NCBI GenBank assembly: GCA_047947115.1
Contig: CP170459.1
Coordinates: 3,840,001-3,904,000 of the forward strand
Source: Verrucomicrobiota bacterium
Lineage (GTDB): Bacteria > Verrucomicrobiota > Verrucomicrobiia > Limisphaerales > AAA164-E04
Length of the DNA: 64,000 bases
Reading direction: 5' to 3'
Shown: positions 1 to 64,000 of the stretch, one piece after another
Layout of the letters: every line of letters starts with the position of its first letter
Numbering within the stretch: the first letter of the stretch is position 1
Notes under the pieces: generated by a model
The model's input: only the letters and a program-made list of their open reading frames with translations
The model's database searches: none
What the model was told of the DNA's origin: nothing
Translations under genes and position numbers: made by a program

Positions 1-12
1 GAAGCGCCCATC

Positions 13-732
13 TTGGTCATGCATGACGGTCCAAGTCGACTGGATCTAGTGCGTCATGCGTTGGACAACCTGACAATCTCTGAGGATCCGAATCGCAGGC
101 TGCCGCCATTCATTGTGATCTCCGTTCAGAACGGTGGAAACGATGGAAAGAACAGTCAGCGTGGTTTGGAATATGACACCATGTCCGATCGATTGGCCTT
201 GTTCATCAATGATGAAGTATTGCCGGCCGTATTGAGTCATCCTGATATTCGAGCCGCCTACCCAAACATCGCTTTCACAGATAATCCCTGGGGCAAAGGC
301 GTCATGGGGTGCAGTTCGGGTGGCGCGGCTGCATTAACCATGGGCTGGTTTCGGCCAGATCTGTTTCGCCGTTTGATCACCTATTCCGGAACCTTCGTGG
401 ACCAACAGGATGATGACGCTCCTGAGGAAGCGGATTATCCTCTGGGCGCCTGGGAGTATCATTCCAACATGAAATTGATCGAGAACACAGAAAACAAACC
501 GCTGCGAATCTTTACCCACGTGTCCGAGCAGGACAATCGTTACAAGGATCCCGAAGAGACCTATCACAACTGGGTGATGGCCAACGAACGCACCGCCGCC
601 GCATTGAAGGCCAAGGGATACCATTACCGATATGTGTTCAGCAAAGAATCCCGGCACTGTGACAAGCGTGTCTTTGAGCACACCCTGGCCGATACCCTGG
701 TATGGATGTGGCGAGGTTACCGAGGAGAGTAG
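13..732 (+). CDS. Putative esterase (enterochelin esterase-like alpha/beta hydrolase), 5'-truncated by window edge
   Basis: GCSSGG nucleophile elbow; RGLEYDTMSD segment typical of this family. Confidence 0.75.
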   Translation: MVMHDGPSRLDLVRHALDNLTISEDPNRRLPPFIVISVQNGGNDGKNSQRGLEYDTMSDRLALFINDEVLPAVLSHPDIRAAYPNIAFTDNPWGKGVMGCSSGGAAALTMGWFRPDLFRRLITYSGTFVDQQDDDAPEEADYPLGAWEYHSNMKLIENTENKPLRIFTHVSEQDNRYKDPEETYHNWVMANERTAAALKAKGYHYRYVFSKESRHCDKRVFEHTLADTLVWMWRGYRGE

Positions 733-738
733 TTAATT

Positions 739-2046
739 TTATGGGCGATTGCGGTATTTGTTGTAGAGGCGGGTGTGTCGGCTTTCGAGTGAGACACGCT
801 CGCCTTGAATCCACATTTCGGTCACTTGAGAACGAATGTCCAGCAGCTCGCCCGTGAGTGCGATCAGTGACGCTTCCTTGCCTGATTCGATTGATCCCAG
901 ACGATCGCCCATTCCCAGTATCTGGGCAGGATATAGCGTGATTCCCTTCAATGCCTCTTCTTTGCGCATCCCAAAAGCCACGGCTTGCGCGGCAGAATGA
1001 GGAAGATTCCGTATCGACGAAGCGGCAAACCGGCTGATCCCTTCACTGAAGATCACTTTGACACCGGCCTCAGCCAAAATGGAGGGTGCTGAATAATGAG
1101 CGTCATAACTGTCTTCACCACGACTTGGGAGAGTAAAGGTTTTGTCGTAAATGACCGGGATTCTGTGTTCTGACAACATGTCGGCCAACCGCCAGGCGTC
1201 TCTGCCGCCTACCAGAACCATCTTGTAATCGTTCTCATCAGCCCATTGAACTGCTGATGCGATCTGGCGCTTTTCATCCGCGTGAATGAACAGGGGAGTT
1301 TTGCCTTTGGCCCAGGAGGTCGTGGAAGCCCAGTTGGGGATTTTGTGAGCCTCTTCGTTTTGCTCACGATGGGATACGTAAGCCTTGGCGGATTCGAAGA
1401 ATTCTGCGATTTCGCGCACACGCTGCTTTCTCTGCTTGGCTTGGTCTTTGGGGGATTTCCAATTGGAAGGATTGTTGGATAATTCTTTGGGGCGATCGTT
1501 CAGGGACATGGATGGCCACCAGACATGCAGACCCACTGTCGGTTTCACCATCAGGTCTTCAACGGTCCAGCCACTCAGCTGGATGACGCCGGATTGACCG
1601 CTGACGGTTCCTCCCAGGGGGATGGGTTGGGCGTGAGTGATGCCGTTGGCGCGTGCGACGGGGATCAGTTCCGATTCGGGATTAACCGCGCGCCAGGACA
1701 GGATTTCCGGTGTCCATTGGCCGACTTCGTCCGTGTCGAGCGTGGCTCGAACGGCATTGATTTCAAGAAGCCCCAGTGTCGTGGTGGTCGCAACCATGCC
1801 GGGGTAAAGATGCTTGCCGGCCAGGTTGACGATGCGATCGGCCACGGTGTCGATGGACTCCGCGACAAGGGCAATTTTCCCGTCACGAATGAGCACGTCT
1901 CCCTGATCCAGATTGCCGCGGGTGATGGTGTGGATCGTGGCTCCTTTGAGTAGGATTGTTTCGGATCTTGCCTGCAGGCCAAAGAGGCAAAGCAAAAGGG
2001 CGGCGAGGTATATGTGTCCGGTCCGTTGTTTCAACGTTTTCTTCAT
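739..2046 (-). CDS. Secreted amidohydrolase-family protein lacking the HxH metal motif
   Basis: Signal peptide; GDVLIRDGKI N-terminal strand, YPGMV, GSIESGKEASL C-terminal motif; start placed at MKKTLK. Confidence 0.8.
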   Translation of the reverse strand: MKKTLKQRTGHIYLAALLLCLFGLQARSETILLKGATIHTITRGNLDQGDVLIRDGKIALVAESIDTVADRIVNLAGKHLYPGMVATTTTLGLLEINAVRATLDTDEVGQWTPEILSWRAVNPESELIPVARANGITHAQPIPLGGTVSGQSGVIQLSGWTVEDLMVKPTVGLHVWWPSMSLNDRPKELSNNPSNWKSPKDQAKQRKQRVREIAEFFESAKAYVSHREQNEEAHKIPNWASTTSWAKGKTPLFIHADEKRQIASAVQWADENDYKMVLVGGRDAWRLADMLSEHRIPVIYDKTFTLPSRGEDSYDAHYSAPSILAEAGVKVIFSEGISRFAASSIRNLPHSAAQAVAFGMRKEEALKGITLYPAQILGMGDRLGSIESGKEASLIALTGELLDIRSQVTEMWIQGERVSLESRHTRLYNKYRNRP

Positions 2047-2108
2047 GATGTGAAAGGTGTCAAAAGGTTTAAAAGTCATGTGGGGTGTTGATGGATTCAA
2101 TGGCCGGT

Positions 2109-4988
2109 TCAGTCGTCGCAGTGTATGATGCGGCCTTCATCCTGTTTCTCGAGAGCGCGTTGGAAGAACAATTGCCATGTGTGCCATTCTTCCTCGTTCT
2201 CGGAGGATGGATCGCTTGAAGAGGGTTTGAAGTTGACTGCCTTTTTGGCTTTTTCCAGAAGTCGTGCTTTTTCTCTGGTGCGTTGAGTGGTTCGGTCCGA
2301 ATCCGAAAAGCGGTCGAAATACTTCACCCCTTCAATCCAGGTTTCCAGGCAAGTGGTTCCTGAATCCAGTGGTGGTTTGGACCAGATAACAAAGTCTGCG
2401 TGCTTGCCTTTTTCAAGCGAGCCTACGAGGTGGTCGATCTTCAATTGTTGGGCAGGGTAGAGGGTGACAAAATTCAGTGCTTCCTCTGGTGGTGTGTTCC
2501 CATATTTGACCGCTTTGGCAGCTTCCAGATACATGCGGCGGGCCAGGTCGCTGTCATCCGAGTTGAAGGACACCAATGCACCCCGCTCATGCATCAGGCT
2601 GCCGGCATAGGGAATGGCGTCGATGACTTCGAACTTATAGGCCCACCAATCGGTAAAGCACGATGCACCGGCGCCATGAGCGGCGATCTCATCTGCTACT
2701 TTGTAGCCTTCCAACACATGTTGAAGCGTGCCGACTCGAACACCGAATGATTCCATGACACGCAGAAACATCAGGATTTCATCCTGGCGGTAGGAGTGAC
2801 AATGAATCCAGCGGCGACCTTCCAGGATCTCAACCAGAGCTTCCATTTCAAGATCGCGGTCCGGACGTTCTCCTTCTCCGTCGTGAAAAACCTTCCACGC
2901 AGCCTGGTATTGTTGGGCGGCCGTGAAGCGGTTTTCGTAAAACACGGGTACCCCCATGCGGGATTGAGGAAAGCGCGTGGTGCGATCATTGCCCCAGTTG
3001 GATTGTTTAACGTTTTCACCCAGGGCAAACTTGATGCCTCCCGGCGCTTCCTTGAAAATCAATTCGTCCGGACCTTTGCCCCAACGCAATTTGATGACGG
3101 CATTTTGTCCTCCGATCGGATTGGCCGATCCGTGGAGCAGATTTGCAATCGTCAATCCGCCTGCGAGCTGATAGTAGATGTTTTCCGTTTCGGAATTCAC
3201 GACATCCGCAATACGCACCATGGCAGTGGAGGGATAGGTCCCTTCGTTGACACCTCCCATGATCATGCTGTGGGAATGGGCGTCGATCAAGCCGGGGGTC
3301 ACGTATTTGCCGGTGGCGTCGATAACCAGGCACGTGCCAAGGTCACCGGAAGGGAGGCTCAGGTTTTTTCCAACTTCCAGGATGTGTCCGTGCTGGATCA
3401 GCATGTCGCCTTGCTCGATGATTCCCAATGCCGAACTCGTCCACAGTGTGGCGTTTTTGATTAGAAGGGTGTCTGGTCCTTCTTGTGTTGGAAACTCTTC
3501 TAGAGGAGAACGGGCAATGCGGGAGTGTTTTTCTTCTCCTTTGGTGTCCTTTTCCTTGTATTCTTTTTTTGCGTCCGGATCAAATGCTTCGTTGGCGTAC
3601 CTGACCCCTTTCACCCAGGTGGATTCGATGGGGTGATCCGGATTGAAATAACTGTCTCCATGAACAATGGTGAAGTTGGCTAGCTTGCCTTGTGCCAATG
3701 TGCCCATGGATTCGGATAATCCAAACAGTTCGGCGGGAATAGTGGTCAGTGCCGCCAGTGCCGTTGTCTCAGGCAATCCTCGCTCGACAGCTTGCTTGAG
3801 CTTTTTGCGAAATTGTTTGCGATCGTTGAGGGTGTAAAGGGTGAGTGCGATGCGGTGTCCCTGGGAAGCCAGGACGCTTGGTACTTCCGGCGCCCAGTCC
3901 CAATGCCGCAACAGGTCCAGATCAACCGCTTCCCAATCCTCCTCTTCAGGAAGGGAAGGGATCTCAGGAAAATTGATGGGCACAATGAAAGGAGCATCGA
4001 TCGAAGCAAGCAGATCCGGGCGGCGCCATTCTTGTCCCTGCGCAATCAGGTTGAATCGCAGCCCAAATTCATCCGCAAGCTTTGCCGCACGTGATGACAT
4101 GAGAACGCTTCCTGGTTCAATGATGACGGATTGACTTCCGTTGAGAGGGGCCTTCAGTGCTTCCAGTGAGGGATTGTAGTTTTTTTGACTGTCGTTTCCG
4201 GATCGTACAGCATAATCCTGTGTGTCGATGAATGTCTGCCGGATGGCGCTGATCACGCCCATTAATGATTTAGGGTATTCGTCGCTTTTGCTGGCGCGGC
4301 TGTTGAAACCAAGATGTTGGAAGGTTTCAGCCTTTTGAATCAGCTCGTTCGGAGAGGCTTCGCCGGTCAGTGAAACAGCGCCTGTACCGCGAATGATGCC
4401 TTTGGATGGACTGAGGTGCACGGCGGTGAACCCGAGGTTTCGCAGTTCTTTACGTTGCCCGGGTTCAAAATGCCAGTCGTCCAGAACGGAATATTCCGGT
4501 GTGATTGTGGAGAGTGATGACCCGGGGCCTTCGCTGCCCGGATCCGGTTCGTCTCCCGTCATGCCATAGAAATTCCAATCCCCGGCTGCGCGGTGATCCT
4601 GCAGGTTTTGATGGTCGTGATGGTTTGATTCTGTTGCCCCTGTTGTGCGGACCTGTGTTCCATCCGGGGACACCACATAATAAGGATCGATCAATCCCGG
4701 ATAAACAGTGTATCCCCTCATGTTCCATACACGGCTTCCCGCGGGTGTCGGGCCACCTTTCGAAACGGAGACGATGTGCCCCTCGGCAATCACCAAAGTT
4801 GCATTGGTCAAGGTCAGACCGGGTGACACAACCACAGTGGCTTCGGTAAAGGTGTGGTAATCCAAAGGTTGTGGATCGTGACCGGGTGGTTGGAGGTCTG
4901 GACGATAAACGGCCGCCTGGCCGCATGTCAGGGTGGCAACGATGCTGCAGACCGAAACCCAGACGTAAAAAGTGGATGTTTTCTTCAT
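2109..4988 (-). CDS. Tandem-domain amidohydrolase
   Basis: Two amidohydrolase domains (PGLIDPY...GTLAQGKLANF; PGLIDAHSH...GSLEKGKHADF); only the second has HxH. Confidence 0.85.
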   Translation of the reverse strand: MKKTSTFYVWVSVCSIVATLTCGQAAVYRPDLQPPGHDPQPLDYHTFTEATVVVSPGLTLTNATLVIAEGHIVSVSKGGPTPAGSRVWNMRGYTVYPGLIDPYYVVSPDGTQVRTTGATESNHHDHQNLQDHRAAGDWNFYGMTGDEPDPGSEGPGSSLSTITPEYSVLDDWHFEPGQRKELRNLGFTAVHLSPSKGIIRGTGAVSLTGEASPNELIQKAETFQHLGFNSRASKSDEYPKSLMGVISAIRQTFIDTQDYAVRSGNDSQKNYNPSLEALKAPLNGSQSVIIEPGSVLMSSRAAKLADEFGLRFNLIAQGQEWRRPDLLASIDAPFIVPINFPEIPSLPEEEDWEAVDLDLLRHWDWAPEVPSVLASQGHRIALTLYTLNDRKQFRKKLKQAVERGLPETTALAALTTIPAELFGLSESMGTLAQGKLANFTIVHGDSYFNPDHPIESTWVKGVRYANEAFDPDAKKEYKEKDTKGEEKHSRIARSPLEEFPTQEGPDTLLIKNATLWTSSALGIIEQGDMLIQHGHILEVGKNLSLPSGDLGTCLVIDATGKYVTPGLIDAHSHSMIMGGVNEGTYPSTAMVRIADVVNSETENIYYQLAGGLTIANLLHGSANPIGGQNAVIKLRWGKGPDELIFKEAPGGIKFALGENVKQSNWGNDRTTRFPQSRMGVPVFYENRFTAAQQYQAAWKVFHDGEGERPDRDLEMEALVEILEGRRWIHCHSYRQDEILMFLRVMESFGVRVGTLQHVLEGYKVADEIAAHGAGASCFTDWWAYKFEVIDAIPYAGSLMHERGALVSFNSDDSDLARRMYLEAAKAVKYGNTPPEEALNFVTLYPAQQLKIDHLVGSLEKGKHADFVIWSKPPLDSGTTCLETWIEGVKYFDRFSDSDRTTQRTREKARLLEKAKKAVNFKPSSSDPSSENEEEWHTWQLFFQRALEKQDEGRIIHCDD

Positions 4989-5131
4989 AAAACAAACATT
5001 TGGTTTGATTTGGACGGGAAGAGCATGACCTGAAGAGGGTGGCATTGACAACCCTTTTGAGCCCTTTCAGGCAATAAACCGGGAACGAGTTTCCTTGGCT
5101 TTTTCTTAATCCTCCATACACTTGCGCTCGC

Positions 5132-7135
5132 ATGAGGTCGGTAATTTTCATTTTAAGCTTGCTGCTCCTTCCTATGGTTGGGATCGGGTCTGTGTTTTCA
5201 CTCCATGGACAAAGCGCGGGATTGGTTTTCCCTCATCCTCAATCTCCGGACACCGAGCGTTTCCATTCCAGTCGCAACGGACGTGAACTCCCGCTTCCCG
5301 CGCAGAACCCTGCTTTCACCTTTGCCGTTCTCGGAGACCGAACCGGTGGCCCTGCTGAAGGTGTTAAGGTGTTGGCTCAGGCGGTGGATGAGATCAATTT
5401 GCTGGAACCGGATTTGGTGATGACCGTGGGAGATTTGGTGCAGGGATCCGGGAAACAGGTGGAATGGCTCATTCAGATGCGGGAGTATCGCGGGATCATG
5501 GATGGTCTGTTGATGCCCTGGTTTCCGGTGGCCGGGAATCATGACGTCTATTGGATGGCAAAAGAAAAACCTCCAGGCGAACACGAATCCAACTACGAAC
5601 AACATTTCGCGCCGCTCTGGTATGCCTTTGAACATAAGAACAGCTGGTTCATCGTGCTCTACTCCGACGAAGGCAATCCTGAAACTGGGGAGAAAGCCAC
5701 CGGTAAACCAGCGTCCCAGAAAATGAGTCATCGACAGTTTGCGTGGCTGAAAGACACTCTGGCGAAGGCAGAAAGTGCGGATCATGTTTTTGTATTCATT
5801 CACCACCCGCGCTGGCTGGGAGGAAACTACGGTGATGATTGGGAAAAGGTCCATGACGAATTTGTTAAAGCGGGCAACGTCAAAGCCGTGTTCGGAGGTC
5901 ATATACACCGGATGCGCTATGACGGTCCCTTCGATGGTATCGAATACGTCACCCTGGCCACCACCGGAGGCAACCAAAGCGGCATCTCTCCGGCAGCCGG
6001 CAACCTGCATCAATTTCACATGGTCACCGTACGGGACCAGCAAATTGCCATTGCATCTTTGCCGGTAGGCGAGACGATGAATGTCCGTAAAGTGACCGGG
6101 CAAGTCAGTGATGGCACACGCAAGCTCAATGCCGTGGCACCCAGATTCAATCGACGATTCCAGGTAGATTCAGAGGGTGGGGCGGATGACCTGGTTCGCT
6201 TGCGCCTCGACAATCCTGCCGCTCAGTCCATGCAGGTGAACCTGGAACTTAACAGCGCCGATTCCAGATGGATTTTCTCTCCCGACAAAGTGGATGCAGT
6301 CGTGAAACCCGGCGAATCCCTCGACTTTATGTTCCGGGTGTTTCGTTGGAAAAATTCACTCGACCTCTCCTGGCGCTCCCCTGATTGCAAACTGCAACTC
6401 GCCTTGGTGGATCCTCAAAACGGCACCTTCCCTCTCAAAGACAAGCGCTATTTCATTCCATACTCCATCGATCTGCCGACACCCGTTCTGCCGCGAGTAG
6501 AATCGGTTTTGGAACTGGACGGGATGGATGCCCATTTGAAAGTTTCGGCTGATCAATTGAATCTTGGTAATGGATCACTGACCGTTGAATGCTGGTTGAA
6601 CGCGCCCTTTTTGCGGGAGGACCTCACATTGATCTCGAACATGGAGGGGAATACCGGATTTAAACTGGGGCTTCAGAACAGCCGTCCAATGTTTCAGGTC
6701 CGTTTGGCTGACGGTTCTCTGGTTTCGCTGCAAGCACCCGAATCATCCTTCATTCACACCCGTCAGTGGCATCATTTGGCTGGCGTGTTCGGTTCCGGCA
6801 CGATGTCCATTTATCTGGACGGCATCCAGGTGGTTCAGGAATCGGTTCAACAAGAACGTGCGGCCAGTAACTCGAATTTGCTGATTGGCAGGGACACCCT
6901 CCTGCCATCGAAAGAACGCGGTTATTTTGCTGGCAGGCTGGACAGTATTCGTATCTCAAACACCGCACGCTATGATCGGCAAATCTTCCGTTCTTCCCGT
7001 CGATTCCTGCCCGATCGCGAAACCAAGCTGTTGTTGAACATGGATGACATACGAGTCCTCTGGCTATATGACGAATCCTCCAACAAAGCCCACCCTGAAG
7101 TCTTAGGCGGAGCCACCATTCAGGCTGAACAATAA
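5132..7135 (+). CDS. Calcineurin-like metallophosphoesterase with C-terminal LamG-like domain
   Basis: GD, GDLV, GNHD, HHP and GHIH motifs; WHHLAGVF...IYLDG...GRLDSIRIS LamG pattern. Confidence 0.85.
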   Translation: MRSVIFILSLLLLPMVGIGSVFSLHGQSAGLVFPHPQSPDTERFHSSRNGRELPLPAQNPAFTFAVLGDRTGGPAEGVKVLAQAVDEINLLEPDLVMTVGDLVQGSGKQVEWLIQMREYRGIMDGLLMPWFPVAGNHDVYWMAKEKPPGEHESNYEQHFAPLWYAFEHKNSWFIVLYSDEGNPETGEKATGKPASQKMSHRQFAWLKDTLAKAESADHVFVFIHHPRWLGGNYGDDWEKVHDEFVKAGNVKAVFGGHIHRMRYDGPFDGIEYVTLATTGGNQSGISPAAGNLHQFHMVTVRDQQIAIASLPVGETMNVRKVTGQVSDGTRKLNAVAPRFNRRFQVDSEGGADDLVRLRLDNPAAQSMQVNLELNSADSRWIFSPDKVDAVVKPGESLDFMFRVFRWKNSLDLSWRSPDCKLQLALVDPQNGTFPLKDKRYFIPYSIDLPTPVLPRVESVLELDGMDAHLKVSADQLNLGNGSLTVECWLNAPFLREDLTLISNMEGNTGFKLGLQNSRPMFQVRLADGSLVSLQAPESSFIHTRQWHHLAGVFGSGTMSIYLDGIQVVQESVQQERAASNSNLLIGRDTLLPSKERGYFAGRLDSIRISNTARYDRQIFRSSRRFLPDRETKLLLNMDDIRVLWLYDESSNKAHPEVLGGATIQAEQ

Positions 7136-7137
7136 AA

Positions 7138-7167
7138 AATCCCCTGAACACAAGTGAACAGGGGATT
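7138..7167. terminator. Hairpin between convergent genes, probable intrinsic terminator
   Basis: AATCCCCTG...CAGGGGATT stem preceded by an A-run. Confidence 0.6.
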
Positions 7168-7196
7168 AGTAGGACTGATATAATGATTGAAATCGA

Positions 7197-8042
7197 TCAA
7201 CGTGTCTTTCCTGGCTTCAGAGCCGAGGTGCGTTCCGACATCCAGAGCACATCAGGATTGTCGGGAGAAGCAACATTCAGGGGAATCTGAGTGCCGTACT
7301 GAGGGGCTTGAACCGTTCGGTTATCGACCCATTTTTTGATCTCAGAGTGACCATCCGCGAACGAGAAACCGCAGGCCCCATTGTGGTAACTGGCTGGGAA
7401 ATCGATGATACGCGCTTGACCCATCGTATGCGGATGCTGAATCTGTACGGCGAAAGCGGCATCGTTAATACTTCCGGGATGTTCATCAATCAGAATCCAC
7501 GTATTCGATGGACCCGGATCGATCATATCTGATTCCTTCCCAAAAGTTCGATAAAGGCTGCCAGGCAACCATGAACCATTATCGAACGCCTGGCTCATGG
7601 AATTACTGCGCACCCTAGGCCGAACCTCACCGGCGACCTTGACGGTTGCCTTGTCTGCGGGGCATTTGAAAATTTCGCGGCTTCCACCCGTATAATCCCA
7701 GAGAGGGCTTTTTTCGATATGCATGGTGGGGTCCCAATTGGCGCGATTGCCGCCGTCGTAGTTGAGACTGCCATCGATCCATTCCGGTCTGCCATTGACC
7801 GTGTTCAGGGACGATACCAACCAACCGCTGTTGTCATCGGTATAATAACGCCAGGCCAGCATGAGCTGTCTGAGATTATTCATGCAACTGATGCCCTGCG
7901 CCTTGGTTTTTGCCTTGCTCAGAGCAGGCAACAACATGCCGGCCAAGATAGCGATGATCGCGATGACCACCAGCAATTCGATCAGGGTAAACCCGCCCTT
8001 GGCAGAAGAAGACCTTCGCCGAACGTTCATGTATTTCATCAT
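7197..8042 (-). CDS. Prepilin-type N-terminal cleavage/methylation protein (DUF1559-like, H-X9-DG motif)
   Basis: [42 protein letters not shown]. Confidence 0.9.
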
Positions 8043-8253
8043 AAGCTTCCTTAACTCTGGAGTATGTTTAATGGGATCAAACAGACCATAAGAAGCCTGC
8101 TGGAGCGTGTCAACGAATTCCGACGGGAGTATGAACACAAGGAGTCCAGTAACGGCCTCAATTTCGCTTACCCCACTACGCACAAAAACTTCACCAGAAT
8201 TTTCTTGCTTAAGCCTTCAAAACCGAGTTCATTAACGCCTCGACCTGCTGGGC

Positions 8254-8346
8254 GGAGAGATGGCTGAGTGGTCGAAAGCAACGGTTTGCTAAACCGTCGT
8301 CGTGGGATAACTGCGACCGCGGGTTCGAATCCCGCTCTCTCCGCCA
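8254..8346 (+). tRNA. tRNA-Ser(GCT)
   Basis: GGAGAGA/TCTCTCC acceptor stem, anticodon arm ACGGT-TTGCTAA-ACCGT, long variable arm, GGTTCGAATCC T-arm, encoded CCA. Confidence 0.97.
8281..8346 (+). repeat. attL core (3' 66 bp of tRNA-Ser)
   Basis: Identical to 54038-54103. Confidence 0.95.
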
Positions 8347-8472
8347 TTACTTCCTCCAGTATTGTGTCTTATGTTGTTTTTCTTGGTCCTAAATTGGGGT
8401 TTGGTGCTATTCTGTTGGCCAGTTAATTGACTAAATATTGACTCATTTTCCCCGAAAGACTACTGTTTACCT

Positions 8473-9618
8473 ATGGGTTCTACAAAAGTATCTGTTAGGA
8501 AGTATAACCATTCTAGAACAGGTAAGTGGGTAGTAGGATACCGCGACACTGCCGGCAGTAGGCGAAGAGAGTTCTTTGCCACAAGATCTGAGGCCAATTC
8601 CAGAGCTGACCAGCTTAAGGTTGATTTAAAAAACCTTGGCAATCGATCACTGGGACTGACTGATCAAATCCGCATTGAAGCTCTTGAATGCTCCGAGAAA
8701 CTTGCGTCTTTCGGGAAGACATTGTCCCAGGCCACTGAGCACTACATTTCTTATCTCCGGACCACTGAGCGCTCCACCATTATCCGAGACCTGGTTTGTC
8801 GTTATTTGGACTCCAAGAAATCCAAAGGCCGATCTGACCGACACATTAAAGATCTACGTTCCAGATTGTCCCGCTTTTCTGATTCGTTCGGTGATAAGTT
8901 CGTATCCACTTTGACTACCGAGCAACTGGATCAGTGGCTTTTGGGGCTAAATCTGAGTCCACAGTCAGTGAACAACTACCGGACAGTTTTAAACGGGCTT
9001 TTTAATCATGCACTGAAACTTGGTTATACTCAAACCAACCCAGTTGACGGAATTGATCGACATTCAGTCAAAGTGGCACCTCCTAACATTTTGACTCCTG
9101 ACCAGTTGAAACGACTTCTGGCTGCTTCAAATCCCCTTCTTGTGCCTTATATCGCGATTGGTGCATTTGCTGGTCTGCGTTCCGCGGAACTGGCCAGGCT
9201 TGATTGGCGCGATGTCCGATTGGATCGTGGGCTGCTTGAGGTCACTGCAGCCAACTCCAAGACAGCCTCCCGGCGGTTGGTTGAATTATCTGACAATTTA
9301 AAAGCCTGGCTTGAGGCATGCGTTCGCCTCAATGGCCCTGTTATGCCTTCGGGATTCCGTAAGTTGGTCACTAGTGCTTGGGAGGTGGTTTTCCCAAGCA
9401 GGAAGAGGGACAACGATCTTCGGAACAGTTTCGCCAGCTACCATTTGGCGCTGCACCAGAATGCTGCCTATACGGCTGACCAACTAGGGCATCGAACAAC
9501 TGCTGTTTTATATCAACATTACCGGGAACTGGTCTCTAAAGAAGAAGCCGAGCAATACTTCGCTATAAATCCAGAACGATCAGGCAACCTGATTATCATG
9601 TCAGCAGCCAGTGCTTAA
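8473..9618 (+). CDS. int: Tyrosine recombinase/integrase
   Basis: AFAGLRSAELARL (catalytic R), SKT (K), NDLRNSFASY, LGH...HY; N-terminal arm-binding-like region; directly after the tRNA. Confidence 0.93.
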   Translation: MGSTKVSVRKYNHSRTGKWVVGYRDTAGSRRREFFATRSEANSRADQLKVDLKNLGNRSLGLTDQIRIEALECSEKLASFGKTLSQATEHYISYLRTTERSTIIRDLVCRYLDSKKSKGRSDRHIKDLRSRLSRFSDSFGDKFVSTLTTEQLDQWLLGLNLSPQSVNNYRTVLNGLFNHALKLGYTQTNPVDGIDRHSVKVAPPNILTPDQLKRLLAASNPLLVPYIAIGAFAGLRSAELARLDWRDVRLDRGLLEVTAANSKTASRRLVELSDNLKAWLEACVRLNGPVMPSGFRKLVTSAWEVVFPSRKRDNDLRNSFASYHLALHQNAAYTADQLGHRTTAVLYQHYRELVSKEEAEQYFAINPERSGNLIIMSAASA

Positions 9619-9673
9619 ACGGGTAGGCGCAGCACTGCGGTGACATATTTCTTATTCAATTTCTAATTGGAAC

Positions 9674-10489
9674 ATGAAGGACGAACTATTGGACCGAAAG
9701 GAGTGGGATTTTACCGATATCCCTACGGATGAACTAGAATCGGCGTGGCAATACGAACTGGCCAGGACTGTAAAATCATGTGTGATGGATCAGGCGGTTT
9801 GTTCTAATAATCTGGCAGGTGATCCGCCGAGGAAACTTGATTTGAATAAGGATGACGATGCTATGCTTTGGTATGAGAACACTGTAGGTTGGTATGATGA
9901 TTGGGCTAGCTCAAACGAAATATCGGCACACACCTACCTCCCTTGGACCAGCTTACCAGCAAAGTATAAAACGAAATACTTGATCGCACACAAAGGGGAA
10001 ATCCCTGCCCACCTAACACATGATCACTGTTATACGATGCCATATTCCAGAACTCTCGTCCACCTGGAATACAACCCCTCCCCAAACTCCCAGGTCCTAC
10101 AAAAAAGACACAATTACTTAAAAGCTCAGGACAGACCAGTCACATCTCTACATTTATTTGAAATCCATTTCCGACGAGGTATCGATAGCCGGAGTTCAAT
10201 GATCAGCGATTTTAAGAAGTTTTTGGAGGAGGAATTTCCTAACATGCCTGATAAAGTTGGTCGCCCTAAGTCCAAGATGCCAGAGTTAACGAACCTCGCA
10301 ATCTTTAGGCTACTCATTCACTATACCCCTGATGAGACAATCAGCAAGATTGCAGGAACCTACTCACAAAGGCGCCGTATCAGTTTGAAAGAGCTGGAAA
10401 AAGCTGAAAAAGCTGTCTGTGCTCAAATGCAGGGATTCTGTAAACCTTACCGAACAAGATTTACTCCAAAGCCCCTGGGCCCGTCTTAG
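9674..10489 (+). CDS. Hypothetical protein (island backbone)
   Basis: 271-aa ORF co-oriented between int and xis; EWDF...WQYELAR N-terminus, GRPK motif. Confidence 0.6.
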   Translation: MKDELLDRKEWDFTDIPTDELESAWQYELARTVKSCVMDQAVCSNNLAGDPPRKLDLNKDDDAMLWYENTVGWYDDWASSNEISAHTYLPWTSLPAKYKTKYLIAHKGEIPAHLTHDHCYTMPYSRTLVHLEYNPSPNSQVLQKRHNYLKAQDRPVTSLHLFEIHFRRGIDSRSSMISDFKKFLEEEFPNMPDKVGRPKSKMPELTNLAIFRLLIHYTPDETISKIAGTYSQRRRISLKELEKAEKAVCAQMQGFCKPYRTRFTPKPLGPS

Positions 10490-10700
10490 CTTAAGTCTCA
10501 AAAGCTGGGATTCCTTGGCGGCCCAAGCCCAATAATGAGTTTCGTTAATGGAACTCGTCTTTTATGATTGCATGCAAAAAGTGTAAACCATTTGTAAACA
10601 ATGGTTAAATCTATCTGTTTAAATTATCTCCCTCCATTAAGTATCGAAGTTTTTCGGAGTATTGCATCAGGGGACCATTGTCATGTTAGCTCCGGGAGAC

Positions 10701-10928
10701 ATGGCAAAAATAAAGAAGCAATCAACCCCAACTGAAGGAGCTCTCCTCACAAGAGAGCAGGTAGCTGCTAGGTTACAGATAACAACCAGGACACTCGATC
10801 TCTGGATCGACGCTCAGAAGATACCCGTCATCAGACTTACCTCTGGTTGTATACGGTTTCAATCTGAAGCCGTTGAAAATTTCATCCAGAAGCACACAAT
10901 TAATGCAAGTTGGGAGTTACCACTATGA
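10701..10928 (+). CDS. Excisionase/AlpA-like helix-turn-helix protein
   Basis: LLTREQVAARLQITTRTLDLWIDAQKIPVIRL..GCIRF; GGGAG RBS before ATG 10701. Confidence 0.85.
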   Translation: MAKIKKQSTPTEGALLTREQVAARLQITTRTLDLWIDAQKIPVIRLTSGCIRFQSEAVENFIQKHTINASWELPL

Positions 10929-11149
10929 AAAGTAACTCGATCGATAGCCGGGGTGATAGACTCCCATCCACCTCCACAACAAAAAATCTCAACCAGTAGG
11001 ATAAGCACAGACACCCCTTTTCGGGGTGTCTGGATGGATATCTGTACCTTGAGATTTTCCGTCACAATTTCACTTGCCAATGCAAGTCACCAGTAATCAC
11101 CGAGTTCAGGCATTGGACGACTCCGGCCCAAATTAGAAGGATAAATAAA

Positions 11150-11746
11150 ATGGATTCAAAAGAATCAAATAACACATTCGCGAACATCGACAAGTTTCGC
11201 ATCACACAAGATTTCGACGATATCAGCGTCGAAACTGCCTATACCCACATCCCGTTGCGTAAACCCGGCAAAACCGAATTCTTTAGAGTTAATCCCTCCG
11301 AGGAATCCCGCGGCCAGTTCCTATTCCTGGATTACAGTGAACCAGGGGCCATGACCAAAGACAAATATTTGATTGTACCAGAGCTGGTGAATCAAATACC
11401 AGATGTCTCGGGTGTGAAAGCCCATTTGGTAGTGACGGCTGTATCCAGACCAGAGAATGCACCGTTTCTTTGGCCGATTCGTTTACCAAACAAGACAATG
11501 TTTGGTCCGGATACTTGGGCTCTCTCCGACCTGGACATATTGAAGAGATCAGAAGAGGAGTGGTTGCGTAAAGAAACGAAAGCCGGGGTTCAAGGCTACA
11601 TGGCCGTCATCAGCAAAGCCGATTGGCCGGAACCCGAATTCCCGAACCTGAGTTTCCAGGAGATGCTCGCTAAAGCCATACCAGAGGAACGAATTATAAA
11701 GGATCAAAGCCACACTGTGATCCGCAAGATTAGAGGGGAAATATGA
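11150..11746 (+). CDS. Hypothetical protein translationally coupled to the DNA polymerase
   Basis: 198 aa, AAGGA RBS, ATGA overlap with the polymerase start; LRKPGKTEFFRV and PFLWPIRLP motifs. Confidence 0.75.
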   Translation: MDSKESNNTFANIDKFRITQDFDDISVETAYTHIPLRKPGKTEFFRVNPSEESRGQFLFLDYSEPGAMTKDKYLIVPELVNQIPDVSGVKAHLVVTAVSRPENAPFLWPIRLPNKTMFGPDTWALSDLDILKRSEEEWLRKETKAGVQGYMAVISKADWPEPEFPNLSFQEMLAKAIPEERIIKDQSHTVIRKIRGEI

Positions 11747-13473
11747 ATCTGGCAGCCTTCAAGGAAATCTGGGTGATTGATTTCGAATACCAATCCCTAC
11801 CGGGTGAGAACCCAGATCCGCATTGCATAGTGGGTTTGGAAACCATCACCGGCAAGTCGATAAGAATGGGTGCAAAGGAACTTCGATCGTCGAAAGTTCC
11901 TCCATTCGGCATCGGCTCAGATTCCCTTGTCGTGGCTTACTACGTGCCAGCCGAGTTCAGTTGTTTTCTGGAACTCGGCTGGCCGTGTCCTGAAAATATT
12001 TTGGATCTTTGCGTAGAATTCAAGTGGCTGAAGTCAGGCGTGGCGGATGGACTCAAACGTGACTTGGTAGCAGCCCTGAAACACTTCCGACTTGATGCGA
12101 CGATCCCAGACGCGAAGGACGAATGGCGGCAACTTGCGATACGGGGAGGGCCGTTTACTACCCCGGAGATGGAAGGACTCATGGATTACTGTGCGGAAGA
12201 CGTATATGCGACGGCGGAGTTGTTGACTAAAATGCAGCCACAAATCGATCTCATCAGAGCTTTAATCAGAGGCTCATATTGCTGGTCTGTGGCCCTTATG
12301 GAACGCGCAGGTGTGCCAGTCGATATGGAGGCTTTGACGTTGTTGTGGGGGCAATGGAGCGCCATACAAAGCGGCCTAATAACCGCAACTGACAAATGGG
12401 AGATCTATGAGGGCAATACCTTCAAACGGGATCGGTTTGAGGCCTTCCTGAGGGATCACAAAATCCAATGGCCGAGGTTGGATTCCGGTCAACTCTGTTT
12501 AAAAGACGAGACATTCAGGCAACAGGCTAAAATCCATCCACGATTGATTGCCCCCTTGCACGAATTACGCACCACTTTGGGTAAACTGAAGTTAAACAGT
12601 TTGGCTGTCGGCAAAGATGGCCGCAACCGTGTGATGTTGTCCCCATTTCAATCAAAGACGGGACGCAACCAACCATCTAATTCCAAGTTCATTTTCGGAC
12701 CTGCTACTTGGATCCGAGGCCTTATAAAACCGGGTGCAGGCCGGGCGATTGCTTATATCGATTGGAGTCAACAGGAGCTTGGAATTGCGGCACGTCTTTC
12801 AGGCGATCGGAATATGATGGAAGCCTACTGTTCAGGGGACCCATACATCACTTTCGCGAGAATGGCGGGTGCTGTGCCGAAGGACGCTACCAAGCAAAGC
12901 CACCCAGCTGAAAGATCGCGATACAAACAGTGTATGCTTGCCGTCCAATACGGCATGGGAGCTGAGAGTTTGGCTCAAACTGCTTGCTTGGCTTTACTGG
13001 ATGCCAAAGTTCTTTTGCAAGCCCACAGGGACGCGTTCCCGGACTATTGGAAGTGGAGCCGACAAATAGAACAACAAGGATTTGGAAACGGGGAACTTCG
13101 ATCAGCGTTCGGTTGGCGTGTCCTTGTTAATTCGGACAGCCGTAGTGCCAGTGTTAAGAACTTCCCCGTCCAAGCCAACGGAGCGGAAATGTTGCGTCTG
13201 GCCATCATGAAAATGCACACGGCAGGGATCGAAGTAATCGCGCCGGTTCATGACGCAGTAATGATTGAGGCGGCTTCTTCTGAAATCGAAACCCATACGG
13301 TGAAGGCGCAAGAGTGCATGAGGTGGGCGAGCGAGCAGATCCTACCAGGATTCCCGCTGGATTCGGACGCAAAGATAGTCAAGTACCCTAACCGGTATAT
13401 GGACGAAGACCGGGGAACTGAAATGTGGAACACGGTCATGGGCATCGCAGGGGGTCCACTATATACCCACTAA
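11743..13473 (+). CDS. Family A DNA polymerase with 3'-5' exonuclease and no 5'-3' exonuclease (mobile-element type)
   Basis: Exo motifs IDFEY and YCAED; SKTGRN; motif A DWSQQELGIAA; motif B RSRYKQCMLAVQYGMG; motif C VHDA. Confidence 0.93.
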   Translation: MNLAAFKEIWVIDFEYQSLPGENPDPHCIVGLETITGKSIRMGAKELRSSKVPPFGIGSDSLVVAYYVPAEFSCFLELGWPCPENILDLCVEFKWLKSGVADGLKRDLVAALKHFRLDATIPDAKDEWRQLAIRGGPFTTPEMEGLMDYCAEDVYATAELLTKMQPQIDLIRALIRGSYCWSVALMERAGVPVDMEALTLLWGQWSAIQSGLITATDKWEIYEGNTFKRDRFEAFLRDHKIQWPRLDSGQLCLKDETFRQQAKIHPRLIAPLHELRTTLGKLKLNSLAVGKDGRNRVMLSPFQSKTGRNQPSNSKFIFGPATWIRGLIKPGAGRAIAYIDWSQQELGIAARLSGDRNMMEAYCSGDPYITFARMAGAVPKDATKQSHPAERSRYKQCMLAVQYGMGAESLAQTACLALLDAKVLLQAHRDAFPDYWKWSRQIEQQGFGNGELRSAFGWRVLVNSDSRSASVKNFPVQANGAEMLRLAIMKMHTAGIEVIAPVHDAVMIEAASSEIETHTVKAQECMRWASEQILPGFPLDSDAKIVKYPNRYMDEDRGTEMWNTVMGIAGGPLYTH

Positions 13474-13587
13474 TATTATTAATTAAGATACAATATAAGA
13501 TATATAATAAGAGGCCTACAGGGTACCCCAAATGGGCAGGGGTGCCCGTCCATTTGGGCAGGGGTGCCCGTCCATTTGGGTAGGGGT
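13471..13587. repeat. Putative replication origin: AT-rich tract plus 22-bp tandem repeats
   Basis: AT-rich 13471-13510; TGGGCAGGGGTGCCCGTCCATT at 13533 and 13555, partial third copy at 13577. Confidence 0.7.
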
Positions 13588-13603
13588 CACTTTTGAAGAG
13601 CAT

Positions 13604-13936
13604 ATGGCTGAGGAGCTATACATTCCAGACTGCATAGAGCAGAGGGGTTCCGGTAAACCTTTTGTCAAAGGGCCCATACCGTTGGATTGGGTGAAAAGTG
13701 CCTGCCAAGCCGGAGCGGCTGAGTTGGCTTGGTATTTGCGGTATAAGGAGGGTCTTGCCAAGTCCAAAACTATCCATATCAGACCGGGGGAGATGAAAGT
13801 CTTTGGTCTGTCTGAGAAAGTTCGAAGGCGGCAGGTGAAAGCTCTGGAGGTCGCTGGGTTAGTGAAAATTATTTCAAGGCCGGGTCAAAGTCACCGGCTT
13901 GTCATTTTGGACTCCCCAAGTGGTGGGGGGCTTTAG
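13604..13936 (+). CDS. Small winged-HTH-like protein (possible origin-binding factor)
   Basis: FVKGPIPLDW...FGLSEKVRRRQVKALEVAGLVKIISRPG wHTH pattern; start placed at ATG 13604 after the repeats. Confidence 0.7.
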   Translation: MAEELYIPDCIEQRGSGKPFVKGPIPLDWVKSACQAGAAELAWYLRYKEGLAKSKTIHIRPGEMKVFGLSEKVRRRQVKALEVAGLVKIISRPGQSHRLVILDSPSGGGL

Positions 13937-13947
13937 AAAGGAAAACA

Positions 13948-14217
13948 ATGGTAAAATTAGCAGAAAAGTCAAAGTCGATATACGACATCGCCCACAACCT
14001 CATCTGTGGGAAGTTGAGAAAAACAGGAAAGACACAAACTCCCGATGTAGCAATTGAAGAGCTGGTCCAACTTACTGGAGTCACTAAGGAGTTAGCCACC
14101 GATGCGGTTGAATATATTTTCTTCTGCTTGGAAGATATGTCTGGAACGTTCGATACCGAGGAGGAAGCTGATGAAAACGCACGGGAACTTCTGTGGTTCG
14201 TGTTTCAAGAAAAATGA
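13948..14217 (+). CDS. Hypothetical protein
   Basis: 89-aa ORF with AAGGA RBS, co-oriented, followed by a hairpin. Confidence 0.55.
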   Translation: MVKLAEKSKSIYDIAHNLICGKLRKTGKTQTPDVAIEELVQLTGVTKELATDAVEYIFFCLEDMSGTFDTEEEADENARELLWFVFQEK

Positions 14218-14225
14218 CATCAACC

Positions 14226-14252
14226 AGCCTGCCCCTGTTCCAGGGGTAGGCT
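14226..14252 (+). terminator. GC-rich hairpin closing the backbone operon
   Basis: AGCCTGCCCCTG-TTC-CAGGGGTAGGCT stem-loop; no U-tract. Confidence 0.4.
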
Positions 14253-15127
14253 CCCCATCATGGTGAAGTTTCATCACTGAAGGCGCCCTTGATGTAGGTT
14301 GTTGTCGTCATCAGGAACGGTCCTGCAAGTTGCAAGACCTGGCAACCTGGCTATAAGAACTCCACGGGCCAACCATAGCACCAGTCGTACCATGAGGTTT
14401 ACAAAAACAGCTTCTCGGCATATGAACGCTTCGTGATCGTAACGAAGGAAAGTTAGCTTACTCAAACTAAACACCCAAACGGCTAGCCCGCCTCGTACCG
14501 CTGTCCCGGTCAACCAGGGATGGCTTTGGAGGTTCTTTCACTCTCACTCATCCGGTTCGCTTTCGGTAATGGATGCGACTGTCACCAAGAGAGTAGGGGA
14601 GAGGCCTCTCCTGTTCAAATCTGAATTTTCTCCACCTCATCGAGAGTTATATCGTCTCGAGCGCGATCGTAACGTTTGGTTGCAGGTTTACCCCCGGTTC
14701 AGCAATTGGAAATGTTTCCCGGATTTATTGTGGAACGTAACACACGGTATCTTATTCGTGTTGAATGCTTCAAATGAAGCGCCGAAGATACCGAAGGAAA
14801 TGTTTACGTGCAGCTATGAAGCTACCGTTCGTTGCCAGAATCACAGATGGCGGCTGGTGACAGCTTCGCCATATTTGGGCCCACCAGCGCGGATGGAAGG
14901 GGCGTTCAACTCTGGCGCGCCCCGTCCTTTGAGGAAATCGCCGCGACCGAGGCGCAACAGAAATCAATCAACCAACAACAATGATCCGAGAATGTTCACA
15001 CTTACTGAATCAACACCCATGATCTTTGGTTGAGACGGATCGCCGTTAAAGAACCGAATGCATGACTTTACAAGGACAACCCAATTCTATTACGATGCGC
15101 AGAGACCACCAAACGGAAGGAACGAAC

Positions 15128-16810
15128 ATGACACGAGTGAACACTATTATGGCCGTGATGAGTTATTTGCTCGTCATTGCGATGAACGGAGAGGCAACCT
15201 CTTCGTCGCGCCCCAACATCCTGCTGATTGTTGCCGACGATCTTGCCTATACCGACATAGGCGCGTTCGGCGGTGAGATCCACACGCCAAATCTTGATGC
15301 GCTCGCCAGGGCAGGCGTTCGGTTTACCCAGTTTTACTCCGCACCCACTTGTTCTCCGACTCGTTCGATGCTGCTGTCAGGAATGGACAATCATCAGGCC
15401 GGTCTCGGTAACATGGCGGAAGACCTGCGCGAGAACCAAAAGGGACATCCTGGGTACGAGGGTTACCTGAACATGCGGGTAGCGGCCTTGCCCGAGCTGC
15501 TTCGGGAGGCGGGCTACCACACCTACATGGCCGGCAAGTGGCATCTCGGTATGACGGAGGAAACGAGTCCGGCCGCCCGCGGGTTCGAGCACTCGTTCGC
15601 ACTGTTGCAGGGTGGGGCCGGCCACTTCACCGACCTGCCTCTTGTTGGTCCGAACCCGGCCAGTTATCGCGAAGATGGCAAACCTGTCTCGTTGCCGGCC
15701 GATTTCTATTCGAGTAAAACTTACAGTGAACGCATCATCCAATATCTTGAAAACCGGCCGAACGACGGTCGTCCGTTTTTTGCCTATCTTGCGTTCACGG
15801 CACCACACTGGCCCTTGCAGGCACCCGCCGAATCCATAGCAAAGTATGCCGGACGTTACGACGCAGGTTACGATGCGTTGCAGGCGTCCCGATTCGCGCG
15901 GATGAAGCAACTGGGATTGGCGACTCCGGTCATGCAGATGACTCCACGGATTCCAGGCGAGAAAGCCTGGGAAGCGCTTAATGGTGAAGAGAGAAAAATC
16001 GCGGCGCGCAAGATGGAGATCTACGCCGCCATGGTCGACGATCTCGATCGCTATCTTGGCACCGTTCTCGAGACGCTCAAACGTCGCCGGGAGTTCGATA
16101 ATACCTTCATCTTTTTCATGTCCGACAACGGTCCCGAAGGCTCCAATCTCGACGTAGGCTGGGAGGACCTCAGCAAGTGGGTGGCGCAGTGCTGCGACAA
16201 CCGATTTGAAAACATGGGCAGTGACGATTCTTACCTGTGGTATGGCCCTAATTGGGCACGGGCTGGTACCCCTGCATTGCGGGGAATCAAGGGGTTTGCT
16301 TCAGATGGTGGTATCCGTGTGCCGGCCATTGCCCACTTCCCGAAATCTATTCCCGGAGGCTCTCTCCAACACAACCTGGCCACGGTCATGGATGTGATGC
16401 CGACGTTGCTGGATGTTGCCGGAGTCAAGCACCCGCCGACTTTTCAGGGACGCGAGGTGCTGCCTTTGCGGGGAACATCGATGATACCCGCTCTCACCGG
16501 CGCCCGTGCACGCGTGCATGCCGAGGACTATGTGATGGGATGGGAATTGTTCGGCAATCGGGCCATCCGCCAGGGTGATTGGAAGATCGTCTGGCGGACA
16601 GTGGAATCGAGCTATCCAACCGTGCCTCGTGACCCCGAAATCGCTCATGACGTCTGGCGACTGTACCATCTTGCCGAAGATCCGGGCGAGCGGGTCGATT
16701 TGGCGGGAACACATCGTGACGTGTTGCAGGCCATGGTGGCGCACTGGGAAACCTATGTCAGGGAGACCGGCCTGGTACTTCCGGATTACAAAGCCAGTGC
16801 AACCCCCTGA
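15128..16810 (+). CDS. Arylsulfatase (Cys-type)
   Basis: PNILLIVADD, CSPTRSMLLSG, GKWHLG, SDNG; GAAGGA RBS before ATG 15128. Confidence 0.92.
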   Translation: MTRVNTIMAVMSYLLVIAMNGEATSSSRPNILLIVADDLAYTDIGAFGGEIHTPNLDALARAGVRFTQFYSAPTCSPTRSMLLSGMDNHQAGLGNMAEDLRENQKGHPGYEGYLNMRVAALPELLREAGYHTYMAGKWHLGMTEETSPAARGFEHSFALLQGGAGHFTDLPLVGPNPASYREDGKPVSLPADFYSSKTYSERIIQYLENRPNDGRPFFAYLAFTAPHWPLQAPAESIAKYAGRYDAGYDALQASRFARMKQLGLATPVMQMTPRIPGEKAWEALNGEERKIAARKMEIYAAMVDDLDRYLGTVLETLKRRREFDNTFIFFMSDNGPEGSNLDVGWEDLSKWVAQCCDNRFENMGSDDSYLWYGPNWARAGTPALRGIKGFASDGGIRVPAIAHFPKSIPGGSLQHNLATVMDVMPTLLDVAGVKHPPTFQGREVLPLRGTSMIPALTGARARVHAEDYVMGWELFGNRAIRQGDWKIVWRTVESSYPTVPRDPEIAHDVWRLYHLAEDPGERVDLAGTHRDVLQAMVAHWETYVRETGLVLPDYKASATP

Positions 16811-16944
16811 CGCAGCAGCCGCTTCTTTATCCAATCAAAACCTTGGTGTGTCAGAAGGCAGATCATGCATGTTCCATCATTTCTTTTCTATTTTTTGAAG
16901 GGTTTTACCGATGGATTGCGCCATGATAGGTAGGCGAATATTGT

Positions 16945-17095
16945 ATGAGCGCATCAGAACCAACTGAATCACCTTCGGAACGCGAGTTATTCTTTGAAGC
17001 ATTGGGAAAAGCTTCGAGAAAAGAACGTGCCATTTTTCTGGACGGTGCCTGCTTCAATCGTCCGGATTTGCGGCGTCGGCTGGAGGAATTGTTGG
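16945..17095 (+). pseudogene. N-terminal fragment of a PVC-type Ser/Thr kinase
   Basis: ERELFFEAL...ERAIFLDGAC..PDLRRRLEELL leader; no kinase domain follows. Confidence 0.6.
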
Positions 17096-17265
17096 ATCTA
17101 ACGCCGAAAAGGTACCAAATGTTGCACAGGATCCCGAATGTTCTTATCAGGATTGTCATTAACCATGCATTCGACAAACTTGCGCATCCATCAGAACCCT
17201 ATGATGGATAGGTAATAGCCAGTAAGTAGTATGCACTTTGACGCTTGAATCAATGCGAAATTTAG

Positions 17266-18136
17266 GTGTCCCCTATAGGGATGCCCCGAATGAAAATATT
17301 ATCCAATCCGGAACGTGAAACGTATGATTCTCCACCACGTTTTAATTTACCAGAGCGAAAGGTGTTTTTCGATCTACCTCCGACGCTTATGCAAATTGCT
17401 GAAAATTTGCGTAATCCAGACAATCGTGCGTGTTTCATCGTTGCTTGTGGATATTTCAGAAGTACCAAGAGATTCTTTTCAGGAAAATGCCGACAGGAAG
17501 ATATTGATTATGTGGCCAAGAAGACAGGATTAACAATCGGTGATGAAACAAATCGCGGTCACGACCGATACAGAACTGTTCGACATCGGAAAGCGATAAT
17601 CGAGTTTTATGGATTCAAAGATTACGACACCGCTGCAAAAAGATTCTTGGAGAAGGAAATTGAAGCCATGGTGCAATCTCAGCTCAAGCCAAGACTCATT
17701 TTCTTTCGTTCAGTGGATATTTTGGTGGAACAAAAAGTTTCACCTCCTGGAAGCTCCTCATTGACCAAATTGATTCTGAACGTACTAAACCGCCACCGAC
17801 AATCCCTTATCGAAAGTGTGGATAGGATTCTTCCATTGGAAACACGCAAGGTATTGGATCATCTCACGGAAAAGGTAATCAACAAACATGACGAGCCGAT
17901 TAACCGCTACCGGCTGACACTTCTGAAAAAATGTTCCCAATCAACCAGGCCAACAAAGATCCGAGAAGGTGCCAGTGATCTTCAATTGCTCCGGAGTCTC
18001 CATGATTCCGTGTGCCCCATTGTCAAACAATTGGAGCTACCTCACGGTGCCATTCAATATTTCGCTAACAGCGTTATTCGATCGGACACATTCGACATAC
18101 TCCGAAGGACGGAGGAAGACCGGTATCTGCACCTAA
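17266..18136 (+). pseudogene. Tn3-family transposase N-terminus (DUF4158-like), truncated by IS1380
   Basis: MPRMKILSNPERETYDSPPRFN...CGYFRSTKRFF; coding breaks at the IS end at 18137. Confidence 0.75.
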
Positions 18137-19717
18137 CCCGGATATTTCATCAAAACCAGAAATACCCACAAATTGGTTTTCATTGTAGCTCAAGGTTGAG
18201 TTTGGAGAGGTCAGACGCACCTTTTTAAGGTTCTTTTCGAATTGAGGATACACTCCCCCAATCCCCCATTGTTTTTCGACGTGCCGGGGCAGCACTCTGG
18301 GCATGTTATCCTGTGTTCAGTTTGGCGTGAATATGTGCAAAGAGTTTTTGATAGGGGTATGCCTGACTCATCAATAATCGAATGCGTCTTGTGTTTTTCA
18401 GGACGATGGTTCCAATTTTGAACAGTTTCAGTCGGATGGTGCTGACCTGGGCTCGAGCCATTTCACTTCCTTTCAATCCAACTCGGCGGATGGTTTCCAT
18501 CAGCACATAGGCAGCACTGCTGAGCAGGAGTCGAAACTGATTGCTCCACCATTTATGACAACTGGTTCGGTCGGCGAATAATCCAAGCTGTTGTTCCTTG
18601 ATGCGGTTTTCCATTTCTCCCCGAGCACAATAAATCTTCTCGTAGATATGCTGGGCATTGCCCGAAAGGTTACTCACCACAAATCTGGGATTGCTGCCCT
18701 GTCGATTATGTTCCGCTTTAATGATCACCATTCTTTCCTGATCCCAGGAATGTGCCTTGTATTGGAGACAGGCAAAGTGGCGTTGTTTTTCACCAGTCTT
18801 TTCAAAGAGAACAGCGGATTCTGAAATAAGGTTTTGTCCTTGTTCAAGCAATCGTGGGTTTTGGGCGATTCCAACAACATACTTCACTTCATGAGGTTCG
18901 CACCAACGCAACATTCTCCAACGACAAAACCCGGAGTCTCCCCGGAAGATGATGCGTACTTTGGTCCATTTTAGGCGCAGGCGTTGAACCAGCAATTTGA
19001 GAATAGCCCATGCATGACGTGCAGGATCAATATTGCTTGGGCGTAGATAACTGACCAAGAGTTGCTCGCCACAAAAGACATAAAGAGGAAGGAAACACCA
19101 GCAATCGTAATACCCGTGAAAACTGCGTCTCTCCTGGCCGCCATGAACTCGATCATCAGTTGCGTCAAAATCCAGAATCAGTTCTTCCGGAGCTTTTTTG
19201 AAAGAGTTGATAAAAGTTTCAATCAAGACTTTCGAAAAATCCATCGCTGTTTGGCGATCTGCCCGAGCTTCAAAGCGACACAAAGTAGGACTGCTGGCAA
19301 GCGAATCAGAACGTTCCACAGCACTTTGAATGAGTGGATCCTTTCGGAGGCAATCGTGATCGTTGAGATCTTCGTATCCCAAGGCCAGGCCGTAAATGCG
19401 TTGACGCAACAAATCGAGAGTGGAATGAGCCGTCCGGCCAGATTGACGAGGATCGGTCATCACCTTGGAAATCGATTTGGTAAGACCAAGTAACCGATCA
19501 GCCTGCCTTAAAAACAAAGCACCACCGTCCGAGGAAATGTGACCACCGCTGAAAGAAGCCTCAATTTTTCGTCGTTCAAGGCTTGGAAACTCAAAAGAAA
19601 TCTGGTTACACTTTGTCATTAGCGGAGTTTTTACTGGTTTTTGTTTCAACACCAACAACCATATGGGATTATCCCAAAAACTTCGCTAATTTTTTTTAAT
19701 TTAATGAAATATCCGGG
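18137..19717 (-). mobile_element. IS1380-family element, copy 1 (1581 bp)
   Basis: Terminal IRs CCCGGATATTTCAT; near-identical to 35998-37578. Confidence 0.92.
18306..19658 (-). CDS. IS1380 transposase
   Basis: ISSDGG, GYEDLNDH, LDFDATD, RGDSGF, RGEMENRIKE. Confidence 0.93.
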   Translation of the reverse strand: MLVLKQKPVKTPLMTKCNQISFEFPSLERRKIEASFSGGHISSDGGALFLRQADRLLGLTKSISKVMTDPRQSGRTAHSTLDLLRQRIYGLALGYEDLNDHDCLRKDPLIQSAVERSDSLASSPTLCRFEARADRQTAMDFSKVLIETFINSFKKAPEELILDFDATDDRVHGGQERRSFHGYYDCWCFLPLYVFCGEQLLVSYLRPSNIDPARHAWAILKLLVQRLRLKWTKVRIIFRGDSGFCRWRMLRWCEPHEVKYVVGIAQNPRLLEQGQNLISESAVLFEKTGEKQRHFACLQYKAHSWDQERMVIIKAEHNRQGSNPRFVVSNLSGNAQHIYEKIYCARGEMENRIKEQQLGLFADRTSCHKWWSNQFRLLLSSAAYVLMETIRRVGLKGSEMARAQVSTIRLKLFKIGTIVLKNTRRIRLLMSQAYPYQKLFAHIHAKLNTG

Positions 19718-19783
19718 TTAGGGAGATTGTTTTGTTTGGACAGGATGAACAGGATGGACTGGATGATGGATTGATTCTTGGGT

Positions 19784-22381
19784 TTATTTTGTTGCCTCCC
19801 GGTTGAGGATGGTCGTGTTCGGTTGGATGACGATTCGGAAGCCGATGGCTTCGGGGCGGGTGATGAAGACGGCGTTTTCGCGGGGGGGTTCGAATTCGTT
19901 GAATCGGTGTTGACCGAAATATCCACCGCCATGGAGTTTCCATTTCACGGGTTCAAAGTTGTTGGATTCGTCGCGATCCAGCAGTAGGTCGGAAGCGCTC
20001 CATTCCCAGGCATTGCCTTGCAGATCAAACAGTCCACTGGGGCTCGCTAAGCCCTGGCCGGTTGATTTCAGAAAGTTGATCGGGTCAATGGTTTGGTCGA
20101 GATAGTAATCCCGGTAAACCAATAGTCTCGCAGGATCTTCGACGGGGGTGATGCCAAATTGATAAGTGCCTTCCAAGTGTTCCGATTGCCAAAGTTCCAT
20201 CCAGTCTTTTTCTTGCGGCAGAGAGGTCAATGGACGTGCGAGTTCAAACATTTGGTAGCCGAACCAGTTTGCCATGCCGGATGCCGTGCGACGATCCAGG
20301 CCGGTGACCGGAAAGGTCGGTCCCATCCGGTCGGGTTGAAAGTTGAGTTGGCTTAGGATTAAGTTCGCGATTTCAGGGTTGTCGCTCAGCCAACGTGCGA
20401 AATCCATGATCCGGATTTCCCATATACTCCAATAAAGGTTATTCACTTTGATATACCGCATGTCCAATGCCTTCACCTTGTGTTGGGCCTTGTCCCATGC
20501 ATCATGCGCTTTCATACGCTGGGTTGAAACTTCGTTTGTCCAACGTTCATAGATGCGAGTGGCCTGTATCAGGTGATTCAAAGATTCCCGGTATTGTTCT
20601 GCCTGGAACAGTGCTTGTGCCTGATCCTTCATGCCTGGCACATCCGCAAGAAACTTTAATTCGGGAGGTCCGATCGATTCCGGGAAGAGGTTGATCCAAT
20701 GCTGTTCGGCTGCTTCAAAAAGGCTCCAATGTTCGCGAAAGATGGTTTCCTGATGAGTTCGGAGCTTCGACTCCTGTTCCCTGAGTGACTGAATGCCTTC
20801 TTGCCTGGAGCCGGAAGCAAGAAAATCCAGCGATGATTCATCGGTGGGGGCGGTATTTCCTGCTGATTTTGTGATCGTGGGAGAGGAGGTGTTGAGGCGC
20901 ACAATGGCGTCCCTGAGGCGGTGTGCTTCCCGGATGGTGGCCACCATATTTGTAGTTCTGTTGATTTCCTGATCCAGACGCTCAAATAAAGGTCCTGCCT
21001 CTTGAAATGATTCCGAGTCGAGTGCAGCACGTGCGGCTTGCAGGAGATCGCTGATGGCATCCCAATGTCCCTCGGCATTCAATCTTGGCTCCATCCACTG
21101 GCAGGCTGCATGGACGAAGTGCCATTGATTGGATGCCTGCATCCAGGTGGTGGAACCGGTGTTGTTGCCCGCCTGGACGGCTCCTTCCACTTCCATCTTG
21201 CGGTGCAGGATTTCCATTTCCATTTTGAGGGACCGGATTTGTTCCCGAACTTGGTTCATCGCTGATTTTGAACTCACGGCGCGTTCATTCCAGGTGCGGA
21301 TTTGTTCGGTTCGGTGCAGGAGATCCTGACGGGCAAAGGATGAAGACAGTATCGTTAATCCTCCGCATATCAAGGTCAGAATGCCTGCCTTGATTCCATT
21401 GGAAGCGGATCGCCAGCCGCGACGAATTTTCGAAAACCATCCTTCGGGTCGAATGCCCCGGTCAAGCGCGTTGGCAAACTCAACCAGGGAAGGAAATCTG
21501 TTTTCGGGCAGGTGATCCAATGCGCGATCGATGGCCTCGGTGAAGGGCATGGGTAAATCGGGGCGTTTGTCATACAGGCTTCCCGCCACGCCGAGTGGGA
21601 ATCTTCCGGTCAGCAATTCGTAGGCGATCACCGCCAGGGAATATTGATCGGCACGAGTGTCTGCCGAAGTGTTCTGTTCCAACACTTCAGGTGCCATATA
21701 GTAAGGGGTGCCTGCGGAAAGTTGGCTTACACTTTGGCGGAACAGGCTGCTATGCGGGGTGCGGATGACTTGGGCCAGACCGAAATCCATGACTTTGATC
21801 TCCCCGGATGGCAAAAGGGCGATGTTTTCCGGCTTGATATCGCGGTGGATGGTGGTGTTGTGTGCGTATATCAACGGGGCACAAATCGATTGGATCAACG
21901 AATGGACGTTGTCAATGGAAAGGGGCTTGTCCTCATCCTTCAGCTGCTTCATCCATTCCCGTAGGTTGCTTCCTTCCAATAGTTCCATCTCCAGAAAATA
22001 AATCCCTTGGAACTGATGGACGTCGAACACCTTGACAATGCCGGGGTGTGTCAGGCGTGAAGCGATCCTGACTTCATGGATGAAGTTATTGACGGCTTGT
22101 GGATCTTGCAACAGGGATGGGGAAATGCATTTCAAAGCGACCTCATGTCCGCGGTTCCGATCCATGGCCCGGTAAACGATGCTCATGCCCCCGCTTCCAA
22201 TGCGTTCAAGGATTTCGAAGCGGTCTTGGATGTGGTTGCCCACTTTTAATTCGCCTGCCGCCAGATCGATCCGGGATGCATGACCGGAAAGAGCCTCTTC
22301 CTTCGATCGCAGCTTCCGCTCACGACGATCCGGAATGGACCAAACCTGAGAACTTTTTCTTTCGGGCGGAGGAGTTTTCAT
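19784..22381 (-). CDS. Ser/Thr protein kinase with TM helix, coiled coil and FGE-sulfatase-like C-terminal domain
   Basis: GSGGMS, VALK, HRDIKPEN, DFG, GTPYYMAPE; GLFDLQGNAWEW...IGFRIV; ATG 22381 overlaps the upstream TGA. Confidence 0.88.
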   Translation of the reverse strand: MKTPPPERKSSQVWSIPDRRERKLRSKEEALSGHASRIDLAAGELKVGNHIQDRFEILERIGSGGMSIVYRAMDRNRGHEVALKCISPSLLQDPQAVNNFIHEVRIASRLTHPGIVKVFDVHQFQGIYFLEMELLEGSNLREWMKQLKDEDKPLSIDNVHSLIQSICAPLIYAHNTTIHRDIKPENIALLPSGEIKVMDFGLAQVIRTPHSSLFRQSVSQLSAGTPYYMAPEVLEQNTSADTRADQYSLAVIAYELLTGRFPLGVAGSLYDKRPDLPMPFTEAIDRALDHLPENRFPSLVEFANALDRGIRPEGWFSKIRRGWRSASNGIKAGILTLICGGLTILSSSFARQDLLHRTEQIRTWNERAVSSKSAMNQVREQIRSLKMEMEILHRKMEVEGAVQAGNNTGSTTWMQASNQWHFVHAACQWMEPRLNAEGHWDAISDLLQAARAALDSESFQEAGPLFERLDQEINRTTNMVATIREAHRLRDAIVRLNTSSPTITKSAGNTAPTDESSLDFLASGSRQEGIQSLREQESKLRTHQETIFREHWSLFEAAEQHWINLFPESIGPPELKFLADVPGMKDQAQALFQAEQYRESLNHLIQATRIYERWTNEVSTQRMKAHDAWDKAQHKVKALDMRYIKVNNLYWSIWEIRIMDFARWLSDNPEIANLILSQLNFQPDRMGPTFPVTGLDRRTASGMANWFGYQMFELARPLTSLPQEKDWMELWQSEHLEGTYQFGITPVEDPARLLVYRDYYLDQTIDPINFLKSTGQGLASPSGLFDLQGNAWEWSASDLLLDRDESNNFEPVKWKLHGGGYFGQHRFNEFEPPRENAVFITRPEAIGFRIVIQPNTTILNREATK

Positions 22382-24735
22382 TTCAGGTCTTTGGGCCAGT
22401 TTTTGATCACACATCGGAATCCGCTTTCCACCAGGCCGGCCGGTGGGTTCACCCGATATCCGACGCGCATCTGTTCCGGATGCAAGGTGCGCCATCCCCC
22501 GCCGCGCAGCGTGTAATGTTGTGTGCGATTGGGTGGGGGTTGAAACCTGTATTCGGAAGAAACCCATTCCATCACGTTGCCGCCAACGTCATATAATCCA
22601 TGCCCGTTGGCTTTGAATTGCCCCACGGGGGCCGTGCGGTCAAAACGATCGATCTTGCCGAAGTATTGATTCGATGCGTCAGCGCTGCTGAGGGTGTAGT
22701 AGTTGCCGTAGTTGGAAAAATCGTTTGAATTCCCATCCCATGGCAGTAAATCCGGGGCGTTGAAATGCCGCTCCTCCGGCCATTCGCCTGTTTCATGGGG
22801 AAGCCCGGCCAGTTGACTCCACTCTTCGTCTGTAGGAAGGGAATAGTAGGCATCCTCAGGCAATAAACCCATAGAGCGTTCTTTTTCGGTCAACCATTCA
22901 CAGAATTTGACCGCACCGTAACGAGTGATGGTGGATACGGGGTGTGCAGGAGTATTCAAAGCTGCTTCCTCCCGCCAGGAACGGTTTTCATCAAAGCCGC
23001 TTGAGGTAATGAAATGATAAAAATCAATGACACGTGTTTCCCAGATCGATACGCGCATGTTACCCACTTGAACGAAGAACATACCAAGACTGTTTTGAAA
23101 GCCTTGGGGTGGCTCTTTGGGCAGTGCTTCCCAATCGTTGGTCCAGAATGTGAATTGTTCCTGAATGCGGCGTGCTTCCACAATCTTATCGACCACCTCA
23201 GGGCCAGTTCCGGGGTTCTCCAACTGTTCGAGTGCGGCCGTAAGATTCTCTTGAGGCTCGGCATAAGGGGTGCCCCGCACCTTCAATGCATGCGCCCAGT
23301 CATCCCGTTTTTCCGCGGCAACTTTCTTTTCGGCGGCGAGCAGGGATATGAGCTCTGACTGAAGTGTGGAAAGGGATTCGTCGAGCTGTTGGATGGCGGT
23401 GTCCAATTGTCCCGTTTTTGCAGAGGCCAAGGTTGCAGTCTGTGACTTGGCAAGGTGCGCTATCCATGCGTCCCGTTCTTCTTTGCGGGTGGTAGTGGAT
23501 TGGTCGATGTGGTGTATCCACGTTCCAGTTTGCGAAAACAATCGAACCCATCTCTGACCTTTGGTGATTCGGATTCGCTCGGATTCGAGTTCGGTTTGAA
23601 GTTGGTTCATTTGAACCTGCAGCTTATTTCCGCTCAGTGCTCCCAATTCCAACATGGTGTCGATGGGGTATATGTGACCAAAGAGATTCTGTAAATGAGG
23701 GTGCAAAGCCGCATGTTGAAATCCATCTTTGAAAAGTTGAACGCGTTCCGCTTCCAGCTCGCGGGTCATTCGTTGCAGATCCGTGCGTGTCGTGGTCTCA
23801 GGGATGACTACTGATGTTTCATAAGATAATTCCTGCCAAAGCGGGATTAATAACAAGAGCAATGGCGCCCACACCAAACCCCGGGTCCATGCTTTCTTGT
23901 GGAACAATTGTTTGATGGATTTCGAGGAGGTGATTGTTCTTTTTGAAGTTAACTTTTCCCGAACCCCTTTCAATGCATGCATCAACGCTGGGAGATCTTC
24001 AAAGCGGTCCGCGGACGATGTTTCGGTGAGTCGTTGAATGATGGATCTGTGGGTTTGGAATGAGTCCGAATGATCTTTCAGTTGACTGCACTGGATGAGT
24101 TCGGTCCACAAAGTTCCCAGTGCGAATTGATCCGTTTTGAAATCGGGTTTGGCGTCGAGTTCATACATTTCGGGGGGCAGGTATTGCCCGGTGCGCAACA
24201 AAGCGGCGCTCGATTTCAAGCTGTCCGGTGATAGAAGGTGATGGAGTCCATATTCACTCAGGGATACCGTTCCGTCTTTGGACAGCCAAATGTTTTCGGG
24301 TTTGATGCCCGCATGAGCCCAGCCTGTTTGAACGCCCGCTTGCAGGACTTGGGAAATGGTTTCGACGATTTCGAGAATGGTTTCTTCTGTGAATTGTTTG
24401 GAGGGATCTGCTTTTGCCTGCTTGATGCGTTCTCGCAGGACCTGTCCCTTCTGGCGTTGCATGCTGATGTATGCGCCTCCTGCGTGGGGCGCAAAATCAA
24501 ACACGGTGACGACGGATGGGTGACGGAAATTCGTGGTGGTGGTGAGCCATTTTGCGGCCACATCAAACCCGCCGACTTCATCGATGATTTCTTCATCAAT
24601 CCATCGAAGTGCGACGGTTTCGTTTCGGACATGATCCTGAGTCAGCCAGACCTTGCCCGTTGATCCTTCACCCAGTTCTTCAAGGCATTCGTAACGGTTG
24701 GCGATCCAGGTTGAGTCGTTCCCTAGTTCTTCCAT
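22378..24735 (-). CDS. Pseudokinase with TM helix and FGE-sulfatase-like domain
   Basis: Kinase fold with VALR, HAGIKPEN and EYG substitutions; HPV, LPTDEEW, GLYDVGGNVMEW, GFRCV. Confidence 0.8.
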   Translation of the reverse strand: MEELGNDSTWIANRYECLEELGEGSTGKVWLTQDHVRNETVALRWIDEEIIDEVGGFDVAAKWLTTTTNFRHPSVVTVFDFAPHAGGAYISMQRQKGQVLRERIKQAKADPSKQFTEETILEIVETISQVLQAGVQTGWAHAGIKPENIWLSKDGTVSLSEYGLHHLLSPDSLKSSAALLRTGQYLPPEMYELDAKPDFKTDQFALGTLWTELIQCSQLKDHSDSFQTHRSIIQRLTETSSADRFEDLPALMHALKGVREKLTSKRTITSSKSIKQLFHKKAWTRGLVWAPLLLLLIPLWQELSYETSVVIPETTTRTDLQRMTRELEAERVQLFKDGFQHAALHPHLQNLFGHIYPIDTMLELGALSGNKLQVQMNQLQTELESERIRITKGQRWVRLFSQTGTWIHHIDQSTTTRKEERDAWIAHLAKSQTATLASAKTGQLDTAIQQLDESLSTLQSELISLLAAEKKVAAEKRDDWAHALKVRGTPYAEPQENLTAALEQLENPGTGPEVVDKIVEARRIQEQFTFWTNDWEALPKEPPQGFQNSLGMFFVQVGNMRVSIWETRVIDFYHFITSSGFDENRSWREEAALNTPAHPVSTITRYGAVKFCEWLTEKERSMGLLPEDAYYSLPTDEEWSQLAGLPHETGEWPEERHFNAPDLLPWDGNSNDFSNYGNYYTLSSADASNQYFGKIDRFDRTAPVGQFKANGHGLYDVGGNVMEWVSSEYRFQPPPNRTQHYTLRGGGWRTLHPEQMRVGYRVNPPAGLVESGFRCVIKNWPKDLK

Positions 24736-26012
24736 GTCACCTCCTCCAGAAGTGCCAGGTAGTTTTTGAAGATCTCTTCTTTGGTTGAGGAGGGCACACG
24801 ATGCGCGAGACCGTGTGCCAAGGACGCGTTCAAAGTATGCTCCATGTGCGTGATGGTCGCTCGACCCAACACCCAGGCTTCATCGGAGTCGATTTGGGAC
24901 TCGATCCGGGTTTTCAAATTTGAGGAAGTGATCAGGTCGTTTGCCTTCAACTTCATTGGACAGTTAGCCTCCTTATGATGTGGAGATTCCCACTCAGTGA
25001 ATAAGTGATGAAGCTGATCCAAGTTATCCAGGTAGCCTTGCATTTCCAACATCGTCCATTGAGCATCGATAACAGCTTTTCTTAGCATTCGGAAATTGTC
25101 CCGAATGATTTGCTCCAGTTTTTCCTCCAAAGGTAGTTGTTCTTGTCTGTCCTTAGGTGACAGTGTCGTTGTGCTAAAGTCGGATGGATACTTTAAATAA
25201 AGGTTTTCCTGTGCCCAGAGTGTGGTCCCATTCCGCTTTGGCAAATCTTCGATGGAATAACGATTCAATTGTACTTGATGCGGTTTGACATCCGGTCCGA
25301 GTTGAATGTCCTGTGTGCTTTCTCTGCCCCGGCTGAGAATGGATTGTTGGAAGGTATGAATTGGTGTTTCGATGTTGTTTATCCGGAACAGACCTGCGAG
25401 AGAGAAACGCTCACGGGCGGCGATGTGGAAACCATAAGGAACGGAGGAAAATAACTGCCCATCTTCAACGGACATGCCGAGGTATACTGTGTTGATGCCG
25501 ATTCCCATTGCCTCGGCCAGGCGGTATCGACTTGGAATGGCCCGTGCCACCCCCTCTGGCATTGGCGTTTCCGCTCTCCTGCCTGTCCAAAAACGTAGTG
25601 GCCCCAGAGGCGGAGTATAGTTGACCGGTTGGTCCAGGTCACCCCACGGATCGATCTGTTGAGAAGGGGCTTCGCTGAAGCGTTGAGCTAAAGCAGCCTT
25701 TCTGCCTGTTTCCAACGCTTTACGAATGTTCTGAAGATGGGAAAGATATGAGTTGCGTTGGCTCCATATGGACTGCCATGCGTTGCCCTGAACATATTGG
25801 TCCCCCAGTCGTTTGAGTGCTTCAAGGGCGGGGGAGATCATCGGTTCCTGCTGAGGCGGGTTGCTTGACGTTGTTCCATCCTGGGCATATCCAGTAAGCT
25901 GACCCGACATGCTGATCCCTGCGATAGTGAGTGATCGTATCAGGGCTTTCTTCAGCCAATGAATTCCTTCTGGCAGGAAATCGTGATCATCGGTTGAAAA
26001 CATTTGTTTCAT
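24723..26012 (-). CDS. Hypothetical protein, possibly exported
   Basis: 429-aa ORF overlapping the pseudokinase start; signal-peptide-like segment. Confidence 0.6.
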   Translation of the reverse strand: MKQMFSTDDHDFLPEGIHWLKKALIRSLTIAGISMSGQLTGYAQDGTTSSNPPQQEPMISPALEALKRLGDQYVQGNAWQSIWSQRNSYLSHLQNIRKALETGRKAALAQRFSEAPSQQIDPWGDLDQPVNYTPPLGPLRFWTGRRAETPMPEGVARAIPSRYRLAEAMGIGINTVYLGMSVEDGQLFSSVPYGFHIAARERFSLAGLFRINNIETPIHTFQQSILSRGRESTQDIQLGPDVKPHQVQLNRYSIEDLPKRNGTTLWAQENLYLKYPSDFSTTTLSPKDRQEQLPLEEKLEQIIRDNFRMLRKAVIDAQWTMLEMQGYLDNLDQLHHLFTEWESPHHKEANCPMKLKANDLITSSNLKTRIESQIDSDEAWVLGRATITHMEHTLNASLAHGLAHRVPSSTKEEIFKNYLALLEEVTWKN

Positions 26013-26068
26013 GGATTGTGCCAGATGCTTTGCTCGAGCCGTTGACCATTATTGAACTCCATCCATGG

Positions 26069-26242
26069 TCATTCCCCATCTGGCTTGAGAACGTCGGAAG
26101 GGTTGGTGTAATCTTGTGAAGTTCGATTCTGGTTGGAGGGGCTTGCGGGGGCGGGATCGTCCAGATCCAGTAAATCCTTCAGTAACCCGGCCAATTGTTC
26201 CGGACCGGCAGTACGGAGATCTTTTTTTTCGTTTTTGTTCAT
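26069..26242 (-). CDS. Small hypothetical protein (57 aa, not in the ORF track)
   Basis: MNKNEKKDLRTAGPEQLAGLLKDLLDLDDP...; co-oriented within the sigma/kinase cluster. Confidence 0.3.
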   Translation of the reverse strand: MNKNEKKDLRTAGPEQLAGLLKDLLDLDDPAPASPSNQNRTSQDYTNPSDVLKPDGE

Positions 26243-26470
26243 TGATGAGTGTTTGTTGCCTGGAGGTGCATGAGTGTTTTATCCGCAGATGTCATAGATG
26301 AACACCGATATTAAAAGGAACACAAATTGTTTGGATACCTGTGTAATGACTCGTCCCTGACAAGTCCATTCGTTGCGGTATGAACCAACTCTCTGTCCAA
26401 AATCCAAATCATCTGCAGGTTTCAAACTGCATAACTTTATTTTGATGTCCAAGATCGAGTCCCACATATG

Positions 26471-27241
26471 TTATACGTTTTTCGAAGGCGTTTCTTGTCG
26501 GGCAGGGGCAAAAAAACGCGATAAATAGCTCCATTCTTCTTCAAATTCCTGGGCGGATTCGGTGAATTCCGCGATAACTTGTTGGTAACAACGCTGAAAA
26601 ATACGTTTGCCGGTGGCGAGTTTGTTTTGCGCTTCCGCGCGGTTGCGCAAGCCCAGTTCCTGCACGAGGATGTCGTAGGATTCGGGTTGCACTTCCTCAA
26701 TGTGCGGTGCCAGCACGCGTTCGTGAAGGATTTCCCAGATGTCTGTCTGGTTCCTTTTGACACAGAGTTCGTGCGTGCGATGAATCGCTTCCCCGATGAT
26801 CTGTCGAACGAACCCCTGATCAAACACGCGTTGTTCCTCCTGTTCCAGCGCCGCCGTGGTTTCGGTTTGCAAGTCCTCCAGCGGCACAAAACCGTTGGGC
26901 GGACATCGTTTCATGGAAGATTCGCGCCTGATCTGGTCACAGACAAAATGCCTGATCGAAGTCATCAAAAAGGTCCGAAACCGTCCCTTGGTCTGGACAG
27001 CCTGAGCGAGCGCGTCCTTTGACAGCACACGATCCGTGACAAACTGCTGAACCATATCCTCGGCAACATCCTCAGTAACACGGAACTGACGTTTGACATA
27101 CTCGACCATCGCCGGGACATAGCGGGCACAAATATCATTCAAAGCCTCCACGCGCCTGCGATCCGGTCCCTCCGTCGCCTGGCGGACCACATGCCATTGC
27201 GTGGTGGCAAAGGTGCCCTGTTGGATGCGTTGTCGTTTCAT
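26471..27241 (-). CDS. ECF sigma-70 factor (kinase-associated FxTTxW type)
   Basis: FATTQWHVV, AEDMVQQF, KGRFRTFL motifs. Confidence 0.85.
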   Translation of the reverse strand: MKRQRIQQGTFATTQWHVVRQATEGPDRRRVEALNDICARYVPAMVEYVKRQFRVTEDVAEDMVQQFVTDRVLSKDALAQAVQTKGRFRTFLMTSIRHFVCDQIRRESSMKRCPPNGFVPLEDLQTETTAALEQEEQRVFDQGFVRQIIGEAIHRTHELCVKRNQTDIWEILHERVLAPHIEEVQPESYDILVQELGLRNRAEAQNKLATGKRIFQRCYQQVIAEFTESAQEFEEEWSYLSRFFAPARQETPSKNV

Positions 27242-27502
27242 GTCACTCAGTTGCTCGGTAACATTCTAAATTCAGAAGACATTTTCTCAAGTGAGGAAAT
27301 GAAGACTGTAAGGCATAGGAGGTGTGAGGGTTGAGGTTGTTGGACGCATGGTGAGGAGTTTGTTTTTCACATTTTTTTCTCCGATAGCGCAAGATTCGAT
27401 GCCTGGATGCGTAGAATATTATTGAGGTTATGCAGGGAGGGAGGAACCGACACCATTTCCGCTGAAAAAAAGCCAATAACCTACAAAGGAACTCACTGAA
27501 CA

Positions 27503-28615
27503 ATGATTTCGAATATGATGATGAACAAAGGGGGCATTTTTGCCATCGTGATAAGTATGGCTTGTAGCATGCAGGCCGCTATTTTGGTCGTGGACCAGGA
27601 TCCGAGCAATCAAGCAGCTGATTATAAGCAATTGCAGCCCGCGATTGATGCTGCACAAGCTGGGGATACCATTTATGTGATGCCATCGGCAACAACTTAC
27701 GAAAATGCCACCATTGAGAAATCGCTGATTCTTATTGGGGCGGGTATGGCAAAGGAGGTAGCATTTTCTGCAGCTCCCAGTCTGGAGTCCAGATTGGGAG
27801 AGTTGATTATTAAGGCAAACGACGTTTTTGTAACTGGCTTTGTATTTTCCGCAGAAGTTCAAGCTCTGGCTCCATCTCAGAACATCACCATATTCCGCAA
27901 TTATTTTGATGATTCAACTTACGATGGGGAATTAAGCGCTTATGCCGTTGAAACTCCCGAAGTGGCCACAACGATTTCCAATCTTCACATTATCAATAAT
28001 CGATTTTCGTCAAACTCCTCTAACAAAGTGCCTGTGGATCTGTTTCATTCAACTCTTGATGATAGTCGAATCCTAACCGAAATGGTTGGTCTTGTCTTCG
28101 CTAATAACATGGTGTTGGGCGGCGATGTTTCTTTCCCCAATGGTGATGGAGATATTTTCAACAACTATTTCAATGTTGATCGGATAAATCTTCGAGAATC
28201 TACGGCTCGTGATGGAACTCTGTATAGTGAGGGAAGGTTTTTTAATAACATCATTCATGCTGCTTACATTGTCGAAGGTAGACAAGAGGTGTCTCACAAT
28301 GCCTACAAAGATACAACTAATGCTTCTGTGGGGAAAACAGTCTACTTTTCTGATACAACGAATATTGAGTACGAGGATTTAACATCATTGATTGTCAATA
28401 GTGGTGGGTGGGGGTATTCACATGTTCTTGCTGTCGACAGCCCATTAAAAGGAGCTGGAATGAACGGAGATGACATTGGCATTCTAGGCGGGCTTCATGC
28501 CTGGAACCTCAACCATCAACCGCCCGTTCCCATCATCACCAAACTCCAGGCACCGCTTATTGTGGGTGCCGGTGAGAACCTTTCCCTGCAAATCGAAGTC
28601 CAACCCAACAACTAA
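27503..28615 (+). CDS. Secreted right-handed beta-helix protein
   Basis: Signal peptide; LQPAIDAAQAGDTIYV; repeated IxNN motifs; DIGILGG. Confidence 0.75.
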   Translation: MISNMMMNKGGIFAIVISMACSMQAAILVVDQDPSNQAADYKQLQPAIDAAQAGDTIYVMPSATTYENATIEKSLILIGAGMAKEVAFSAAPSLESRLGELIIKANDVFVTGFVFSAEVQALAPSQNITIFRNYFDDSTYDGELSAYAVETPEVATTISNLHIINNRFSSNSSNKVPVDLFHSTLDDSRILTEMVGLVFANNMVLGGDVSFPNGDGDIFNNYFNVDRINLRESTARDGTLYSEGRFFNNIIHAAYIVEGRQEVSHNAYKDTTNASVGKTVYFSDTTNIEYEDLTSLIVNSGGWGYSHVLAVDSPLKGAGMNGDDIGILGGLHAWNLNHQPPVPIITKLQAPLIVGAGENLSLQIEVQPNN

Positions 28616-28627
28616 GCCTTCAAGCTT

Positions 28628-30503
28628 ATGTTCACTCGACAAATTGGACATGCCACCCTGTTGGCAATGCTCTGCGCCCTTCCGCAGATGCATGGGGCAA
28701 CCGTCCCTGAATTGACGGACCCGCAAAAGCAGGTGACCCGACTGGAGTACTTTTACGATCAGGACCCGGGCTTTGGAAAGGGTGTTGCGGTCGATTTCGA
28801 AGCGGATGCCCAGGGACGCATTCAAATGAACCTGAACCTCCCGCTTGATGGCTTGAGTGTCGGGATGCATCAACTGTTCATCCGGGCATTGAACGGTCGA
28901 GACGAATGGAGTATCGCTCACAAACACACATTCTTCGTGACACCCTTTGCTGCACAGACAGTCCCTACAATAGCAAAAGGGGAATACTTTTTCGGAGAAG
29001 ATCCCGAAGAGGGAAATGGGACAACGCTGCTACCTGACAATCCATCGGGAGGGGGCGTTGCTTTTTCCATCCAGACACCTCCCATGCAGGCTGGGCATCA
29101 TACTCTCCAGTTCCGATCGCAGGATTCTTTTGGAAACTGGAGTATGCCCCTCAAACACACAGCGCTTCAAATACCCGACATTCGTGTGACGGGAGTGGAG
29201 TGGTCCGTGTTGGAAGGCGAAGAGACGATTGACTCCGGTATCCAACCTGTCATTCCACCAGTTTCCCGGTTTTCAGGTGAATTGAATACTTCCTTGTTGC
29301 CGGATGAAACATTCATCGAGCGCCCCTTTCAAGCTCAGGCGCGGTTGATATTGGAAGAACGGATCCCAACGGTCCTGCAGAGCTTGGATCTGGAAATACA
29401 AGCCCTGGCAGAGCCTTTACGCATCATCACCCCTCCACGAAGTCAGACCGTATCGGTCGGAGACCGGTTCTCATTGTCTGTAGCGGTTGAGGGAACCGGG
29501 GAAAAGACGTTCCAGTGGTTTCACAATGATCAACCGATAGCCGGCGCGGTCGGTGCCGATCTGGTGTTGTCAAATGTTCAATTGGCTGATGCCGGAAGTT
29601 ATTACGTCAAAATCGAAGGGATCATTGGCAATCTTCAGAGCCAGACAGCCATCCTGACGGTGAATGATCCCAATCCCCCAGTTGGTGAGATCGTGTATCA
29701 TCCCGCCGACTCCAATCAGGACGGACGGATCGTCATTGGAGAAGTCACCGCCTATGGTGCCGCCTGGAAACGTGGAGACACCTGGCCCACCGAACCCAAT
29801 CCGATTCCCATCGGCTACCTCACCCGAGCCGGTGCACTATGGAAGGGCGGGGAAGCCTACGAAAAGGATGCGAACGTTGCGCAGCCTCCGATGTGGTGGG
29901 TGAATCCTCAACAAGCCGCCAGGGCTCTTTTGGTGTATGCTCCATCGGTCAGTCAGAATAAAGTGGTCAGGGAGATCGAACAATCCTCAGTTCAGATTGA
30001 TGTTCAACTTGCTTTTCCAACACAGGTGTATGCAGTGGAGGAATCGATTCCCGTGGGCTACGTGGCCGTTGGCATTTCCCATGGCGGCCTATTTGATAAA
30101 GAGTCACATCAGGTACGCTGGGGGCCTTTTTTGGATGAGCAATCTCGGCCGTTGACTTACCAGATAGTCGCTGAACAAGGTGTTTCAGGTGATCCCACAT
30201 TCAAAGGCATGGCAAGCTTCGATGGATTGAGCGTTTTCATTCGAGACTCTGTTGAGTCTGAACCTTTGGAGACGGGCGAACCCTCGCTTGGTATACGTAT
30301 CGGAGAGGGGGGAGGCGCAAATTTCCATTCAGGGTGAGTTGAATGGAGGCTATGTGATTGAATCAAGCGAACGTTTGCAAGATGCGGTTTGGGTTGAGAT
30401 TGGATCGGTCATTTCAGGTGCCAATAGTTGGGAGCATAAAACTGATGTGCAGCATGCCCGGCAATTTTATCGGATTCGGAAAATACCTGCTGCCACGCGA
30501 TAG
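28628..30503 (+). CDS. Secreted Ig-domain surface protein, frameshifted at a G6 run (30307-30312)
   Basis: Two EYF.x.DP repeats, Ig domain (FQWFHN...DAGSYYV), EF-hand-like HPADSNQDG; removing one G joins the C-terminal ...RQFYRIRK domain. Confidence 0.75.
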
Positions 30504-30548
30504 ACACACCCTCACCGTTTGAACCTTTTGTTTCTAAGAAATCCATAC

Positions 30549-33500
30549 ATGAAAGACACTGATATCAGTCGATTCATAAAACCAGCTTTGATAATCCGTC
30601 AACTTTTGAAACATTCATTGCATTCCTTTCTGGTTTATCTCTGTGTTTGCATATTGGGTGGTTATGTACTCCCGCCAATCAATGCTCAGGATAGTAGTGG
30701 TGAAGAATCACCCATTCAGCCAAAGCAGCAACTGACCACACCCACAATCATCCAGCAACCACTTGATCGCATCGTGCCCGAGGGAACCATTCTATGGTTG
30801 ACGGTGGATGTGGAACATAGCAGTTCCGTGACTTATCAGTGGCAGAAAGGACGAACGAATCTTGACGGGTTTGGTACTACTTCCAGCCTTTACCTCGGTC
30901 GAGCGACACCTGATCTCAACGGTGAGTATCGTGTTTTGATTGGTTATGATGGAGGTGAGTTGGTAAGCCGTGTGGCACGTGTCATCGTGCAACCCGAGGA
31001 CGGGAGCAAGACGAACATCAGTTTCTACCCTTTGTTGACTGAAAAAGGAGCGAAGACATCTTACGAGGTTCCGAGTGGTTTTGATGGTGATACGGTGGTG
31101 AGTACCGAAGAGAACGTTAGCGTGGATGGTGATCCGGTTCTGGCTTACACCGATACCAGAGGAACGAATTTAAAAATCGGATCGTTCATCATTCCTCGGG
31201 AAGATTATCTCGTATCTTCAACATACGACTATGGTCGAACAGATGGAGGGATGAACTACTACGGATTCAAGGTAGTTGCTTCGACCAAGAACTCAGACCC
31301 GTTTCTTAGTGAATTTTTTGATAAGGATCAAATTTTTTCGATCACGCCAGTGCATGGTTTTCCTGCCAAACGTGAGACAATCGATCGAGAACTGCGCTCT
31401 GAACCATACTTCTTTTATCCCGAAGTCGTTGAGTTGGGTAAGATATATGAGAAAACCAACTCGGTTACGGAGGAAGGCGTTCAATACGATAATGAAGTGC
31501 AGTTTCCTAATGACAATATTGATTTCACGCACATGGACTCCACGTCCGAGCGAACCGAAACGATGCGCGTCGTTTATCTTCTGGATTCCATCAAGGACGC
31601 CTCGCCTTCGTCAAAGGATATCTACGCCGACCTTTTGGATGACGAAACCATGACAGCTCTCGTGGTGGTTACCGAACATAATGAAACATATCGCAAAGAT
31701 AATTCAGTGATGTATTTTGAAGATGGTAGCACTTTCCCAATGGGGCAGGTATATCAAAACGGATTGGTGCAATCCACATCGGTGGAATGGCGTGTCAAAG
31801 GTATCGGGCTGGTTCGTGTTGTTTCCTTGCAAGGCTTGTATTTGGATGAAATCCTGGAACAGCGTTTTTTCGATGTTGAACTGAACAACAACATGATCAT
31901 TGGGGGAACCTTTGATCAATGGCTTTACAGAAGGTTTGGTCAATTTGACATAGATGTCCCGGAGACAACGCGCATTGTCGGAAACACGGAACCACCGTTC
32001 ATCGGGTTGAACAAGCTGGATACGGATGTGGAGGTTCATGATGGTCTGGTGTCCATATTTGGGTTTGATGAAGTCGTGCTGGAGCCAGACCAAGCTCCTG
32101 TTCTAAGTGGTGGGGAAGATCTTCTTGTGACGGAGCCGACAGAGGTTGAATGGCAATTTAATGCCAGCGATCCTGATGGGCGTCAGGAGATCGAATATCG
32201 AGTCTGGCGTACCGCCGGGTTGGATGCACGGATTGATCGGGTTACGGGGGAGTTTACTCTCAACATCGGTTCCAATATCCCCGATGGCGAATACACTGTC
32301 ACCGTGCGAGCCAAGGAAGTCGGACCTTATTCCCTTGCCACTTTCAAATCCTTTACCGTGAACGTCCAAATGGGAAACACAGGTGAACTGGTTCCATGGT
32401 CCATCCATAACCCGGGGTTTGAAACCCCCGAATCCATTTCTGCTCCTTTCGACAACAGGATTCCGTCCGAAGCTGGTGAATGGAAGGGGTTTCTGGTTGA
32501 CATATCAGATGAACCTTCCGGGATCGATTTTCCTGAAGGAAATCGTGCTTTGAGATTATTTGCCGAACCCCCACAAGCCGAGGAAGGGACTCGCTATTAT
32601 GGTAGTGAGGTCTTTCAGATCATCGATTTTAGAAGCAAACGTGATGTAATCGACACCGGAACAGTAGTGTTGGATTTCGAAGTGCTGGCTAATCAGATTG
32701 TAGCGCCCGGATCAGAAATTCCGGCTGAGTTATATGTCGATCTCATGGGTTACTCAGGGCAGCCAAGTGATTTGATTCGTGGAAATTTTAGCGAAAATTC
32801 CACAGTCAGATGGAATATAAATCTGACACCGGACACGGATTCGTCCACTTGGGAATCTATGGCTGCGGAGCTGCCGCTTCCTCCTGAAACAGATTGTCTT
32901 GCGATCCGGTTGGGGAGCAGTGTTGAAATCACGGAGATCCAATCACTGGATCAGTTGGGGCAGTATTTTTTTGATAATGTGCAAATATCTATGAAAACAC
33001 TGGAGGAATCCTTTGCACAGCTCACATCCCCGATCCAAAATATTCAGTGGGCAACCGGACCCAGTCACGTCTGGCATGTGGATGCTTCTTCCGACACATC
33101 CAATGGACCTTGTCTTAAGCCGACCAGTATTATGCATGGTGATTCGGCTGTCGTTCAGGCGGAAATTCAAGGGCCCGGAACATTCTCCTTTGAATGGCAA
33201 TATCGTGCCAGGGCCTTTTCGCGGGTGGCATTGATGGTTCATATGGATGGCAACCTAATAGCCAGGCAGGATGAGCCGGATGATTGGTTACCCCAATCCA
33301 TCAATATCCCTGAAGGCCAGCATACCTTGCAGTGGACAATTTCCGTCCCCGGTAGCGATTTCCCGTTTTGGCAATCTGATCTTGCTGCAATCAGGTCGAT
33401 TCAATTTGCTCGAAACACCGATTTTCCCAGCGTGGCAATCATCGAGGACATTGTGGCGCAGGCAGGTCAAACGGTAAGTTTCGTGGCGGATGTGACCGGC

Positions 33501-35933
33501 AGTGATGTGTTGAGCTATCAATGGTACAAAGATGGCGTTGCCATTCCGGGGGCCATTGGCACATCGCTGGCGTTGCTCGATGTGAAGGAATTAGACGCCG
33601 GTCATTACAGCATTCGGGTTGAATCCGAGGGGCAGGTGATCGAAAGCAATCGTGCATCACTGACGGTGTTGACTTCAGAACCGCAAACACCGGAACCTCC
33701 CGTCATCACAACTCATCCGTCTGATCTGAGCGTATTTCAGAGCGAAGATGTCATGTTTTCAGTGTCGGCTCAAAGTGCGGAGCAGGAAACTTACCAGTGG
33801 TACTTTAATGATGCCGAGCTGACCGGAGAGACGACATCCTCTTTGAAGCTCCTTGATGTGACGCTCGATCAAGCCGGCGAATATCATGTGAAGGTTTCCA
33901 ACAGTGGGGGAAGTGCTTTGAGCCGATCGGCTTTGCTTACTGTGGTGCCGACAACAGTCGATCCACCGGTCATCACTCCTCAGAACGGAATGGTTCTGAT
34001 CCATAACGAAGGGCCGGTTGGGATCGGAAAAGATCATTCCAACCTGATTCCCGTGACCATCGAGGCCTTTCATATTGATATTTACGAAGTCACCAAGGAG
34101 CTTTGGGATACTGTGCGTGACTGGGGGCTTTCCAATGGTTACGAAGATTTGGCGGAAGGTTTGGCTGGTTGGGAGGGAAATGAGAGGCACCCAGTGACAA
34201 AGGTGAACCTCTTTGATGCAATGAAATGGTGTAATGCACGATCGGAGATGAATGGACTCCAACCCGCTTATTTTCTGGATGCTGCCAAGACAGATGCTTA
34301 CCGGATTGGGAATCATTCGTTGGTTTATTTAAATCTTCAATCAGGATACAGATTGCCAAGCGAGCAGGAGTGGGAGAAAGCGGCAAGGGGAGACCGATAT
34401 GCTGATGCGGAAAAAACAAAAGGCTACAAATATCCTTGGGGCAATGATTCGATATTAGAATCATTAGCCAACTTTAACAACTCACGGGACACAACCGCAG
34501 CAGTCGGGAATTTTCCACCGAATGACTACGGATTGTATGATATGTCCGGCAATGTCTGGGAGTGGTGTGTTAACATCACCTCAACAGGCAGCACGATAGA
34601 ACGCAACTATCGAGGCGGTGCTTTTACAGAAATCGCAGAACAGTGTACAGTGGTCAGTACACCTCATGGAGATAATGCGCCAGCACGGACAAACGCAGGA
34701 GGCACCATTGGTTTCAGGACCGTTTTACCAGGCAGCCAAACGCTGCCCGATACGCCTGTTCTTTCTTCGATTGTTCGTTCGATTGACGGCAATCAAATCA
34801 CACTGGTCCTGAATCCTGCAGAGGATGTCCTGGTCGTGACGATCGAGGAGACTCTCCCTCCAATGTTTTCAGCTACGAACATATCAGGTTCAGGTGTTTG
34901 GGATGCACGGAATGAAAAAATAAAGTGGGGACCTTATTTTGATAATCAATCGCGCACGCTTACATACACTTTGACACCTCCAGCGGGCTTCTCAGGTTCA
35001 GTCGTGCTGAATGGGCTCGCCAGTTTGGATGGTATGGATTGGACCACTGAAGGGGATGACACTTTGGCTTTCGACGGTCATACGGCAGCGCCGGCGGGGG
35101 AACGCATGATCAGTCAAAACCCCGATGCTGTCGAAGTTTCCTTGTCTGTTCAACCCGCCAACGACACCGTCGCTTATGCGGTGGAAGAGTTCCTGCCATC
35201 AGGATTCTCCGCGACCTCCCTGTCAGACGGAGGTTCGTTGGATACGGTGAACAACAAGATCAAGTGGGGTCCCTTCTTTGACAATGACTCTCGCACGTTG
35301 ACGTATGCATTGATTGCTCCAGAGGGGTTTAGTGGGACAGTGGTGTTTTCAGGTTTTGCCAGTTTTGATGGTTTGGATGTTTCCATCGCTGGGGATCGTT
35401 CCATTGAAATCGACAAATCTGCACAAACAGGACCTATCATTGTTGCGCAACCCATCGGAGGCAAGGTGGTGTTGGGGGAATCATTTGCACTCAGCGTATC
35501 TGCTTCCGGTAGTGTGCAGGATTACCAATGGACTAAAGATGGACAGCCTGTTGCAGGCGCTACATTGCCATTTTTGGTTTTACCGGCAGTGAGCATATCG
35601 GATTTTGGGGCCTATCAAGTGATTGTCAGTGGGCCTGATGGTACGGTTGTGAGCGAAGTGGCTACCTTGGCTGAGTTGATCGATATGCCTGCGGGGCCAG
35701 TGATCGATCCGAAGTCGATTTCTTTTCTGGAAATTGGTAACACGCTCAACATGACTTTGAGCATTTCCAGCGAACCATCCAAAACCTACCAGATCATGAT
35801 CCGTGACAGTTTGTCAGGGGATGCGTGGGTTCCTGTCGGTCCGCAACAAATCGCATCGAAGGAATCATTAACCTTTTTGCTGGATGTCACGGGAAAGAAT
35901 GCAGCTTTCTTTATCGCGACGGAGGTGGAGTGA
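30549..35933 (+). CDS. Large secreted multidomain protein (Ig, cadherin-like, FGE-sulfatase-like, two WGP(Y/F)F domains)
   Basis: Four YQW..G..Y Ig repeats, ASDPDG, HPV/RLPSEQEWEKAARG/GLYDMSGNVWEW. Confidence 0.85.
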   Translation: MKDTDISRFIKPALIIRQLLKHSLHSFLVYLCVCILGGYVLPPINAQDSSGEESPIQPKQQLTTPTIIQQPLDRIVPEGTILWLTVDVEHSSSVTYQWQKGRTNLDGFGTTSSLYLGRATPDLNGEYRVLIGYDGGELVSRVARVIVQPEDGSKTNISFYPLLTEKGAKTSYEVPSGFDGDTVVSTEENVSVDGDPVLAYTDTRGTNLKIGSFIIPREDYLVSSTYDYGRTDGGMNYYGFKVVASTKNSDPFLSEFFDKDQIFSITPVHGFPAKRETIDRELRSEPYFFYPEVVELGKIYEKTNSVTEEGVQYDNEVQFPNDNIDFTHMDSTSERTETMRVVYLLDSIKDASPSSKDIYADLLDDETMTALVVVTEHNETYRKDNSVMYFEDGSTFPMGQVYQNGLVQSTSVEWRVKGIGLVRVVSLQGLYLDEILEQRFFDVELNNNMIIGGTFDQWLYRRFGQFDIDVPETTRIVGNTEPPFIGLNKLDTDVEVHDGLVSIFGFDEVVLEPDQAPVLSGGEDLLVTEPTEVEWQFNASDPDGRQEIEYRVWRTAGLDARIDRVTGEFTLNIGSNIPDGEYTVTVRAKEVGPYSLATFKSFTVNVQMGNTGELVPWSIHNPGFETPESISAPFDNRIPSEAGEWKGFLVDISDEPSGIDFPEGNRALRLFAEPPQAEEGTRYYGSEVFQIIDFRSKRDVIDTGTVVLDFEVLANQIVAPGSEIPAELYVDLMGYSGQPSDLIRGNFSENSTVRWNINLTPDTDSSTWESMAAELPLPPETDCLAIRLGSSVEITEIQSLDQLGQYFFDNVQISMKTLEESFAQLTSPIQNIQWATGPSHVWHVDASSDTSNGPCLKPTSIMHGDSAVVQAEIQGPGTFSFEWQYRARAFSRVALMVHMDGNLIARQDEPDDWLPQSINIPEGQHTLQWTISVPGSDFPFWQSDLAAIRSIQFARNTDFPSVAIIEDIVAQAGQTVSFVADVTGSDVLSYQWYKDGVAIPGAIGTSLALLDVKELDAGHYSIRVESEGQVIESNRASLTVLTSEPQTPEPPVITTHPSDLSVFQSEDVMFSVSAQSAEQETYQWYFNDAELTGETTSSLKLLDVTLDQAGEYHVKVSNSGGSALSRSALLTVVPTTVDPPVITPQNGMVLIHNEGPVGIGKDHSNLIPVTIEAFHIDIYEVTKELWDTVRDWGLSNGYEDLAEGLAGWEGNERHPVTKVNLFDAMKWCNARSEMNGLQPAYFLDAAKTDAYRIGNHSLVYLNLQSGYRLPSEQEWEKAARGDRYADAEKTKGYKYPWGNDSILESLANFNNSRDTTAAVGNFPPNDYGLYDMSGNVWEWCVNITSTGSTIERNYRGGAFTEIAEQCTVVSTPHGDNAPARTNAGGTIGFRTVLPGSQTLPDTPVLSSIVRSIDGNQITLVLNPAEDVLVVTIEETLPPMFSATNISGSGVWDARNEKIKWGPYFDNQSRTLTYTLTPPAGFSGSVVLNGLASLDGMDWTTEGDDTLAFDGHTAAPAGERMISQNPDAVEVSLSVQPANDTVAYAVEEFLPSGFSATSLSDGGSLDTVNNKIKWGPFFDNDSRTLTYALIAPEGFSGTVVFSGFASFDGLDVSIAGDRSIEIDKSAQTGPIIVAQPIGGKVVLGESFALSVSASGSVQDYQWTKDGQPVAGATLPFLVLPAVSISDFGAYQVIVSGPDGTVVSEVATLAELIDMPAGPVIDPKSISFLEIGNTLNMTLSISSEPSKTYQIMIRDSLSGDAWVPVGPQQIASKESLTFLLDVTGKNAAFFIATEVE

Positions 35934-35997
35934 TCATGGCCAGGAACCAGGATTTTCATTTATCTGTTTGGAGCTGCGTTGTTCCTGTGTTAACTAA

Positions 35998-37578
35998 CCC
36001 GGATATTTCATTAAATTAAAAAAAATTAGCGAAGTTTTTGGGATAATCCCATATGGTTGTTGGTGTTGAAACAAAAACCAGTAAAAACTCCGCTAATGAC
36101 AAACTGTAACCAGATTTCTTTTGAGTTTCCAAGCCTTGAACGACGAAAAATTGAGGCTTCTTTCAGCGGTGGTCACATTTCCTCGGACGGTGGTGCTTTG
36201 TTTTTAAGGCAGGCTGATCGGTTACTTGGTCTTACCAAATCGATTTCCAAGGTGATGACCGATCCTCGTCAATCTGGCCGGACGGCTCATTCCACTCTCG
36301 ATTTGTTGCGTCAACGCATTTACGGCCTGGCCTTGGGATACGAAGATCTCAACGATCACGATTGCCTCCGAAAGGATCCACTCATTCAAAGTGCTGTGGA
36401 ACGTTCTGATTCGCTTGCCAGCAGTCCTACTTTGTGTCGCTTTGAAGCTCGGGCAGATCGCCAAACAGCGATGGATTTTTCGAAAGTCTTGATTGAAACT
36501 TTTATCAACTCTTTCAAAAAAGCTCCGGAAGAACTGATTCTGGATTTTGACGCAACTGATGATCGAGTTCATGGCGGCCAGGAGAGACGCAGTTTTCACG
36601 GGTATTACGATTGCTGGTGTTTCCTTCCTCTTTATGTCTTTTGTGGCGAGCAACTCTTGGTCAGTTATCTACGCCCAAGCAATATTGATCCTGCACGTCA
36701 TGCATGGGCTATTCTCAAATTGCTGGTTCAACGCCTGCGCCTAAAATGGACCAAAGTACGCATCATCTTCCGGGGAGACTCCGGGTTTTGTCGTTGGAGA
36801 ATGTTGCGTTGGTGCGAACCTCATGAAGTGAAGTATGTTGTTGGAATCGCCCAAAACCCACGATTGCTTGAACAAGGACAAAACCTTATTTCAGAATCCG
36901 CTGTTCTCTTTGAAAAGACTGGTGAAAAACAACGCCACTTTGCCTGTCTCCAATACAAGGCACATTCCTGGGATCAGGAAAGAATGGTGATCATTAAAGC
37001 GGAACATAATCGACAGGGCAGCAATCCCAGATTTGTGGTGAGTAACCTTTCGGGCAATGCCCAGCATATCTACGAGAAGATTTATTGTGCTCGGGGAGAA
37101 ATGGAAAACCGCATCAAGGAACAACAGCTTGGATTATTCGCCGACCGAACCAGTTGTCATAAATGGTGGAGCAATCAGTTTCGACTCCTGCTCAGCAGTG
37201 CTGCCTATGTGCTGATGGAAACCATCCGCCGAGTTGGATTGAAAGGAAGTGAAATGGCTCGAGCCCAGGTCAGCACCATCCGACTGAAACTGTTCAAAAT
37301 TGGAACCATCGTCCTGAAAAACACAAGACGCATTCGATTATTGATGAGTCAGGCATACCCCTATCAAAAACTCTTTGCACATATTCACGCCAAACTGAAC
37401 ACAGGATAACATGCCCAGAGTGCTGCCCCGGCACGTCGAAAAACAATGGGGGATTGGGGGAGTGTATCCTCAATTCGAAAAGAACCTTAAAAAGGTGCGT
37501 CTGACCTCTCCAAACTCAACCTTGAGCTACAATGAAAACCAATTTGTGGGTATTTCTGGTTTTGATGAAATATCCGGG
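35998..37578 (+). mobile_element. IS1380-family element, copy 2 (1581 bp, CTAA target duplication)
   Basis: Same IRs as copy 1; CTAA on both flanks. Confidence 0.93.
36057..37409 (+). CDS. IS1380 transposase
   Basis: Differs from copy 1 at one visible residue (K/N near the N-terminus). Confidence 0.93.
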   Translation: MLVLKQKPVKTPLMTNCNQISFEFPSLERRKIEASFSGGHISSDGGALFLRQADRLLGLTKSISKVMTDPRQSGRTAHSTLDLLRQRIYGLALGYEDLNDHDCLRKDPLIQSAVERSDSLASSPTLCRFEARADRQTAMDFSKVLIETFINSFKKAPEELILDFDATDDRVHGGQERRSFHGYYDCWCFLPLYVFCGEQLLVSYLRPSNIDPARHAWAILKLLVQRLRLKWTKVRIIFRGDSGFCRWRMLRWCEPHEVKYVVGIAQNPRLLEQGQNLISESAVLFEKTGEKQRHFACLQYKAHSWDQERMVIIKAEHNRQGSNPRFVVSNLSGNAQHIYEKIYCARGEMENRIKEQQLGLFADRTSCHKWWSNQFRLLLSSAAYVLMETIRRVGLKGSEMARAQVSTIRLKLFKIGTIVLKNTRRIRLLMSQAYPYQKLFAHIHAKLNTG

Positions 37579-37599
37579 CTAAATCACGCCGCCCAAAGT

Positions 37600-37670
37600 G
37601 GCCTTCTTTGGACCGGAATAGGTGGCCGATTTGAATCGTAATGCCCGGCAGATTTCGTCCGGAATCCGCA
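37600..37670. mobile_element. Probable IS21-family terminal remnant
   Basis: Repeated CCGGAAT / GGCCGATTTG motifs ending CGGAATCCGCA, resembling IS21 ends; no istA/istB present. Confidence 0.45.
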
Positions 37671-37675
37671 CGTTC

Positions 37676-39199
37676 TCATTCGATGCAGTTCAGGAATCTC
37701 AGACTGTCGTCTCGAATGGCATTTTTTTTCTCATCATTCATGCGGTCAAATGTTTTATACATCATGCTGATACGATGGTTGGATCGGAGTTTTTCCCGGT
37801 TGCGATCCAGAAAATCCCAATAGAGATAATTGAAGGGACAAGCATCAGGCCCATTCTTCTTCGACACCTTGTAACTGCAATGCTTGCAGTAATCAGACAT
37901 CTTGTTGATATAGCTGCCTCCCGCAGCGTATGGTTTGCTGGCTAGGTAACCTCCATCTGCGAATAACACCATGCCGGAGACATTGGGGAGCTCCACCCAT
38001 TCGTAGGCATCTGCATAAACAATCAAAAACCATTCGTTCACGTATTTTGGATCAATCCCCGCCAATAATGCAAAATTACCCAGCACCATCAAACGTTGAA
38101 TATGATGAGCATATGCGTGCTGTATGGTCTCTGAAATACACTGATGCAGGCAGTTCATCTGAGTCTTGGAAGTCCAGAAAAATTCTGGCAAAGGGCGTGT
38201 GACTTCAAAGAAGTTTTTTTGCGCGTAATCAGGCATCTTGAGCCAGTAGATACCTCGCACATACTCCCGCCAGCCGATGATTTGTCGAATAAAGCCCTCG
38301 ACAGCATTCAGGGGCGCTTTCCCTGATAGATAAGCAGCTTCGGCGGCCCTTGCGCATTCCAAAGGCAACAACAAACCGCAATTCAGGTAAAAGCTGATAT
38401 GAGAGTGATACATCCAGGGTTCACCTTCTATCATGGCATCCTGATAGTCGCCAAAAGAAGCAAGACGTTCTTTGATAAATAAATTGAGTACCTTGAGAGC
38501 ATCCTCACGTGTAACCGCAAAATAAAAGGGTTCCAGGTCACCAAAATGATTATTAAAACGTTCTGCAACAGCATGCATCACCTCCTGTGTAATGAAATCT
38601 ATCTGCCCCATAAAAGGAGGCGGCACTTTTAATCTGGTTTTGGGTGGCTTGCGGTTTTCGGTATCGTAATTCCACTGTCCTCCAACCGGTTCACTTTGCT
38701 GCATGAGAATGTCGTATTTCCTTCGCATCTCTCGATAAAAATACTCCATTCGTAACTGCTTGCGCCCCTTACTCCACGCCTCAAAATTTTCAAGCGAACA
38801 TAAGAAACGGTCATCAGCTCGAATCTCGACAGGAAGACCAAAAGCCAGTTGCCATTGCAGCATGTCCTGCAATACTCGGTATTCCCCGGGATAGGTAACA
38901 ACAAGGCGCTTAATGTCATGCTTCTTGAGGATGCGCTCGATTTCTCCTTGGAAAGACCCCGCATTTTCCTCATCGTCGATTTTGGTATACTCTACCTTGT
39001 AATTCTGCCTCATTAATTCCTCCGCGAAATGGCGCATGGCTGAAAAGAGAAAGGCAATTTTCTTCTTGTGATGTTTGACATAAGTAGCCTCATTCCAAAC
39101 TTCACACATTAAAATGATGTCTCGAGACGAGTCGCACCCATCCAAGCTAGATATCGAATCTGAAAGCTGATCCCCGAGGATCAAACGAAGTGTGCTCAT
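37676..39199 (-). CDS. Cryptochrome/photolyase-related protein (DPRP / FeS-type (6-4) photolyase class)
   Basis: LILGDQL, HHKKKI, RMEYFYREMR, YAHHIQRLM, MSDYCKHC...ACPFN FeS cysteines. Confidence 0.92.
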   Translation of the reverse strand: MSTLRLILGDQLSDSISSLDGCDSSRDIILMCEVWNEATYVKHHKKKIAFLFSAMRHFAEELMRQNYKVEYTKIDDEENAGSFQGEIERILKKHDIKRLVVTYPGEYRVLQDMLQWQLAFGLPVEIRADDRFLCSLENFEAWSKGRKQLRMEYFYREMRRKYDILMQQSEPVGGQWNYDTENRKPPKTRLKVPPPFMGQIDFITQEVMHAVAERFNNHFGDLEPFYFAVTREDALKVLNLFIKERLASFGDYQDAMIEGEPWMYHSHISFYLNCGLLLPLECARAAEAAYLSGKAPLNAVEGFIRQIIGWREYVRGIYWLKMPDYAQKNFFEVTRPLPEFFWTSKTQMNCLHQCISETIQHAYAHHIQRLMVLGNFALLAGIDPKYVNEWFLIVYADAYEWVELPNVSGMVLFADGGYLASKPYAAGGSYINKMSDYCKHCSYKVSKKNGPDACPFNYLYWDFLDRNREKLRSNHRISMMYKTFDRMNDEKKNAIRDDSLRFLNCIE

Positions 39200-40710
39200 A
39201 AAGGCAGTTCCTCTTGCTGGCTGATGTTTTTTGTATGACGGTTTAGGTTTCTACGGCGGCTGGATTTGCGGCTTCCATGTTTGTTGACGATTTTCTGCGA
39301 GCTATCTAGATGTGTTTTGTTATTTTTCCTGAGGCTATAAAGCTTGCTTGCGGCTGCTTTTCGCCCGTCTTTTTCGTCGATGACTGGCATGGGATAATTG
39401 CCCATCTGTGATTTGGCCAGCCATGGTGTATGAATGAAGGCGTGATCCATTCCCCGCAGTTCAGTTACCCAACGACGAATAAAACTTCCTCGAGGATCGT
39501 GATCAATGCCTTGCTTGACAGGGTTGTAGATACGGATGGTGTTGATTCCTGTCGTACCGGACTGCATTTGCACCTGAGCGTAGTGGATGCCGGGTTCGTA
39601 GTCGGTGAAAAGTTTGGCCAAGTGCAGCGCAGGCCTGCGCCAGTGGAGCCATAGATGGTAACTCGCAAAACTCATGACCATGGCACGCATGCGGAAATTG
39701 AGCCAACCTGTAGATCTCAGCGCTCGCATGCAGGCATCCACCATTGGGTAACCCGTTTTGCCTGCTTTCCACGCTTCAAAAAGTGCCTCATTGAAATCAT
39801 GTTCTCTCAAACCATCATAAGCGGGGTGCATGTTTTCAAATTCAATGCGTGATTCGTCTTCAAGCTTTTGTATAAAATGGCAGTGCCAACGGAGCCTGCT
39901 TGAAAAAGAACGAAGGGCACTCGGCCATTTGCCTTTCATGCCAGGACGCATTTGCTTGATTTCCTGAAGGCGGTGTTCGCATGCGTGCGAAACTTCACGT
40001 ATTGAAACCGTTCCGAATGCCAGGTGTGTGGATAAACGTGAACAGCTTTGAAATGCTGTAACTGGCGAAGACATCTCCTGCGTGTAACCCTCTCCTCGCT
40101 CATGGAGAAAGTTATGGAGTAATTTCAGCGCTTTCTTACGACCTCCTTTTTGCAACTCTGTGAAAGCATCCGTCTCCATACCCAGTTCATCAGCATCAGG
40201 CAGTGATTCTGAATGTTCTTCGATACTTTTGAGCGACTCTGGAGGCGCAATGATAGGCTTTTTCATCCGTCCGTACCATTTTGATGCCCAGCCATCACGG
40301 CCGCTCAAGCGACGAATGACACCATTTTGACAGGGCTCATGCCACGGGATATTCCTGTCATGACACCATTGCTTGACCATCTTATCCCGTTCATAAGTCC
40401 AACCATTCCAAGTCTCCTGATGCGACCAAAGTGCCTGTATGTCGAGGTGCTGATGGAGCTTCTCCAATACGTCAATCGCATTGCCTTTTTTGATGATAAG
40501 TTTTTGCCCGGTCGCCTGCAGTGACTTATTGAGCTCACAAAGGCAATCTTTCAAAAATGCGAGATGCCGCCGACTCATGTCGGGTTCTTTCCAAAGCTCT
40601 GGTTCGAAAATATAAAGGGGTAAAACAGGACCTAATCTTGAGGCTTCAGCCAAAGCTTCATGGTCTGCGATCCGCAAATCCCGCTTGAACCAAACAATGT
40701 TTATTCCCAT
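39196..40710 (-). CDS. Deoxyribodipyrimidine photolyase-family FAD-binding protein
   Basis: VWFKRDLRIADH, SRLSTHLAFG, GWLNFRMRAM, DYEPGIH; start at MGINIV. Confidence 0.9.
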   Translation of the reverse strand: MGINIVWFKRDLRIADHEALAEASRLGPVLPLYIFEPELWKEPDMSRRHLAFLKDCLCELNKSLQATGQKLIIKKGNAIDVLEKLHQHLDIQALWSHQETWNGWTYERDKMVKQWCHDRNIPWHEPCQNGVIRRLSGRDGWASKWYGRMKKPIIAPPESLKSIEEHSESLPDADELGMETDAFTELQKGGRKKALKLLHNFLHERGEGYTQEMSSPVTAFQSCSRLSTHLAFGTVSIREVSHACEHRLQEIKQMRPGMKGKWPSALRSFSSRLRWHCHFIQKLEDESRIEFENMHPAYDGLREHDFNEALFEAWKAGKTGYPMVDACMRALRSTGWLNFRMRAMVMSFASYHLWLHWRRPALHLAKLFTDYEPGIHYAQVQMQSGTTGINTIRIYNPVKQGIDHDPRGSFIRRWVTELRGMDHAFIHTPWLAKSQMGNYPMPVIDEKDGRKAAASKLYSLRKNNKTHLDSSQKIVNKHGSRKSSRRRNLNRHTKNISQQEELPL

Positions 40711-40942
40711 GTTTCGTAAAGTGCTTGTTGATATTTGACCGATTGCTTTCTCCTGTGCTTGGCTATGCGACCCGATACTCGTTTTCGCCACAAACGAAAG
40801 CTGGATGGTTTCAGGAAACGTCTCATGATCGAGATGGTCTCGGGTTCAGTCGAGCCTGTGAGTGCTTGAATGTCGTCAAAGGAGTTTTGTCACACCAAGC
40901 CATTTGAACGATTTCATTAATTTCTATCATGTCTTTATTCAT
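40701..40942 (-). pseudogene. TIGR03643/DUF2805-family small protein with a 1-nt frameshift
   Basis: IVQMAWCDKT in one frame, then FDDIQ...IMRRFLKPSSFRLWRKRVSGR in another; break near 40880. Confidence 0.75.
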
Positions 40943-41241
40943 TGCAATTTTATCTCATTTCGCGTTTAGACAGTACATGGTTTGATTGATACTCAGTGTT
41001 TCCGAGCTCTCAACATGTCCGTTCGCAATCTCAGCTGGTGAGATCTTCAGTTTCGAAACACACAACTTTGGGTCGAGGGGAGTTCATGGAGGACTTTCTG
41101 ACGAACATTTACGTTTTGATGATGGACTTAATTTTTTGGGGGTTACTCCTGAGATCTTTGACCGTTCTTCATGATGATCCCTCCCCTTAAAGGCTGAATA
41201 CAAAAAGAAGTAAACCCTGCAGAGCCGGGATGGATGGTCGA

Positions 41242-42228
41242 TCAAAAGGCACTTACTTTAATTGCGCTCGCAAGATGAACGGCAGAGGTGAAAGCACCTT
41301 CGATGCGCCCGCCCTCAGACCAGTCACCGCATGCCGCTAGTTTGAGATCCTGGTCGAGTAAGACTGAACATGCATCTCGCTTCGCATTGTTCGCGAAATG
41401 CCAGCCATGCACGGCCTTGAAACCAGCCCTACCGAGATTATGGCCAATGACGCGGCTGGTCTCATCGCTGAGGAGCTCGATGACAGCGTCCCGGTCATCG
41501 AAAAGATGCTTTTTGGCAAAGTCTGCCGAAGAATGTACGACGAGCGTCCAAGGGCCCGATCTGCCAGGCTTGGAGCTGTTAACAGCGATCCAGCTAATAT
41601 CAGCATGCACGACGTGCGCAGCATCAAAATCCAGTGCCAATTTTTCAGGGAAGCCCAGCATCAGAGCGAAACAGGGGAGCATCTCAATGCGCCGGATTCT
41701 GTCGTGATACCTGAATGAGGTTGGAAGGAGCTCCGCAGCCTGGGCCGAGGGAACAGTGGAGATGACCCAGTTGTAGTCACCATGAATTCTTCCTTGTTCA
41801 TCCAAAAGGTGCCATGTGCCATTTACACGTTGCAATGCGCTTATTTTCGTTTTAAGGTGAATATTAAGACCCTCAGCCAGTTTTTTAGAGATGTTGTTCA
41901 TGCCTGGCACCCCCACATACCTCGGCTCATCGCTGATCCAGTATTGCCGCTCGATCACGGTGTCACGGTCAATTATCACATGACGGGCATTCCACCGTTT
42001 AATCAGCCCCGATTGAATAAAGGGTTCTATAAAAGACTGAAATGCCTCGGTTCGAACTGTGAAATACTGCGCACCATGATCAAAAGGATATGGTCCCGCA
42101 CGCCGCGTGGACATTCGACCACTCACAGCACGCGCTTTCTCAAAGAGCGTGACAACCGCTTGTTCCCCCAACAAATGCGAAATTGAAAGCGCTGATATGC
42201 CTGCTCCGATTATGGCGACCCTTATCAT
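41242..42228 (-). CDS. NAD/FAD-dependent oxidoreductase (renalase-like)
   Basis: IIGAGIS, GRMSTRR, FDHGAQYFT, CGDW..GGRIEGAF. Confidence 0.88.
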   Translation of the reverse strand: MIRVAIIGAGISALSISHLLGEQAVVTLFEKARAVSGRMSTRRAGPYPFDHGAQYFTVRTEAFQSFIEPFIQSGLIKRWNARHVIIDRDTVIERQYWISDEPRYVGVPGMNNISKKLAEGLNIHLKTKISALQRVNGTWHLLDEQGRIHGDYNWVISTVPSAQAAELLPTSFRYHDRIRRIEMLPCFALMLGFPEKLALDFDAAHVVHADISWIAVNSSKPGRSGPWTLVVHSSADFAKKHLFDDRDAVIELLSDETSRVIGHNLGRAGFKAVHGWHFANNAKRDACSVLLDQDLKLAACGDWSEGGRIEGAFTSAVHLASAIKVSAF

Positions 42229-42666
42229 AATTTTTAGCGACTGATCGCAATTCGCGCCAATCTGTATTGGTTCATTTTGGTGACAAATGGCAATCTTTCT
42301 GCGATGTGAAAGGCCTCTCCTAAGGAGGCATCGCAGGTAATTTTAACTTTAAATTTGGCTTTTCAAGATTTAATTCGTCTAATTTATGTCTTTTCTAACT
42401 ATAAATCCGCACACCTGAGAATTTTGAGCTTCAAATAGGCTTCTTGGAATGTTCATTTCACAAATTTGGCAGTAGGAATACCTAGCTTCACCCACTCTCA
42501 CTATCACCTCGGAATTTGATTTTCATAAACAAAACCTTGACAAAATTAAAAATGATGTTTAGTCAATCTAGGAGTAGGGTTGCAAATAGTCCAATGATCC
42601 AGTTCTAAACTGGATCAAGAGAAGCTTTCCGGTTCAGTGACAGTGACCAAACATCAAAAAATTACC

Positions 42667-42894
42667 ATGGAAAAACAAAGTAATTCGGAACAAAACACCC
42701 AACCATTATCATTCAAGAAAGTCGATACACCATTTGCTGTTGCAGCCTTTGCGAGCTTGGTCGGCAGTGTTTTTCTGTGGTTTGTAGTAGATCGAGGCCC
42801 CGGCCTTTTCGTTGGAATGTGGGTACCAAGCATTGTAGGATTGTGGTGCGTGGTCCGCCTAATTCTCCTCACCAACATCATACGTAACCAATAA
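42667..42894 (+). CDS. Small membrane protein
   Basis: Two hydrophobic segments; GLFVGMWVPSI. Confidence 0.55.
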   Translation: MEKQSNSEQNTQPLSFKKVDTPFAVAAFASLVGSVFLWFVVDRGPGLFVGMWVPSIVGLWCVVRLILLTNIIRNQ

Positions 42895-43569
42895 TTTAAG
42901 CAAATGACACTTTTCCCTGTTTTTGCGTTCGGACTTGTAATAACTGGCATCGTCATCAAGGGTATTCTGAACGCTAGACTAATGTACAGAGACGGAGAAG
43001 ATATACGAAATAATCGCTGACTAGGCCGATCGGAATGGCAAGATCTAACAAGTGTCTTGGGGATAAAAACTGTGGTCGTGAAGCATCAAAATTTACTCCA
43101 CAACACAGCACCGTGGTCCATGACTTCATACATGAAGGCTGGTTGACTGTTCCTGTTCTAATTTTGCGTGTTCGTTAGTATCATAATTATCTTTGGGATC
43201 GAATTATGAAACCTCAAAACTTATGGTTTCCTCAGGCGTTGTCATAGCTGTTACTGCCACGTCCAGATTGTTAGCAGATCCTGCGAAAATGCTATTTCAA
43301 ATCAAGGCATATAGGGACGGTATCACACATCAAAGCATTTGGTCACGAAGCTTCATGCGGGCGGACACTTCGAAGCCTTTGGAGAATGACACAGATATCT
43401 TCGGCCACCAGGATTCATATTGCCGGCCGTCGACTTTCTGGCCCAAGTTGAGTGATAAGTTAGGGTGATCATATCACGCCGGGGCGGTGGTGCAAGATTC
43501 TTCCGGAATGGAGGCCGTAGCCGTAACGCAGGAAGAATCTTGGCTCAGTTCGAATGATTCTTGGCAAAC

Positions 43570-44378
43570 TCCACTGGGGTCTGCATCCCGAGACTTCTAT
43601 GCTGACAAACTTGGTTATACTTCCACTTCCAATCCTTCACCACTACTCGACATTCACTCATTGTGTAGAATATTTCTCGCCCCAGGCATTCCCTTCGGAA
43701 CTTGTCATGGAAACTCTCCACATACCCATTCTGTCATGGACTACCTGGTTCGATGTAGAGCGTTTTAATGTCGCGTTCTTCGAGCCACTGACTCAAGGAC
43801 CGGCCGATGAATTCCGGTCCATTATCTGACCGGACAAAGTCGGGCGAGCCGTGTTCAGCGATCAATTTCTCCATCAGTGCTTGAACCGTCTTTGAACCTA
43901 TGTGACGGGCTACGTGTAGACAATGAGCTTGCCTTGTGTATTCATCAACGACACTCAAGATACGGCAACTACTTCCCTTGAGAGTCCAGTCATGGATAAA
44001 ATCCCATGTCCAAACATGTCCTGGATATGATGCCTTTTGAGGATGGCGCCCCGTAGATTGCCCCAATCGCCGCTGCTTCTTCTTAGGTGGAGGAACGACC
44101 AGCCCCTCTTGGCGTCGAACTTGCCGGACTCGATCATTGCTGACACGCAACTTCTTGTTGCGCACCAGTCGTCCGATTTTCTCAGCCACCCATTCCGGAT
44201 ACTCGTGACTGAGCCTGACGACGGCTTGTTCCACGACACATCGGTATGGGGATGGGAATTTAGCTTCATAGCGGAAGGTGGATCGGTTCAGTTCAAAGAA
44301 GCGGCAAACTTGCCGCTGTGAACATCCAATCTCCTTATGAACCTGCTTGGCCAGGTCGCGACGATGAGCGGGGCTTAG
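43570..44378 (-). pseudogene. IS3 transposase OrfB (rve) with a TGG>TGA nonsense change
   Basis: WTWDF, VDEYTR, SDNGPEF, PGSP*QNGYVESF continuing in frame after the stop at 43734. Confidence 0.85.
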
Positions 44379-44644
44379 AGCTTTTTTTCGAGTGTCTCTT
44401 TGAGGACTTTGATCCCGAGCATAGCTTCCGCATACATTTTTTTGAGCTCGGCATTCTCTTTTTCCAGTGCCTTTAACCGCTTGGCGTCGGCTTCGATCAT
44501 GAGGCCATACTTTTTGCGCCATCGATGGAGAGTGGCAATGGAGACCTGCTTCTGTCGGCAAAATGCCTCTTGGTTGAGATCGCTGCTATCGCATTCGCGC
44601 AACAGGCGAATGATTTCTTCTGGCTTATGTCTTTTTTGCTTCAT
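44375..44644 (-). CDS. IS3 transposase OrfA
   Basis: MKQKRHKPEEIIRLL...RLKALEKENAELKK. Confidence 0.88.
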   Translation of the reverse strand: MKQKRHKPEEIIRLLRECDSSDLNQEAFCRQKQVSIATLHRWRKKYGLMIEADAKRLKALEKENAELKKMYAEAMLGIKVLKETLEKKL

Positions 44645-44712
44645 TGTGAGTCGTTTTGGTTATTCAAAACTTCTCACTCGTTTTGGGCCAGTTTTTCAGG
44701 CGGCGGCCACTA

Positions 44713-47700
44713 TCAGGGGGCCTGATACAATAATCTCCAAAACTGCGTTTCCTGTGATTGCCTCACAAAAATGCTCATTGGCCCTGAGCTTTGGTTGGTA
44801 ATGAATTGGTAATCCTGCCAGTTGGTTAAATCATTAGAGTATTGGAGGATGTAGTTCCTGTTATCTTCCACTTGGAATTCAAGTTCAATCGCCCTGTGGA
44901 TGGTAAGGGGAGCACTTCCATTTTGATCCGGATCTGGGTCTGGATCTGGGTCTGGGGCAACTGCAGCGGACAAGTTAATGGTGTACAAATTGTGATTTGG
45001 GATTTCACCAAAGCGCAAACCACTGCTTTCAGCTGTGTCGTATCTAGAAAAGACCAGTTGATTGCCATCGGGAGACCAACTTGGATCCGCCTCACGTAAG
45101 GCATCATTGGTGAGTATCACTTCAATTTCCTGTTCGATGTGATAGAAGGCCAGATCCACTTGTTTGTTGCCCCCTGATTCGTGAACGAATGCGATGGACG
45201 AGTCGTCTGGGCTTATCTCCGGTGAGCGATTGATGGCACCGTTTTGCAAGCCGGATGAAGTCAGTCGTATGGGTTCAACTGAGCCATCGATTTGTCTCAT
45301 GAATAAATCGACTCCTTTGCCACTTGGTTCAGGCAGCACGAACCATGTTCCATCCGAATTGATGGAGCCACCCATGTGATGAATAAAATCTGGACTTCGT
45401 GATTGGAGGGCTATGTGAACATAACCGAATGCATCGGCCATGCGTCCATTCATCTCGCCGAAGGGAGCTGAGCGGATGCTGATGTTTTCTTGTCCATAAC
45501 GGGATCCAAATCGCCAAAGAAAGGTTGATTTGTCCCGACTCAAGGCAAACATCAAACCTCCTCCCCCTCCGTTAATGACGGCCAGGGAGCGAAAATCAGT
45601 CTGGCTGATATCTACTGCCTGGTCTGATTCCTTCCATTTAATTTCGATGTATTCATGCAGGCCGACTCGCTCCTCAGTCAGGATTTCTTCCCCAGTTCCC
45701 GACCAAGTAGGGTGATGTGCCACCCCATATCGACTGTTTGCACCGGTAATGATAAGGCGTTCGTCATGCCCCTCGGCTTCGACTAAACCAATATTCCACA
45801 CATCAGGGCTATTGGATGGTGGTCGGTTGGAAGCATAGATGATTTGATTTTTGCTCGGGTGCCACGATGGGGTGATTTCATCTGCTGGATCGAAGGTGAT
45901 CCTGACGGGTGTCAGCGCACATTCTTCTGCCGAGAGAACCGACTGTGCCCTAATTTGGATGAGCTGAGGTAAGGCGTCAAATCCAGTATTGATGCTGATC
46001 AGATTGAAATATTTCCCTATTTCACGTGGTTCAAGGAGTAGCTCGATAAGCAAGATATCACCTTCCTGGTAGCTACCTACTGGATGATTCCTGAAGGTGA
46101 TCTCAGACGAGCCCGCTTCCAGCCCAATTATTTCGACATCTCGGAGTATAGGAATCCGCGCGGAGAAAGGATTGGCTTCATTCAGGACAGCGCAACCAAG
46201 GCCGAAGGCCTGTTGCCCAAAAGGAGATAAGTTGTTAATCCATTGATTTGGGTCAGGTTCGTCATCATTCCAACCCGCTGGAGGAGTCGCCGCTGGATTA
46301 TTCCACATGACATATTCGCTTACTTTTTGTCTACCTTCTAGGTCTGCGTTGGTTTGATTGATTAGACCAAGCCCATCGGTATCAAGCGTATCCAGTGGGC
46401 CGGAAGGATCATCCCAGTAGTTACCCAACGATGCATCCACTACATGTTTGGTTGCGTTGTAGATGCCGTACTGTTTGTTGTCAGAAAAAGCGGAATAATA
46501 GATTGCCATCAAAGGACCTGAGGACGCGTTTGCATAAACCCCATATTCATTACCAGTGAACAAACTGTTTGTGATGGTGACGCCCACCTCTCCAGCGGAA
46601 TTTTGTACCCTAACCCCAGTTTGGCGAGAGTTCGTAAAAACGCAGCTATCTATGATGGCTGGTCCACCGTTAACAAAAAGCATGGCATAGTTGTAATTGA
46701 TTGACCCTCCTCCTCCTGAAAAAAGACAATGACTGAATTGGCTGGTTGCTTCGGTGGATCTGAGCACAACAGCTCCCCATGAAGTTTCATTTTCGTGGCG
46801 AACAAATTCAATGGGTTGATCTGGAGTGCCCACAGCCTGTATGCTTCCATTACTCGCCTGAATGTAACCGCTATAGCCCAATTCAAGACGGCAGCCTGGG
46901 GAGACAGTCAGTTTAGCATTCCCCTGAAGCGATATAGTTTGGTTGAGGTGATAAGGCAAACCATCCGCATCAAAGGTGATGTTTTTATTAACCTCCCCAG
47001 CACCCACTGAAATTGCGTTGATGCCGTTGCCCTCAGCTGTGTTATGATGATGGACTGGATCTGATTCAGGTGTCATGCGGATCGCTGGACCCTGATTGTC
47101 AATAAAATCACATTGAGTAATCTCAGGATCGCAATTCCGTATATAAATACCCGGTCCAGAGCTTCCTCTAAATGTACAGTGAAAGAATTCGGCGGAAGAT
47201 TCATAAAGAGCCAGCATGGCATAGTTGTAATTGATTGACCCTCCTCCTCCTGAAAAAAGACAATGACTGAATTGGCTGGTTGCTTCGGTGGATCTGAGCA
47301 CAACAGCTCCCCATGAAGTTTCATTTTCGTGGCGAACAAATTCAATGGGTTGCTCTGGAGTGCCCAAAGCCTTTATGCCTCCATTACTCGCCTGAATGTA
47401 ACCGCTATAGCCCAATTCAAGACGGCAGCCTGGGGAGACAGTCAGTTTAGCATTCCCCTGAAGCGATATAGTTTGGTTGAGGTGATAAGGCAAACCATCC
47501 GCATCAAAGGTGATGTTTTTATTAACCTCCCCAGCACCCACTGAAATTGCGTTGATGCCGTTGCCCTCAGCTGTGTTATGATGATGGACTGGATCTGATT
47601 CAGGTGTCATGCGGATCGCTGGACCCTGATTGTCAATAAAATCACATTGAGTAATCTCAGGATCGCAATTCCGTATATAAATACCCGGTCCAGAGCTTCC

Positions 47701-48858
47701 TCTAAATGTACAGTGAAAGAATTCGGCGGAAGATTCATAAAGAGCCAGCATGGCATAGTTGTAATTGATTGACCCTCCTCCTCCTGAAAAAAGACAATGA
47801 CTGAATTGGCTGGTTGCTTCGGTGGATCTGAGCACAACAGCTCCCCATGAAGTTTCATTTTCGTGGCGAACAAATTCAATGGGTTGCTCTGGAGTGCCCA
47901 AAGCCTTTATGCCTCCATTACTCGCCTGAATGTAACCGCTATAGCCCAATTCAAGACGGCAGCCTGGGGAGACAGTCAGTTTAGCATTCCCCTGAAGCGA
48001 TATAGAATTGTTGAGGTGATAAGGCAAACCATCCGCATCAAAGGTGATGTTTTTATTAACCTCCCCAGCACCCACTGAAATTGCGTTGATGCCGTTGCCC
48101 TCAGCTGTGTTATGATGATGGACTGGATCTGATTCAGGTGTCATCAGGATCGCTGGACCCTGATTGTCAATGAAATCACATTGAGTAATCTCAGGATCGC
48201 AATTCCGTATATGAATACCCGGTCCTCGGCTCCCTTTAAATGTGCACTGAGAGAATTCGGCGGAAGATTCATAAAGAGCCAGCATGGCATAGCCGTAATT
48301 TATTTGCCTTCCCCCTCCTGAAAAAAGACAATGGCTGAATTGGCTGGTTGCTTCGGTAGATCTGAGCACGACAGCTCCCCAAGCTTCATTTCTGGCGTCT
48401 GGAACAAATTTAATGGGTTGCTCTGGAGTTCCTAATGCCGTGATCTGACCACGTATGTCGAGATTTCCAAAAACGCCGAGATAAATAATGGAGCCCGGCT
48501 CAATGATGACTTTTTGATGCTCTTCAATGGTAAGATTGTCATCAACCCATACGCTGCCCCTGATTCGATACGTTGAGGTGTTAGGGTCTGCAATCCATTT
48601 TTCCTGGGCTTGGAGGGACAGATGCCCAAATAAGTAAATCAGGCACATCATGAATAGACGATTTAAGGTTCTCATAAAAAGTGGTGTGGTAGGACGCGAT
48701 TTGTTGCTCCATCCAGTGATAGGCATATTTATGAATAGCTTTTGAAGATCCGTTGTTTCATTTTTCATATTGCTGTTCTGGGTGTTCTTTGGAAGCGACC
48801 TACCAACTGAACTATCTCTCTCAGACCATTTTGTTTGCCAATCACGAAAATGTTGCAA
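44713..48858 (-). CDS. Large secreted protein: tandem beta-helix repeats, PD40/TolB-like propeller and C-terminal sorting-like domain
   Basis: 178-aa repeats; NYWDDPSGP; PSWHP, SPDD and PSWSPDG motifs; true start probably downstream of 48858. Confidence 0.8.
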   Translation of the reverse strand: MQHFRDWQTKWSERDSSVGRSLPKNTQNSNMKNETTDLQKLFINMPITGWSNKSRPTTPLFMRTLNRLFMMCLIYLFGHLSLQAQEKWIADPNTSTYRIRGSVWVDDNLTIEEHQKVIIEPGSIIYLGVFGNLDIRGQITALGTPEQPIKFVPDARNEAWGAVVLRSTEATSQFSHCLFSGGGRQINYGYAMLALYESSAEFSQCTFKGSRGPGIHIRNCDPEITQCDFIDNQGPAILMTPESDPVHHHNTAEGNGINAISVGAGEVNKNITFDADGLPYHLNNSISLQGNAKLTVSPGCRLELGYSGYIQASNGGIKALGTPEQPIEFVRHENETSWGAVVLRSTEATSQFSHCLFSGGGGSINYNYAMLALYESSAEFFHCTFRGSSGPGIYIRNCDPEITQCDFIDNQGPAIRMTPESDPVHHHNTAEGNGINAISVGAGEVNKNITFDADGLPYHLNQTISLQGNAKLTVSPGCRLELGYSGYIQASNGGIKALGTPEQPIEFVRHENETSWGAVVLRSTEATSQFSHCLFSGGGGSINYNYAMLALYESSAEFFHCTFRGSSGPGIYIRNCDPEITQCDFIDNQGPAIRMTPESDPVHHHNTAEGNGINAISVGAGEVNKNITFDADGLPYHLNQTISLQGNAKLTVSPGCRLELGYSGYIQASNGSIQAVGTPDQPIEFVRHENETSWGAVVLRSTEATSQFSHCLFSGGGGSINYNYAMLFVNGGPAIIDSCVFTNSRQTGVRVQNSAGEVGVTITNSLFTGNEYGVYANASSGPLMAIYYSAFSDNKQYGIYNATKHVVDASLGNYWDDPSGPLDTLDTDGLGLINQTNADLEGRQKVSEYVMWNNPAATPPAGWNDDEPDPNQWINNLSPFGQQAFGLGCAVLNEANPFSARIPILRDVEIIGLEAGSSEITFRNHPVGSYQEGDILLIELLLEPREIGKYFNLISINTGFDALPQLIQIRAQSVLSAEECALTPVRITFDPADEITPSWHPSKNQIIYASNRPPSNSPDVWNIGLVEAEGHDERLIITGANSRYGVAHHPTWSGTGEEILTEERVGLHEYIEIKWKESDQAVDISQTDFRSLAVINGGGGGLMFALSRDKSTFLWRFGSRYGQENISIRSAPFGEMNGRMADAFGYVHIALQSRSPDFIHHMGGSINSDGTWFVLPEPSGKGVDLFMRQIDGSVEPIRLTSSGLQNGAINRSPEISPDDSSIAFVHESGGNKQVDLAFYHIEQEIEVILTNDALREADPSWSPDGNQLVFSRYDTAESSGLRFGEIPNHNLYTINLSAAVAPDPDPDPDPDQNGSAPLTIHRAIELEFQVEDNRNYILQYSNDLTNWQDYQFITNQSSGPMSIFVRQSQETQFWRLLYQAP
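46681..48435. repeat. 534-bp intragenic tandem repeat, ~3.3 copies
   Basis: CATGGCATAG anchor at 46681, 47215, 47749 and 48283; middle copies essentially identical. Confidence 0.93.
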
Positions 48859-49152
48859 ATAAAACGTATCCAGAAAGCGTTTTTAAACAGCACAAGGCGC
48901 ATGGAATGTAAGGTTTAAGAAATAAGTTGCTCGATGTATTTTGTTGACAAAAAGATTAGAAAGAAACTTCCCAAAGGAGATGCTATATAGCATTCAACTA
49001 ATAATTGCTCTTAATTGGATTTATTTGAAAAACCCTGAAAAAGTTAAGGCACACACGATTTTCAGTCAATCATTTCGTCCCATTTCTCGAAGAAACCTCT
49101 GATATATCCATCTGCTTCTAACGCCAGCCCTCGATGACCCTGCTGGACTGCC

Positions 49153-49295
49153 TGGGACCCCTGAATTAAGTCCACCTTGAGTGATAGGATTTTCCAGTTA
49201 AGAAAGGATAATCCTAATGAAAAAGACACGTAGAACGACCGAACAGATCATCCGCATCCTTCGTGACAGCGAAGGACTGAGTGTGGATGAAGACA
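49153..49295 (+). pseudogene. IS3-family left end plus truncated orfA
   Basis: IR-like ...GTCCACCTTGAGTGATAG, then MKKTRRTTEQIIRILRDSEG from 49217. Confidence 0.6.
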
Positions 49296-50098
49296 GCCTA
49301 ATTGCAACCAACGAGTGACAGCGCAATTACGGTCTAATTCTGTAAAAGCGATGTGCGGCACCCTCGTCTAAATCTACCTCTGAAGCCCCACCAGTGGCCA
49401 CAATAACAATCCTCCAGAGTTTCCAAGGACCATCTGGACTGTCAGCCACATCGATAGTCTTAACCTCTCCTGGCACGCCTTTTACGGTTACCACTGGAGC
49501 AAGCCGGATTTCTAACGATTCCTCAGGGCCTGTTAAATCTGTTTCAGGGAATAAAAAGCCGTTAGGCCAGGCTAACTCTAAGCCTATTCTTATAGCTTCA
49601 GATTCAGAGTGGAATCGCTCAGGTATGAGTGCCTGAGTCAAAAAATCGCACCCATAAAATGCCTGCTCTTTTATGGTGGTAGTTCCCTCTGGTGCGCCAG
49701 CTGAGCGCAGATCTCGACAAAAAGCAAAGGCCTGAAAGCCAATTGTATGCACTGTTCGGGGCAATGCCACTGTTTCTAATCCAGTCCGAACGAAAGCAAA
49801 ATTCGATATGGTCGTCACACCGACTGGCAAATTGATAGACTTTAGCTGTTCGCAATTCATAAAACAGCCCTCCGGAACTACGTCAATATCCTCAGGCCAA
49901 TCCACAACAGATAGCTTTCTGCAGCCCACAAACAGCTCAACTCCCAGCTTCGCTCCAGGCGGGATGCTAAAGCTGAGTAATGATTCGCAGTTTTGAAAGG
50001 CTCGCTGACCGATCGTCTTAATTGAGCTAGGAATTTGAATTCCCGTTATCAGGCTGCACCGCTGGAATGCATCCTTGCTTATGGTTGTGACCGGATAA

Positions 50099-51581
50099 GA
50101 GCCCGTTTAATAAGTGCTTGTTTTGAAAAACCGAATAATCCGAATCTCGTCCCGCTTCGATTTCATCAAGCTGCATAATAAAATGGTGGAAATCAGTAAA
50201 AGGACGGCGGGAGCCATATTTATCGCCCCCTGAGTCATCCATTCGCCAAAAATTATGACAAAAGCAGCCGCCAAAGCGGTAGCGAGGCTCGCTTCCCAGT
50301 TTCTTGGCTTGGCGAGGCCAAAGATTTTACGCATCAGCAATCCTAGGTTGAATGCTGCGCACTTCAGTGTGTGAATCTTGGTGACATTTTCCATTCCCTG
50401 GAGCCAGGTTCGACGTCCAGCTCCTGTTTCGCACACATGAGCAAATGTTCGCTCCACAAGTTCGCTTCGTTTTCGACTCAGTCGCTTACCCTTGACACTC
50501 CGAACTCTTCGTCGATTACCACGGAATGCGTGTTCGTAGCATTCCGGTTTGTCCACCCACTTACGCTTCTTTTGCTTCTTCTCTGGTATGTATGTGCGGA
50601 TACCCCACTGCGTGAGCCGTTCCAACAATGCGTTGCTGTGATATCCCTTGTCCATCACCGCCTCTTCAACGGTCCTTTCTGATTCGATTAATTGTAGATT
50701 GGCTTCAGCCAAGATGAGGCTCTCAGGCCTCTTGGTTGTATCGCCTTGATCTGCATGTGTGAAATGACAAGAAACAATTGCCTCGGTTTCCAAGTCCACC
50801 GAATGTTCAGCCTTATATGCAAGATGTGTGCGCCCATCTTTCATCTTGGTAATGCGGCTGTCCGGATCTGACTTGCTTTGCCATTCTTTGTTGGAAACTT
50901 TCTTCCCCTTACGCCCTCGGTCGATGCGCTGAATATCTTCATCACTCGGATTTTCAATACCTTCTTCTTTGGCCAGTTCACGAAGGTATTCTTTCCAATC
51001 CTCACCCGTGCCTTTGCGCACGATGCTACGCATGGCTGCATTGGCTTCCAGGGTGGTGGCATCAACACCAAGAGTTTTTCCCTTCAAAAGCTTTTTCTCA
51101 TTGAGTTGTTCAAGGACAAAAAGGAAAACCTTGTGAAACACATCATCGGACAAGCGTTGACGGAAAATTGTCATCGATGCGTGAACAGGAGTTTTCTCCG
51201 TCAAACTGATACCGAGAAATTCACGCAGGCAAAGGCTGTCATGACATCTCCATGCGATACCTCGTTGACTGTTGAGCCCTTCAAAATATCCGATGAAAAT
51301 CATTCGGAAATAAATTCCGGGCGCAATACCTGGCCGACCAAAATTCTTGTAAAACGGGGCGCACAACTCTTCAACATAAGCATCAAATCCGCACTCATCG
51401 AAAACCTGATTGAGTTTGGAGTAAAACGGATGAGCCGGCGTTTTGGGAATCTGATTGGAGGCAATGAACAGTTCTTGCTGTTTCGTTTTCCGTTTGCCAA
51501 GTGCCATGGCAAAGACTTTACTTGATCATGTGATCAATCACGATTCTTTTCGTGAAGAATTGTGACTTTTTTAACGGGCTG
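50099..51581 (-). mobile_element. IS1182-family element with ATAA target duplication
   Basis: IRs (C/G)AGCCCGTT; ATAA at 50095-50098 and 51582-51585. Confidence 0.88.
50107..51507 (-). CDS. IS1182-family transposase
   Basis: HPFY, GRPGIAP, VDATTLEANAA, DPDSR, DKGYHS, RSELVERTFA. Confidence 0.88.
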   Translation of the reverse strand: MALGKRKTKQQELFIASNQIPKTPAHPFYSKLNQVFDECGFDAYVEELCAPFYKNFGRPGIAPGIYFRMIFIGYFEGLNSQRGIAWRCHDSLCLREFLGISLTEKTPVHASMTIFRQRLSDDVFHKVFLFVLEQLNEKKLLKGKTLGVDATTLEANAAMRSIVRKGTGEDWKEYLRELAKEEGIENPSDEDIQRIDRGRKGKKVSNKEWQSKSDPDSRITKMKDGRTHLAYKAEHSVDLETEAIVSCHFTHADQGDTTKRPESLILAEANLQLIESERTVEEAVMDKGYHSNALLERLTQWGIRTYIPEKKQKKRKWVDKPECYEHAFRGNRRRVRSVKGKRLSRKRSELVERTFAHVCETGAGRRTWLQGMENVTKIHTLKCAAFNLGLLMRKIFGLAKPRNWEASLATALAAAFVIIFGEWMTQGAINMAPAVLLLISTILLCSLMKSKRDEIRIIRFFKTSTY

Positions 51582-51797
51582 ATAACCGTCAATTTCCGAT
51601 GGAACAACTACGTTGCCGCGGGCTGATCGATCACAGCCCTGTATGTGGGCCTCCAGTTGCGTTATCGTGTAGGACAGAGCCCCATACTGCTGAGACTGTG
51701 CGGTAACTTGTGAGCAAAGCACCAAAGACATCACCCCCATAGCAAATGTAACATCGGATTCATCACTGGATTTACTATCATAATAGTCAACGCAAAC

Positions 51798-52841
51798 TCA
51801 GTCCCTCACCCTGTAGAAGCGCTTGTGTGCCTGTCCATCCAGATCAGTGATGGCCACACCTGAAGCAGTGGCAGTGACATCCATCCAGAACCGCCAAGGA
51901 CCATCTGGGCTGTCAGCCACATCGATGGTCTTCACAGAGCCTTCCTCACCCTGAACCATGATCACTGGGGCCATGCGGATGGAGGGCTGAATCGGGATCA
52001 GTGGATGTTCTGCAGATAGGCCTGATGGGTTAGGTCCCCAGTTGCCGTCCAAATAGAGTGCTAGGCAATTTTGACCGCCAATCTCGATAGCATTTTTGCC
52101 TGAGGTAAATTCTTCAGGAATGCGAACGGACCTCAGTTCATAACAATGGGCAAAAGCGTCAAAACCGATAACTGACACCCCGTCTTCTATGGTTACAGCC
52201 ACCAAATTTGGGCATTCGTCAAAAGCACCGACGCCTATCTCCGTTACCGTTCCTGGGATAGTAACTGATGCCAACCAAGATCTCCAAAAGGCCTCACCCA
52301 CAATCGTCGTCACACTACTCGGAATCGTTACAGACTCCAGAAATGGGCAATCGGCAAAGGCTCGGTGGCCAATTGAGACAACACCCTCAGGTATGACTAC
52401 AGACTCAAGTCTCGCCATTTGGAATGCCATCTGCTCGATGACTCGCAACGAACTCGGCAATCTCATTGAGCGAACACCACACGACTGAAATGCCTGCAGT
52501 CCAATGGTATGAACACTGTCTGGAATCGTTACAGACCTCAGAGAAAGTGAATAAGCAAATGCGGATTGCCCAATAGTAGTTAGCGTTTCGGGCAAAATAA
52601 CGCTCGTTAACAGGGGATTTGTGCGCCTGAAAGCAGATACTCCAATTGTAGTCACTGGAAACCCCTCAATCTCTGAAGGGACCACTAGCTCGCCCTCAGG
52701 CTCCTGCGAGCAATTGGTGATCGTCACCTCACCATCAGAAATACTGTAAGTCAGGCCACCGAGTGTGCCAGCACGGACGCTGGAGCTAAGAACTGAAAGA
52801 ACCAATACCAACCAGATGGAATGCATTACGGGCTTTTTCAT
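51798..52841 (-). CDS. BspA-like leucine-rich-repeat (LRR_5) surface protein
   Basis: Signal peptide; repeated SVTIPxSVxTIGxxAF; C-terminal ...KRFYRVRD. Confidence 0.9.
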   Translation of the reverse strand: MKKPVMHSIWLVLVLSVLSSSVRAGTLGGLTYSISDGEVTITNCSQEPEGELVVPSEIEGFPVTTIGVSAFRRTNPLLTSVILPETLTTIGQSAFAYSLSLRSVTIPDSVHTIGLQAFQSCGVRSMRLPSSLRVIEQMAFQMARLESVVIPEGVVSIGHRAFADCPFLESVTIPSSVTTIVGEAFWRSWLASVTIPGTVTEIGVGAFDECPNLVAVTIEDGVSVIGFDAFAHCYELRSVRIPEEFTSGKNAIEIGGQNCLALYLDGNWGPNPSGLSAEHPLIPIQPSIRMAPVIMVQGEEGSVKTIDVADSPDGPWRFWMDVTATASGVAITDLDGQAHKRFYRVRD

Positions 52842-53333
52842 GATGGCCGAGTTTTACCACAGGTGATGCTGAAAACTCAACACTGAGACCAACGAGTGAC
52901 AGCGTAACTACTCCCTCACGAACGAAGGACCAGTTGTTCAACGTAAGCGGATTACCGGAGTCCCCCTGAATGATACTGTCAATTCAGATGGGATTGCTTA
53001 ATTTGGAGTGTTCGCTTACCTGTTTGCGGTCAAGCTGCACTGGATGTAGCTATCAACAGCACTCCAGCGGTGTTCGCACCTCCAAGGCGGCAGCAGGCCA
53101 AAATTTCCAGTTGTGGGATGCATAAAACAGCCTCAAAAACCCAAAATGGGTTTTTATTACTACTTTTTACTACATCTAACCCTTAAAAGTCGGATTCTGG
53201 CATGGGCTGGGCGCTGGAACGCAAGGTGTGGGGGAGCCGTTTCTGCTCCTAGCGCCAGTGGAGCTTAAACCATTGTTCAAAACTATAACGATACAGTTTT
53301 GAGTTTCGATGCAATATTCGATATGCTTTCAGC

Positions 53334-53777
53334 ATGTCTTCTCTACCACTGGACATCAGACGACAAGCCAAGGAACTAATTGAAGCCGGTAAATCATCCC
53401 AGGAGATTGGCTCTCTTTTGGATATCAAACCAGGCACCGTTCGTGAGTGGAAACGACGTTATATGTGGGACGGCCCTGACGGATCTGATCGACAGTGTGC
53501 TGATGACCTGGACGACGACCAGCTACCTGCCGAATATGAGCGGGTCATGTCCACGGACGTCATGGAAACACTACACTGGATCCGCCGTATGCCAATGCCG
53601 CGCCGCATGGATGCAATCCTTAAACGAGAACGAGCATTGGAAATGCTCTCCAAGCGAGCTGAGCGGGTTATCGGCGGTTTGGCCCGGGCACATGGACAGC
53701 AGAACAAGTTGATTCAGGTGAACGCTGTGACCGCGATTCTAAGCTCTCACGAAAACTCCGGGTGTGATGTGACTTGA
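53334..53777 (+). CDS. HTH protein resembling the N-terminus of a phage terminase small subunit
   Basis: RRQAKELIEAGKSSQEIGSLLDIKPGTVREWKRRYMW followed by a helical region; adjacent to attR. Confidence 0.6.
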   Translation: MSSLPLDIRRQAKELIEAGKSSQEIGSLLDIKPGTVREWKRRYMWDGPDGSDRQCADDLDDDQLPAEYERVMSTDVMETLHWIRRMPMPRRMDAILKRERALEMLSKRAERVIGGLARAHGQQNKLIQVNAVTAILSSHENSGCDVT

Positions 53778-54037
53778 TTACTTAATTGGGATTGGTCACG
53801 TAACAATAGAGATATACCCTTGATTTTTCAGGTCTATGTGGGGTCCATTTGAAATTTGTTGTCCTGTATTTTTTTGGGGGGGGGCAGATTTATTAAACAA
53901 TTCTAATTGACAAAAAATTGACCTCTATTTTGAGCATTCGTTTCAATTTAATTCTACTAATTTCCATCAATGATTCCGCAAGTAGTTGAAAAAGCAACAC
54001 ATTGCGTAAATTGACAATAGGATGGAATTAATTGGAT

Positions 54038-54103
54038 ACGGTTTGCTAAACCGTCGTCGTGGGATAACTGCGACCGCGGGTTCGAATCCCGCTCTCTCCG
54101 CCA
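54038..54103 (+). repeat. attR (duplicated 3' end of tRNA-Ser)
   Basis: Perfect 66-bp copy of 8281-8346; the tRNA 5' part is absent. Confidence 0.95.
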
Positions 54104-54753
54104 CTTTTTACTTCTTCTTCTTTTAGTTCATGCGCTTGAAGGGTTGCTTAAACTGCTCTGTGTGATTTCTTTTCCGTATCCGTATCGCCTGCTATTCCAA
54201 ATTCTTGCAAAAAACCCATACACAACCTATACTTATTTTGGTGTGAGAAGACAGCTTGAAAAGTTGAATCATCGTGGAGTGACCACCGTGAACGGCTCAA
54301 TGCCCTGGGCAACATAACTCACAGGGTAAAGCGTCCCTTGAAATGGTTCAACCGTCTCGCTTTCCGCCAGTTCATGACCAAGAAGGAAACCAAGATTGTT
54401 GGAATATTTTCCGAAATTCCCAACAGCCATACTGCTATCCTTGGACCAAGATGTTGACGTGATTTTTCCTGCGACAACACGGTCAAATTTTCTTTTTGAG
54501 ATAAATATTCTTCTGACGCTGAAATTTTTTGACACCGCAGCTTCATTTTTTACGCATATAAGAGTGTAGGGATATGATGTTCATCCCAAGTTGCCATCAA
54601 TTTGTCAAAAAGTAATCACTCTCCCATTGCCGCTTGACACTAAACAACAGCAGAGAAACTCCTTTACAAGGAGAGTCGGTGATCGTGCGGGAAATGGGCT
54701 TTGTATCCATCACCAGTGGAGTGTTTCACTAAAAACGTTGCAGATAGGAAAGC

Positions 54754-55212
54754 ATGAACGACTACGCGCTAAAGACCCTTAAAACCAGTGTGCTTCTCTT
54801 CAATGAATGGCGCCTGCATCAACACTTGGATTTTTTAGATATTGCAGCTGCAGACCTGTCAGATATGGATTTGAGTGGAATTGACTTCAGAAATGTAGTT
54901 CTTAAAGGCGCAAACTTAAAGGGTTCAGACCTGACCGATGCTCATTTAACAAGATCAGATTTAACGGGAGCTTGTCTGCAGGGCGCTATTTTGAAAGACT
55001 CACACGCAAGTGCCGCGGACTTTACGCAGGCAGATTTAAGCGGAGCAAATTTACAGAATGCTCACCTTTGTGATTCCATATTTCGGGGCGCCAATATGGA
55101 AAGAGCCAACCTGAAGGGTGCCCACATCACAGGTGCTTCCTTCCAAGGTGCCAATCTAGAAAACGTGAATCTAGAGGAAGCATTTGACCGGCCATGTGCC
55201 TCTGCTGAGTAG
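54754..55212 (+). CDS. Pentapeptide repeat protein
   Basis: A(D/N)LxG repeats throughout. Confidence 0.9.
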   Translation: MNDYALKTLKTSVLLFNEWRLHQHLDFLDIAAADLSDMDLSGIDFRNVVLKGANLKGSDLTDAHLTRSDLTGACLQGAILKDSHASAADFTQADLSGANLQNAHLCDSIFRGANMERANLKGAHITGASFQGANLENVNLEEAFDRPCASAE

Positions 55213-55439
55213 GAAAGTTCTATACATTGAGCACCAAAAAAAATGTCAAATTTCATGGTTGGCTTTTTTTCTTAAAAAAGTGAACCCGTGGTGTCGATAG
55301 CCTTTGGATTGGTCCTCATCGCAACCGTCAGTCCAGGCTTCCTGCTGGATCGGCTTCGCTGGAAGCCGGTATCCGTAATGGCGACCTATTCGAATGCCAT
55401 CCATCTATCTCACAAAATGATGATCACATTAACTAGCCA

Positions 55440-56696
55440 TCACGTCATGGATAATCCCGTAAGCGTCCCCGTACTCGAGCCGAACGTGTCTGCCTCGATT
55501 CCCAGACGTTGGAGCATGTTGACGTAAAGATCGCAGAGCGGGGGCGGGTTCTCCGGTGCGAAGTGTAGATGCTGCCCGTGTTTGAAACCACCACCAGCGA
55601 GAAATACGGGCAGGTTTTTGGTCGAGTGGCTGCTGGCGTCGCCAAGATTGCTGCCCAGGAAGACGGTTGTTCGGTCAAGAAGGGTAGCCTCATCTTCCCT
55701 GGATTGGTGCAGCTTGGCGAGTAGGTCTCGAACAGTTTTCATCGCCTCGATTTCGACAATCTTGAGTTGTGCGAGCTTGCCTGGATCCTTGCCATGGTGC
55801 GAAAGATCATGATGACCCAGATTGACGCCTTCGATCGGTGGCGAGGCGGTTGAACCGGCGAGCATGATGGTGATGAGCCGTGTCGAGTCTGTCTGGAGGG
55901 CGAGATGAGTGAGGTCGAAGAGGAGGCGTGTGCGTCCGATCAGATCGGCTGGGTTAGGAATGTCTTTTGGCGGAGCAACATCCACTTTGGGTTTCGGCTT
56001 CTTGGCCCAATTGCGGTCGCTCACCAATTGCCGTTCCAGCTCTCGGATGCTTGTGAGGTATTCGTCGAGTTTACTGCGATCCTCAGAGCCGAGATCGTTG
56101 CTCAAAGAGTTGACCTGTTCGCGAACGTCATCAAGGATGCTGCGCCCGTCTTCCAGATGACGCAGTTGTTCTCGTTTCTGGGCGGGAGTCCCTTCTAGAA
56201 ACAACCTGCTGAACACCCTGTATGGCGAATCATCCGAAGGGATGAGAGCGCCCGTCCGAGTCCAACTGAGCCCGCCGGCTCCATTACCCGCTAACGCCAG
56301 GCTGGGCACCCGCGTTTGAGCTCCGATGTGATCCGCTGCGAACTGATCGAGAGAAATGGTGTTGCGAAATCCGGGCCGGCCCGCTCCGGGAACGCCGGTG
56401 AGGAAGCTGGCTGACGCCTGGTGCCCGAACGACGAACTCATTCCTGCGTGCTCCAAACCGGAAATGACGGTGAATTGATCCCGGTAATCCTTGACGATCT
56501 CAAGGTAAGGCGAGAGTTCGTAATCCTGACCAGTCGTCTTGGGTATAAAGTAGTCCGGGTGCAATCCCAATGGGGCGCAAATGCAGACCATGCGACGTGG
56601 CGGTTTGTTTACCCCCCGGGCGGCAAACGCCTCCAACCAAGGTAGTGCAAGGGAAATGCCGGTGGCGCGTAGAAAGTGGCGGCGATTGATATGCAT
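55440..56696 (-). CDS. DUF1552 domain protein
   Basis: RRHFLRATGISLALPWLEA; LDEYLTSIRELE; LALQTDSTR; HHDLSHH. Confidence 0.88.
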   Translation of the reverse strand: MHINRRHFLRATGISLALPWLEAFAARGVNKPPRRMVCICAPLGLHPDYFIPKTTGQDYELSPYLEIVKDYRDQFTVISGLEHAGMSSSFGHQASASFLTGVPGAGRPGFRNTISLDQFAADHIGAQTRVPSLALAGNGAGGLSWTRTGALIPSDDSPYRVFSRLFLEGTPAQKREQLRHLEDGRSILDDVREQVNSLSNDLGSEDRSKLDEYLTSIRELERQLVSDRNWAKKPKPKVDVAPPKDIPNPADLIGRTRLLFDLTHLALQTDSTRLITIMLAGSTASPPIEGVNLGHHDLSHHGKDPGKLAQLKIVEIEAMKTVRDLLAKLHQSREDEATLLDRTTVFLGSNLGDASSHSTKNLPVFLAGGGFKHGQHLHFAPENPPPLCDLYVNMLQRLGIEADTFGSSTGTLTGLSMT

Positions 56697-56714
56697 GGGA
56701 TCAATATGATGAGG

Positions 56715-59135
56715 TTATTTGCTCCTGAAAAGTTTGCTCTGCACGACATCGTGAATCAAGGACCGGAACCTAAAGTCCTTTTCGCGGGCGCGACCAACGA
56801 TACGTTCGATTTCCGGCTTATCCAGTGGCGTTGGTTTCGCCCCGGTTGCGTAGGAGAGTAACTTTTCGGTAAGGTTTCTGGCCAGTTGATCCTTGTCGTT
56901 CAACAAAAGCAGCTTGTAATCATCGATATTTTCAAAGCGTCGTCCATCGGGCAAGACACCGGTGGAATCGACAGGCGGACCTTTGATCACCCGACGCGAA
57001 TCTTCACGAAGGACACGATAATGATCGCGCCAAGCACCGGTCACATCAAAGCTTTCCAAGGCGAAGCCCGGTGGATCAATTTCGCGATGACATCGAGCGC
57101 AGCTTTCGACGTTGCGATGCTTGGCGAGCTGTTCGCGAATCGTCGTTGCGCCCCGTATGTCGGGCTCAATCGCTCCGATGTCCGGTGGTGGTTTCGGGGA
57201 CGGGGTTCCAAGAATGCGCTCCAGTAACCAGGCTCCTCGCAGGACTGGTGAGGTCGTGGTGCCATTGGCGGTCACTTTCAGAACGCTGGACATCGTTATG
57301 ACGCCTCCGCGATGACTCCCGGGCGGCAAGGCCACTTTGCGCATGTGCGCTCCCTCGACTCCCTCTATACCGTAATGCTTTGCGAGTCGAGCGTTGAGGA
57401 AAGTGAAATCGGAGGACACGAAATTCGTCAGACTCAGGTCATGTTTCAGTACTTCTTCAAAAAATAATCTGGGCTCTTTGAGCGAAGCTGTCTTGAGAAC
57501 GTCATCATACTCACGATAAAGCGTTCGATCGGGCATTGTGTCGTCGATGGCGCGTAGGCTCAGCCATTGGCCGGTGAAGTTTTCCGTGAATGAGTTCGCC
57601 TTGGGATCATCCAACATTCTCTCAACTTGCTGATGCAGCACGGCAGGTTCGTTCAATTTTTTAGCTTGAGCCAGTCCCAACAATTCCTCGTCCGGCATGG
57701 AACTCCACAGAAAGTAGGACAGGCGACTAGCCAACGCGTCGTCATCCAGCCGATGGGTGTTCGGTGAGTTCTTTTCACGCAGAAACAGGAAATCCGGCGA
57801 AACCATGATGCTCTTGAGGCCGACTCTCATGGCTTGCTCGAACGAGTAGCCCTCTTTCAATCGCGATTGAACCCGTCGTAGAAACGGCTTTATGTCCTGG
57901 TCCGTTACCGCGCGTCGAAACGCACGCCGAGCAAAACTTTTCAGGATGCGTTCTGCATCTGCCACTGGCTGCTGCGACACCACCTCAAGCCGGTCCGGAT
58001 CGTCGGCGCTTGGCACGCGCTCCCGAGGCATGTCACCAAAGATCGACTTGTGACTCGGCGGCGGCCAGGACTCCAACAACGGACCTTCCACTTCGACCCA
58101 TTGAATGGCGAGCCCGGGCCCTTTGTAATGGTCGGCGCCAACCTTTTCCACCTCCGGGGGCAGTGCCGGCAGTCCGTCGGCGATGATGCGAAGGCGGTTT
58201 TCGGGCTCGAGCTGCTCGACGAATTCGAGCACCGTCGGTTTGTCCGCGGGGAAGGAGAAATAGTCGATGAGACGTTCCTCGGTCACCTCTTTGAACGTTC
58301 CGGCGTTGACATGGAAATCGACCGGCTTGCCGCCGCTTTGATAGCCATAGCCGGAGATCCTGACGCGATACTTGCCTCGAAAGTGGGTGAACATGTTCCA
58401 CATAGTCACACGGATGTTTGCAGACTCCCAAACCGCGAAGATGGCGACGCCATCGTCCACGTGGCGATAGACGCTGCCGGTCTTGGCGATCGATTTCTCT
58501 TTTCTTAGATCGAATCGCTTGTTCAGCTTCCAAGGCTCACCCTTGTTGGCAATAGCCGCGTCGAGCACACGGTCCGCGGCCGCCAAGTAATTTCGAAGCA
58601 AGAATGAAGACGTATGCATCGCTTTGGCGTTATTATCGAAGCCGCTGGTAGAGGTGTTAGATGGAAGCAAGTCGTTTAAGTCGACGTCCACGTGCAGTAA
58701 ATCCCTAACAGTATTGATGTATTCCGACTGATTGAGGCGCCGCAGAACCACCCGGCCTTCCGCAGCCCTCTGTGCAATCTCCGCGGTCTTAGCCTTTTGG
58801 CGAATCATCTCAACTACGTCCTGAACGCTCTGTAGCGGTGGGCGGGCTTCCTTCTCCGGGGGCATGTCTGCCGCTTCGAGTTGCTCCATCACTGCCAACC
58901 ACATCTCACGATTCTGCCGGTCAGCGAAGTCTCCAGATAGACTTTCGACTCGGAAATCGCCCTTGGCTTCGTTCCCGCTGTGACATTTCTGGCAGTGCGA
59001 TTCAAAGAGAAGCTGTGCCTGTTTGTCCACCTGCGCGTTTGCTGCAAACGTTACGAACACCGCCAATGCACCCACTACTAAGTTCCACCTCATTCCGCGA
59101 GATTCCTGGTTCTGTGGTATGAATTGTAACAACAC
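56715..59135 (-). CDS. Planctomycete cytochrome c / DUF1592-DUF1588 family protein
   Basis: CQKCH and CARCH haem motifs; RRLNQSEY; ASRLSYFLWSSMPD; TSPVLRG. Confidence 0.9.
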   Translation of the reverse strand: MLLQFIPQNQESRGMRWNLVVGALAVFVTFAANAQVDKQAQLLFESHCQKCHSGNEAKGDFRVESLSGDFADRQNREMWLAVMEQLEAADMPPEKEARPPLQSVQDVVEMIRQKAKTAEIAQRAAEGRVVLRRLNQSEYINTVRDLLHVDVDLNDLLPSNTSTSGFDNNAKAMHTSSFLLRNYLAAADRVLDAAIANKGEPWKLNKRFDLRKEKSIAKTGSVYRHVDDGVAIFAVWESANIRVTMWNMFTHFRGKYRVRISGYGYQSGGKPVDFHVNAGTFKEVTEERLIDYFSFPADKPTVLEFVEQLEPENRLRIIADGLPALPPEVEKVGADHYKGPGLAIQWVEVEGPLLESWPPPSHKSIFGDMPRERVPSADDPDRLEVVSQQPVADAERILKSFARRAFRRAVTDQDIKPFLRRVQSRLKEGYSFEQAMRVGLKSIMVSPDFLFLREKNSPNTHRLDDDALASRLSYFLWSSMPDEELLGLAQAKKLNEPAVLHQQVERMLDDPKANSFTENFTGQWLSLRAIDDTMPDRTLYREYDDVLKTASLKEPRLFFEEVLKHDLSLTNFVSSDFTFLNARLAKHYGIEGVEGAHMRKVALPPGSHRGGVITMSSVLKVTANGTTTSPVLRGAWLLERILGTPSPKPPPDIGAIEPDIRGATTIREQLAKHRNVESCARCHREIDPPGFALESFDVTGAWRDHYRVLREDSRRVIKGPPVDSTGVLPDGRRFENIDDYKLLLLNDKDQLARNLTEKLLSYATGAKPTPLDKPEIERIVGRAREKDFRFRSLIHDVVQSKLFRSK

Positions 59136-59550
59136 ATGCGATCAAGTGGGGATTGTAATTTCTCCAACAAACTGGACATTTGTTTTATCAGGTCATCGAG
59201 TGATTTAATGAATTCTATTCATAGCATTCTGAAAATGCCATTCCCAGCAAGCTGAGACGACAGCACGATGGTAGTAAATCTTGAGCTATTCTAACAAGGT
59301 TCGTTTTGCTTTTCAACAGGAGGCGAATCTACCACTTTCGGACAAGGTCCCGATTTTGAGGCTGATCCAAATTATTTACCACAGCGAAGTGCTGAGGCCC
59401 GCCAAACCCATCAGATTCGCCACCGCAGTGGACCCTCTCAAACCGCGTTCTGAAATCAAACTTAGCTTATTGAGCGTTGAAATTTATCAGTATACTAGCA
59501 CAGATATCCAACTATGTCTTGTTGAATCGGGCAGCCCTTTATTTCCAGAA

Positions 59551-61195
59551 CACGGCTTTTTTCTCGGCGAGTCTTTCTTGTTGATAATAAAGGGAATCAA
59601 TTTTTGCTAGACTCAATTGCCTGATTTTGCCATGGTAGTCGGGTATGAGCAGCTCTGAAAACCTCATCTCAAAACAGCAAATTAGGGTTCAAGTCCTTTC
59701 CCCCAATCAGCGGAGTCGATTTAACCAACTCTTAACAAAGCACCATTATTTGGGGACAACTCCGCCAGTTGGCGACTTCATTGAACAGGTTGTCCTGTGT
59801 GATGGTAAGTGGGCGGCTTTGCTGATCTGGGGACCAGCTGCACTCAAGCTTAAGGATCGAGAACGGTGGATTGGTTGGAATCCTCTACAACGAGCCGAAC
59901 GCTTAAAACTGGTGGTTCAAAACAGACGCTTTCTACTTCTCCACAAAAAGGGAACTCAACCACATCTCGCTTCCCGAGCACTCGCAGCAGCCTGCAAGCA
60001 TTTACCTGCGCAATGGCATGAACGGTTTGGATATCGCCCCCTGATCGCAGAAACATTCACCGATCCTGAACAGTTCCAGGGCACTTGCTATAAAGCCAGT
60101 GGATGGGACGCTGTAGGCATGAGTCAGGGGAGTCGCAGAGACCATGTCGATTTCTATGTCGATGAAAAACACCCCAAGCGTCTTTGGCTTAAAGAAATTT
60201 GTCCCAAAGCTCAAAAAATCATTACATCCTCGCAACTGCCGCAGCAATTCACTGAGGCTACAGTAGCCGCAGCCAATGGCATCCTCCCATTGCCACCGGC
60301 CTCTCAGCGCAGTCTTTTTGAAACATTTCAAAAAGTCAAAGATCCCCGTCGTTCCAACAATCGTTTTCCTATCGGATCGGTGCTCACCCTCATTGCCATG
60401 GCTTTGTTGAGCGGCGCTAAACAGATTTCCGAGATCGCTCGTTTCGCTCAGCGATTGCGCTCCAACCAACGTGCCCAGCTCAGGCTGCCACTCAAACGAG
60501 GAACTCGTCGTTTCTATCAAGTTCCCAGCTACAGTGTTTTTTATCAATTATTTACCCGCATCGATCCCGAAGAGTTCGCCAGCATGTTGAGCGACTGGCT
60601 CACGCAAGATGAAGGGCATCGTCCAGGAGTGCTGGCCTTGGATGGAAAAATGATTCGTGATGTCATCGGCACCGTCACGCTGGCCAATGTGGAAGATGGT
60701 TCCCCAAGGGCTATGACCATCATGGATCAAAAGGAAGACACTGATAGATGCGAACTCAAAGCAGCACAAGAACTGCTCAAGGCTCAGCCCAGTTTAGATG
60801 GAGTCACAGTGACAGCGGATCCATTGCATTGTCAAAAACAGAGCGCACGTATCATCGCCGAAAAGTGAGTCAAGAAACGCGCTACTACTTTTTCCAGTCA
60901 CTATGATTTTGAACGCAGCAGTGAAGAATGGATCAACTTAATTCGCCAACACTGGGCTGGAGTGGAAAGCCGCAGCCATTGGCGACGGGATGCGACCATA
61001 GGAGAGGATCGCACTCGGCTGAATAATCCAAATGCGCTGGCTAACCTGGCATTGATCCGCAATCTCAACCTCCATGTTCTGGCAAGGCAGTCTTGGGATG
61101 GTTGGTTGCCTGGTTTGATTGAAAGATTGATCTCCAATCCTGCAGAAACTTTAAACATGCACAAAGCGTGCTAACCCTTAAAACAAAAAACCGTG
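59551..61195 (+). mobile_element. ISAs1-family element with a 10-bp target duplication
   Basis: IRs CACGG(C/T)TTTTT; ATTTCCAGAA at 59541-59550 and 61196-61205. Confidence 0.88.
59645..61174 (+). pseudogene. DUF4338-ISAs1 transposase fusion, internally deleted
   Basis: HHYLG...ETFTDP..F.GTCYKASGW (DUF4338-like); DPRR, LDGK, TADPLHCQ; stop at 60868, then RQHW.GVE...WRRD...ED in another frame. Confidence 0.8.
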
Positions 61196-61975
61196 ATTTC
61201 CAGAAGAAGTATTTCCATTGATCAAACTCGATGAACCAGGGGAATGGAATCTGTTGGCCGCCCCTGTATCGAATGGAACAGGGAATGCTACTTTGAAGCT
61301 GCTTGCATCGGACGGCTTTCAAACAACTACTGGGACCATTAGGGTCGAAGTGCGGCCTATAAACGACCGCCCTGTCATCGAAGGATTGCCCGATCGCCTT
61401 GAAGTCGGAAGGAACGGCATTTTGATTCCGTTTAACATCACAGACATCGAAACAAAGAGTGATTCTCTGACCGTATTGATATCCGCAAAGCAGCAATTCA
61501 GGCGATTGGAAGAATATTTTGTCATTGAGCGAAATGGACCTCAATTTCAACTGAGAATCATTGCTGATGATGATGTGCAGGGAGAGGTTTTGCTGCGTTT
61601 GATCGTTCTGGATGGTGAAGGGGGATCTGTAGAACATATCTCCAATGTGAAATTTTTGGATTCAGAGGAAGTGAGCTCGCAGATTCAATTCGAACGCCTG
61701 CCAAATAACCAATTGCGGTTGACGTGGGAAGGCGATCTGCAACTTTTTTCAACCCCAGATTTGCATCAACCATTCCAAGCGGTGCCAGCCGCTGCCAGTC
61801 CATTTGACGTTTCTATGGATCAAAATCAATTCTATATACTGCGTTCTGAAAATACCTTCCCTTAATCTCCTTACTGTCATTGTTGGTAAACGGTGACCTT
61901 GTTACTGCTTGCTTTTTCACTGGTAATCCAGCCACTCATCGCTTTTTCCTTTCGTTTGATCGTTGTGTGGGGTAG

Positions 61976-62953
61976 GTGGTCTTTATGGTAACAGGTTCGA
62001 TAAATAAAATGATCAGGGTCATGGCAAAATGTCGGGTTGGTATTTCTTTTGCTGTCTCTGTATTGGCTTCGGTTGGCACCCTGTATGCGCAGGAAACAGA
62101 TCAAGCAAGGGGCGGCCGTCCGGTTTCTGATTGGTATCGATCTTTTGAAGCCGGCGGGGGGGTGCAGGCTACGACGGGTTTGGACGGGGGTGGCGAGTTT
62201 TCTCTAACCCGTTTTGCTTTCAGCGGTTCGGTTGGGTATCGCGGCAGTTGGCTGGATAGTGTCGGGTTAAGTGTCGGGTATCAAAACCGTGATTATGATT
62301 TCAAGGGCGGTAATCTTTTGCTTCCTTCCACTCCGTGGGACCATGTTCATTTTGCCAGTTTATCTCTGCCGATGCGCAAGCGACTGGGGGATGATTGGAT
62401 GGTCATGGCTATTCCAACCATTCGGACCATCACAGAAGATTTTGAGGATTTTGAACAGGATTTGACAGGCGGCGGCATATTTGGAGCGTCCTATCAATTC
62501 AGTCCCAGACTCAAAATCGGGCCCGGGTTTGGGATCCTGAGTCAGATAGAAGACCAGACCAGCGTTTTTCCGGTTGTTTTGATTGACTGGAGCATCACCG
62601 ACAAGTGGGCATTGCAAACCGGTCGGGGCTTTGGTGCTTCCCAAGGGCCCGGGCTGTCATTGAGCTATGATGTGAGTGATTCATGGAGTTTGACTCTGTC
62701 AGGGCGTTTTGACCGGTTTCGATTCCGCATGGACCAGAAGGGCGCAATGCCCGGTGGAATTGGCGAGGATCGTAATGCGTCTGTTTACTTGGCTGCAGGC
62801 TATACCTTGAATCCACTCGTGCAATTGAACTTCTTTACCGGTTTGACCTTTGCGGGTGAATTGAGTGTGGATGATGTCACGGGCAACGAGATCATGGAGA
62901 GAAATTACGACGCGACACCCCTGGTGGGGGCGAATGTTCGTTTACGCTTTTGA
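61976..62953 (+). CDS. Outer-membrane beta-barrel protein (DUF6268-like)
   Basis: Signal peptide, alternating beta strands, FPVVLIDW, terminal Phe. Confidence 0.7.
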   Translation: MVFMVTGSINKMIRVMAKCRVGISFAVSVLASVGTLYAQETDQARGGRPVSDWYRSFEAGGGVQATTGLDGGGEFSLTRFAFSGSVGYRGSWLDSVGLSVGYQNRDYDFKGGNLLLPSTPWDHVHFASLSLPMRKRLGDDWMVMAIPTIRTITEDFEDFEQDLTGGGIFGASYQFSPRLKIGPGFGILSQIEDQTSVFPVVLIDWSITDKWALQTGRGFGASQGPGLSLSYDVSDSWSLTLSGRFDRFRFRMDQKGAMPGGIGEDRNASVYLAAGYTLNPLVQLNFFTGLTFAGELSVDDVTGNEIMERNYDATPLVGANVRLRF

Positions 62954-63161
62954 TGGCGTTTATCTGCTTCAATAAGCAGCAATATCTCGTGGAGTATGGA
63001 AAAAAATGGATCGTTTCAGGCAAGCGCCGTCTTGTTCGTCACGATCCATTTGTTCACGATCCTCCCATCAAGTTGTCGATTTCCTAATGGTCATTTCCAT
63101 GCCACCGTCAGCGGCTGCCTGCTTCAAACCCCAAAACGCACCCTGATTCTTTTACTGAAGC

Positions 63162-63285
63162 TATACTGATTGCCAAAAGTATTTGCGTATAAGGGGCTCG
63201 CTGATGCTTCCTATCCTCACGCCCGCTGCGCTAGGGACGCAGTGACGCAGAGTTTTTTCTGAAATTACTTTTGGCAAACGTTATA
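63162..63285. mobile_element. MITE-like element
   Basis: IRs TATA-N4-TTGCCAAAAGTA around a ~85-bp non-coding core. Confidence 0.5.
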
Positions 63286-63438
63286 ATTTGAATTTCTCCA
63301 ACTCTGAGGTTTTCGTGATGACATTCTGGTTGCAGGTTTGAAAACCATTGTTCAATGGCCCTTGGACTCCGGCGTCCAGCGATCTCCGACGCATTTGGAA
63401 ATCACGCGTATGCCTGCCTCAAACATACACCGTGACTG

Positions 63439-63936
63439 TTCAAGGGAGAGCTGATTTCAATCGGGCGTCATCGAGGAGCGCCAGAGCACGCTTTTGGATT
63501 TCATTTGCGGTGGCGGGTTCCTGCATGGCGTTGGCGGTATTGATGAGGATGAGGCAGTGTTCGATCAGGCGATTTTCGTTGTATCGTTTGAAGTGATCCC
63601 CGAATACTTCCTTTTTATCGTAGCGTTTGAGATTAAACTCGTAAGTTTCTTTGACCTCATCAAATTCCCGTTATGTTGGCCTGCCAGGCTGCAAACCCTT
63701 TGTTGTACGATGGGGCTTTCTGATGTCATCCAGCATTCTTTCGTCAAATGGTCCTCACGGGTTGCCTGCATACGGTCGGTATCGGTTTCATCAGCGATAA
63801 ACTTAAACCTTTTTTTACTTTTGTTAACATCGAGGATTTTCTTTGGGCGTTGAATTTGGTAAATCCCTCGTCGGATGTCGGTCATTGATTTCATATTAAA
63901 CCTTGCTGCCTGGATTTTGCTGGTCAATGGTTCCAT
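63439..63936 (-). pseudogene. Probable frameshifted hypothetical gene
   Basis: Protein-like segments in different frames (...REFDEVKETYEF...IQKRALALLDDARLKSALP*). Confidence 0.3.
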
Positions 63937-64000
63937 GCAGTTCGGTGATCGTGAGAATTTGCATCGGCCCTTGACACTTCTCGGGACCCTGAAAGTACCC

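Follow-up and report, generated by a model that had tools for sequence, protein, structure and literature searches.

We found that a 45.8-kb island integrated at a tRNA-Ser gene in a coastal marine Verrucomicrobiota bacterium (CP170459.1) carries in its backbone a complete-looking replication module based on a DNA polymerase, together with a TerS-like gene. This is the informative part of the island and had gone unseen in the original prediction, whereas a tRNA island with cargo is ordinary by itself. By its sequence, the polymerase is a member of the CHEAP subfamily (PolA cluster 15), and the island as a whole is probably a phage-satellite-type element swollen by cargo, which would leave the chromosome, replicate by means of its own polymerase and rely on a helper phage for packaging. 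Observed directly were the att repeat, the genes present, and the recurrence of both the gene order and the repeats. The window analysed is the whole stretch of 64,000 nucleotides (positions 3,840,001 to 3,904,000 of the contig), to which all coordinates refer; the boundaries and backbone are as follows.

8254..8346, + strand: tRNA-Ser(GCT), the integration target, with the attL core as its final 66 bp (8281-8346)
8473..9618, + strand: tyrosine integrase, 381 aa, uninterrupted (Pfam PF00589, Phage_integrase, E 1e-8; phrog_1, E 2e-45)
9674..10489, + strand: 271-aa gene after the integrase, with no Pfam, PHROG or NCBIfam family
10662..10928, + strand: excisionase/AlpA-type HTH (HTH_17, TIGR01764, phrog_66)
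11150..11746, + strand: 198-aa protein, predicted OB-fold gp32-like SSB, overlapping the polymerase start
11743..13473, + strand: CHEAP-subfamily family A DNA polymerase, 576 aa, with 3'-5' exonuclease and polymerase, without 5'-3' exonuclease
13471..13587, no strand: likely replication origin, with an AT-rich tract (13471-13514) and 2.7 tandem 22-bp repeats (13528-13587)
13604..13936, + strand: winged-helix protein, predicted origin-binding initiator
13948..14217, + strand: 89-aa protein, last left backbone gene, with no Pfam, PHROG or NCBIfam family
53334..53777, + strand: TerS-like protein, 147 aa, with N-terminal HTH and helical hairpin, last gene before att
54038..54103, + strand: attR core, identical to 8281-8346
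54216..54397, + strand: frameshifted 5' remnant of another integrase, outside the island to the right of attR

The 66-bp duplication, which had been predicted to be perfect, is an exact direct repeat of the 3' part of the tRNA gene, extendable on neither side, and its two copies start 45,757 bp apart. The backbone spans 8347-14217 on the left and about 52950-54037 on the right, in total ~7.0 kb, in agreement with the proposed division around ~38 kb of cargo. The integrase, also thought to be intact, has R236, K263, R317, H340 and Y350 in place and deviates at N318, which is His in all nine other integrases aligned; the expected xis corresponds to the AlpA-type gene. In addition, a distant homolog of the 271-aa gene (tblastn, 30%) occupies the same position in a tRNA-Glu element of the same genome. 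An assembly artefact, the objection that accompanied the prediction, is disfavoured because contigs of public runs support the left junction (one X7 contig spans attL and the integrase, 8320-11077) and both sides of the right one (X2 contigs enter the attR repeat at 53749-54067 and 54080-55019). On the right, the DNA beyond attR does not belong to the core genome; it opens with the integrase remnant, likely left by an earlier element that used this tRNA. Since this flank had no match in the seven congeners searched, an exact attB was unavailable. None of the six congener or family tRNA-Ser(GCT) loci that were read joins both flanks of the window: genome G005 has another integrase there (36%), no integrase was present in the 6.4 kb read in G003, and three of the contigs stop within 0.7 kb. 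The compositional check put forward with the prediction gave a GC content of 48.5% vs 51.1% for the genome; a GC content as low was seen in 7, and a tetranucleotide distance as large in 8, of 132 genome windows of equal size.

The polymerase retains intact exonuclease and polymerase motifs, with Leu at position B3 of motif B. Compared by eye, and not by a computed alignment or tree, it is colinear with the first 400 residues, as given in the supplement, of the reference enzyme A0A643FCZ2, and a 51% identical homolog (A0A5B9QB78) is present in the dataset of the CHEAP paper, a presence that does not amount to a cluster label there. The host retains its own Pol I, seen as a separate ORF of Pol I size at 3.54 Mb of the genome. 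As far as the available text of Czernecki et al. 2023 (PMC10201439) goes, CHEAP enzymes were described as cellular auxiliary enzymes whose partners were not known and which do not replace Pol I, the reference enzyme being highly active in vitro in both polymerisation and proofreading; the main text of that paper never uses the word 'integrase'.

Based on its structure model (pLDDT 94), we predict that the 198-aa protein, which belongs to a large family without annotation (1924 clusters at 50% identity), is a gp32-type single-strand binding protein. Its best structural matches, T4 gp32 (Z 4.7, rmsd 4.9, 139 aligned) and RB69 gp32 (Z 4.4), are weak (Z <5), as are those to other OB folds; several phage SSBs matched at E 0.006-0.03, no Pfam, PHROG, NCBIfam or PDB-sequence match was obtained, and the Atlas was uninformative. 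A complex of this protein with the polymerase is weakly suggested by structure prediction, which scored the pair 0.60 vs 0.00 for the best control, with contact agreement of at least 62% and partner pLDDT of at least 78; 116 of 157 solved pairs attained the mark used, as did 2 of 215 mismatched ones, and at 0.60 or below lie only 18 of these solved pairs and both mismatches. The segment 13471-13587 is likely the replication origin judging from its composition and repeats, and the winged-helix protein is predicted to be the initiator that binds it; the longest ORF of the latter starts at 13532, inside the repeats, and its homologs favour 13604. No primase or helicase was found among the island backbone ORFs (Pfam, PHROGs, NCBIfam), the polymerase module occupying that slot.

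The same arrangement recurs elsewhere: 30 of 35 loci have the SSB-like gene upstream of CHEAP, and 26 of 39 have the winged-helix gene downstream of it. Next to the winged-helix gene, 10 of 25 loci show iteron-like repeats with a period of 20-24 bp, compared with 5 of 369 control windows, by a 17-of-22 threshold and a period both chosen after the repeats had first been viewed; a clear array is missing in 15 of the 25. A T-rich hexamer cluster by the origin (9/36 loci vs 8/471 controls), its pattern being picked post hoc, is a hint only. No description of the SSB-CHEAP-winged-helix module was found in the openly accessible full-text literature searched. CHEAP itself is patchy, being present in 4 of 401 genomes in one set and 5 of 301 in another, with no match among 72,556 plasmids and one weak match among 50,697 records of a phage collection. 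An integrase lies within 7 kb of CHEAP in 8 of 10 genomic loci, and head or terminase matches in 0 of 10. The 22 IMG/VR loci include 18 with terminase, portal or capsid matches, 12 with an integrase and one with a tail match, although these contigs were selected for viral genes and the head-gene counts are thus a biased sample. The module likely serves many small integrating elements, which would replicate first and then be packaged in phage heads; several related CHEAP elements have their own capsid, portal and large terminase, which are absent from the island ORFs scanned.

Three sister elements of the same genome have an integrase at one end and, at the other, a TerS-like gene (86-93% identical) ~250 bp before the far att, so that four elements of this genome direct the 147-aa gene into the att opposite the integrase. 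They share the end-gene layout and differ in cargo and replication genes, with primase-helicase genes in the slot of the polymerase module. The proposal of a satellite-like integrated element with a backbone split by cargo is upheld by these elements, but the accompanying claim that the cargo is later than the backbone is not, as the element was never encountered without cargo. A terS-like gene is missing from the second CHEAP element of the genome. Among 34 copies of the 147-aa gene examined, 19 have a tRNA or tRNA fragment downstream (seven tRNA types), 18 of them at a distance of 233-264 bp; the gene is lineage-restricted, occurring in 2 of 201 genomes of the order. A lambda-like prophage of the same genome is a possible helper; its terminase is of the lambda type, and nothing observed connects it to the TerS-like protein, and CRISPR spacers of a sister element match neither the island nor the prophage. 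Against packing by a helper stands the size of the island, 45.8 kb being larger than the resident prophage (41.2 kb).

How firmly the end gene can be read as terS also bears on an alternative that we regard as unlikely, namely that this is a cargo island of the tycheposon kind, which excises and replicates via the CHEAP module and spreads by vesicles, transformation or chance transduction, its 147-aa end gene being a regulator or a recombination-directionality factor instead of TerS. The TerS family matches cover the HTH only (residues 7-51), the structure model is poor (pLDDT 64, pTM 0.34), a wide structure search listed generic helical hairpins and no terminase, a profile comparison with the PDB gave nothing informative, and no relative was found in the IMG/VR scan; the large size of the island and the absence of head genes near genomic CHEAP loci fit this alternative as well. 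However, the top family matches are terminase HTHs, and a language-model comparison places the protein near a viral cluster of 144 aa (0.95) and a cluster of terminase small subunits (0.94). Loci L086, L088-L090, L103, L105 and L106 have bona fide terS genes after their CHEAP module, and the size and HTH plus helical hairpin fit the TerS architecture. In favour of the alternative, tycheposons that carry cargo are described as free of packaging genes and enriched in vesicles in the available part of one report (bioRxiv 10.1101/2020.12.28.424599).

The cargo and the insertion sequences within it are as follows.

15062..16810, + strand: sulfatase (Pfam), cargo
17266..18131, + strand: Tn3-type transposase (DUF4158), N-terminal part only, interrupted by an IS
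18134..19721, - strand: IS copy 1, DDE_Tnp_1_4 transposase (Pfam and sequence comparison)
19784..27241, - strand: ECF-type sigma factor, 429-aa unknown, two Ser/Thr kinases with FGE-sulfatase-like domains
27503..35933, + strand: three secreted/surface proteins (370, 569 and 1804 aa), Ig domains in two
35994..37581, + strand: IS copy 2, inverted vs copy 1 and 99.9% identical
37676..42228, - strand: DPRP (photolyase-related protein), photolyase/cryptochrome and flavin oxidoreductase, cargo
43673..44712, - strand: IS3-type remnant (rve core)
44713..48858, - strand: beta-helix/beta-propeller surface protein, 1381 aa, with internal 534-bp repeats 97-99% identical
49327..52841, - strand: pair of BspA-type LRR genes separated by an IS (DUF772/DDE, about 50090-51594), cargo

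Surface-protein, signalling and UV-repair genes with IS had been described here, and the cargo bears this out; the DPRP gene is a single copy in the genome. The DDE_Tnp_1_4 IS is presumably of the IS1380 type, and a composite transposon spanning its two inverted copies was rejected, no common target duplication being seen. The IS and transposon remnants, ~6.8 kb in total with approximate boundaries, would suit a grounded relic, formerly mobile and now fixed, in which the ORFs are intact through recent insertion and the polymerase is at most an auxiliary repair enzyme beside the photolyases. So would N318 of the integrase, the IS-broken integrases or lost replication genes of other elements of the genome, and the failure of the predicted continuing excision to appear in the data, as no attP or attB junction was seen in six distinct public runs, all contig-only. 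In run X1 the contig depth of the integrase (4.4) is below that of the left flank (11.9), a value that is not a copy number. Yet every backbone ORF is open, the module keeps company with the SSB, winged-helix gene and repeats and not with repair genes, and run X7 has the backbone at ~2% divergence with almost no cover of this island's right end while X9 has the three-gene module at ~1% with almost no cover of this integrase, consistent with recent exchange; we hold such a relic to be quite improbable. As predicted, no conjugation or virion structural (capsid/tail) families were found among the island ORFs scanned (Pfam, 44 of 140; PHROGs, 14; NCBIfam, 25). It is highly improbable that the island is an integrative mobilizable element transferred by conjugation, with the winged-helix protein and the repeats serving as its origin of transfer, for although an integrase, replication genes, cargo and a lack of capsid genes are also typical of SGI1-like islands in the sources available, relaxase and T4SS families are absent from these ORFs, the 96%-complete genome has no VirD4/VirB4 family match, and CHEAP was missing from the plasmids.

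For the cargo-swollen satellite-type element, we propose that recombination between attL and attR, carried out by the integrase and Xis, yields a circle, a step that is very probable for the lineage and that would bring terS-attP-int-xis-SSB-polA-wHTH into a single co-directional block. With good probability, the winged-helix protein would then bind the 22-bp repeats and open the AT-rich tract, the OB-fold protein would coat the displaced strand and the polymerase would replicate the circle. Because the element has no primase or helicase, priming may fall to host enzymes or, by analogy with the related CCPol-MP primase, to the polymerase-SSB pair itself. Finally, with a chance slightly better than even, the TerS-like protein would steer a helper terminase to the element DNA. 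The 38 kb of cargo likely accumulated in the interval from the replication module to the terS end, where it disrupts no backbone function.

These findings may provide a role and partners for a polymerase subfamily that was known biochemically and left unexplained, a minimal replicon of 2.8 kb, and a probable function for the large unannotated family of the 198-aa protein, as well as reveal satellite-like elements in marine Verrucomicrobiota that form one family, exchange replication modules and bear cargo of phage-genome size. If the polymerase-SSB pair primes itself, it would be the second primer-independent family A system after CCPol-MP, with proofreading in addition, and could be useful in DNA amplification and orthogonal replication. 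More tentatively, and on balance doubtfully, CHEAP may mark a widespread class of integrative elements that synthesise their own DNA and have gone undescribed, counterparts of pipolins in family A. Their replicon of gp32-like SSB, proofreading PolA and iteron-binding winged-helix initiator would be free of primase and helicase; it would be interchangeable between satellites that form capsids, satellites with terS only and cargo islands of 40-50 kb, and its three genes would themselves suffice for priming and strand displacement.

Among known systems, PICIs, PICI-like tycheposons and VEIMEs, the last reported from Verrucomicrobia (bioRxiv 10.1101/2020.12.28.424599, PMC9618062), resemble the island, in the portions of these reports available, in having a tRNA-targeting tyrosine integrase, xis/AlpA, a replication module, a terS-type gene, putative in the island, and no capsid or tail. 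The island is att-flanked with integrase and xis/AlpA as in PICIs, but lacks a primase/helicase (pri-rep) among its backbone ORFs, and its 147-aa protein, as a candidate packaging gene, matches TerS at the HTH only, with generic fold matches and suggestive neighbours. It differs from capsid-forming PICIs by the lack of head and large terminase genes noted above. Its 45.8 kb lies outside the ~10-20 kb given for PICI and PICI-like satellites (bioRxiv 10.1101/2020.12.28.424599) and beyond the 16.8 kb reached by marine satellites as described in PMC9618062, the island being 3-9 times larger than elements of these groups. In the accounts available, PICI-like tycheposons have never been seen with cargo, unlike the island, although it does show one of the features cited for tycheposon membership; these groups mostly replicate by primase/helicase, whereas the island has a predicted polymerase module.

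In the available text on the SCCmec Cch2-CCPol-MP operon (Bebel et al. 2020, PMC7581432), CCPol-MP, which includes the closest polymerase relatives of CHEAP, likewise belongs to an integrative island with a small beta-rich partner and a putative adjoining origin. However, CCPol lacks most of the exonuclease and is paired with the helicase Cch2, whereas here the exonuclease is whole, no helicase is present, the partner is larger with a predicted OB-fold, and a winged-helix gene and repeats are added; priming was demonstrated there and is a predicted possibility here. Pipolins, as far as PMC11551731 and PMC7385651 were available, also integrate at tRNA genes, bring a proofreading polymerase of their own and vary in cargo, but use a primer-independent family B polymerase, in contrast to a family A enzyme with SSB-like and winged-helix partners. 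The PolA3 group (Timinskas et al. 2026, PMC12926913), scattered, exonuclease-intact and reported in prophage regions, similarly consists of PolA without the 5'-3' domain; the accessible text describes neither partner genes nor an origin and does not contain the word 'CHEAP', and CHEAP homologs were unmatched in the accessible supplement. Finally, the island polymerase resembles the CHEAP enzymes, as published in the text available, in its size (~580 aa), its exonuclease and polymerase domains, its Leu at B3 and the retention of Pol I, but differs from these enzymes, presented as cellular, in being carried by an element, beside two partner genes that are conserved and a site resembling an origin.

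The island as such is ordinary, and it is its replicon that is worth testing. The perfect att duplication of the original prediction proved to be 66 exact bases, the 3' part of tRNA-Ser(GCT), with the two copies 45,757 bp apart, and family scans of the island ORFs agreed with the gene content first described. The features concerned are as follows.

8281-8346: attL core
11150-11746: 198-aa SSB-like gene
11743-13473: polA of the CHEAP subfamily (PolA cluster 15)
13604-13936: winged-helix gene
53334-53777: 147-aa TerS-like gene, last before attR
54038-54103: attR core

The proposed composition check found the island mildly atypical, with a GC content of 48.5% versus 51.1%; in tetranucleotide profile, 8 of 132 windows lay equally far out. 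The host genome is one contig of 6.08 Mb, close homologs of the island proteins carry the Verrucomicrobia label, and the runs holding the island backbone were mostly seawater and salt-marsh metagenomes, with no att junction indicating excision in the contigs of the public runs inspected. The right flank of attR is also accessory DNA. It opens with a broken fragment of a different integrase and was not found in the seven congeners searched, suggesting that the island probably integrated ahead of an older element, now decayed. Farther right, outside the island, a transposase (59645-60868) fuses an N-terminal DruA-like domain to a DDE_Tnp_1-associated domain.

Several observations concern the cargo. 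An ECF sigma factor and two Ser/Thr kinases with FGE-sulfatase-like domains (19784-27241) diverge from an Ig-domain surface-protein operon and may form a signalling module controlling these surface proteins. The DPRP photolyase-related gene (37676-40791) is the sole copy in the genome, and the adjoining photolyase has one distant paralog (28%). Within a beta-helix surface protein gene, 534-bp repeats (46679-48439; 97-99% identical) represent a recent expansion and possibly a site of length variation. A repeat of ~118 bp (52943-53060) just upstream of the terS cassette recurs at several further genomic sites, and its contig depth was high in all runs.

The 576-aa polymerase has more than 7,600 database relatives. 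It carries the motifs of both exonuclease and polymerase and has Leu at B3, the features by which Czernecki et al. (PMC10201439) define cluster 15. Their paper credits CHEAP enzymes with strong polymerase and proofreading activity, lists no known partners and places staphylococcal CCPol as the closest group; judged by eye, our polymerase is colinear with its CHEAP reference over the 400 displayed residues, and its dataset contains a homolog of ours at 51% identity. The distribution of CHEAP is patchy: it occurred in 4/401 genomes of the host phylum (own genome included) and 5/301 of the phylum of a Planctomycete locus, with zero matches in 72,556 plasmids and one weak match among 50,697 phages. 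PolA3 enzymes, scattered and noted in prophage regions by Timinskas et al. (PMC12926913), may overlap with CHEAP.

Among 41 CHEAP loci (27 from IMG/VR, 12 from other genomes and two from this genome), the 198-aa family lay directly upstream in 30 of the 35 whose flank was long enough, and the winged-helix family was downstream in 26 of 39; without this window and two identical pairs the figures are 29/33 and 24/36. We did not find this three-gene module described in the literature searched. Unlike most, one CHEAP module is directly preceded by a primase/helicase-like gene that encodes an RFX winged-helix domain (L145:11808-13295). With 1924 clusters, the 198-aa family is large; it is unannotated, and its viral matches include phage SSBs; the confident predicted model (pLDDT 94) best matched gp32 of T4 and RB69, followed by the OB folds of BRCA2 and RPA, with a weak Z throughout, and a predicted complex with the polymerase scored weakly (0.60 versus 0.00 for the control). 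The downstream family resembles GntR/MarR-type winged helices. In this window, 40 bp with a GC content of only 7% and 2.7 copies of a 22-bp repeat lie between the polymerase gene and the winged-helix gene, and repeats with a 20-24 bp period lay next to the winged-helix gene in 10/25 loci versus 5/369 control windows, at thresholds chosen after a first look. Iteron origins usually take this form, with a repeat array next to an AT-rich tract.

PHROGs scans within 7 kb of ten genomic CHEAP loci (eight genomes) revealed an integrase in eight, head genes in none, and helicase or primase-type matches in three, adjacent in only one. Of the 27 IMG/VR loci, 22 were scanned (149/154 ORFs of 85-900 aa). 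Terminase, portal or capsid genes turned up in 18 of them and integrases in 12, with a tail gene and a primase-type gene in one each. These contigs, 4-26 kb long, look like capsid-forming or terS-only satellites, in a database that selects viral genes and with many contigs partial. Five of 8-11 kb (L093, L094, L097, L098 and L103), with an integrase, CHEAP module genes, head/terminase genes and no tail match, may be capsid-forming satellites equipped with a polymerase replicon. Run X7 covered the backbone from 8320 to 13936 at ~2% divergence, leaving the right end next to uncovered, and run X9 covered 11154-13980 at ~1%, leaving the integrase next to uncovered, a pattern that fits module exchange, absent cover alone proving nothing.

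The genome holds several further islands marked by tRNA-fragment repeats, and these sister elements support the predicted backbone split around cargo. Two carry primase-like and AAA_25 helicase genes for replication, a 9-kb Thr element has a DUF3854/DUF5906 protein, and the polymerase module is shared by this island and a tRNA-Leu element, which shows that the replication-module slot is exchangeable. The latter, at tRNA-Leu(CAG) (39.5 kb; host contig G000:C1:2602853-2642430, L024 and L025), has both partner genes (SSB-like and winged-helix) as well as 22-bp repeats, with the integrase at the far end and no TerS-like gene. Another sister (G000:C1:4516432-4538852; L026 and L027) carries as cargo a type I-E-like CRISPR-Cas system with ~40 repeats, whose spacers had no match elsewhere in the genome and, among the loci compared, only one 20-base stretch in common.

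The 147-aa gene has four more genomic copies (86-93% identity) and is last in four elements (this island, tRNA-Glu of 19.7 kb, Thr-type of 22.4 kb and tRNA-Ser(CGA) of 49.2 kb), pointing into att at the far end from the integrase; on a circle it would come before the integrase. The tRNA-Ser(CGA) element (G000:C1:109381-158683; L021 and L022), which has two TerS-like copies and whose integrase is interrupted by an IS, is likely two elements merged. A tRNA or tRNA fragment of seven types followed 19 of 34 copies (five in this genome plus 29 of the 33 metagenomic loci, the four at contig ends being excluded), the misses being mostly partial matches and several metagenomic loci near-identical, hence not independent. 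Mosaicism among elements extends over the gene and 100-390 bp upstream of it, and the gene-to-att stretch tracks the target tRNA. Family matches are to terminase HTHs, spanning residues 7-51 only; in the predicted model an HTH is joined by a linker to a long helical hairpin, an arrangement that matches the TerS plan. The structure search gave generic matches, a viral cluster of 144 aa and a cluster of small terminases are among the Atlas neighbours, and an IMG/VR scan found no relative. On balance, we lean slightly towards TerS.

A possible helper is a 41.2-kb lambda-like prophage at tRNA-Met (G000:C1:3011316-3052523; L164-L166), with an integrase, a different PolA, a GpA-type terminase, portal, S49 protease, capsid-like and tape-measure genes. 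Minus IS remnants the island is ~39 kb, a likeness in size that may be chance. VirD4 and VirB4 had zero family matches in the host genome.

The most likely course is that Int/Xis would excise the island, that it would replicate from the repeat and AT-rich origin using an initiator, an SSB and a proofreading polymerase of its own, and that a helper would pack it. Since CCPol-MP, the staphylococcal SCCmec polymerase with its small partner, primes without a primase (PMC7581432), self-priming is by analogy a testable possibility; priming by the host is no less likely. On the genes scanned, the island is not a pipolin, SCC module or ICE. In its proposed mode the island would function as PICIs and PICI-like tycheposons do, but its replication genes and size set it outside that group, and its replicon is a new variant.

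Follow-up and report, generated by a model that had tools for sequence, protein, structure and literature searches.

Phage satellites of the PICI, cf-PICI and P4-like types are built from an integrase, an excisionase-like HTH protein, a primase-helicase replication block, and packaging or capsid-related genes. According to the available portions of Bebel (2020; PMC7581432), priming by the SCCmec polymerase CcPol requires that it be bound to the OB-fold protein MP; CcPol prefers origin repeats, and in SCCmec a helicase binds these repeats. Rice (2023; PMC10061031) presented 17 cases of PolA-SSB pairs in Bacillota, all of them with a helicase. The sections of Czernecki et al. (2023; PMC10201439) available to us describe the cluster 15 family A polymerases, or CHEAPs, as enzymes of about 580 aa that have exonuclease and polymerase domains and a Leu at motif position B3, whose broken thumb rests on a C-terminal helix, that are additional to Pol I, and that form the subfamily closest to CcPol. 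The purified CHEAP was an efficient polymerase with strong proofreading on primed templates, and these sections treat the group as auxiliary polymerases of the cell for which there are "no known partners". In pipolins, as far as the consulted portions of Redrejo-Rodriguez (2017; PMC5695915) report, no replication protein is conserved other than the family B enzyme piPolB, which needs no partner for priming and prefers no particular sequence; pipolins thus show that neither a helicase nor a primase is required for a proofreading polymerase to prime and to displace. TV-Pol was defined via its linkage to D5-like helicases and was proposed to prime and extend (Iyer 2008; PMC2579912).

In this study, we analyzed 64,000 nucleotides (the window) of contig CP170459.1 from a Verrucomicrobiota bacterium (assembly GCA_047947115.1, positions 3,840,001 to 3,904,000), in which a first-pass annotation had proposed a tRNA-integrated island of about 46 kb. 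Sequence analysis of the window confirmed the island, which measures 45,757 bp between 66-bp att repeats. Its gene order is tRNA, integrase, 271-aa ORF, excisionase-like HTH gene, 198-aa ORF, PolA, AT-rich tract, repeats, and winged-helix (wHTH) gene (Table 1). The integrase and excisionase genes named ahead of the 198-aa gene are thus both present, but the 271-aa ORF sits between them. This ORF has no Pfam, PHROG or NCBIfam family and one homolog (30%) elsewhere in the host genome; in many relatives, the same slot is filled by unrelated family-less ORFs of 200–350 aa. The 198-aa gene, PolA, the wHTH gene and the repeat cassette form a conserved unit of integrating elements that likely copies the excised circle without a helicase or primase of its own.

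Table 1 Features of the island and its putative replication module (window positions).
Feature	Position	Strand	Remarks
tRNA-Ser(GCT)	8254..8346	+	Integration target; last 66 bp (8281-8346) are the left att repeat
Tyrosine integrase, 381 aa	8473..9618	+	PF00589, E 1.3e-8
271-aa ORF, no assigned family	9674..10489	+	Between integrase and excisionase-like genes; outside the conserved core
Excisionase-like HTH protein	10662..10928	+	HTH_17, E 9.7e-7; phrog_66 excisionase, E 7.6e-8
Accessory protein, 198 aa	11150..11746	+	Predicted gp32-like/OB-fold single-strand-binding protein
Family A DNA polymerase, 576 aa	11743..13473	+	CHEAP subfamily by sequence; 3'-5' exo and polymerase; Leu at B3
AT-rich tract, 42 bp	13471..13512	.	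About 10% GC; candidate unwinding element
Junction motif	13500..13526	-	Family consensus about ACCCGT(A/C)C..TCTTAT; candidate site of priming or melting
Direct repeats of 22 bp, 2.8 copies	13528..13588	.	Candidate iterons
Winged-helix DNA-binding protein, 110 aa	13604..13936	+	Candidate initiator
Right att repeat	54038..54103	+	66-bp copy of the tRNA 3' end

The remainder of the island is cargo as judged with Pfam, comprising a sulfatase, kinases, photolyases (a photolyase-related protein and a DNA photolyase at 37676-40791), surface proteins of large size, and numerous insertion sequences. A DDE_Tnp_1_4 transposase of 450 aa is present twice (18306-19658 and 36057-37409); the two copies, with equal Pfam scores and in opposite orientation, flank a block of kinase, ECF sigma and surface-protein genes. 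An ORF with DruA and transposase-associated domains lies at 59645-60868 of the window; a 90%-identical copy at L016:12260-13574, in a locus 98% identical to ours, splits the 89-aa ORF after the wHTH gene and therefore behaves as an insertion sequence. The closest relative, a genome of the same genus (G602, L160:3254-4010), has the same tRNA-Ser followed by a different, distantly related integrase, so no empty site is seen there; this integrase suggests that the tRNA-Ser site is an integration hotspot. No joint marking excision was present in the contigs of four public runs, in which the stretch compared did not span both att ends. Public runs that contain the stretch carry the labels seawater, salt marsh and estuary. 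Further integrase homologs occur in the host genome (G000:C1, near 4657, 342330, 355281, 2340712, 2494853 and 4538711); most adjoin tRNA or tmRNA genes, and all are without the polymerase module.

PolA matches PF00476 (E 1.3e-24) as well as Klenow-type structures, and its closest named homolog (84%) is labelled Verrucomicrobia. The intact exonuclease and motifs A, B and C claimed in the first-pass annotation are conserved in the aligned homologs: the exonuclease residues D13, E15, D88 and Y149 are found in 44/44 and D153 in 43/44, and among the polymerase residues D340, R391, K395, H503 and D504 are found in 44/44 and Y403 in 43/44. Because the protein begins directly at the 3'-5' exonuclease motif D13-x-E15, it has no 5'-3' exonuclease, as had also been noted. 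L399 occupies position B3 in 44/44 homologs. Compared by eye with the first 400 residues of the Ideonella dechloratans CHEAP reference, which are given in the part of the supplement of PMC10201439 available to us, the window protein is identical at 72 of 109 positions (residues 289-397, no gaps). In view of this match and of the shared cluster 15 traits, we assign the enzyme by sequence to the CHEAP subfamily. The host Pol I is separate, a 937-aa frame near genome position 3.54 Mb, and the thumb segment of PolA is five residues shorter than that of the host enzyme by alignment, a shortening that is not specific; in polymerases of the CcPol-MP type, it is the last thumb helix that is one turn shorter than its Pol I counterpart. 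PolA is under purifying selection (dN/dS 0.095, vs L017).

The 198-aa ORF and PolA overlap by ATGA, so that the two genes previously described as fused are coupled. None of 149 aligned members of the accessory family matches a Pfam family, and no family was found for the protein in PHROGs, NCBIfam, PDB sequences or ESM Atlas features. OB folds and SSBs predominate, at weak scores, among its fold matches in two libraries, with gp32 the closest; structure matches based on the ESM Atlas's own model (pLDDT 0.29) were disregarded. We therefore predict a single-strand-binding protein, a role that the first-pass annotation had listed as possible and to which the fold matches lend weak scores. The gene has a dN/dS of 0.23 (vs L016), and the family comprises 4,415 clusters at 50% identity. 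Two accessory-family genes stand in tandem ahead of PolA in L030:417-1723, L058:1-659 and L072:2180-3419.

The window copy of the wHTH protein itself matches no family, but among 80 aligned members of its family 12 match MarR_2, five GntR and three HTH_36, and the profile matches GntR/FadR winged-helix structures (E about 1e-3). To judge from these relatives, the small protein is a winged-helix protein, as had been claimed. Its start is most likely at 13604 and not at 13532, the start given previously and rejected here because close homologs begin at 13604. The gene has a dN/dS of 0.19 (vs L017). From its position, the protein is a candidate initiator. A high-GC variant (L102, L103, L104, L116 and L118) is without a detectable wHTH gene and has 9-bp repeats, or a degenerate form of them, after PolA. 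A common conserved sequence follows these repeats in L102, L103 and L118, and L103 and L104 have in common an unrelated 85–93-aa ORF. Several of the variant loci carry packaging genes, and the variant possibly uses another type of initiator.

An origin-like repeat tract had been proposed directly after PolA, and the AT-rich tract and 22-bp repeats located there behave in an origin-like manner across loci. The lowest 30-nt GC, averaged over 99 loci, is 0.26 after PolA vs 0.41 inside it. Repeats with a period of 21–25 follow PolA in 50/99 loci (called at p ≤ 0.05 with 40 shuffles per locus), against 10/99 for control periods of 27–31 and 12/99 further downstream; the repeat score of the window was reached by 0/40 shuffles (p 0.024). 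The repeat sequences vary between clades, as iterons do, and those of the two elements of the host genome also differ. The junction between the repeats and the AT-rich tract is conserved and strand-specific. When a matrix derived from 24 loci in forward orientation, none of the window's clade, was applied to 81 untrained loci, its best match fell close to the end of PolA in 45, against about 17 expected, a few of these matches being low-scoring or inside the gene. The window junction, on the minus strand, is the best match over the opening 30 kb of the window at 13.4 bits, below the 17-bit cut of the genome scan, whereas the junction of the second module in this genome is the top match of the whole 6.08 Mb at 23.6 bits. 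Short palindromes within and next to the repeats are all that we found; no long hairpin corresponds to the hairpin of the first-pass annotation, and a long hairpin as primer was rejected.

The position of the cassette bears on whether the module replicates anything. The module might instead synthesize second strands after transfer, fill gaps at integration, or act in repair or defense, with the repeats and AT-rich tract forming the operator and promoter of an autoregulated wHTH gene. Such a role would agree with the resemblance of wHTH members to MarR and GntR regulators, with the commonest position of the cassette, just ahead of the wHTH gene, and with the absence of the module from the plasmids searched; moreover, Rice (PMC10061031) leaves second-strand synthesis and defense open for PolA-SSB pairs. 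However, the cassette in its entirety, together with the strand-specific junction, has the opposite orientation in the window's clade, and it lies behind the wHTH gene in at least seven loci (L105, L108, L109, L113, L114, L115 and L158); the region behind the gene was inspected in 21 loci, of which these seven have clear repeats and a tract, about three have weaker ones, and the rest have nothing. The AT-rich tract contains no sigma-70-like promoter by what is a weak test, and the module occupies the replication slot of satellite-like elements that have packaging genes. Because the cassette is placed forward, inverted and downstream, it fits an origin better than a promoter, and the inversion and the placements behind the wHTH gene led us to reject a plain promoter-operator role for the repeats. 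We consider a non-replicative function improbable, and a replication module with an iteron origin highly probable.

The co-occurrence and synteny of these genes, proposed earlier as a check, extend far beyond the window. Loci were collected from metagenomes (the best 80 of 558 confirmed), IMG/VR (47, of which 24 have the CHEAP-type polymerase subfamily) and GTDB genomes. After exclusion of 19 loci as redundant or flank-only, and of every locus with a polymerase below 300 bits, 117 remained, or 105 after merging at 90% identity, the window module and its paralog included. With partner profiles built iteratively on the same loci as were counted, the accessory gene lies upstream of PolA in 83/84 loci with enough upstream DNA and the wHTH gene downstream in 85/95. 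Of the 53 loci flanked by 6 kb or more, 37 have a recombinase within 6.5 kb, and a tRNA is present in 28/105 loci. The polymerase occurs in 4/301 genomes of the host phylum and in 7/301 of a planctomycete's phylum; one search of genome contigs, with a single protein as query, returned one locus. In plasmids, we found no accessory homolog and no close PolA, only 18 distant PolAs at 23–29%, and annotated phages gave one distant match only. The second, diverged module of the host genome (PolA 59%, accessory protein 35%, wHTH 46%) lies in an island of about 39.5 kb at a tRNA-Leu(CAG) (G000:C1:2602853-2642426; L015, L165 and L166) and has four 22-bp repeats unlike those of the window in sequence. 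This island also has an extra 209-aa tyrosine recombinase right after the wHTH gene, and its main integrase is at the far end.

Other elements with the module are smaller. Those bounded by direct repeats measure 9.6 kb (L098), 10.2 kb (L151), 11.7 kb (L027) and 14.3 kb (L001), and a circular contig of 8.3 kb (L117), which has a terminal repeat of 127 bp, carries int, the module, HNH, terS and terL; the 46-kb size of the window island is mostly cargo, bounded relatives being 8–14 kb. Terminase genes occur in 13 of the 22 non-redundant loci from IMG/VR, a collection that favors such genes, and several of these loci also have portal and capsid genes. In the satellite-like loci, the module stands between int/xis and the packaging genes. 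A terminase, sometimes with portal and capsid genes, follows the module in L098, L100, L102-L106, L108, L109, L112-L115 and L117. Pfam detected no packaging genes in the window island, whereas they are present in relatives such as L098, L108 and L117.

The first-pass annotation had recognized no primase, helicase, relaxase or Rep in the island, and Pfam likewise found none of these families among 42 large window ORFs and five small ones. No real island ORF has a Walker A motif, the only two such patterns being in shadow frames. From the neighborhoods of the other loci, we chose 171 ORFs of at least 190 aa lying no more than 3.5 kb away, with a single representative of each cluster and without the clusters already recognized as recombinases or terminases; among the nearest 136, Pfam found no primase or replicative helicase. 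Helicase-type domains were confined to a Cas3 protein in L042 and a subunit of a type I restriction system in L081, and the other ATPases were BrxL, an Mg-chelatase-like protein and one AAA protein. L041 has one RepA (PF10134), at a distance of about 2 kb from the module, and a 764-aa Walker A protein in L154, outside the Pfam scan, is on the far side of the tRNA. Neither enzyme was detected in 74 ORFs mostly from viral loci (PHROGs) or in 64 ORFs of bounded elements and islands (Pfam), nor in the bounded elements L098, L151, L027 and L001 and the circular contig L117. The homologous loci scanned therefore do not routinely carry a detectable primase or helicase, as they would had the island merely lost one. 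Many neighbor ORFs are family-less, so a divergent helicase or primase may exist in single loci, but none of these ORFs recurs as a cluster. The loci might also be remnants of elements deprived of their primase-helicase, or functionless passengers: some module copies are broken by stops or frameshifts (e.g., L040, L085, L114 and L151), and the island is full of insertion sequences. Against this, no bounded element has a helicase or primase, for which reason we rejected helicase loss, and there are thousands of diverged clusters, the motifs are intact, and dN/dS is 0.1–0.2. Decay is thus largely refuted and, in our estimation, very improbable.

We propose the following pathway for the excised element. 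The wHTH protein would attach to the 22-bp repeats and unwind the AT-rich tract, and the predicted SSB would hold the opened strand. The CHEAP polymerase, bound to the SSB, may then prime de novo at the junction motif and copy the circle by SSB-assisted strand displacement. Family A polymerases are capable of strand displacement. Alternatively, the element could be an iteron replicon that borrows the host helicase and primase: the wHTH protein would open the origin and recruit DnaB and DnaG, or a transcript would prime, and the CHEAP and SSB would do no more than extend, as a replicative or accessory polymerase belonging to the element. Host DnaB and DnaG serve iteron plasmids and lambdoid phages, and the origin anatomy would be identical in both cases. 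CHEAP is known to extend primers and to proofread, not to prime, in the available portions of PMC10201439. Yet users of the host replisome have little need of their own polymerase and SSB, while this pair is kept in 83/84 loci and is under purifying selection; the wHTH protein, at about 110 aa, probably has little room for a helicase-loading domain; and the nearest characterized relative, CcPol, primes by itself with an OB-fold partner, according to the portions of PMC7581432 consulted. We regard priming by host enzymes as a strong rival, though on balance an unlikely one. The full self-priming, helicase-free mechanism seems to us evenly poised between right and wrong. Tentatively, and at somewhat less than an even chance, we suggest the broader reading that CHEAPs, instead of being cellular auxiliaries, are replicases, and that the integrating elements and phage satellites they copy make up a very large class without a name. 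These would share a new three-protein replicon, in which a small winged-helix initiator, a gp32-like SSB and a self-priming, proofreading family A polymerase act at a defined origin by strand displacement, neither the element nor the host contributing a helicase or primase, as a family A counterpart of pipolins.

The CHEAP subfamily and the PolA-SSB idea are already published. In the literature covered, which lies largely outside subscription journals, only the CcPol, PolA-SSB, CHEAP, TV-Pol and pipolin papers bear on the module, and neither the helicase-free four-part module, its origin-like cassette and satellite-like setting nor mobile CHEAPs were found. If correct, the proposal would provide a function and partners for a polymerase subfamily already purified and highly active, and would move CHEAPs from "cellular" to "mobile". 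It makes directly testable, in an enzyme whose proofreading domain is complete, whose partner is named and whose candidate origin is mapped, the question of how a family A polymerase starts DNA chains. The large family includes satellite-like elements that searches keyed on primase-helicase would miss. Possible uses are a minimal replicon and an enzyme for primer-free amplification.

Compared with PICI, cf-PICI and P4-like satellites, the elements have the same succession of int, an excisionase-like HTH gene and a replication block, followed in 13 of the 22 non-redundant IMG/VR loci by terminase genes, in several of them with portal and capsid genes, but the replication block is a polymerase module in place of a primase-helicase, and the window copy is without packaging genes. 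TV-Pol is likewise a PolA-related enzyme of mobile elements; however, no D5-like helicase is linked or fused here. The pipolin analogy of the first-pass annotation holds for the lifestyle, namely tRNA integration, no recognizable primase, an own proofreading polymerase and variable cargo, but not for the replication proteins, since piPolB belongs to family B whereas the present enzyme belongs to family A and has two conserved partners and a conserved cassette. Closer precedents, not named in that annotation, are the CHEAP subfamily and the CcPol-MP primases. The window polymerase resembles the CHEAPs in length, exonuclease and polymerase domains, Leu at B3 and its presence in addition to Pol I; it differs in that the module copies are element-borne and come with a pair of conserved partner genes and a cassette in cis; the I. 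dechloratans reference was compared by protein sequence. With the CcPol-MP and PolA-SSB systems it shares a family A polymerase without 5'-3' exonuclease, a small partner (here predicted to be SSB-like), an integrating element and repeats just downstream, and the subfamily nearest to CcPol is CHEAP in the portions of PMC10201439 consulted. Those systems are ordered Pol-SSB-helicase, whereas here the order is SSB-like gene, Pol, candidate origin and wHTH, with no helicase, and the wHTH gene stands where the helicase would be. Their partner is a small beta-barrel, while that of the window is larger and closest to gp32. Finally, they mostly use serine recombinases and occur in Bacillota, whereas the present elements mostly have tyrosine integrases and hosts that include Verrucomicrobia and Planctomycetes.

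Follow-up and report, generated by a model that had tools for sequence, protein, structure and literature searches.

A conserved three-part cassette between polymerase and winged-helix genes as a probable replication origin of a Verrucomicrobiota genomic island

The short segment that separates a polymerase gene from a winged-helix (wHTH) gene in a Verrucomicrobiota genomic island is, judging from sequence comparison, an inverted copy of a cassette, conserved and composed of three parts, that accompanies a module encoding an SSB-like protein, a CHEAP family A DNA polymerase (PolA) and a wHTH protein. The cassette is probably a lambda/iteron-like replication origin of the island after excision, which would be opened by the wHTH protein. 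The window, that is, the whole stretch of 64,000 nucleotides that was analysed (positions 3,840,001 to 3,904,000 of CP170459.1), carries the module on a 45.8-kb tRNA-Ser island bounded by two attachment repeats. The relevant features are the following.

8254..8346, plus strand: tRNA-Ser(gct), whose 3' 66 bp (8281-8346) form the left attachment repeat
8473..9618, plus strand: tyrosine integrase
10662..10928, plus strand: excisionase-like HTH_17 protein
11150..11746, plus strand: SSB-like, 198-aa beta-rich protein, likely gp32-like (weak structure matches)
11743..13473, plus strand: family A DNA polymerase, CHEAP subfamily (Pfam DNA_pol_A 1.3e-24)
13471..13512, minus strand: AT-rich tract, predicted DNA-unwinding element (base composition, duplex weakness, strand skew)
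13513..13525, minus strand: repeat/tract junction, candidate priming site (position and clade-mates)
13528..13593, no strand assigned: three 22-bp repeats (iteron-like boxes), predicted wHTH binding sites (periodicity, dyads, helix-box association)
13604..13936, plus strand: 110-aa single winged-helix protein, predicted origin binder (AlphaFold, fold matches)
54038..54103, plus strand: right attachment repeat, identical to the 66 bp at the 3' end of the tRNA

The AT-rich tract, the repeats and their junction

The tract of about 40 bp that the sequence-only reading had seen starting at the PolA stop codon (TAA, 13471-13473) has A or T in 37 of the 40 bases at 13471-13510, and such a composition is rare, 36 of 39 being reached at only 10 places in the 6.08-Mb genome. 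Within the 46-kb island no other 40-bp duplex is as weak (-34.8 kcal/mol; the next is -41.4 and the mean -54.6). Read on the minus strand, the tract is skewed (T23:A15, C3:G1) and consists of three phased 12-mers, each beginning TCTTA, at 13512-13501, 13500-13489 and 13488-13477. The pattern TCTTATTATA.{1,2}TCTT has only two occurrences in the genome, one in the window and one in a second module, which lies at 2605089-2607935 of the genome, on the minus strand in both. These 12-mers and the conserved junction between tract and repeats had been overlooked in the earlier reading.

The 22-bp period noticed earlier was recovered in three units, which start at 13528, 13550 and 13572 and are 100, 91 and 68% identical to the first. 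The palindrome GGGCA-N4-TGCCC is present in two of them, at 13534 and 13556, and is degenerate in the third (13578); the inverted pair that had been described is there as well, 13527-13540 being 86% complementary to 13545-13558 or 13567-13580. A match of at least 34 of 38 bases at a lag of 21-24 bp is found at only nine places in the genome. The other eight are, by eye, short-unit microsatellites, and the window's is the only one of the nine with 27 A/T in 30 nt alongside.

The window's junction departs from the usual form in the family, CCCGT(A/C)C / CAGG(T/C)CC, of which it is a variant. It scores below 8 on the family position weight matrix (PWM) and, on a PWM of the tract only, the score of the window's tract is reached by 90 of 1000 shuffles. 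A nhmmer profile of junction and tract, which found neither the window site nor any match in the genome, and the second module in the same genome (L001) only barely, was too insensitive and was left unused. Because of the PWM score and the nhmmer miss, the assignment of the window junction rests on its position and on the clade-mates L001 and L185, both of which have a canonical junction in the same inverted place. In the window's nearest relative, L163, whose PolA gene is 81% identical, the junction region (13511-13535) is identical in 25 of 25 positions; tract and junction together are identical in 62 of 65, above all 1663 65-nt windows of polA.

The cassette in related loci

Comparison was extended to 115 loci, after loci with less than 400 nt behind PolA had been dropped and with the distant phage PolAs of less than 35% identity (L103-L156) left out; the hosts are labelled with 11 phyla. 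In 103 of the 115, PolA has a wHTH homologue no more than 1.2 kb away, a count that is no independent detection rate, as the wHTH profile was built from the same loci. Removal of 11 near-duplicates left 92 wHTH loci. A search for repeats in homologous PolA-wHTH intergenic regions, proposed as a check in the sequence-only reading, revealed a 21-24-bp repeat behind PolA in 52 of the 92, compared with none inside PolA, one inside the wHTH gene and none in shuffled sequences (92 each), and the lag peak of the family is found only at 21-23. The junction-plus-tract pattern occurs on the forward strand in 47/92 loci and in 0/92 controls.

The order in relatives is constant: repeats, then the CCCGT(A/C)C-type junction, then the strand-skewed AT tract. 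There are two to five boxes of 15-18 bp each with a period of 21-24 bp. Next to the junction lies a box with dyad symmetry, its centre 9 bp away, in which at least five of six pairs form in 28 of 54 cassettes (5.5% in shuffles), and second boxes are dyadic in 25 of 54 (shuffles gave 5.5-7.2% across the box tests). Subrepeats of the tract are spaced 11-14 bp apart in 40 of 69 cases, its pooled composition is T759:A458 and C249:G154, and phased tract units lie on the cassette strand in 39/54 and on the opposite strand in 1/54. When the PWM was trained without the inverted loci and combined with a repeat score, the inverted site of L001 ranked first genome-wide. The detector matched 57 of the 92 wHTH loci, four of these matches being low-scoring ones upstream that may be due to chance, and found nothing in the other 35; among 12 loci without wHTH it matched one, which has a divergent wHTH. 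At a low threshold it yields 86 clusters in the genome.

Neither the place nor the orientation of the cassette is fixed. It is inverted in four loci (the window and three clade-mates), which fall on one side of a branch with support 93. In nine loci it lies, by eye, behind the wHTH gene (seven forward, two inverted), of which the automatic detector finds five, and in L027 and L061 it precedes the SSB gene. In all loci examined it is outside the wHTH gene. The module itself also appears in different surroundings, as in L161, where a 3-kb module 98% identical adjoins another tRNA and another integrase. The proposal that the element's origin lies here is thus supported by the conserved architecture, by non-coding conservation and by independence of position and orientation, all of them properties of sequence.

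The proteins of the module and their neighbourhood

The window PolA has Leu at motif B3, and its exonuclease and polymerase motifs are intact (R391, K395, L399, Y403; D13/E15, D88, Y149/D153, D340, H503/D504). Residues 1-400 of the I. dechloratans CHEAP reference match, by eye, both this protein and the A1 consensus, and on these grounds the polymerase is placed in the CHEAP subfamily (cluster 15). A separate, distant PolA of the host (23% identity) is encoded at 3.54 Mb, so the window PolA does not replace host Pol I. PMC10201439 describes the CHEAP reference enzyme as an active proofreading polymerase, places CHEAP as the subfamily closest to CCPol and, in 2023, terms these polymerases cellular auxiliary, with 'No known partners'; the accessions of five relatives are absent from the examined part of its supplement. 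By contrast, the CHEAP polymerases here come with two partner genes that are constantly present, in the setting of an integrase and with a candidate origin.

The first partner, directly 5' of PolA in 77 of the 78 loci with an ORF there, is likely a gp32-like single-strand-binding protein, a weak assignment made from a predicted structure (AlphaFold pLDDT 93). Its best matches are T4/RB69 gp32, and they are weak (Foldseek E 0.03, TM 0.34; VIA Z 4.7), as are the next ones, to other OB-fold SSBs. There was no usable match in the ESM Atlas, and the alignment matched no PDB sequence or PHROG.

The second partner, of 110 aa (pLDDT 87), has one WH domain without a C-terminal domain. Its structure matches are to winged-helix proteins (best Z 8.2) and are generic; ESM Atlas matches are limited to unnamed or HTH_41 clusters. 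Replication-initiator PHROGs, the O-like one included, were matched by one of 81 members each, and Rep_3-type Pfam families by none of the 81. The O protein of lambda is a winged-helix protein, and the putative binder here is likewise a small winged-helix protein.

The Pfam scan covered 107 neighbour proteins, namely 100 of 167 candidate neighbour-family representatives, taken longest and Walker-A-bearing first, plus seven others. No helicase or primase gene was found among the neighbours scanned: helicase families were absent from the 107, among which are every one of the 20 family representatives that carry a Walker A motif, and from the 28 ORFs of the window's island and its edge. Relaxases and HUH endonucleases were likewise absent from the 107. 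Except for integrases, no conserved gene was seen 3' of the wHTH gene. Contigs from four runs cover the module in salt-marsh and seawater samples; they contain no excision joint, although contigs cannot show its absence and attR lies outside the stretch compared. Neither an excised circle nor a rise in copy number was observed. Searches of 72,556 plasmids and 50,697 phage records (E 1e-60 and 1e-50) gave no match, and therefore no known free replicon depends on the module; viral contigs, searched with a single sequence, yielded no locus. A literature search, in which subscription journals and bioRxiv supplements were scarcely covered, turned up no account of either the origin or the module.

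Box recognition and the operator alternative

The sequence-only reading had the wHTH protein bind the repeats and named co-variation of the two as a check. Columns 0, +1 and +6 of the recognition helix are the top three of 63 wHTH columns for association with the box arm (z 3.6, 2.9 and 2.7, against 2.9 for the best of 118 PolA columns) in a post hoc test on 14 clusters that gave no signal for arm position 4 alone. L046, L029, L041 and L095 are exceptions. An earlier, cruder helix test gave rank 6 of 68, and in whole-protein covariation with the repeats the wHTH was not preferred over PolA (partial 0.16 vs 0.25). The repeats appear, with moderate post hoc support, to track the recognition-helix residues. 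The predicted binding is moderately favoured by the fold, the co-occurrence with the cassette and the helix-arm tracking, whereas the cruder helix test and the whole-protein test did not decide it.

The same association would suit an operator as well as an iteron. The cassette could be only an operator or promoter, with the wHTH controlling cargo genes downstream or the gene that encodes it, and the AT tract serving as promoter element, and it does lie directly before the wHTH gene in most loci (forward in 45 of 92 with the detector), which encodes a protein similar to GntR, MarR and Crp-type regulators. Yet the whole cassette is inverted in the four loci and behind the gene in the nine mentioned above, and this mobility favours an origin over a wHTH promoter. 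Neither a sigma-70 promoter nor a terminator was found, the number of promoters in 13300-13750 being 0 with 0.6 expected, and a strand-skewed, 11-14-bp-periodic tract next to a fixed junction is not an operator feature. A purely regulatory cassette is therefore improbable. Since many iterons also serve as operators, the cassette may have regulation as an additional function.

Hairpins, other sites and coding

The hairpin had been proposed as a priming signal, and the repeats might act as single-strand hairpins or a cruciform for priming or nicking, as in ssi, sso or oriT-like sites. Boxes are dyadic in about half of the family, 21 of 54 family arrays fold at z -2 or lower, and the window array alone gives z -2.0 on the plus strand (-1.2 on the other). 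Against this, four folds of the window region reach only z -0.2 to -1.2, not clearly above chance, the array of L001 folds no better than shuffles (z +0.8), and the perfect palindrome occurs 0 times in both L163 and L001 while tract and junction are kept. With the palindrome broken in one relative and absent from the other, the case for hairpin priming is weak, and the hairpin was rejected as the functional form. Dyads at a fixed two-turn period are what dimeric proteins bound to double-stranded DNA would need, and the 107 scanned neighbours include neither a relaxase nor an HUH endonuclease. The box symmetry is better read as dimer-binding sites in the duplex, junction and tract being the part that is conserved and strand-specific. 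Priming or nicking hairpins are accordingly quite unlikely. A G-quadruplex was also rejected, as the four-tract pattern (loops of up to 7) is absent from the window, L163, L001 and all 54 family arrays, and so was a non-coding RNA, with no Rfam match up to E 1.

Centromere-like sites can also hold phased repeat arrays, and some relatives carry terminase, portal or capsid genes. It is nevertheless very unlikely that the wHTH binds the cassette for partition, packaging or recombination directionality and that the site has no part in initiation. The cassette stays in or near the three replication genes and moves between islands with them, packaging or ParA genes are missing from most scanned loci and from the window's island, and such sites need no easily melted, strand-skewed tract. 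Least probable, and refuted by the comparisons above, is the view that a local tandem duplication arose by chance next to an AT-rich intergenic patch, or that the stretch encodes the N-terminal part of an extended wHTH: ATG 13532 is in frame with the window's wHTH gene and the PolA frame reads through the junction in 16 of 54 relatives, but periodicity and junction beat the null controls family-wide, non-coding conservation exceeds that of polA, and the extension from this ATG in repeat 1 runs into a stop in L163, so that translation of the tract as the wHTH N-terminus, which had been named as a refutation, fails.

Comparison with known origins

At ori-lambda, palindromic iterons bound by dimers are followed by a strand-asymmetric AT region of about 40 bp (PMC5043065). 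The cassette is similar in its several palindromic repeats and its one-sided AT tract of that length and asymmetry, two of the three window units being palindromic and none in L001. Ori-lambda lies inside the O gene, whereas the cassette is intergenic and movable, and lambda uses P to load host DnaB (PMC5043065), whereas no P-like gene was seen here and the element carries its own polymerase and an SSB-like protein.

Iteron plasmids (RK2, F, P1, pSC101) have phased direct repeats and an unwinding element of about 13-bp repeats with one special strand (PMC5043065, PMC4081077), to which the period of 22 in the window (21-23 in the family) and the 12-mers of the tract correspond. Each of their Rep proteins contains two winged-helix domains and binds, as a monomer, to iterons that lack symmetry; DnaA boxes lie alongside (PMC5043065, PMC4081077). 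In contrast, one WH domain and often dyadic boxes are found here, and no exact match to the DnaA-box consensus occurs in 54 cassettes; the one near-DnaA box of the window falls inside polA coding sequence. Further, the cassette has an extra conserved junction and belongs to an integrative island rather than a plasmid.

Another parallel is CCPol-MP-Cch2 of SCCmec, likewise a PolA with a small OB-fold-like partner, with the origin beside the operon on an integrative island (PMC7581432, PMC10061031). CCPol-MP prefers a purine start opposite a template cytosine (PMC7581432, PMC10061031), which the CCC of the junction would offer. The SCC origin has 5-bp iterons bound by a helicase (PMC7581432, PMC10061031); here a stand-alone wHTH replaces the helicase, and the boxes are of 15-18 bp on a 21-24-bp period. 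All 17 PolA-SSB pairs in PMC10061031 are helicase-linked and from Bacillota. The linked D5/COG3378 or DUF927 helicase of these primases was not found among the 107 neighbours and 28 island or edge ORFs, and in the present module the SSB-like gene precedes PolA, its product is gp32-like and the exonuclease is whole. As in SaPI/PICI origins, iterons adjoin the replication genes of an integrative island, but there a Rep helicase that loads itself binds the iterons and a primase is encoded upstream (PMC7581432); neither was found beside the window's cassette.

A model for initiation

As an origin, the cassette could work as follows. Dimers of the wHTH would bind the two to five boxes, which, being about two helical turns apart, lie on one face of the DNA, and binding would open the adjacent AT tract. 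The gp32-like protein, possibly together with the wHTH, would hold the pyrimidine-rich strand, whose 11-14-bp subrepeats resemble those of DNA-unwinding elements. Synthesis would then begin at the junction, which is constant while the boxes vary. The PolA–SSB pair might prime there, as CCPol-MP does, a route with somewhat less than an even chance; alternatively, host helicase and primase would be loaded into the bubble. The proofreading PolA would then extend.

A more tentative idea still is a replicon of three proteins without helicase or primase: the wHTH opens the cassette, the gp32-like SSB and CHEAP PolA prime de novo at CCCGT, PolA copies the circle by strand displacement, and two or three recognition-helix residues set the specificity, which would let several islands replicate independently per cell. 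The two modules of this genome would exemplify such islands.

In conclusion, if the cassette is an origin, it provides the CHEAP polymerases with a function, two partners and a place to start, and a construct of 2.8 kb with a defined site of 120 bp would allow a direct test of how an island free of helicase and primase genes replicates. That the boxes vary, tracking the wHTH helix, while junction and tract stay constant indicates where priming happens. Should the module suffice by itself, few double-stranded DNA replicons would be smaller, and it would supply orthogonal pairs of origin and initiator.

The island and its predicted replication module

An island of 45.8 kb lies between the 3′ 66 bp of a tRNA-Ser gene and an exact copy of them, and its genes follow the order tyrosine integrase, unknown ORF, HTH_17 excisionase-like gene, 198-aa (SSB-like) ORF, PolA, cassette and 110-aa (wHTH) ORF.

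Features of the island and of the second module in the same genome (G000)
8254-8346, tRNA-Ser, island insertion site
13471-13510, AT-rich tract, 37 A/T in 40 bp, opening at the PolA stop codon
13528, 13550, 13572, starts of three 22-bp units after the AT-rich tract
13534, 13556, GGGCA-N4-TGCCC palindrome, in two of the three units
18306-19658, 450-aa transposase ORF (DDE_Tnp_1_4)
36057-37409, second of the two 450-aa ORFs, putative transposase
54038-54103, attachment repeat, exact copy of the tRNA-Ser 3′ 66 bp
G000 2605089-2607935, second module (locus L001), same three genes, 35, 58 and 46% identical to the window's
G000:C1:2602853-2642430, second island, 39.5 kb, at tRNA-Leu(cag), 31-bp att repeat

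In the PolA, motif B3 carries Leu and the exonuclease motifs are intact. Its nearest named relatives belong to Verrucomicrobiota, of which the host is probably a member too, and by eye it resembles the reference CHEAP, described as an active proofreading enzyme and listed with 'No known partners' (Czernecki et al., PMC10201439). The 198-aa protein has a confident predicted fold (pLDDT 93) whose best structure matches, T4 and RB69 gp32, are weak. The 110-aa protein is predicted to be one winged helix (pLDDT 87), with generic matches (best Z 8.2) that include TFE, ORC1, Cdc6 and Bacillota DnaB; some environmental strains (runs X1 and X12) carry a 9-base in-frame insertion in its N-terminal region (13655-13660).

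The cargo at 15062-52841 comprises a sulfatase, two Ser/Thr kinase-FGE-domain proteins, a photolyase pair, Ig-, LRR- and beta-helix-repeat surface proteins and several transposases, and no helicase or primase was found among its ORFs. Beside the insertion at 18306, a DUF4158 protein (17266-18228) is truncated; DUF4158 forms the N-terminal portion of Tn3-type transposases. The ORF between integrase and excisionase (9674-10489; 2185-2916 in locus L161) differs between islands with a common replication module, has no Pfam or PHROG match and has a distant homologue at G000 1683227. In the related strains L161 (L161:6260-8136), L162 and L180, an element inserted directly after the module (after 14002) shares 90% identity with a transposase-like element of the window (59550-61199). 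Further tyrosine integrases related to the island's, without CHEAP PolA, occur at G000:C1 4657, 342330-355281, 2340712, 2494853 and 4538711, mostly adjoining tRNA genes (Thr, Tyr, SeC); a similar excisionase accompanies the one at 4.54 Mb.

A conserved three-part cassette

The AT-rich tract, the 22-bp iteron-like repeats and the palindromes described by the sequence-only reading are all present. The tract is the weakest 40-bp duplex of the island, and 10 places in the 6.08-Mb genome are as AT-rich; a 21-24-bp lag match like the window's occurs at nine places, the other eight being, by eye, short-unit microsatellites. A check for repeats at homologous loci had also been proposed, and it was made in a survey of GTDB genomes, viral contigs and metagenome contigs; the 115 loci kept have 400 nt or more behind PolA. 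A wHTH gene lies within 1.2 kb of PolA in 103/115 loci, as judged by a profile built from these same loci; of the 78 loci having an ORF directly before PolA, 77 have the SSB-like gene in that place, and one integrase family is present in 65/104. Removal of near-duplicates left 92 of the 103 wHTH-bearing loci, 52 of which have a 21-24-bp repeat within 170 nt behind PolA (three controls: 0, 1 and 0 of 92), with only lags of 21-23 standing out. The usual order, found in 47/92 loci and in 0/92 controls, is boxes, a junction of consensus CACCCGT(A/C)C and a tract starting TCTTAT. In the 54 sites on which the junction/tract PWM was built, the junction-proximal box is a dyad centred 9 bp from the junction (57% paired versus 23%; at least 5/6 pairs in 28/54 versus 5.5%). 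Pyrimidines predominate on the cassette strand of the tract, whose subrepeats are spaced 11-14 bp in 40/69 cases. Box sequences vary by clade, whereas junction and tract start do not. The cassette is a real, conserved cis element.

Among loci lacking a wHTH gene, L097, L098, L100 and L102 show short G-rich repeats of about 9 bp behind PolA, and L097, L098 and L102 have a common 25-bp sequence where the cassette would be, possibly another type of origin. No cassette was detected in an Acidobacteriota clade (L021, L035, L040) that has no wHTH behind PolA and, by eye, a terminator-like hairpin after the stop.

Inverted and relocated copies

The window's copy is inverted: on the minus strand, boxes, junction and three 12-mers beginning TCTTA follow in this order. 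Its junction is a variant that scores below 8 with the PWM and was missed by the nhmmer profile; the site is assigned to the cassette because of its position, its tract pattern, which occurs in the genome only at the two cassettes, the match of an architecture-only detector (minus strand, score 32) and conservation with L163, the nearest relative. Tract and junction are 62/65 identical between the two, exceeding every 65-nt polA window, and the boxes 42/52. In L001 and L185 a canonical junction occupies the equivalent inverted position, and in the PolA tree all four inverted loci make up one side of a branch (support 93, quick tree method). Between PolA and wHTH in L001, an AT-rich tract accompanies four 22-bp repeats unrelated in sequence to the window's and without palindromes; the architecture persists, the sequence does not.

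In loci whose PolA and wHTH genes abut, inspection by eye places the cassette behind the wHTH gene (forward in L085-L089, L092 and L095, inverted in L055 and L017), or else, in L027 and L061, it is upstream of the SSB-like gene. The detector recovered 5/9 cassettes behind wHTH genes and was positive in 57/92 wHTH loci and 1/12 without wHTH; with 35 loci missed and 86 low-threshold genome clusters, it is incomplete and, at low scores, unspecific. A cassette that occurs in both orientations and on both sides of the wHTH gene is difficult to interpret as a promoter of that gene, and a promoter search detected none of sigma-70 type. The proposed hairpin function is not supported: folding z is -0.2 to -1.2 for the region, the strongest value for the repeat array is -2.0, and L163 lacks the perfect palindrome.

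Spread of the module

The module is sporadic, being found in 3/301 genomes of the class, 3/401 of the order and 3/22 of the family, each count including the window's genome. L161 and L173 carry a 98% identical copy of 10968-14002 next to tRNA-Thr, together with a different integrase, and in L164 a copy of 79% identity adjoins tRNA-Arg; these copies indicate that the module travels from island to island in one piece. No integrase was found beside the tRNA-Leu of the L001 island; an integrase-like match lies near its far end (2641876). The module was not found in PLSDB plasmids or INPHARED phages, and no excised form was seen in assembled contigs, which cannot show absence. Terminase, portal or capsid genes adjoin it in some loci (L082, L085-L089, L092, L099, L079 and L010), and it may therefore also drive satellites or prophages.

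A candidate origin and its proteins

The site had been proposed as the element's origin, and the conserved architecture with its inverted and relocated copies makes it quite likely that the cassette is the origin of an undescribed replicon type. Its anatomy resembles ori-lambda, where dimer-bound palindromic iterons adjoin a strand-asymmetric AT region of 40 bp, and its tract the 13-mer-type DUE of iteron plasmids, one strand of which is bound by Reps (PMC5043065, PMC4081077). By analogy it would work like either, and by membership tests it belongs to neither family, nor to that of CCPol-MP-Cch2. None of 54 cassettes contains an exact DnaA box.

The wHTH would bind the boxes and open the tract, and a constant factor would read the constant junction. 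A check for co-variation of repeats and wHTH had been proposed. For the whole protein, overall similarity does not separate wHTH from PolA as box partner (partial correlations 0.16 and 0.25). The helix-box tests are post hoc, since the code was prompted by viewing a table of helix tips and box arms. A crude one ranked 6 of 68; in a refined one (arms anchored on the junction, 14 PolA clusters, 63 wHTH and 118 PolA columns), the top wHTH columns for arm positions 3-4 were recognition-helix offsets 0, +1 and +6 (z 3.6, 2.9 and 2.7), against 2.9 for the best of the 118 PolA columns, and arm position 4 alone showed no association. Pairs recurring in separate clusters are RD/RE with TGCG, RK with TGTCC, RN with TG(T/C)TC, and R plus an aromatic residue with TGTG or NNTGC; there are four exceptional loci. 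In the window, EK goes with TGCCC; in Pirellulaceae, PK goes with GGAAC-N4-TGTCC, a layout close to the window's dyad. These associations give moderate support to the wHTH as predicted binder.

De novo priming is known from CCPol-MP, which among characterised enzymes is CHEAP's closest relative; it favours a purine opposite template cytosine and requires 8 nt or more of template to the 3′ side (PMC7581432). The junction CCC with a melted tract on its 3′ side would meet such needs, and synthesis from the window's junction would run rightwards on the plus strand. Priming of this kind, argued by analogy, is conceivable but somewhat doubtful, the alternative being that host helicase and primase are loaded instead. 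Among 107 neighbour proteins, made up of 100/167 family representatives (every one of the 20 bearing a Walker A motif among them) and seven others, no helicase, primase or relaxase family was matched, and some of the 107 were terminase, portal or capsid proteins; many contigs are short, with 2.5 kb on both sides in 55/104 loci. The PolA-SSB primases of Rice are, in the text consulted, all helicase-linked and all from Bacillota (PMC10061031), unlike the window's module, which has no helicase among the neighbours scanned, and TV-Pols are linked either to D5 helicases or to a helical partner (PMC2579912). No description of the origin or module was found in the literature searched; the present work adds how the cassette is built, that it occurs inverted and relocated, and the association between helix and boxes.
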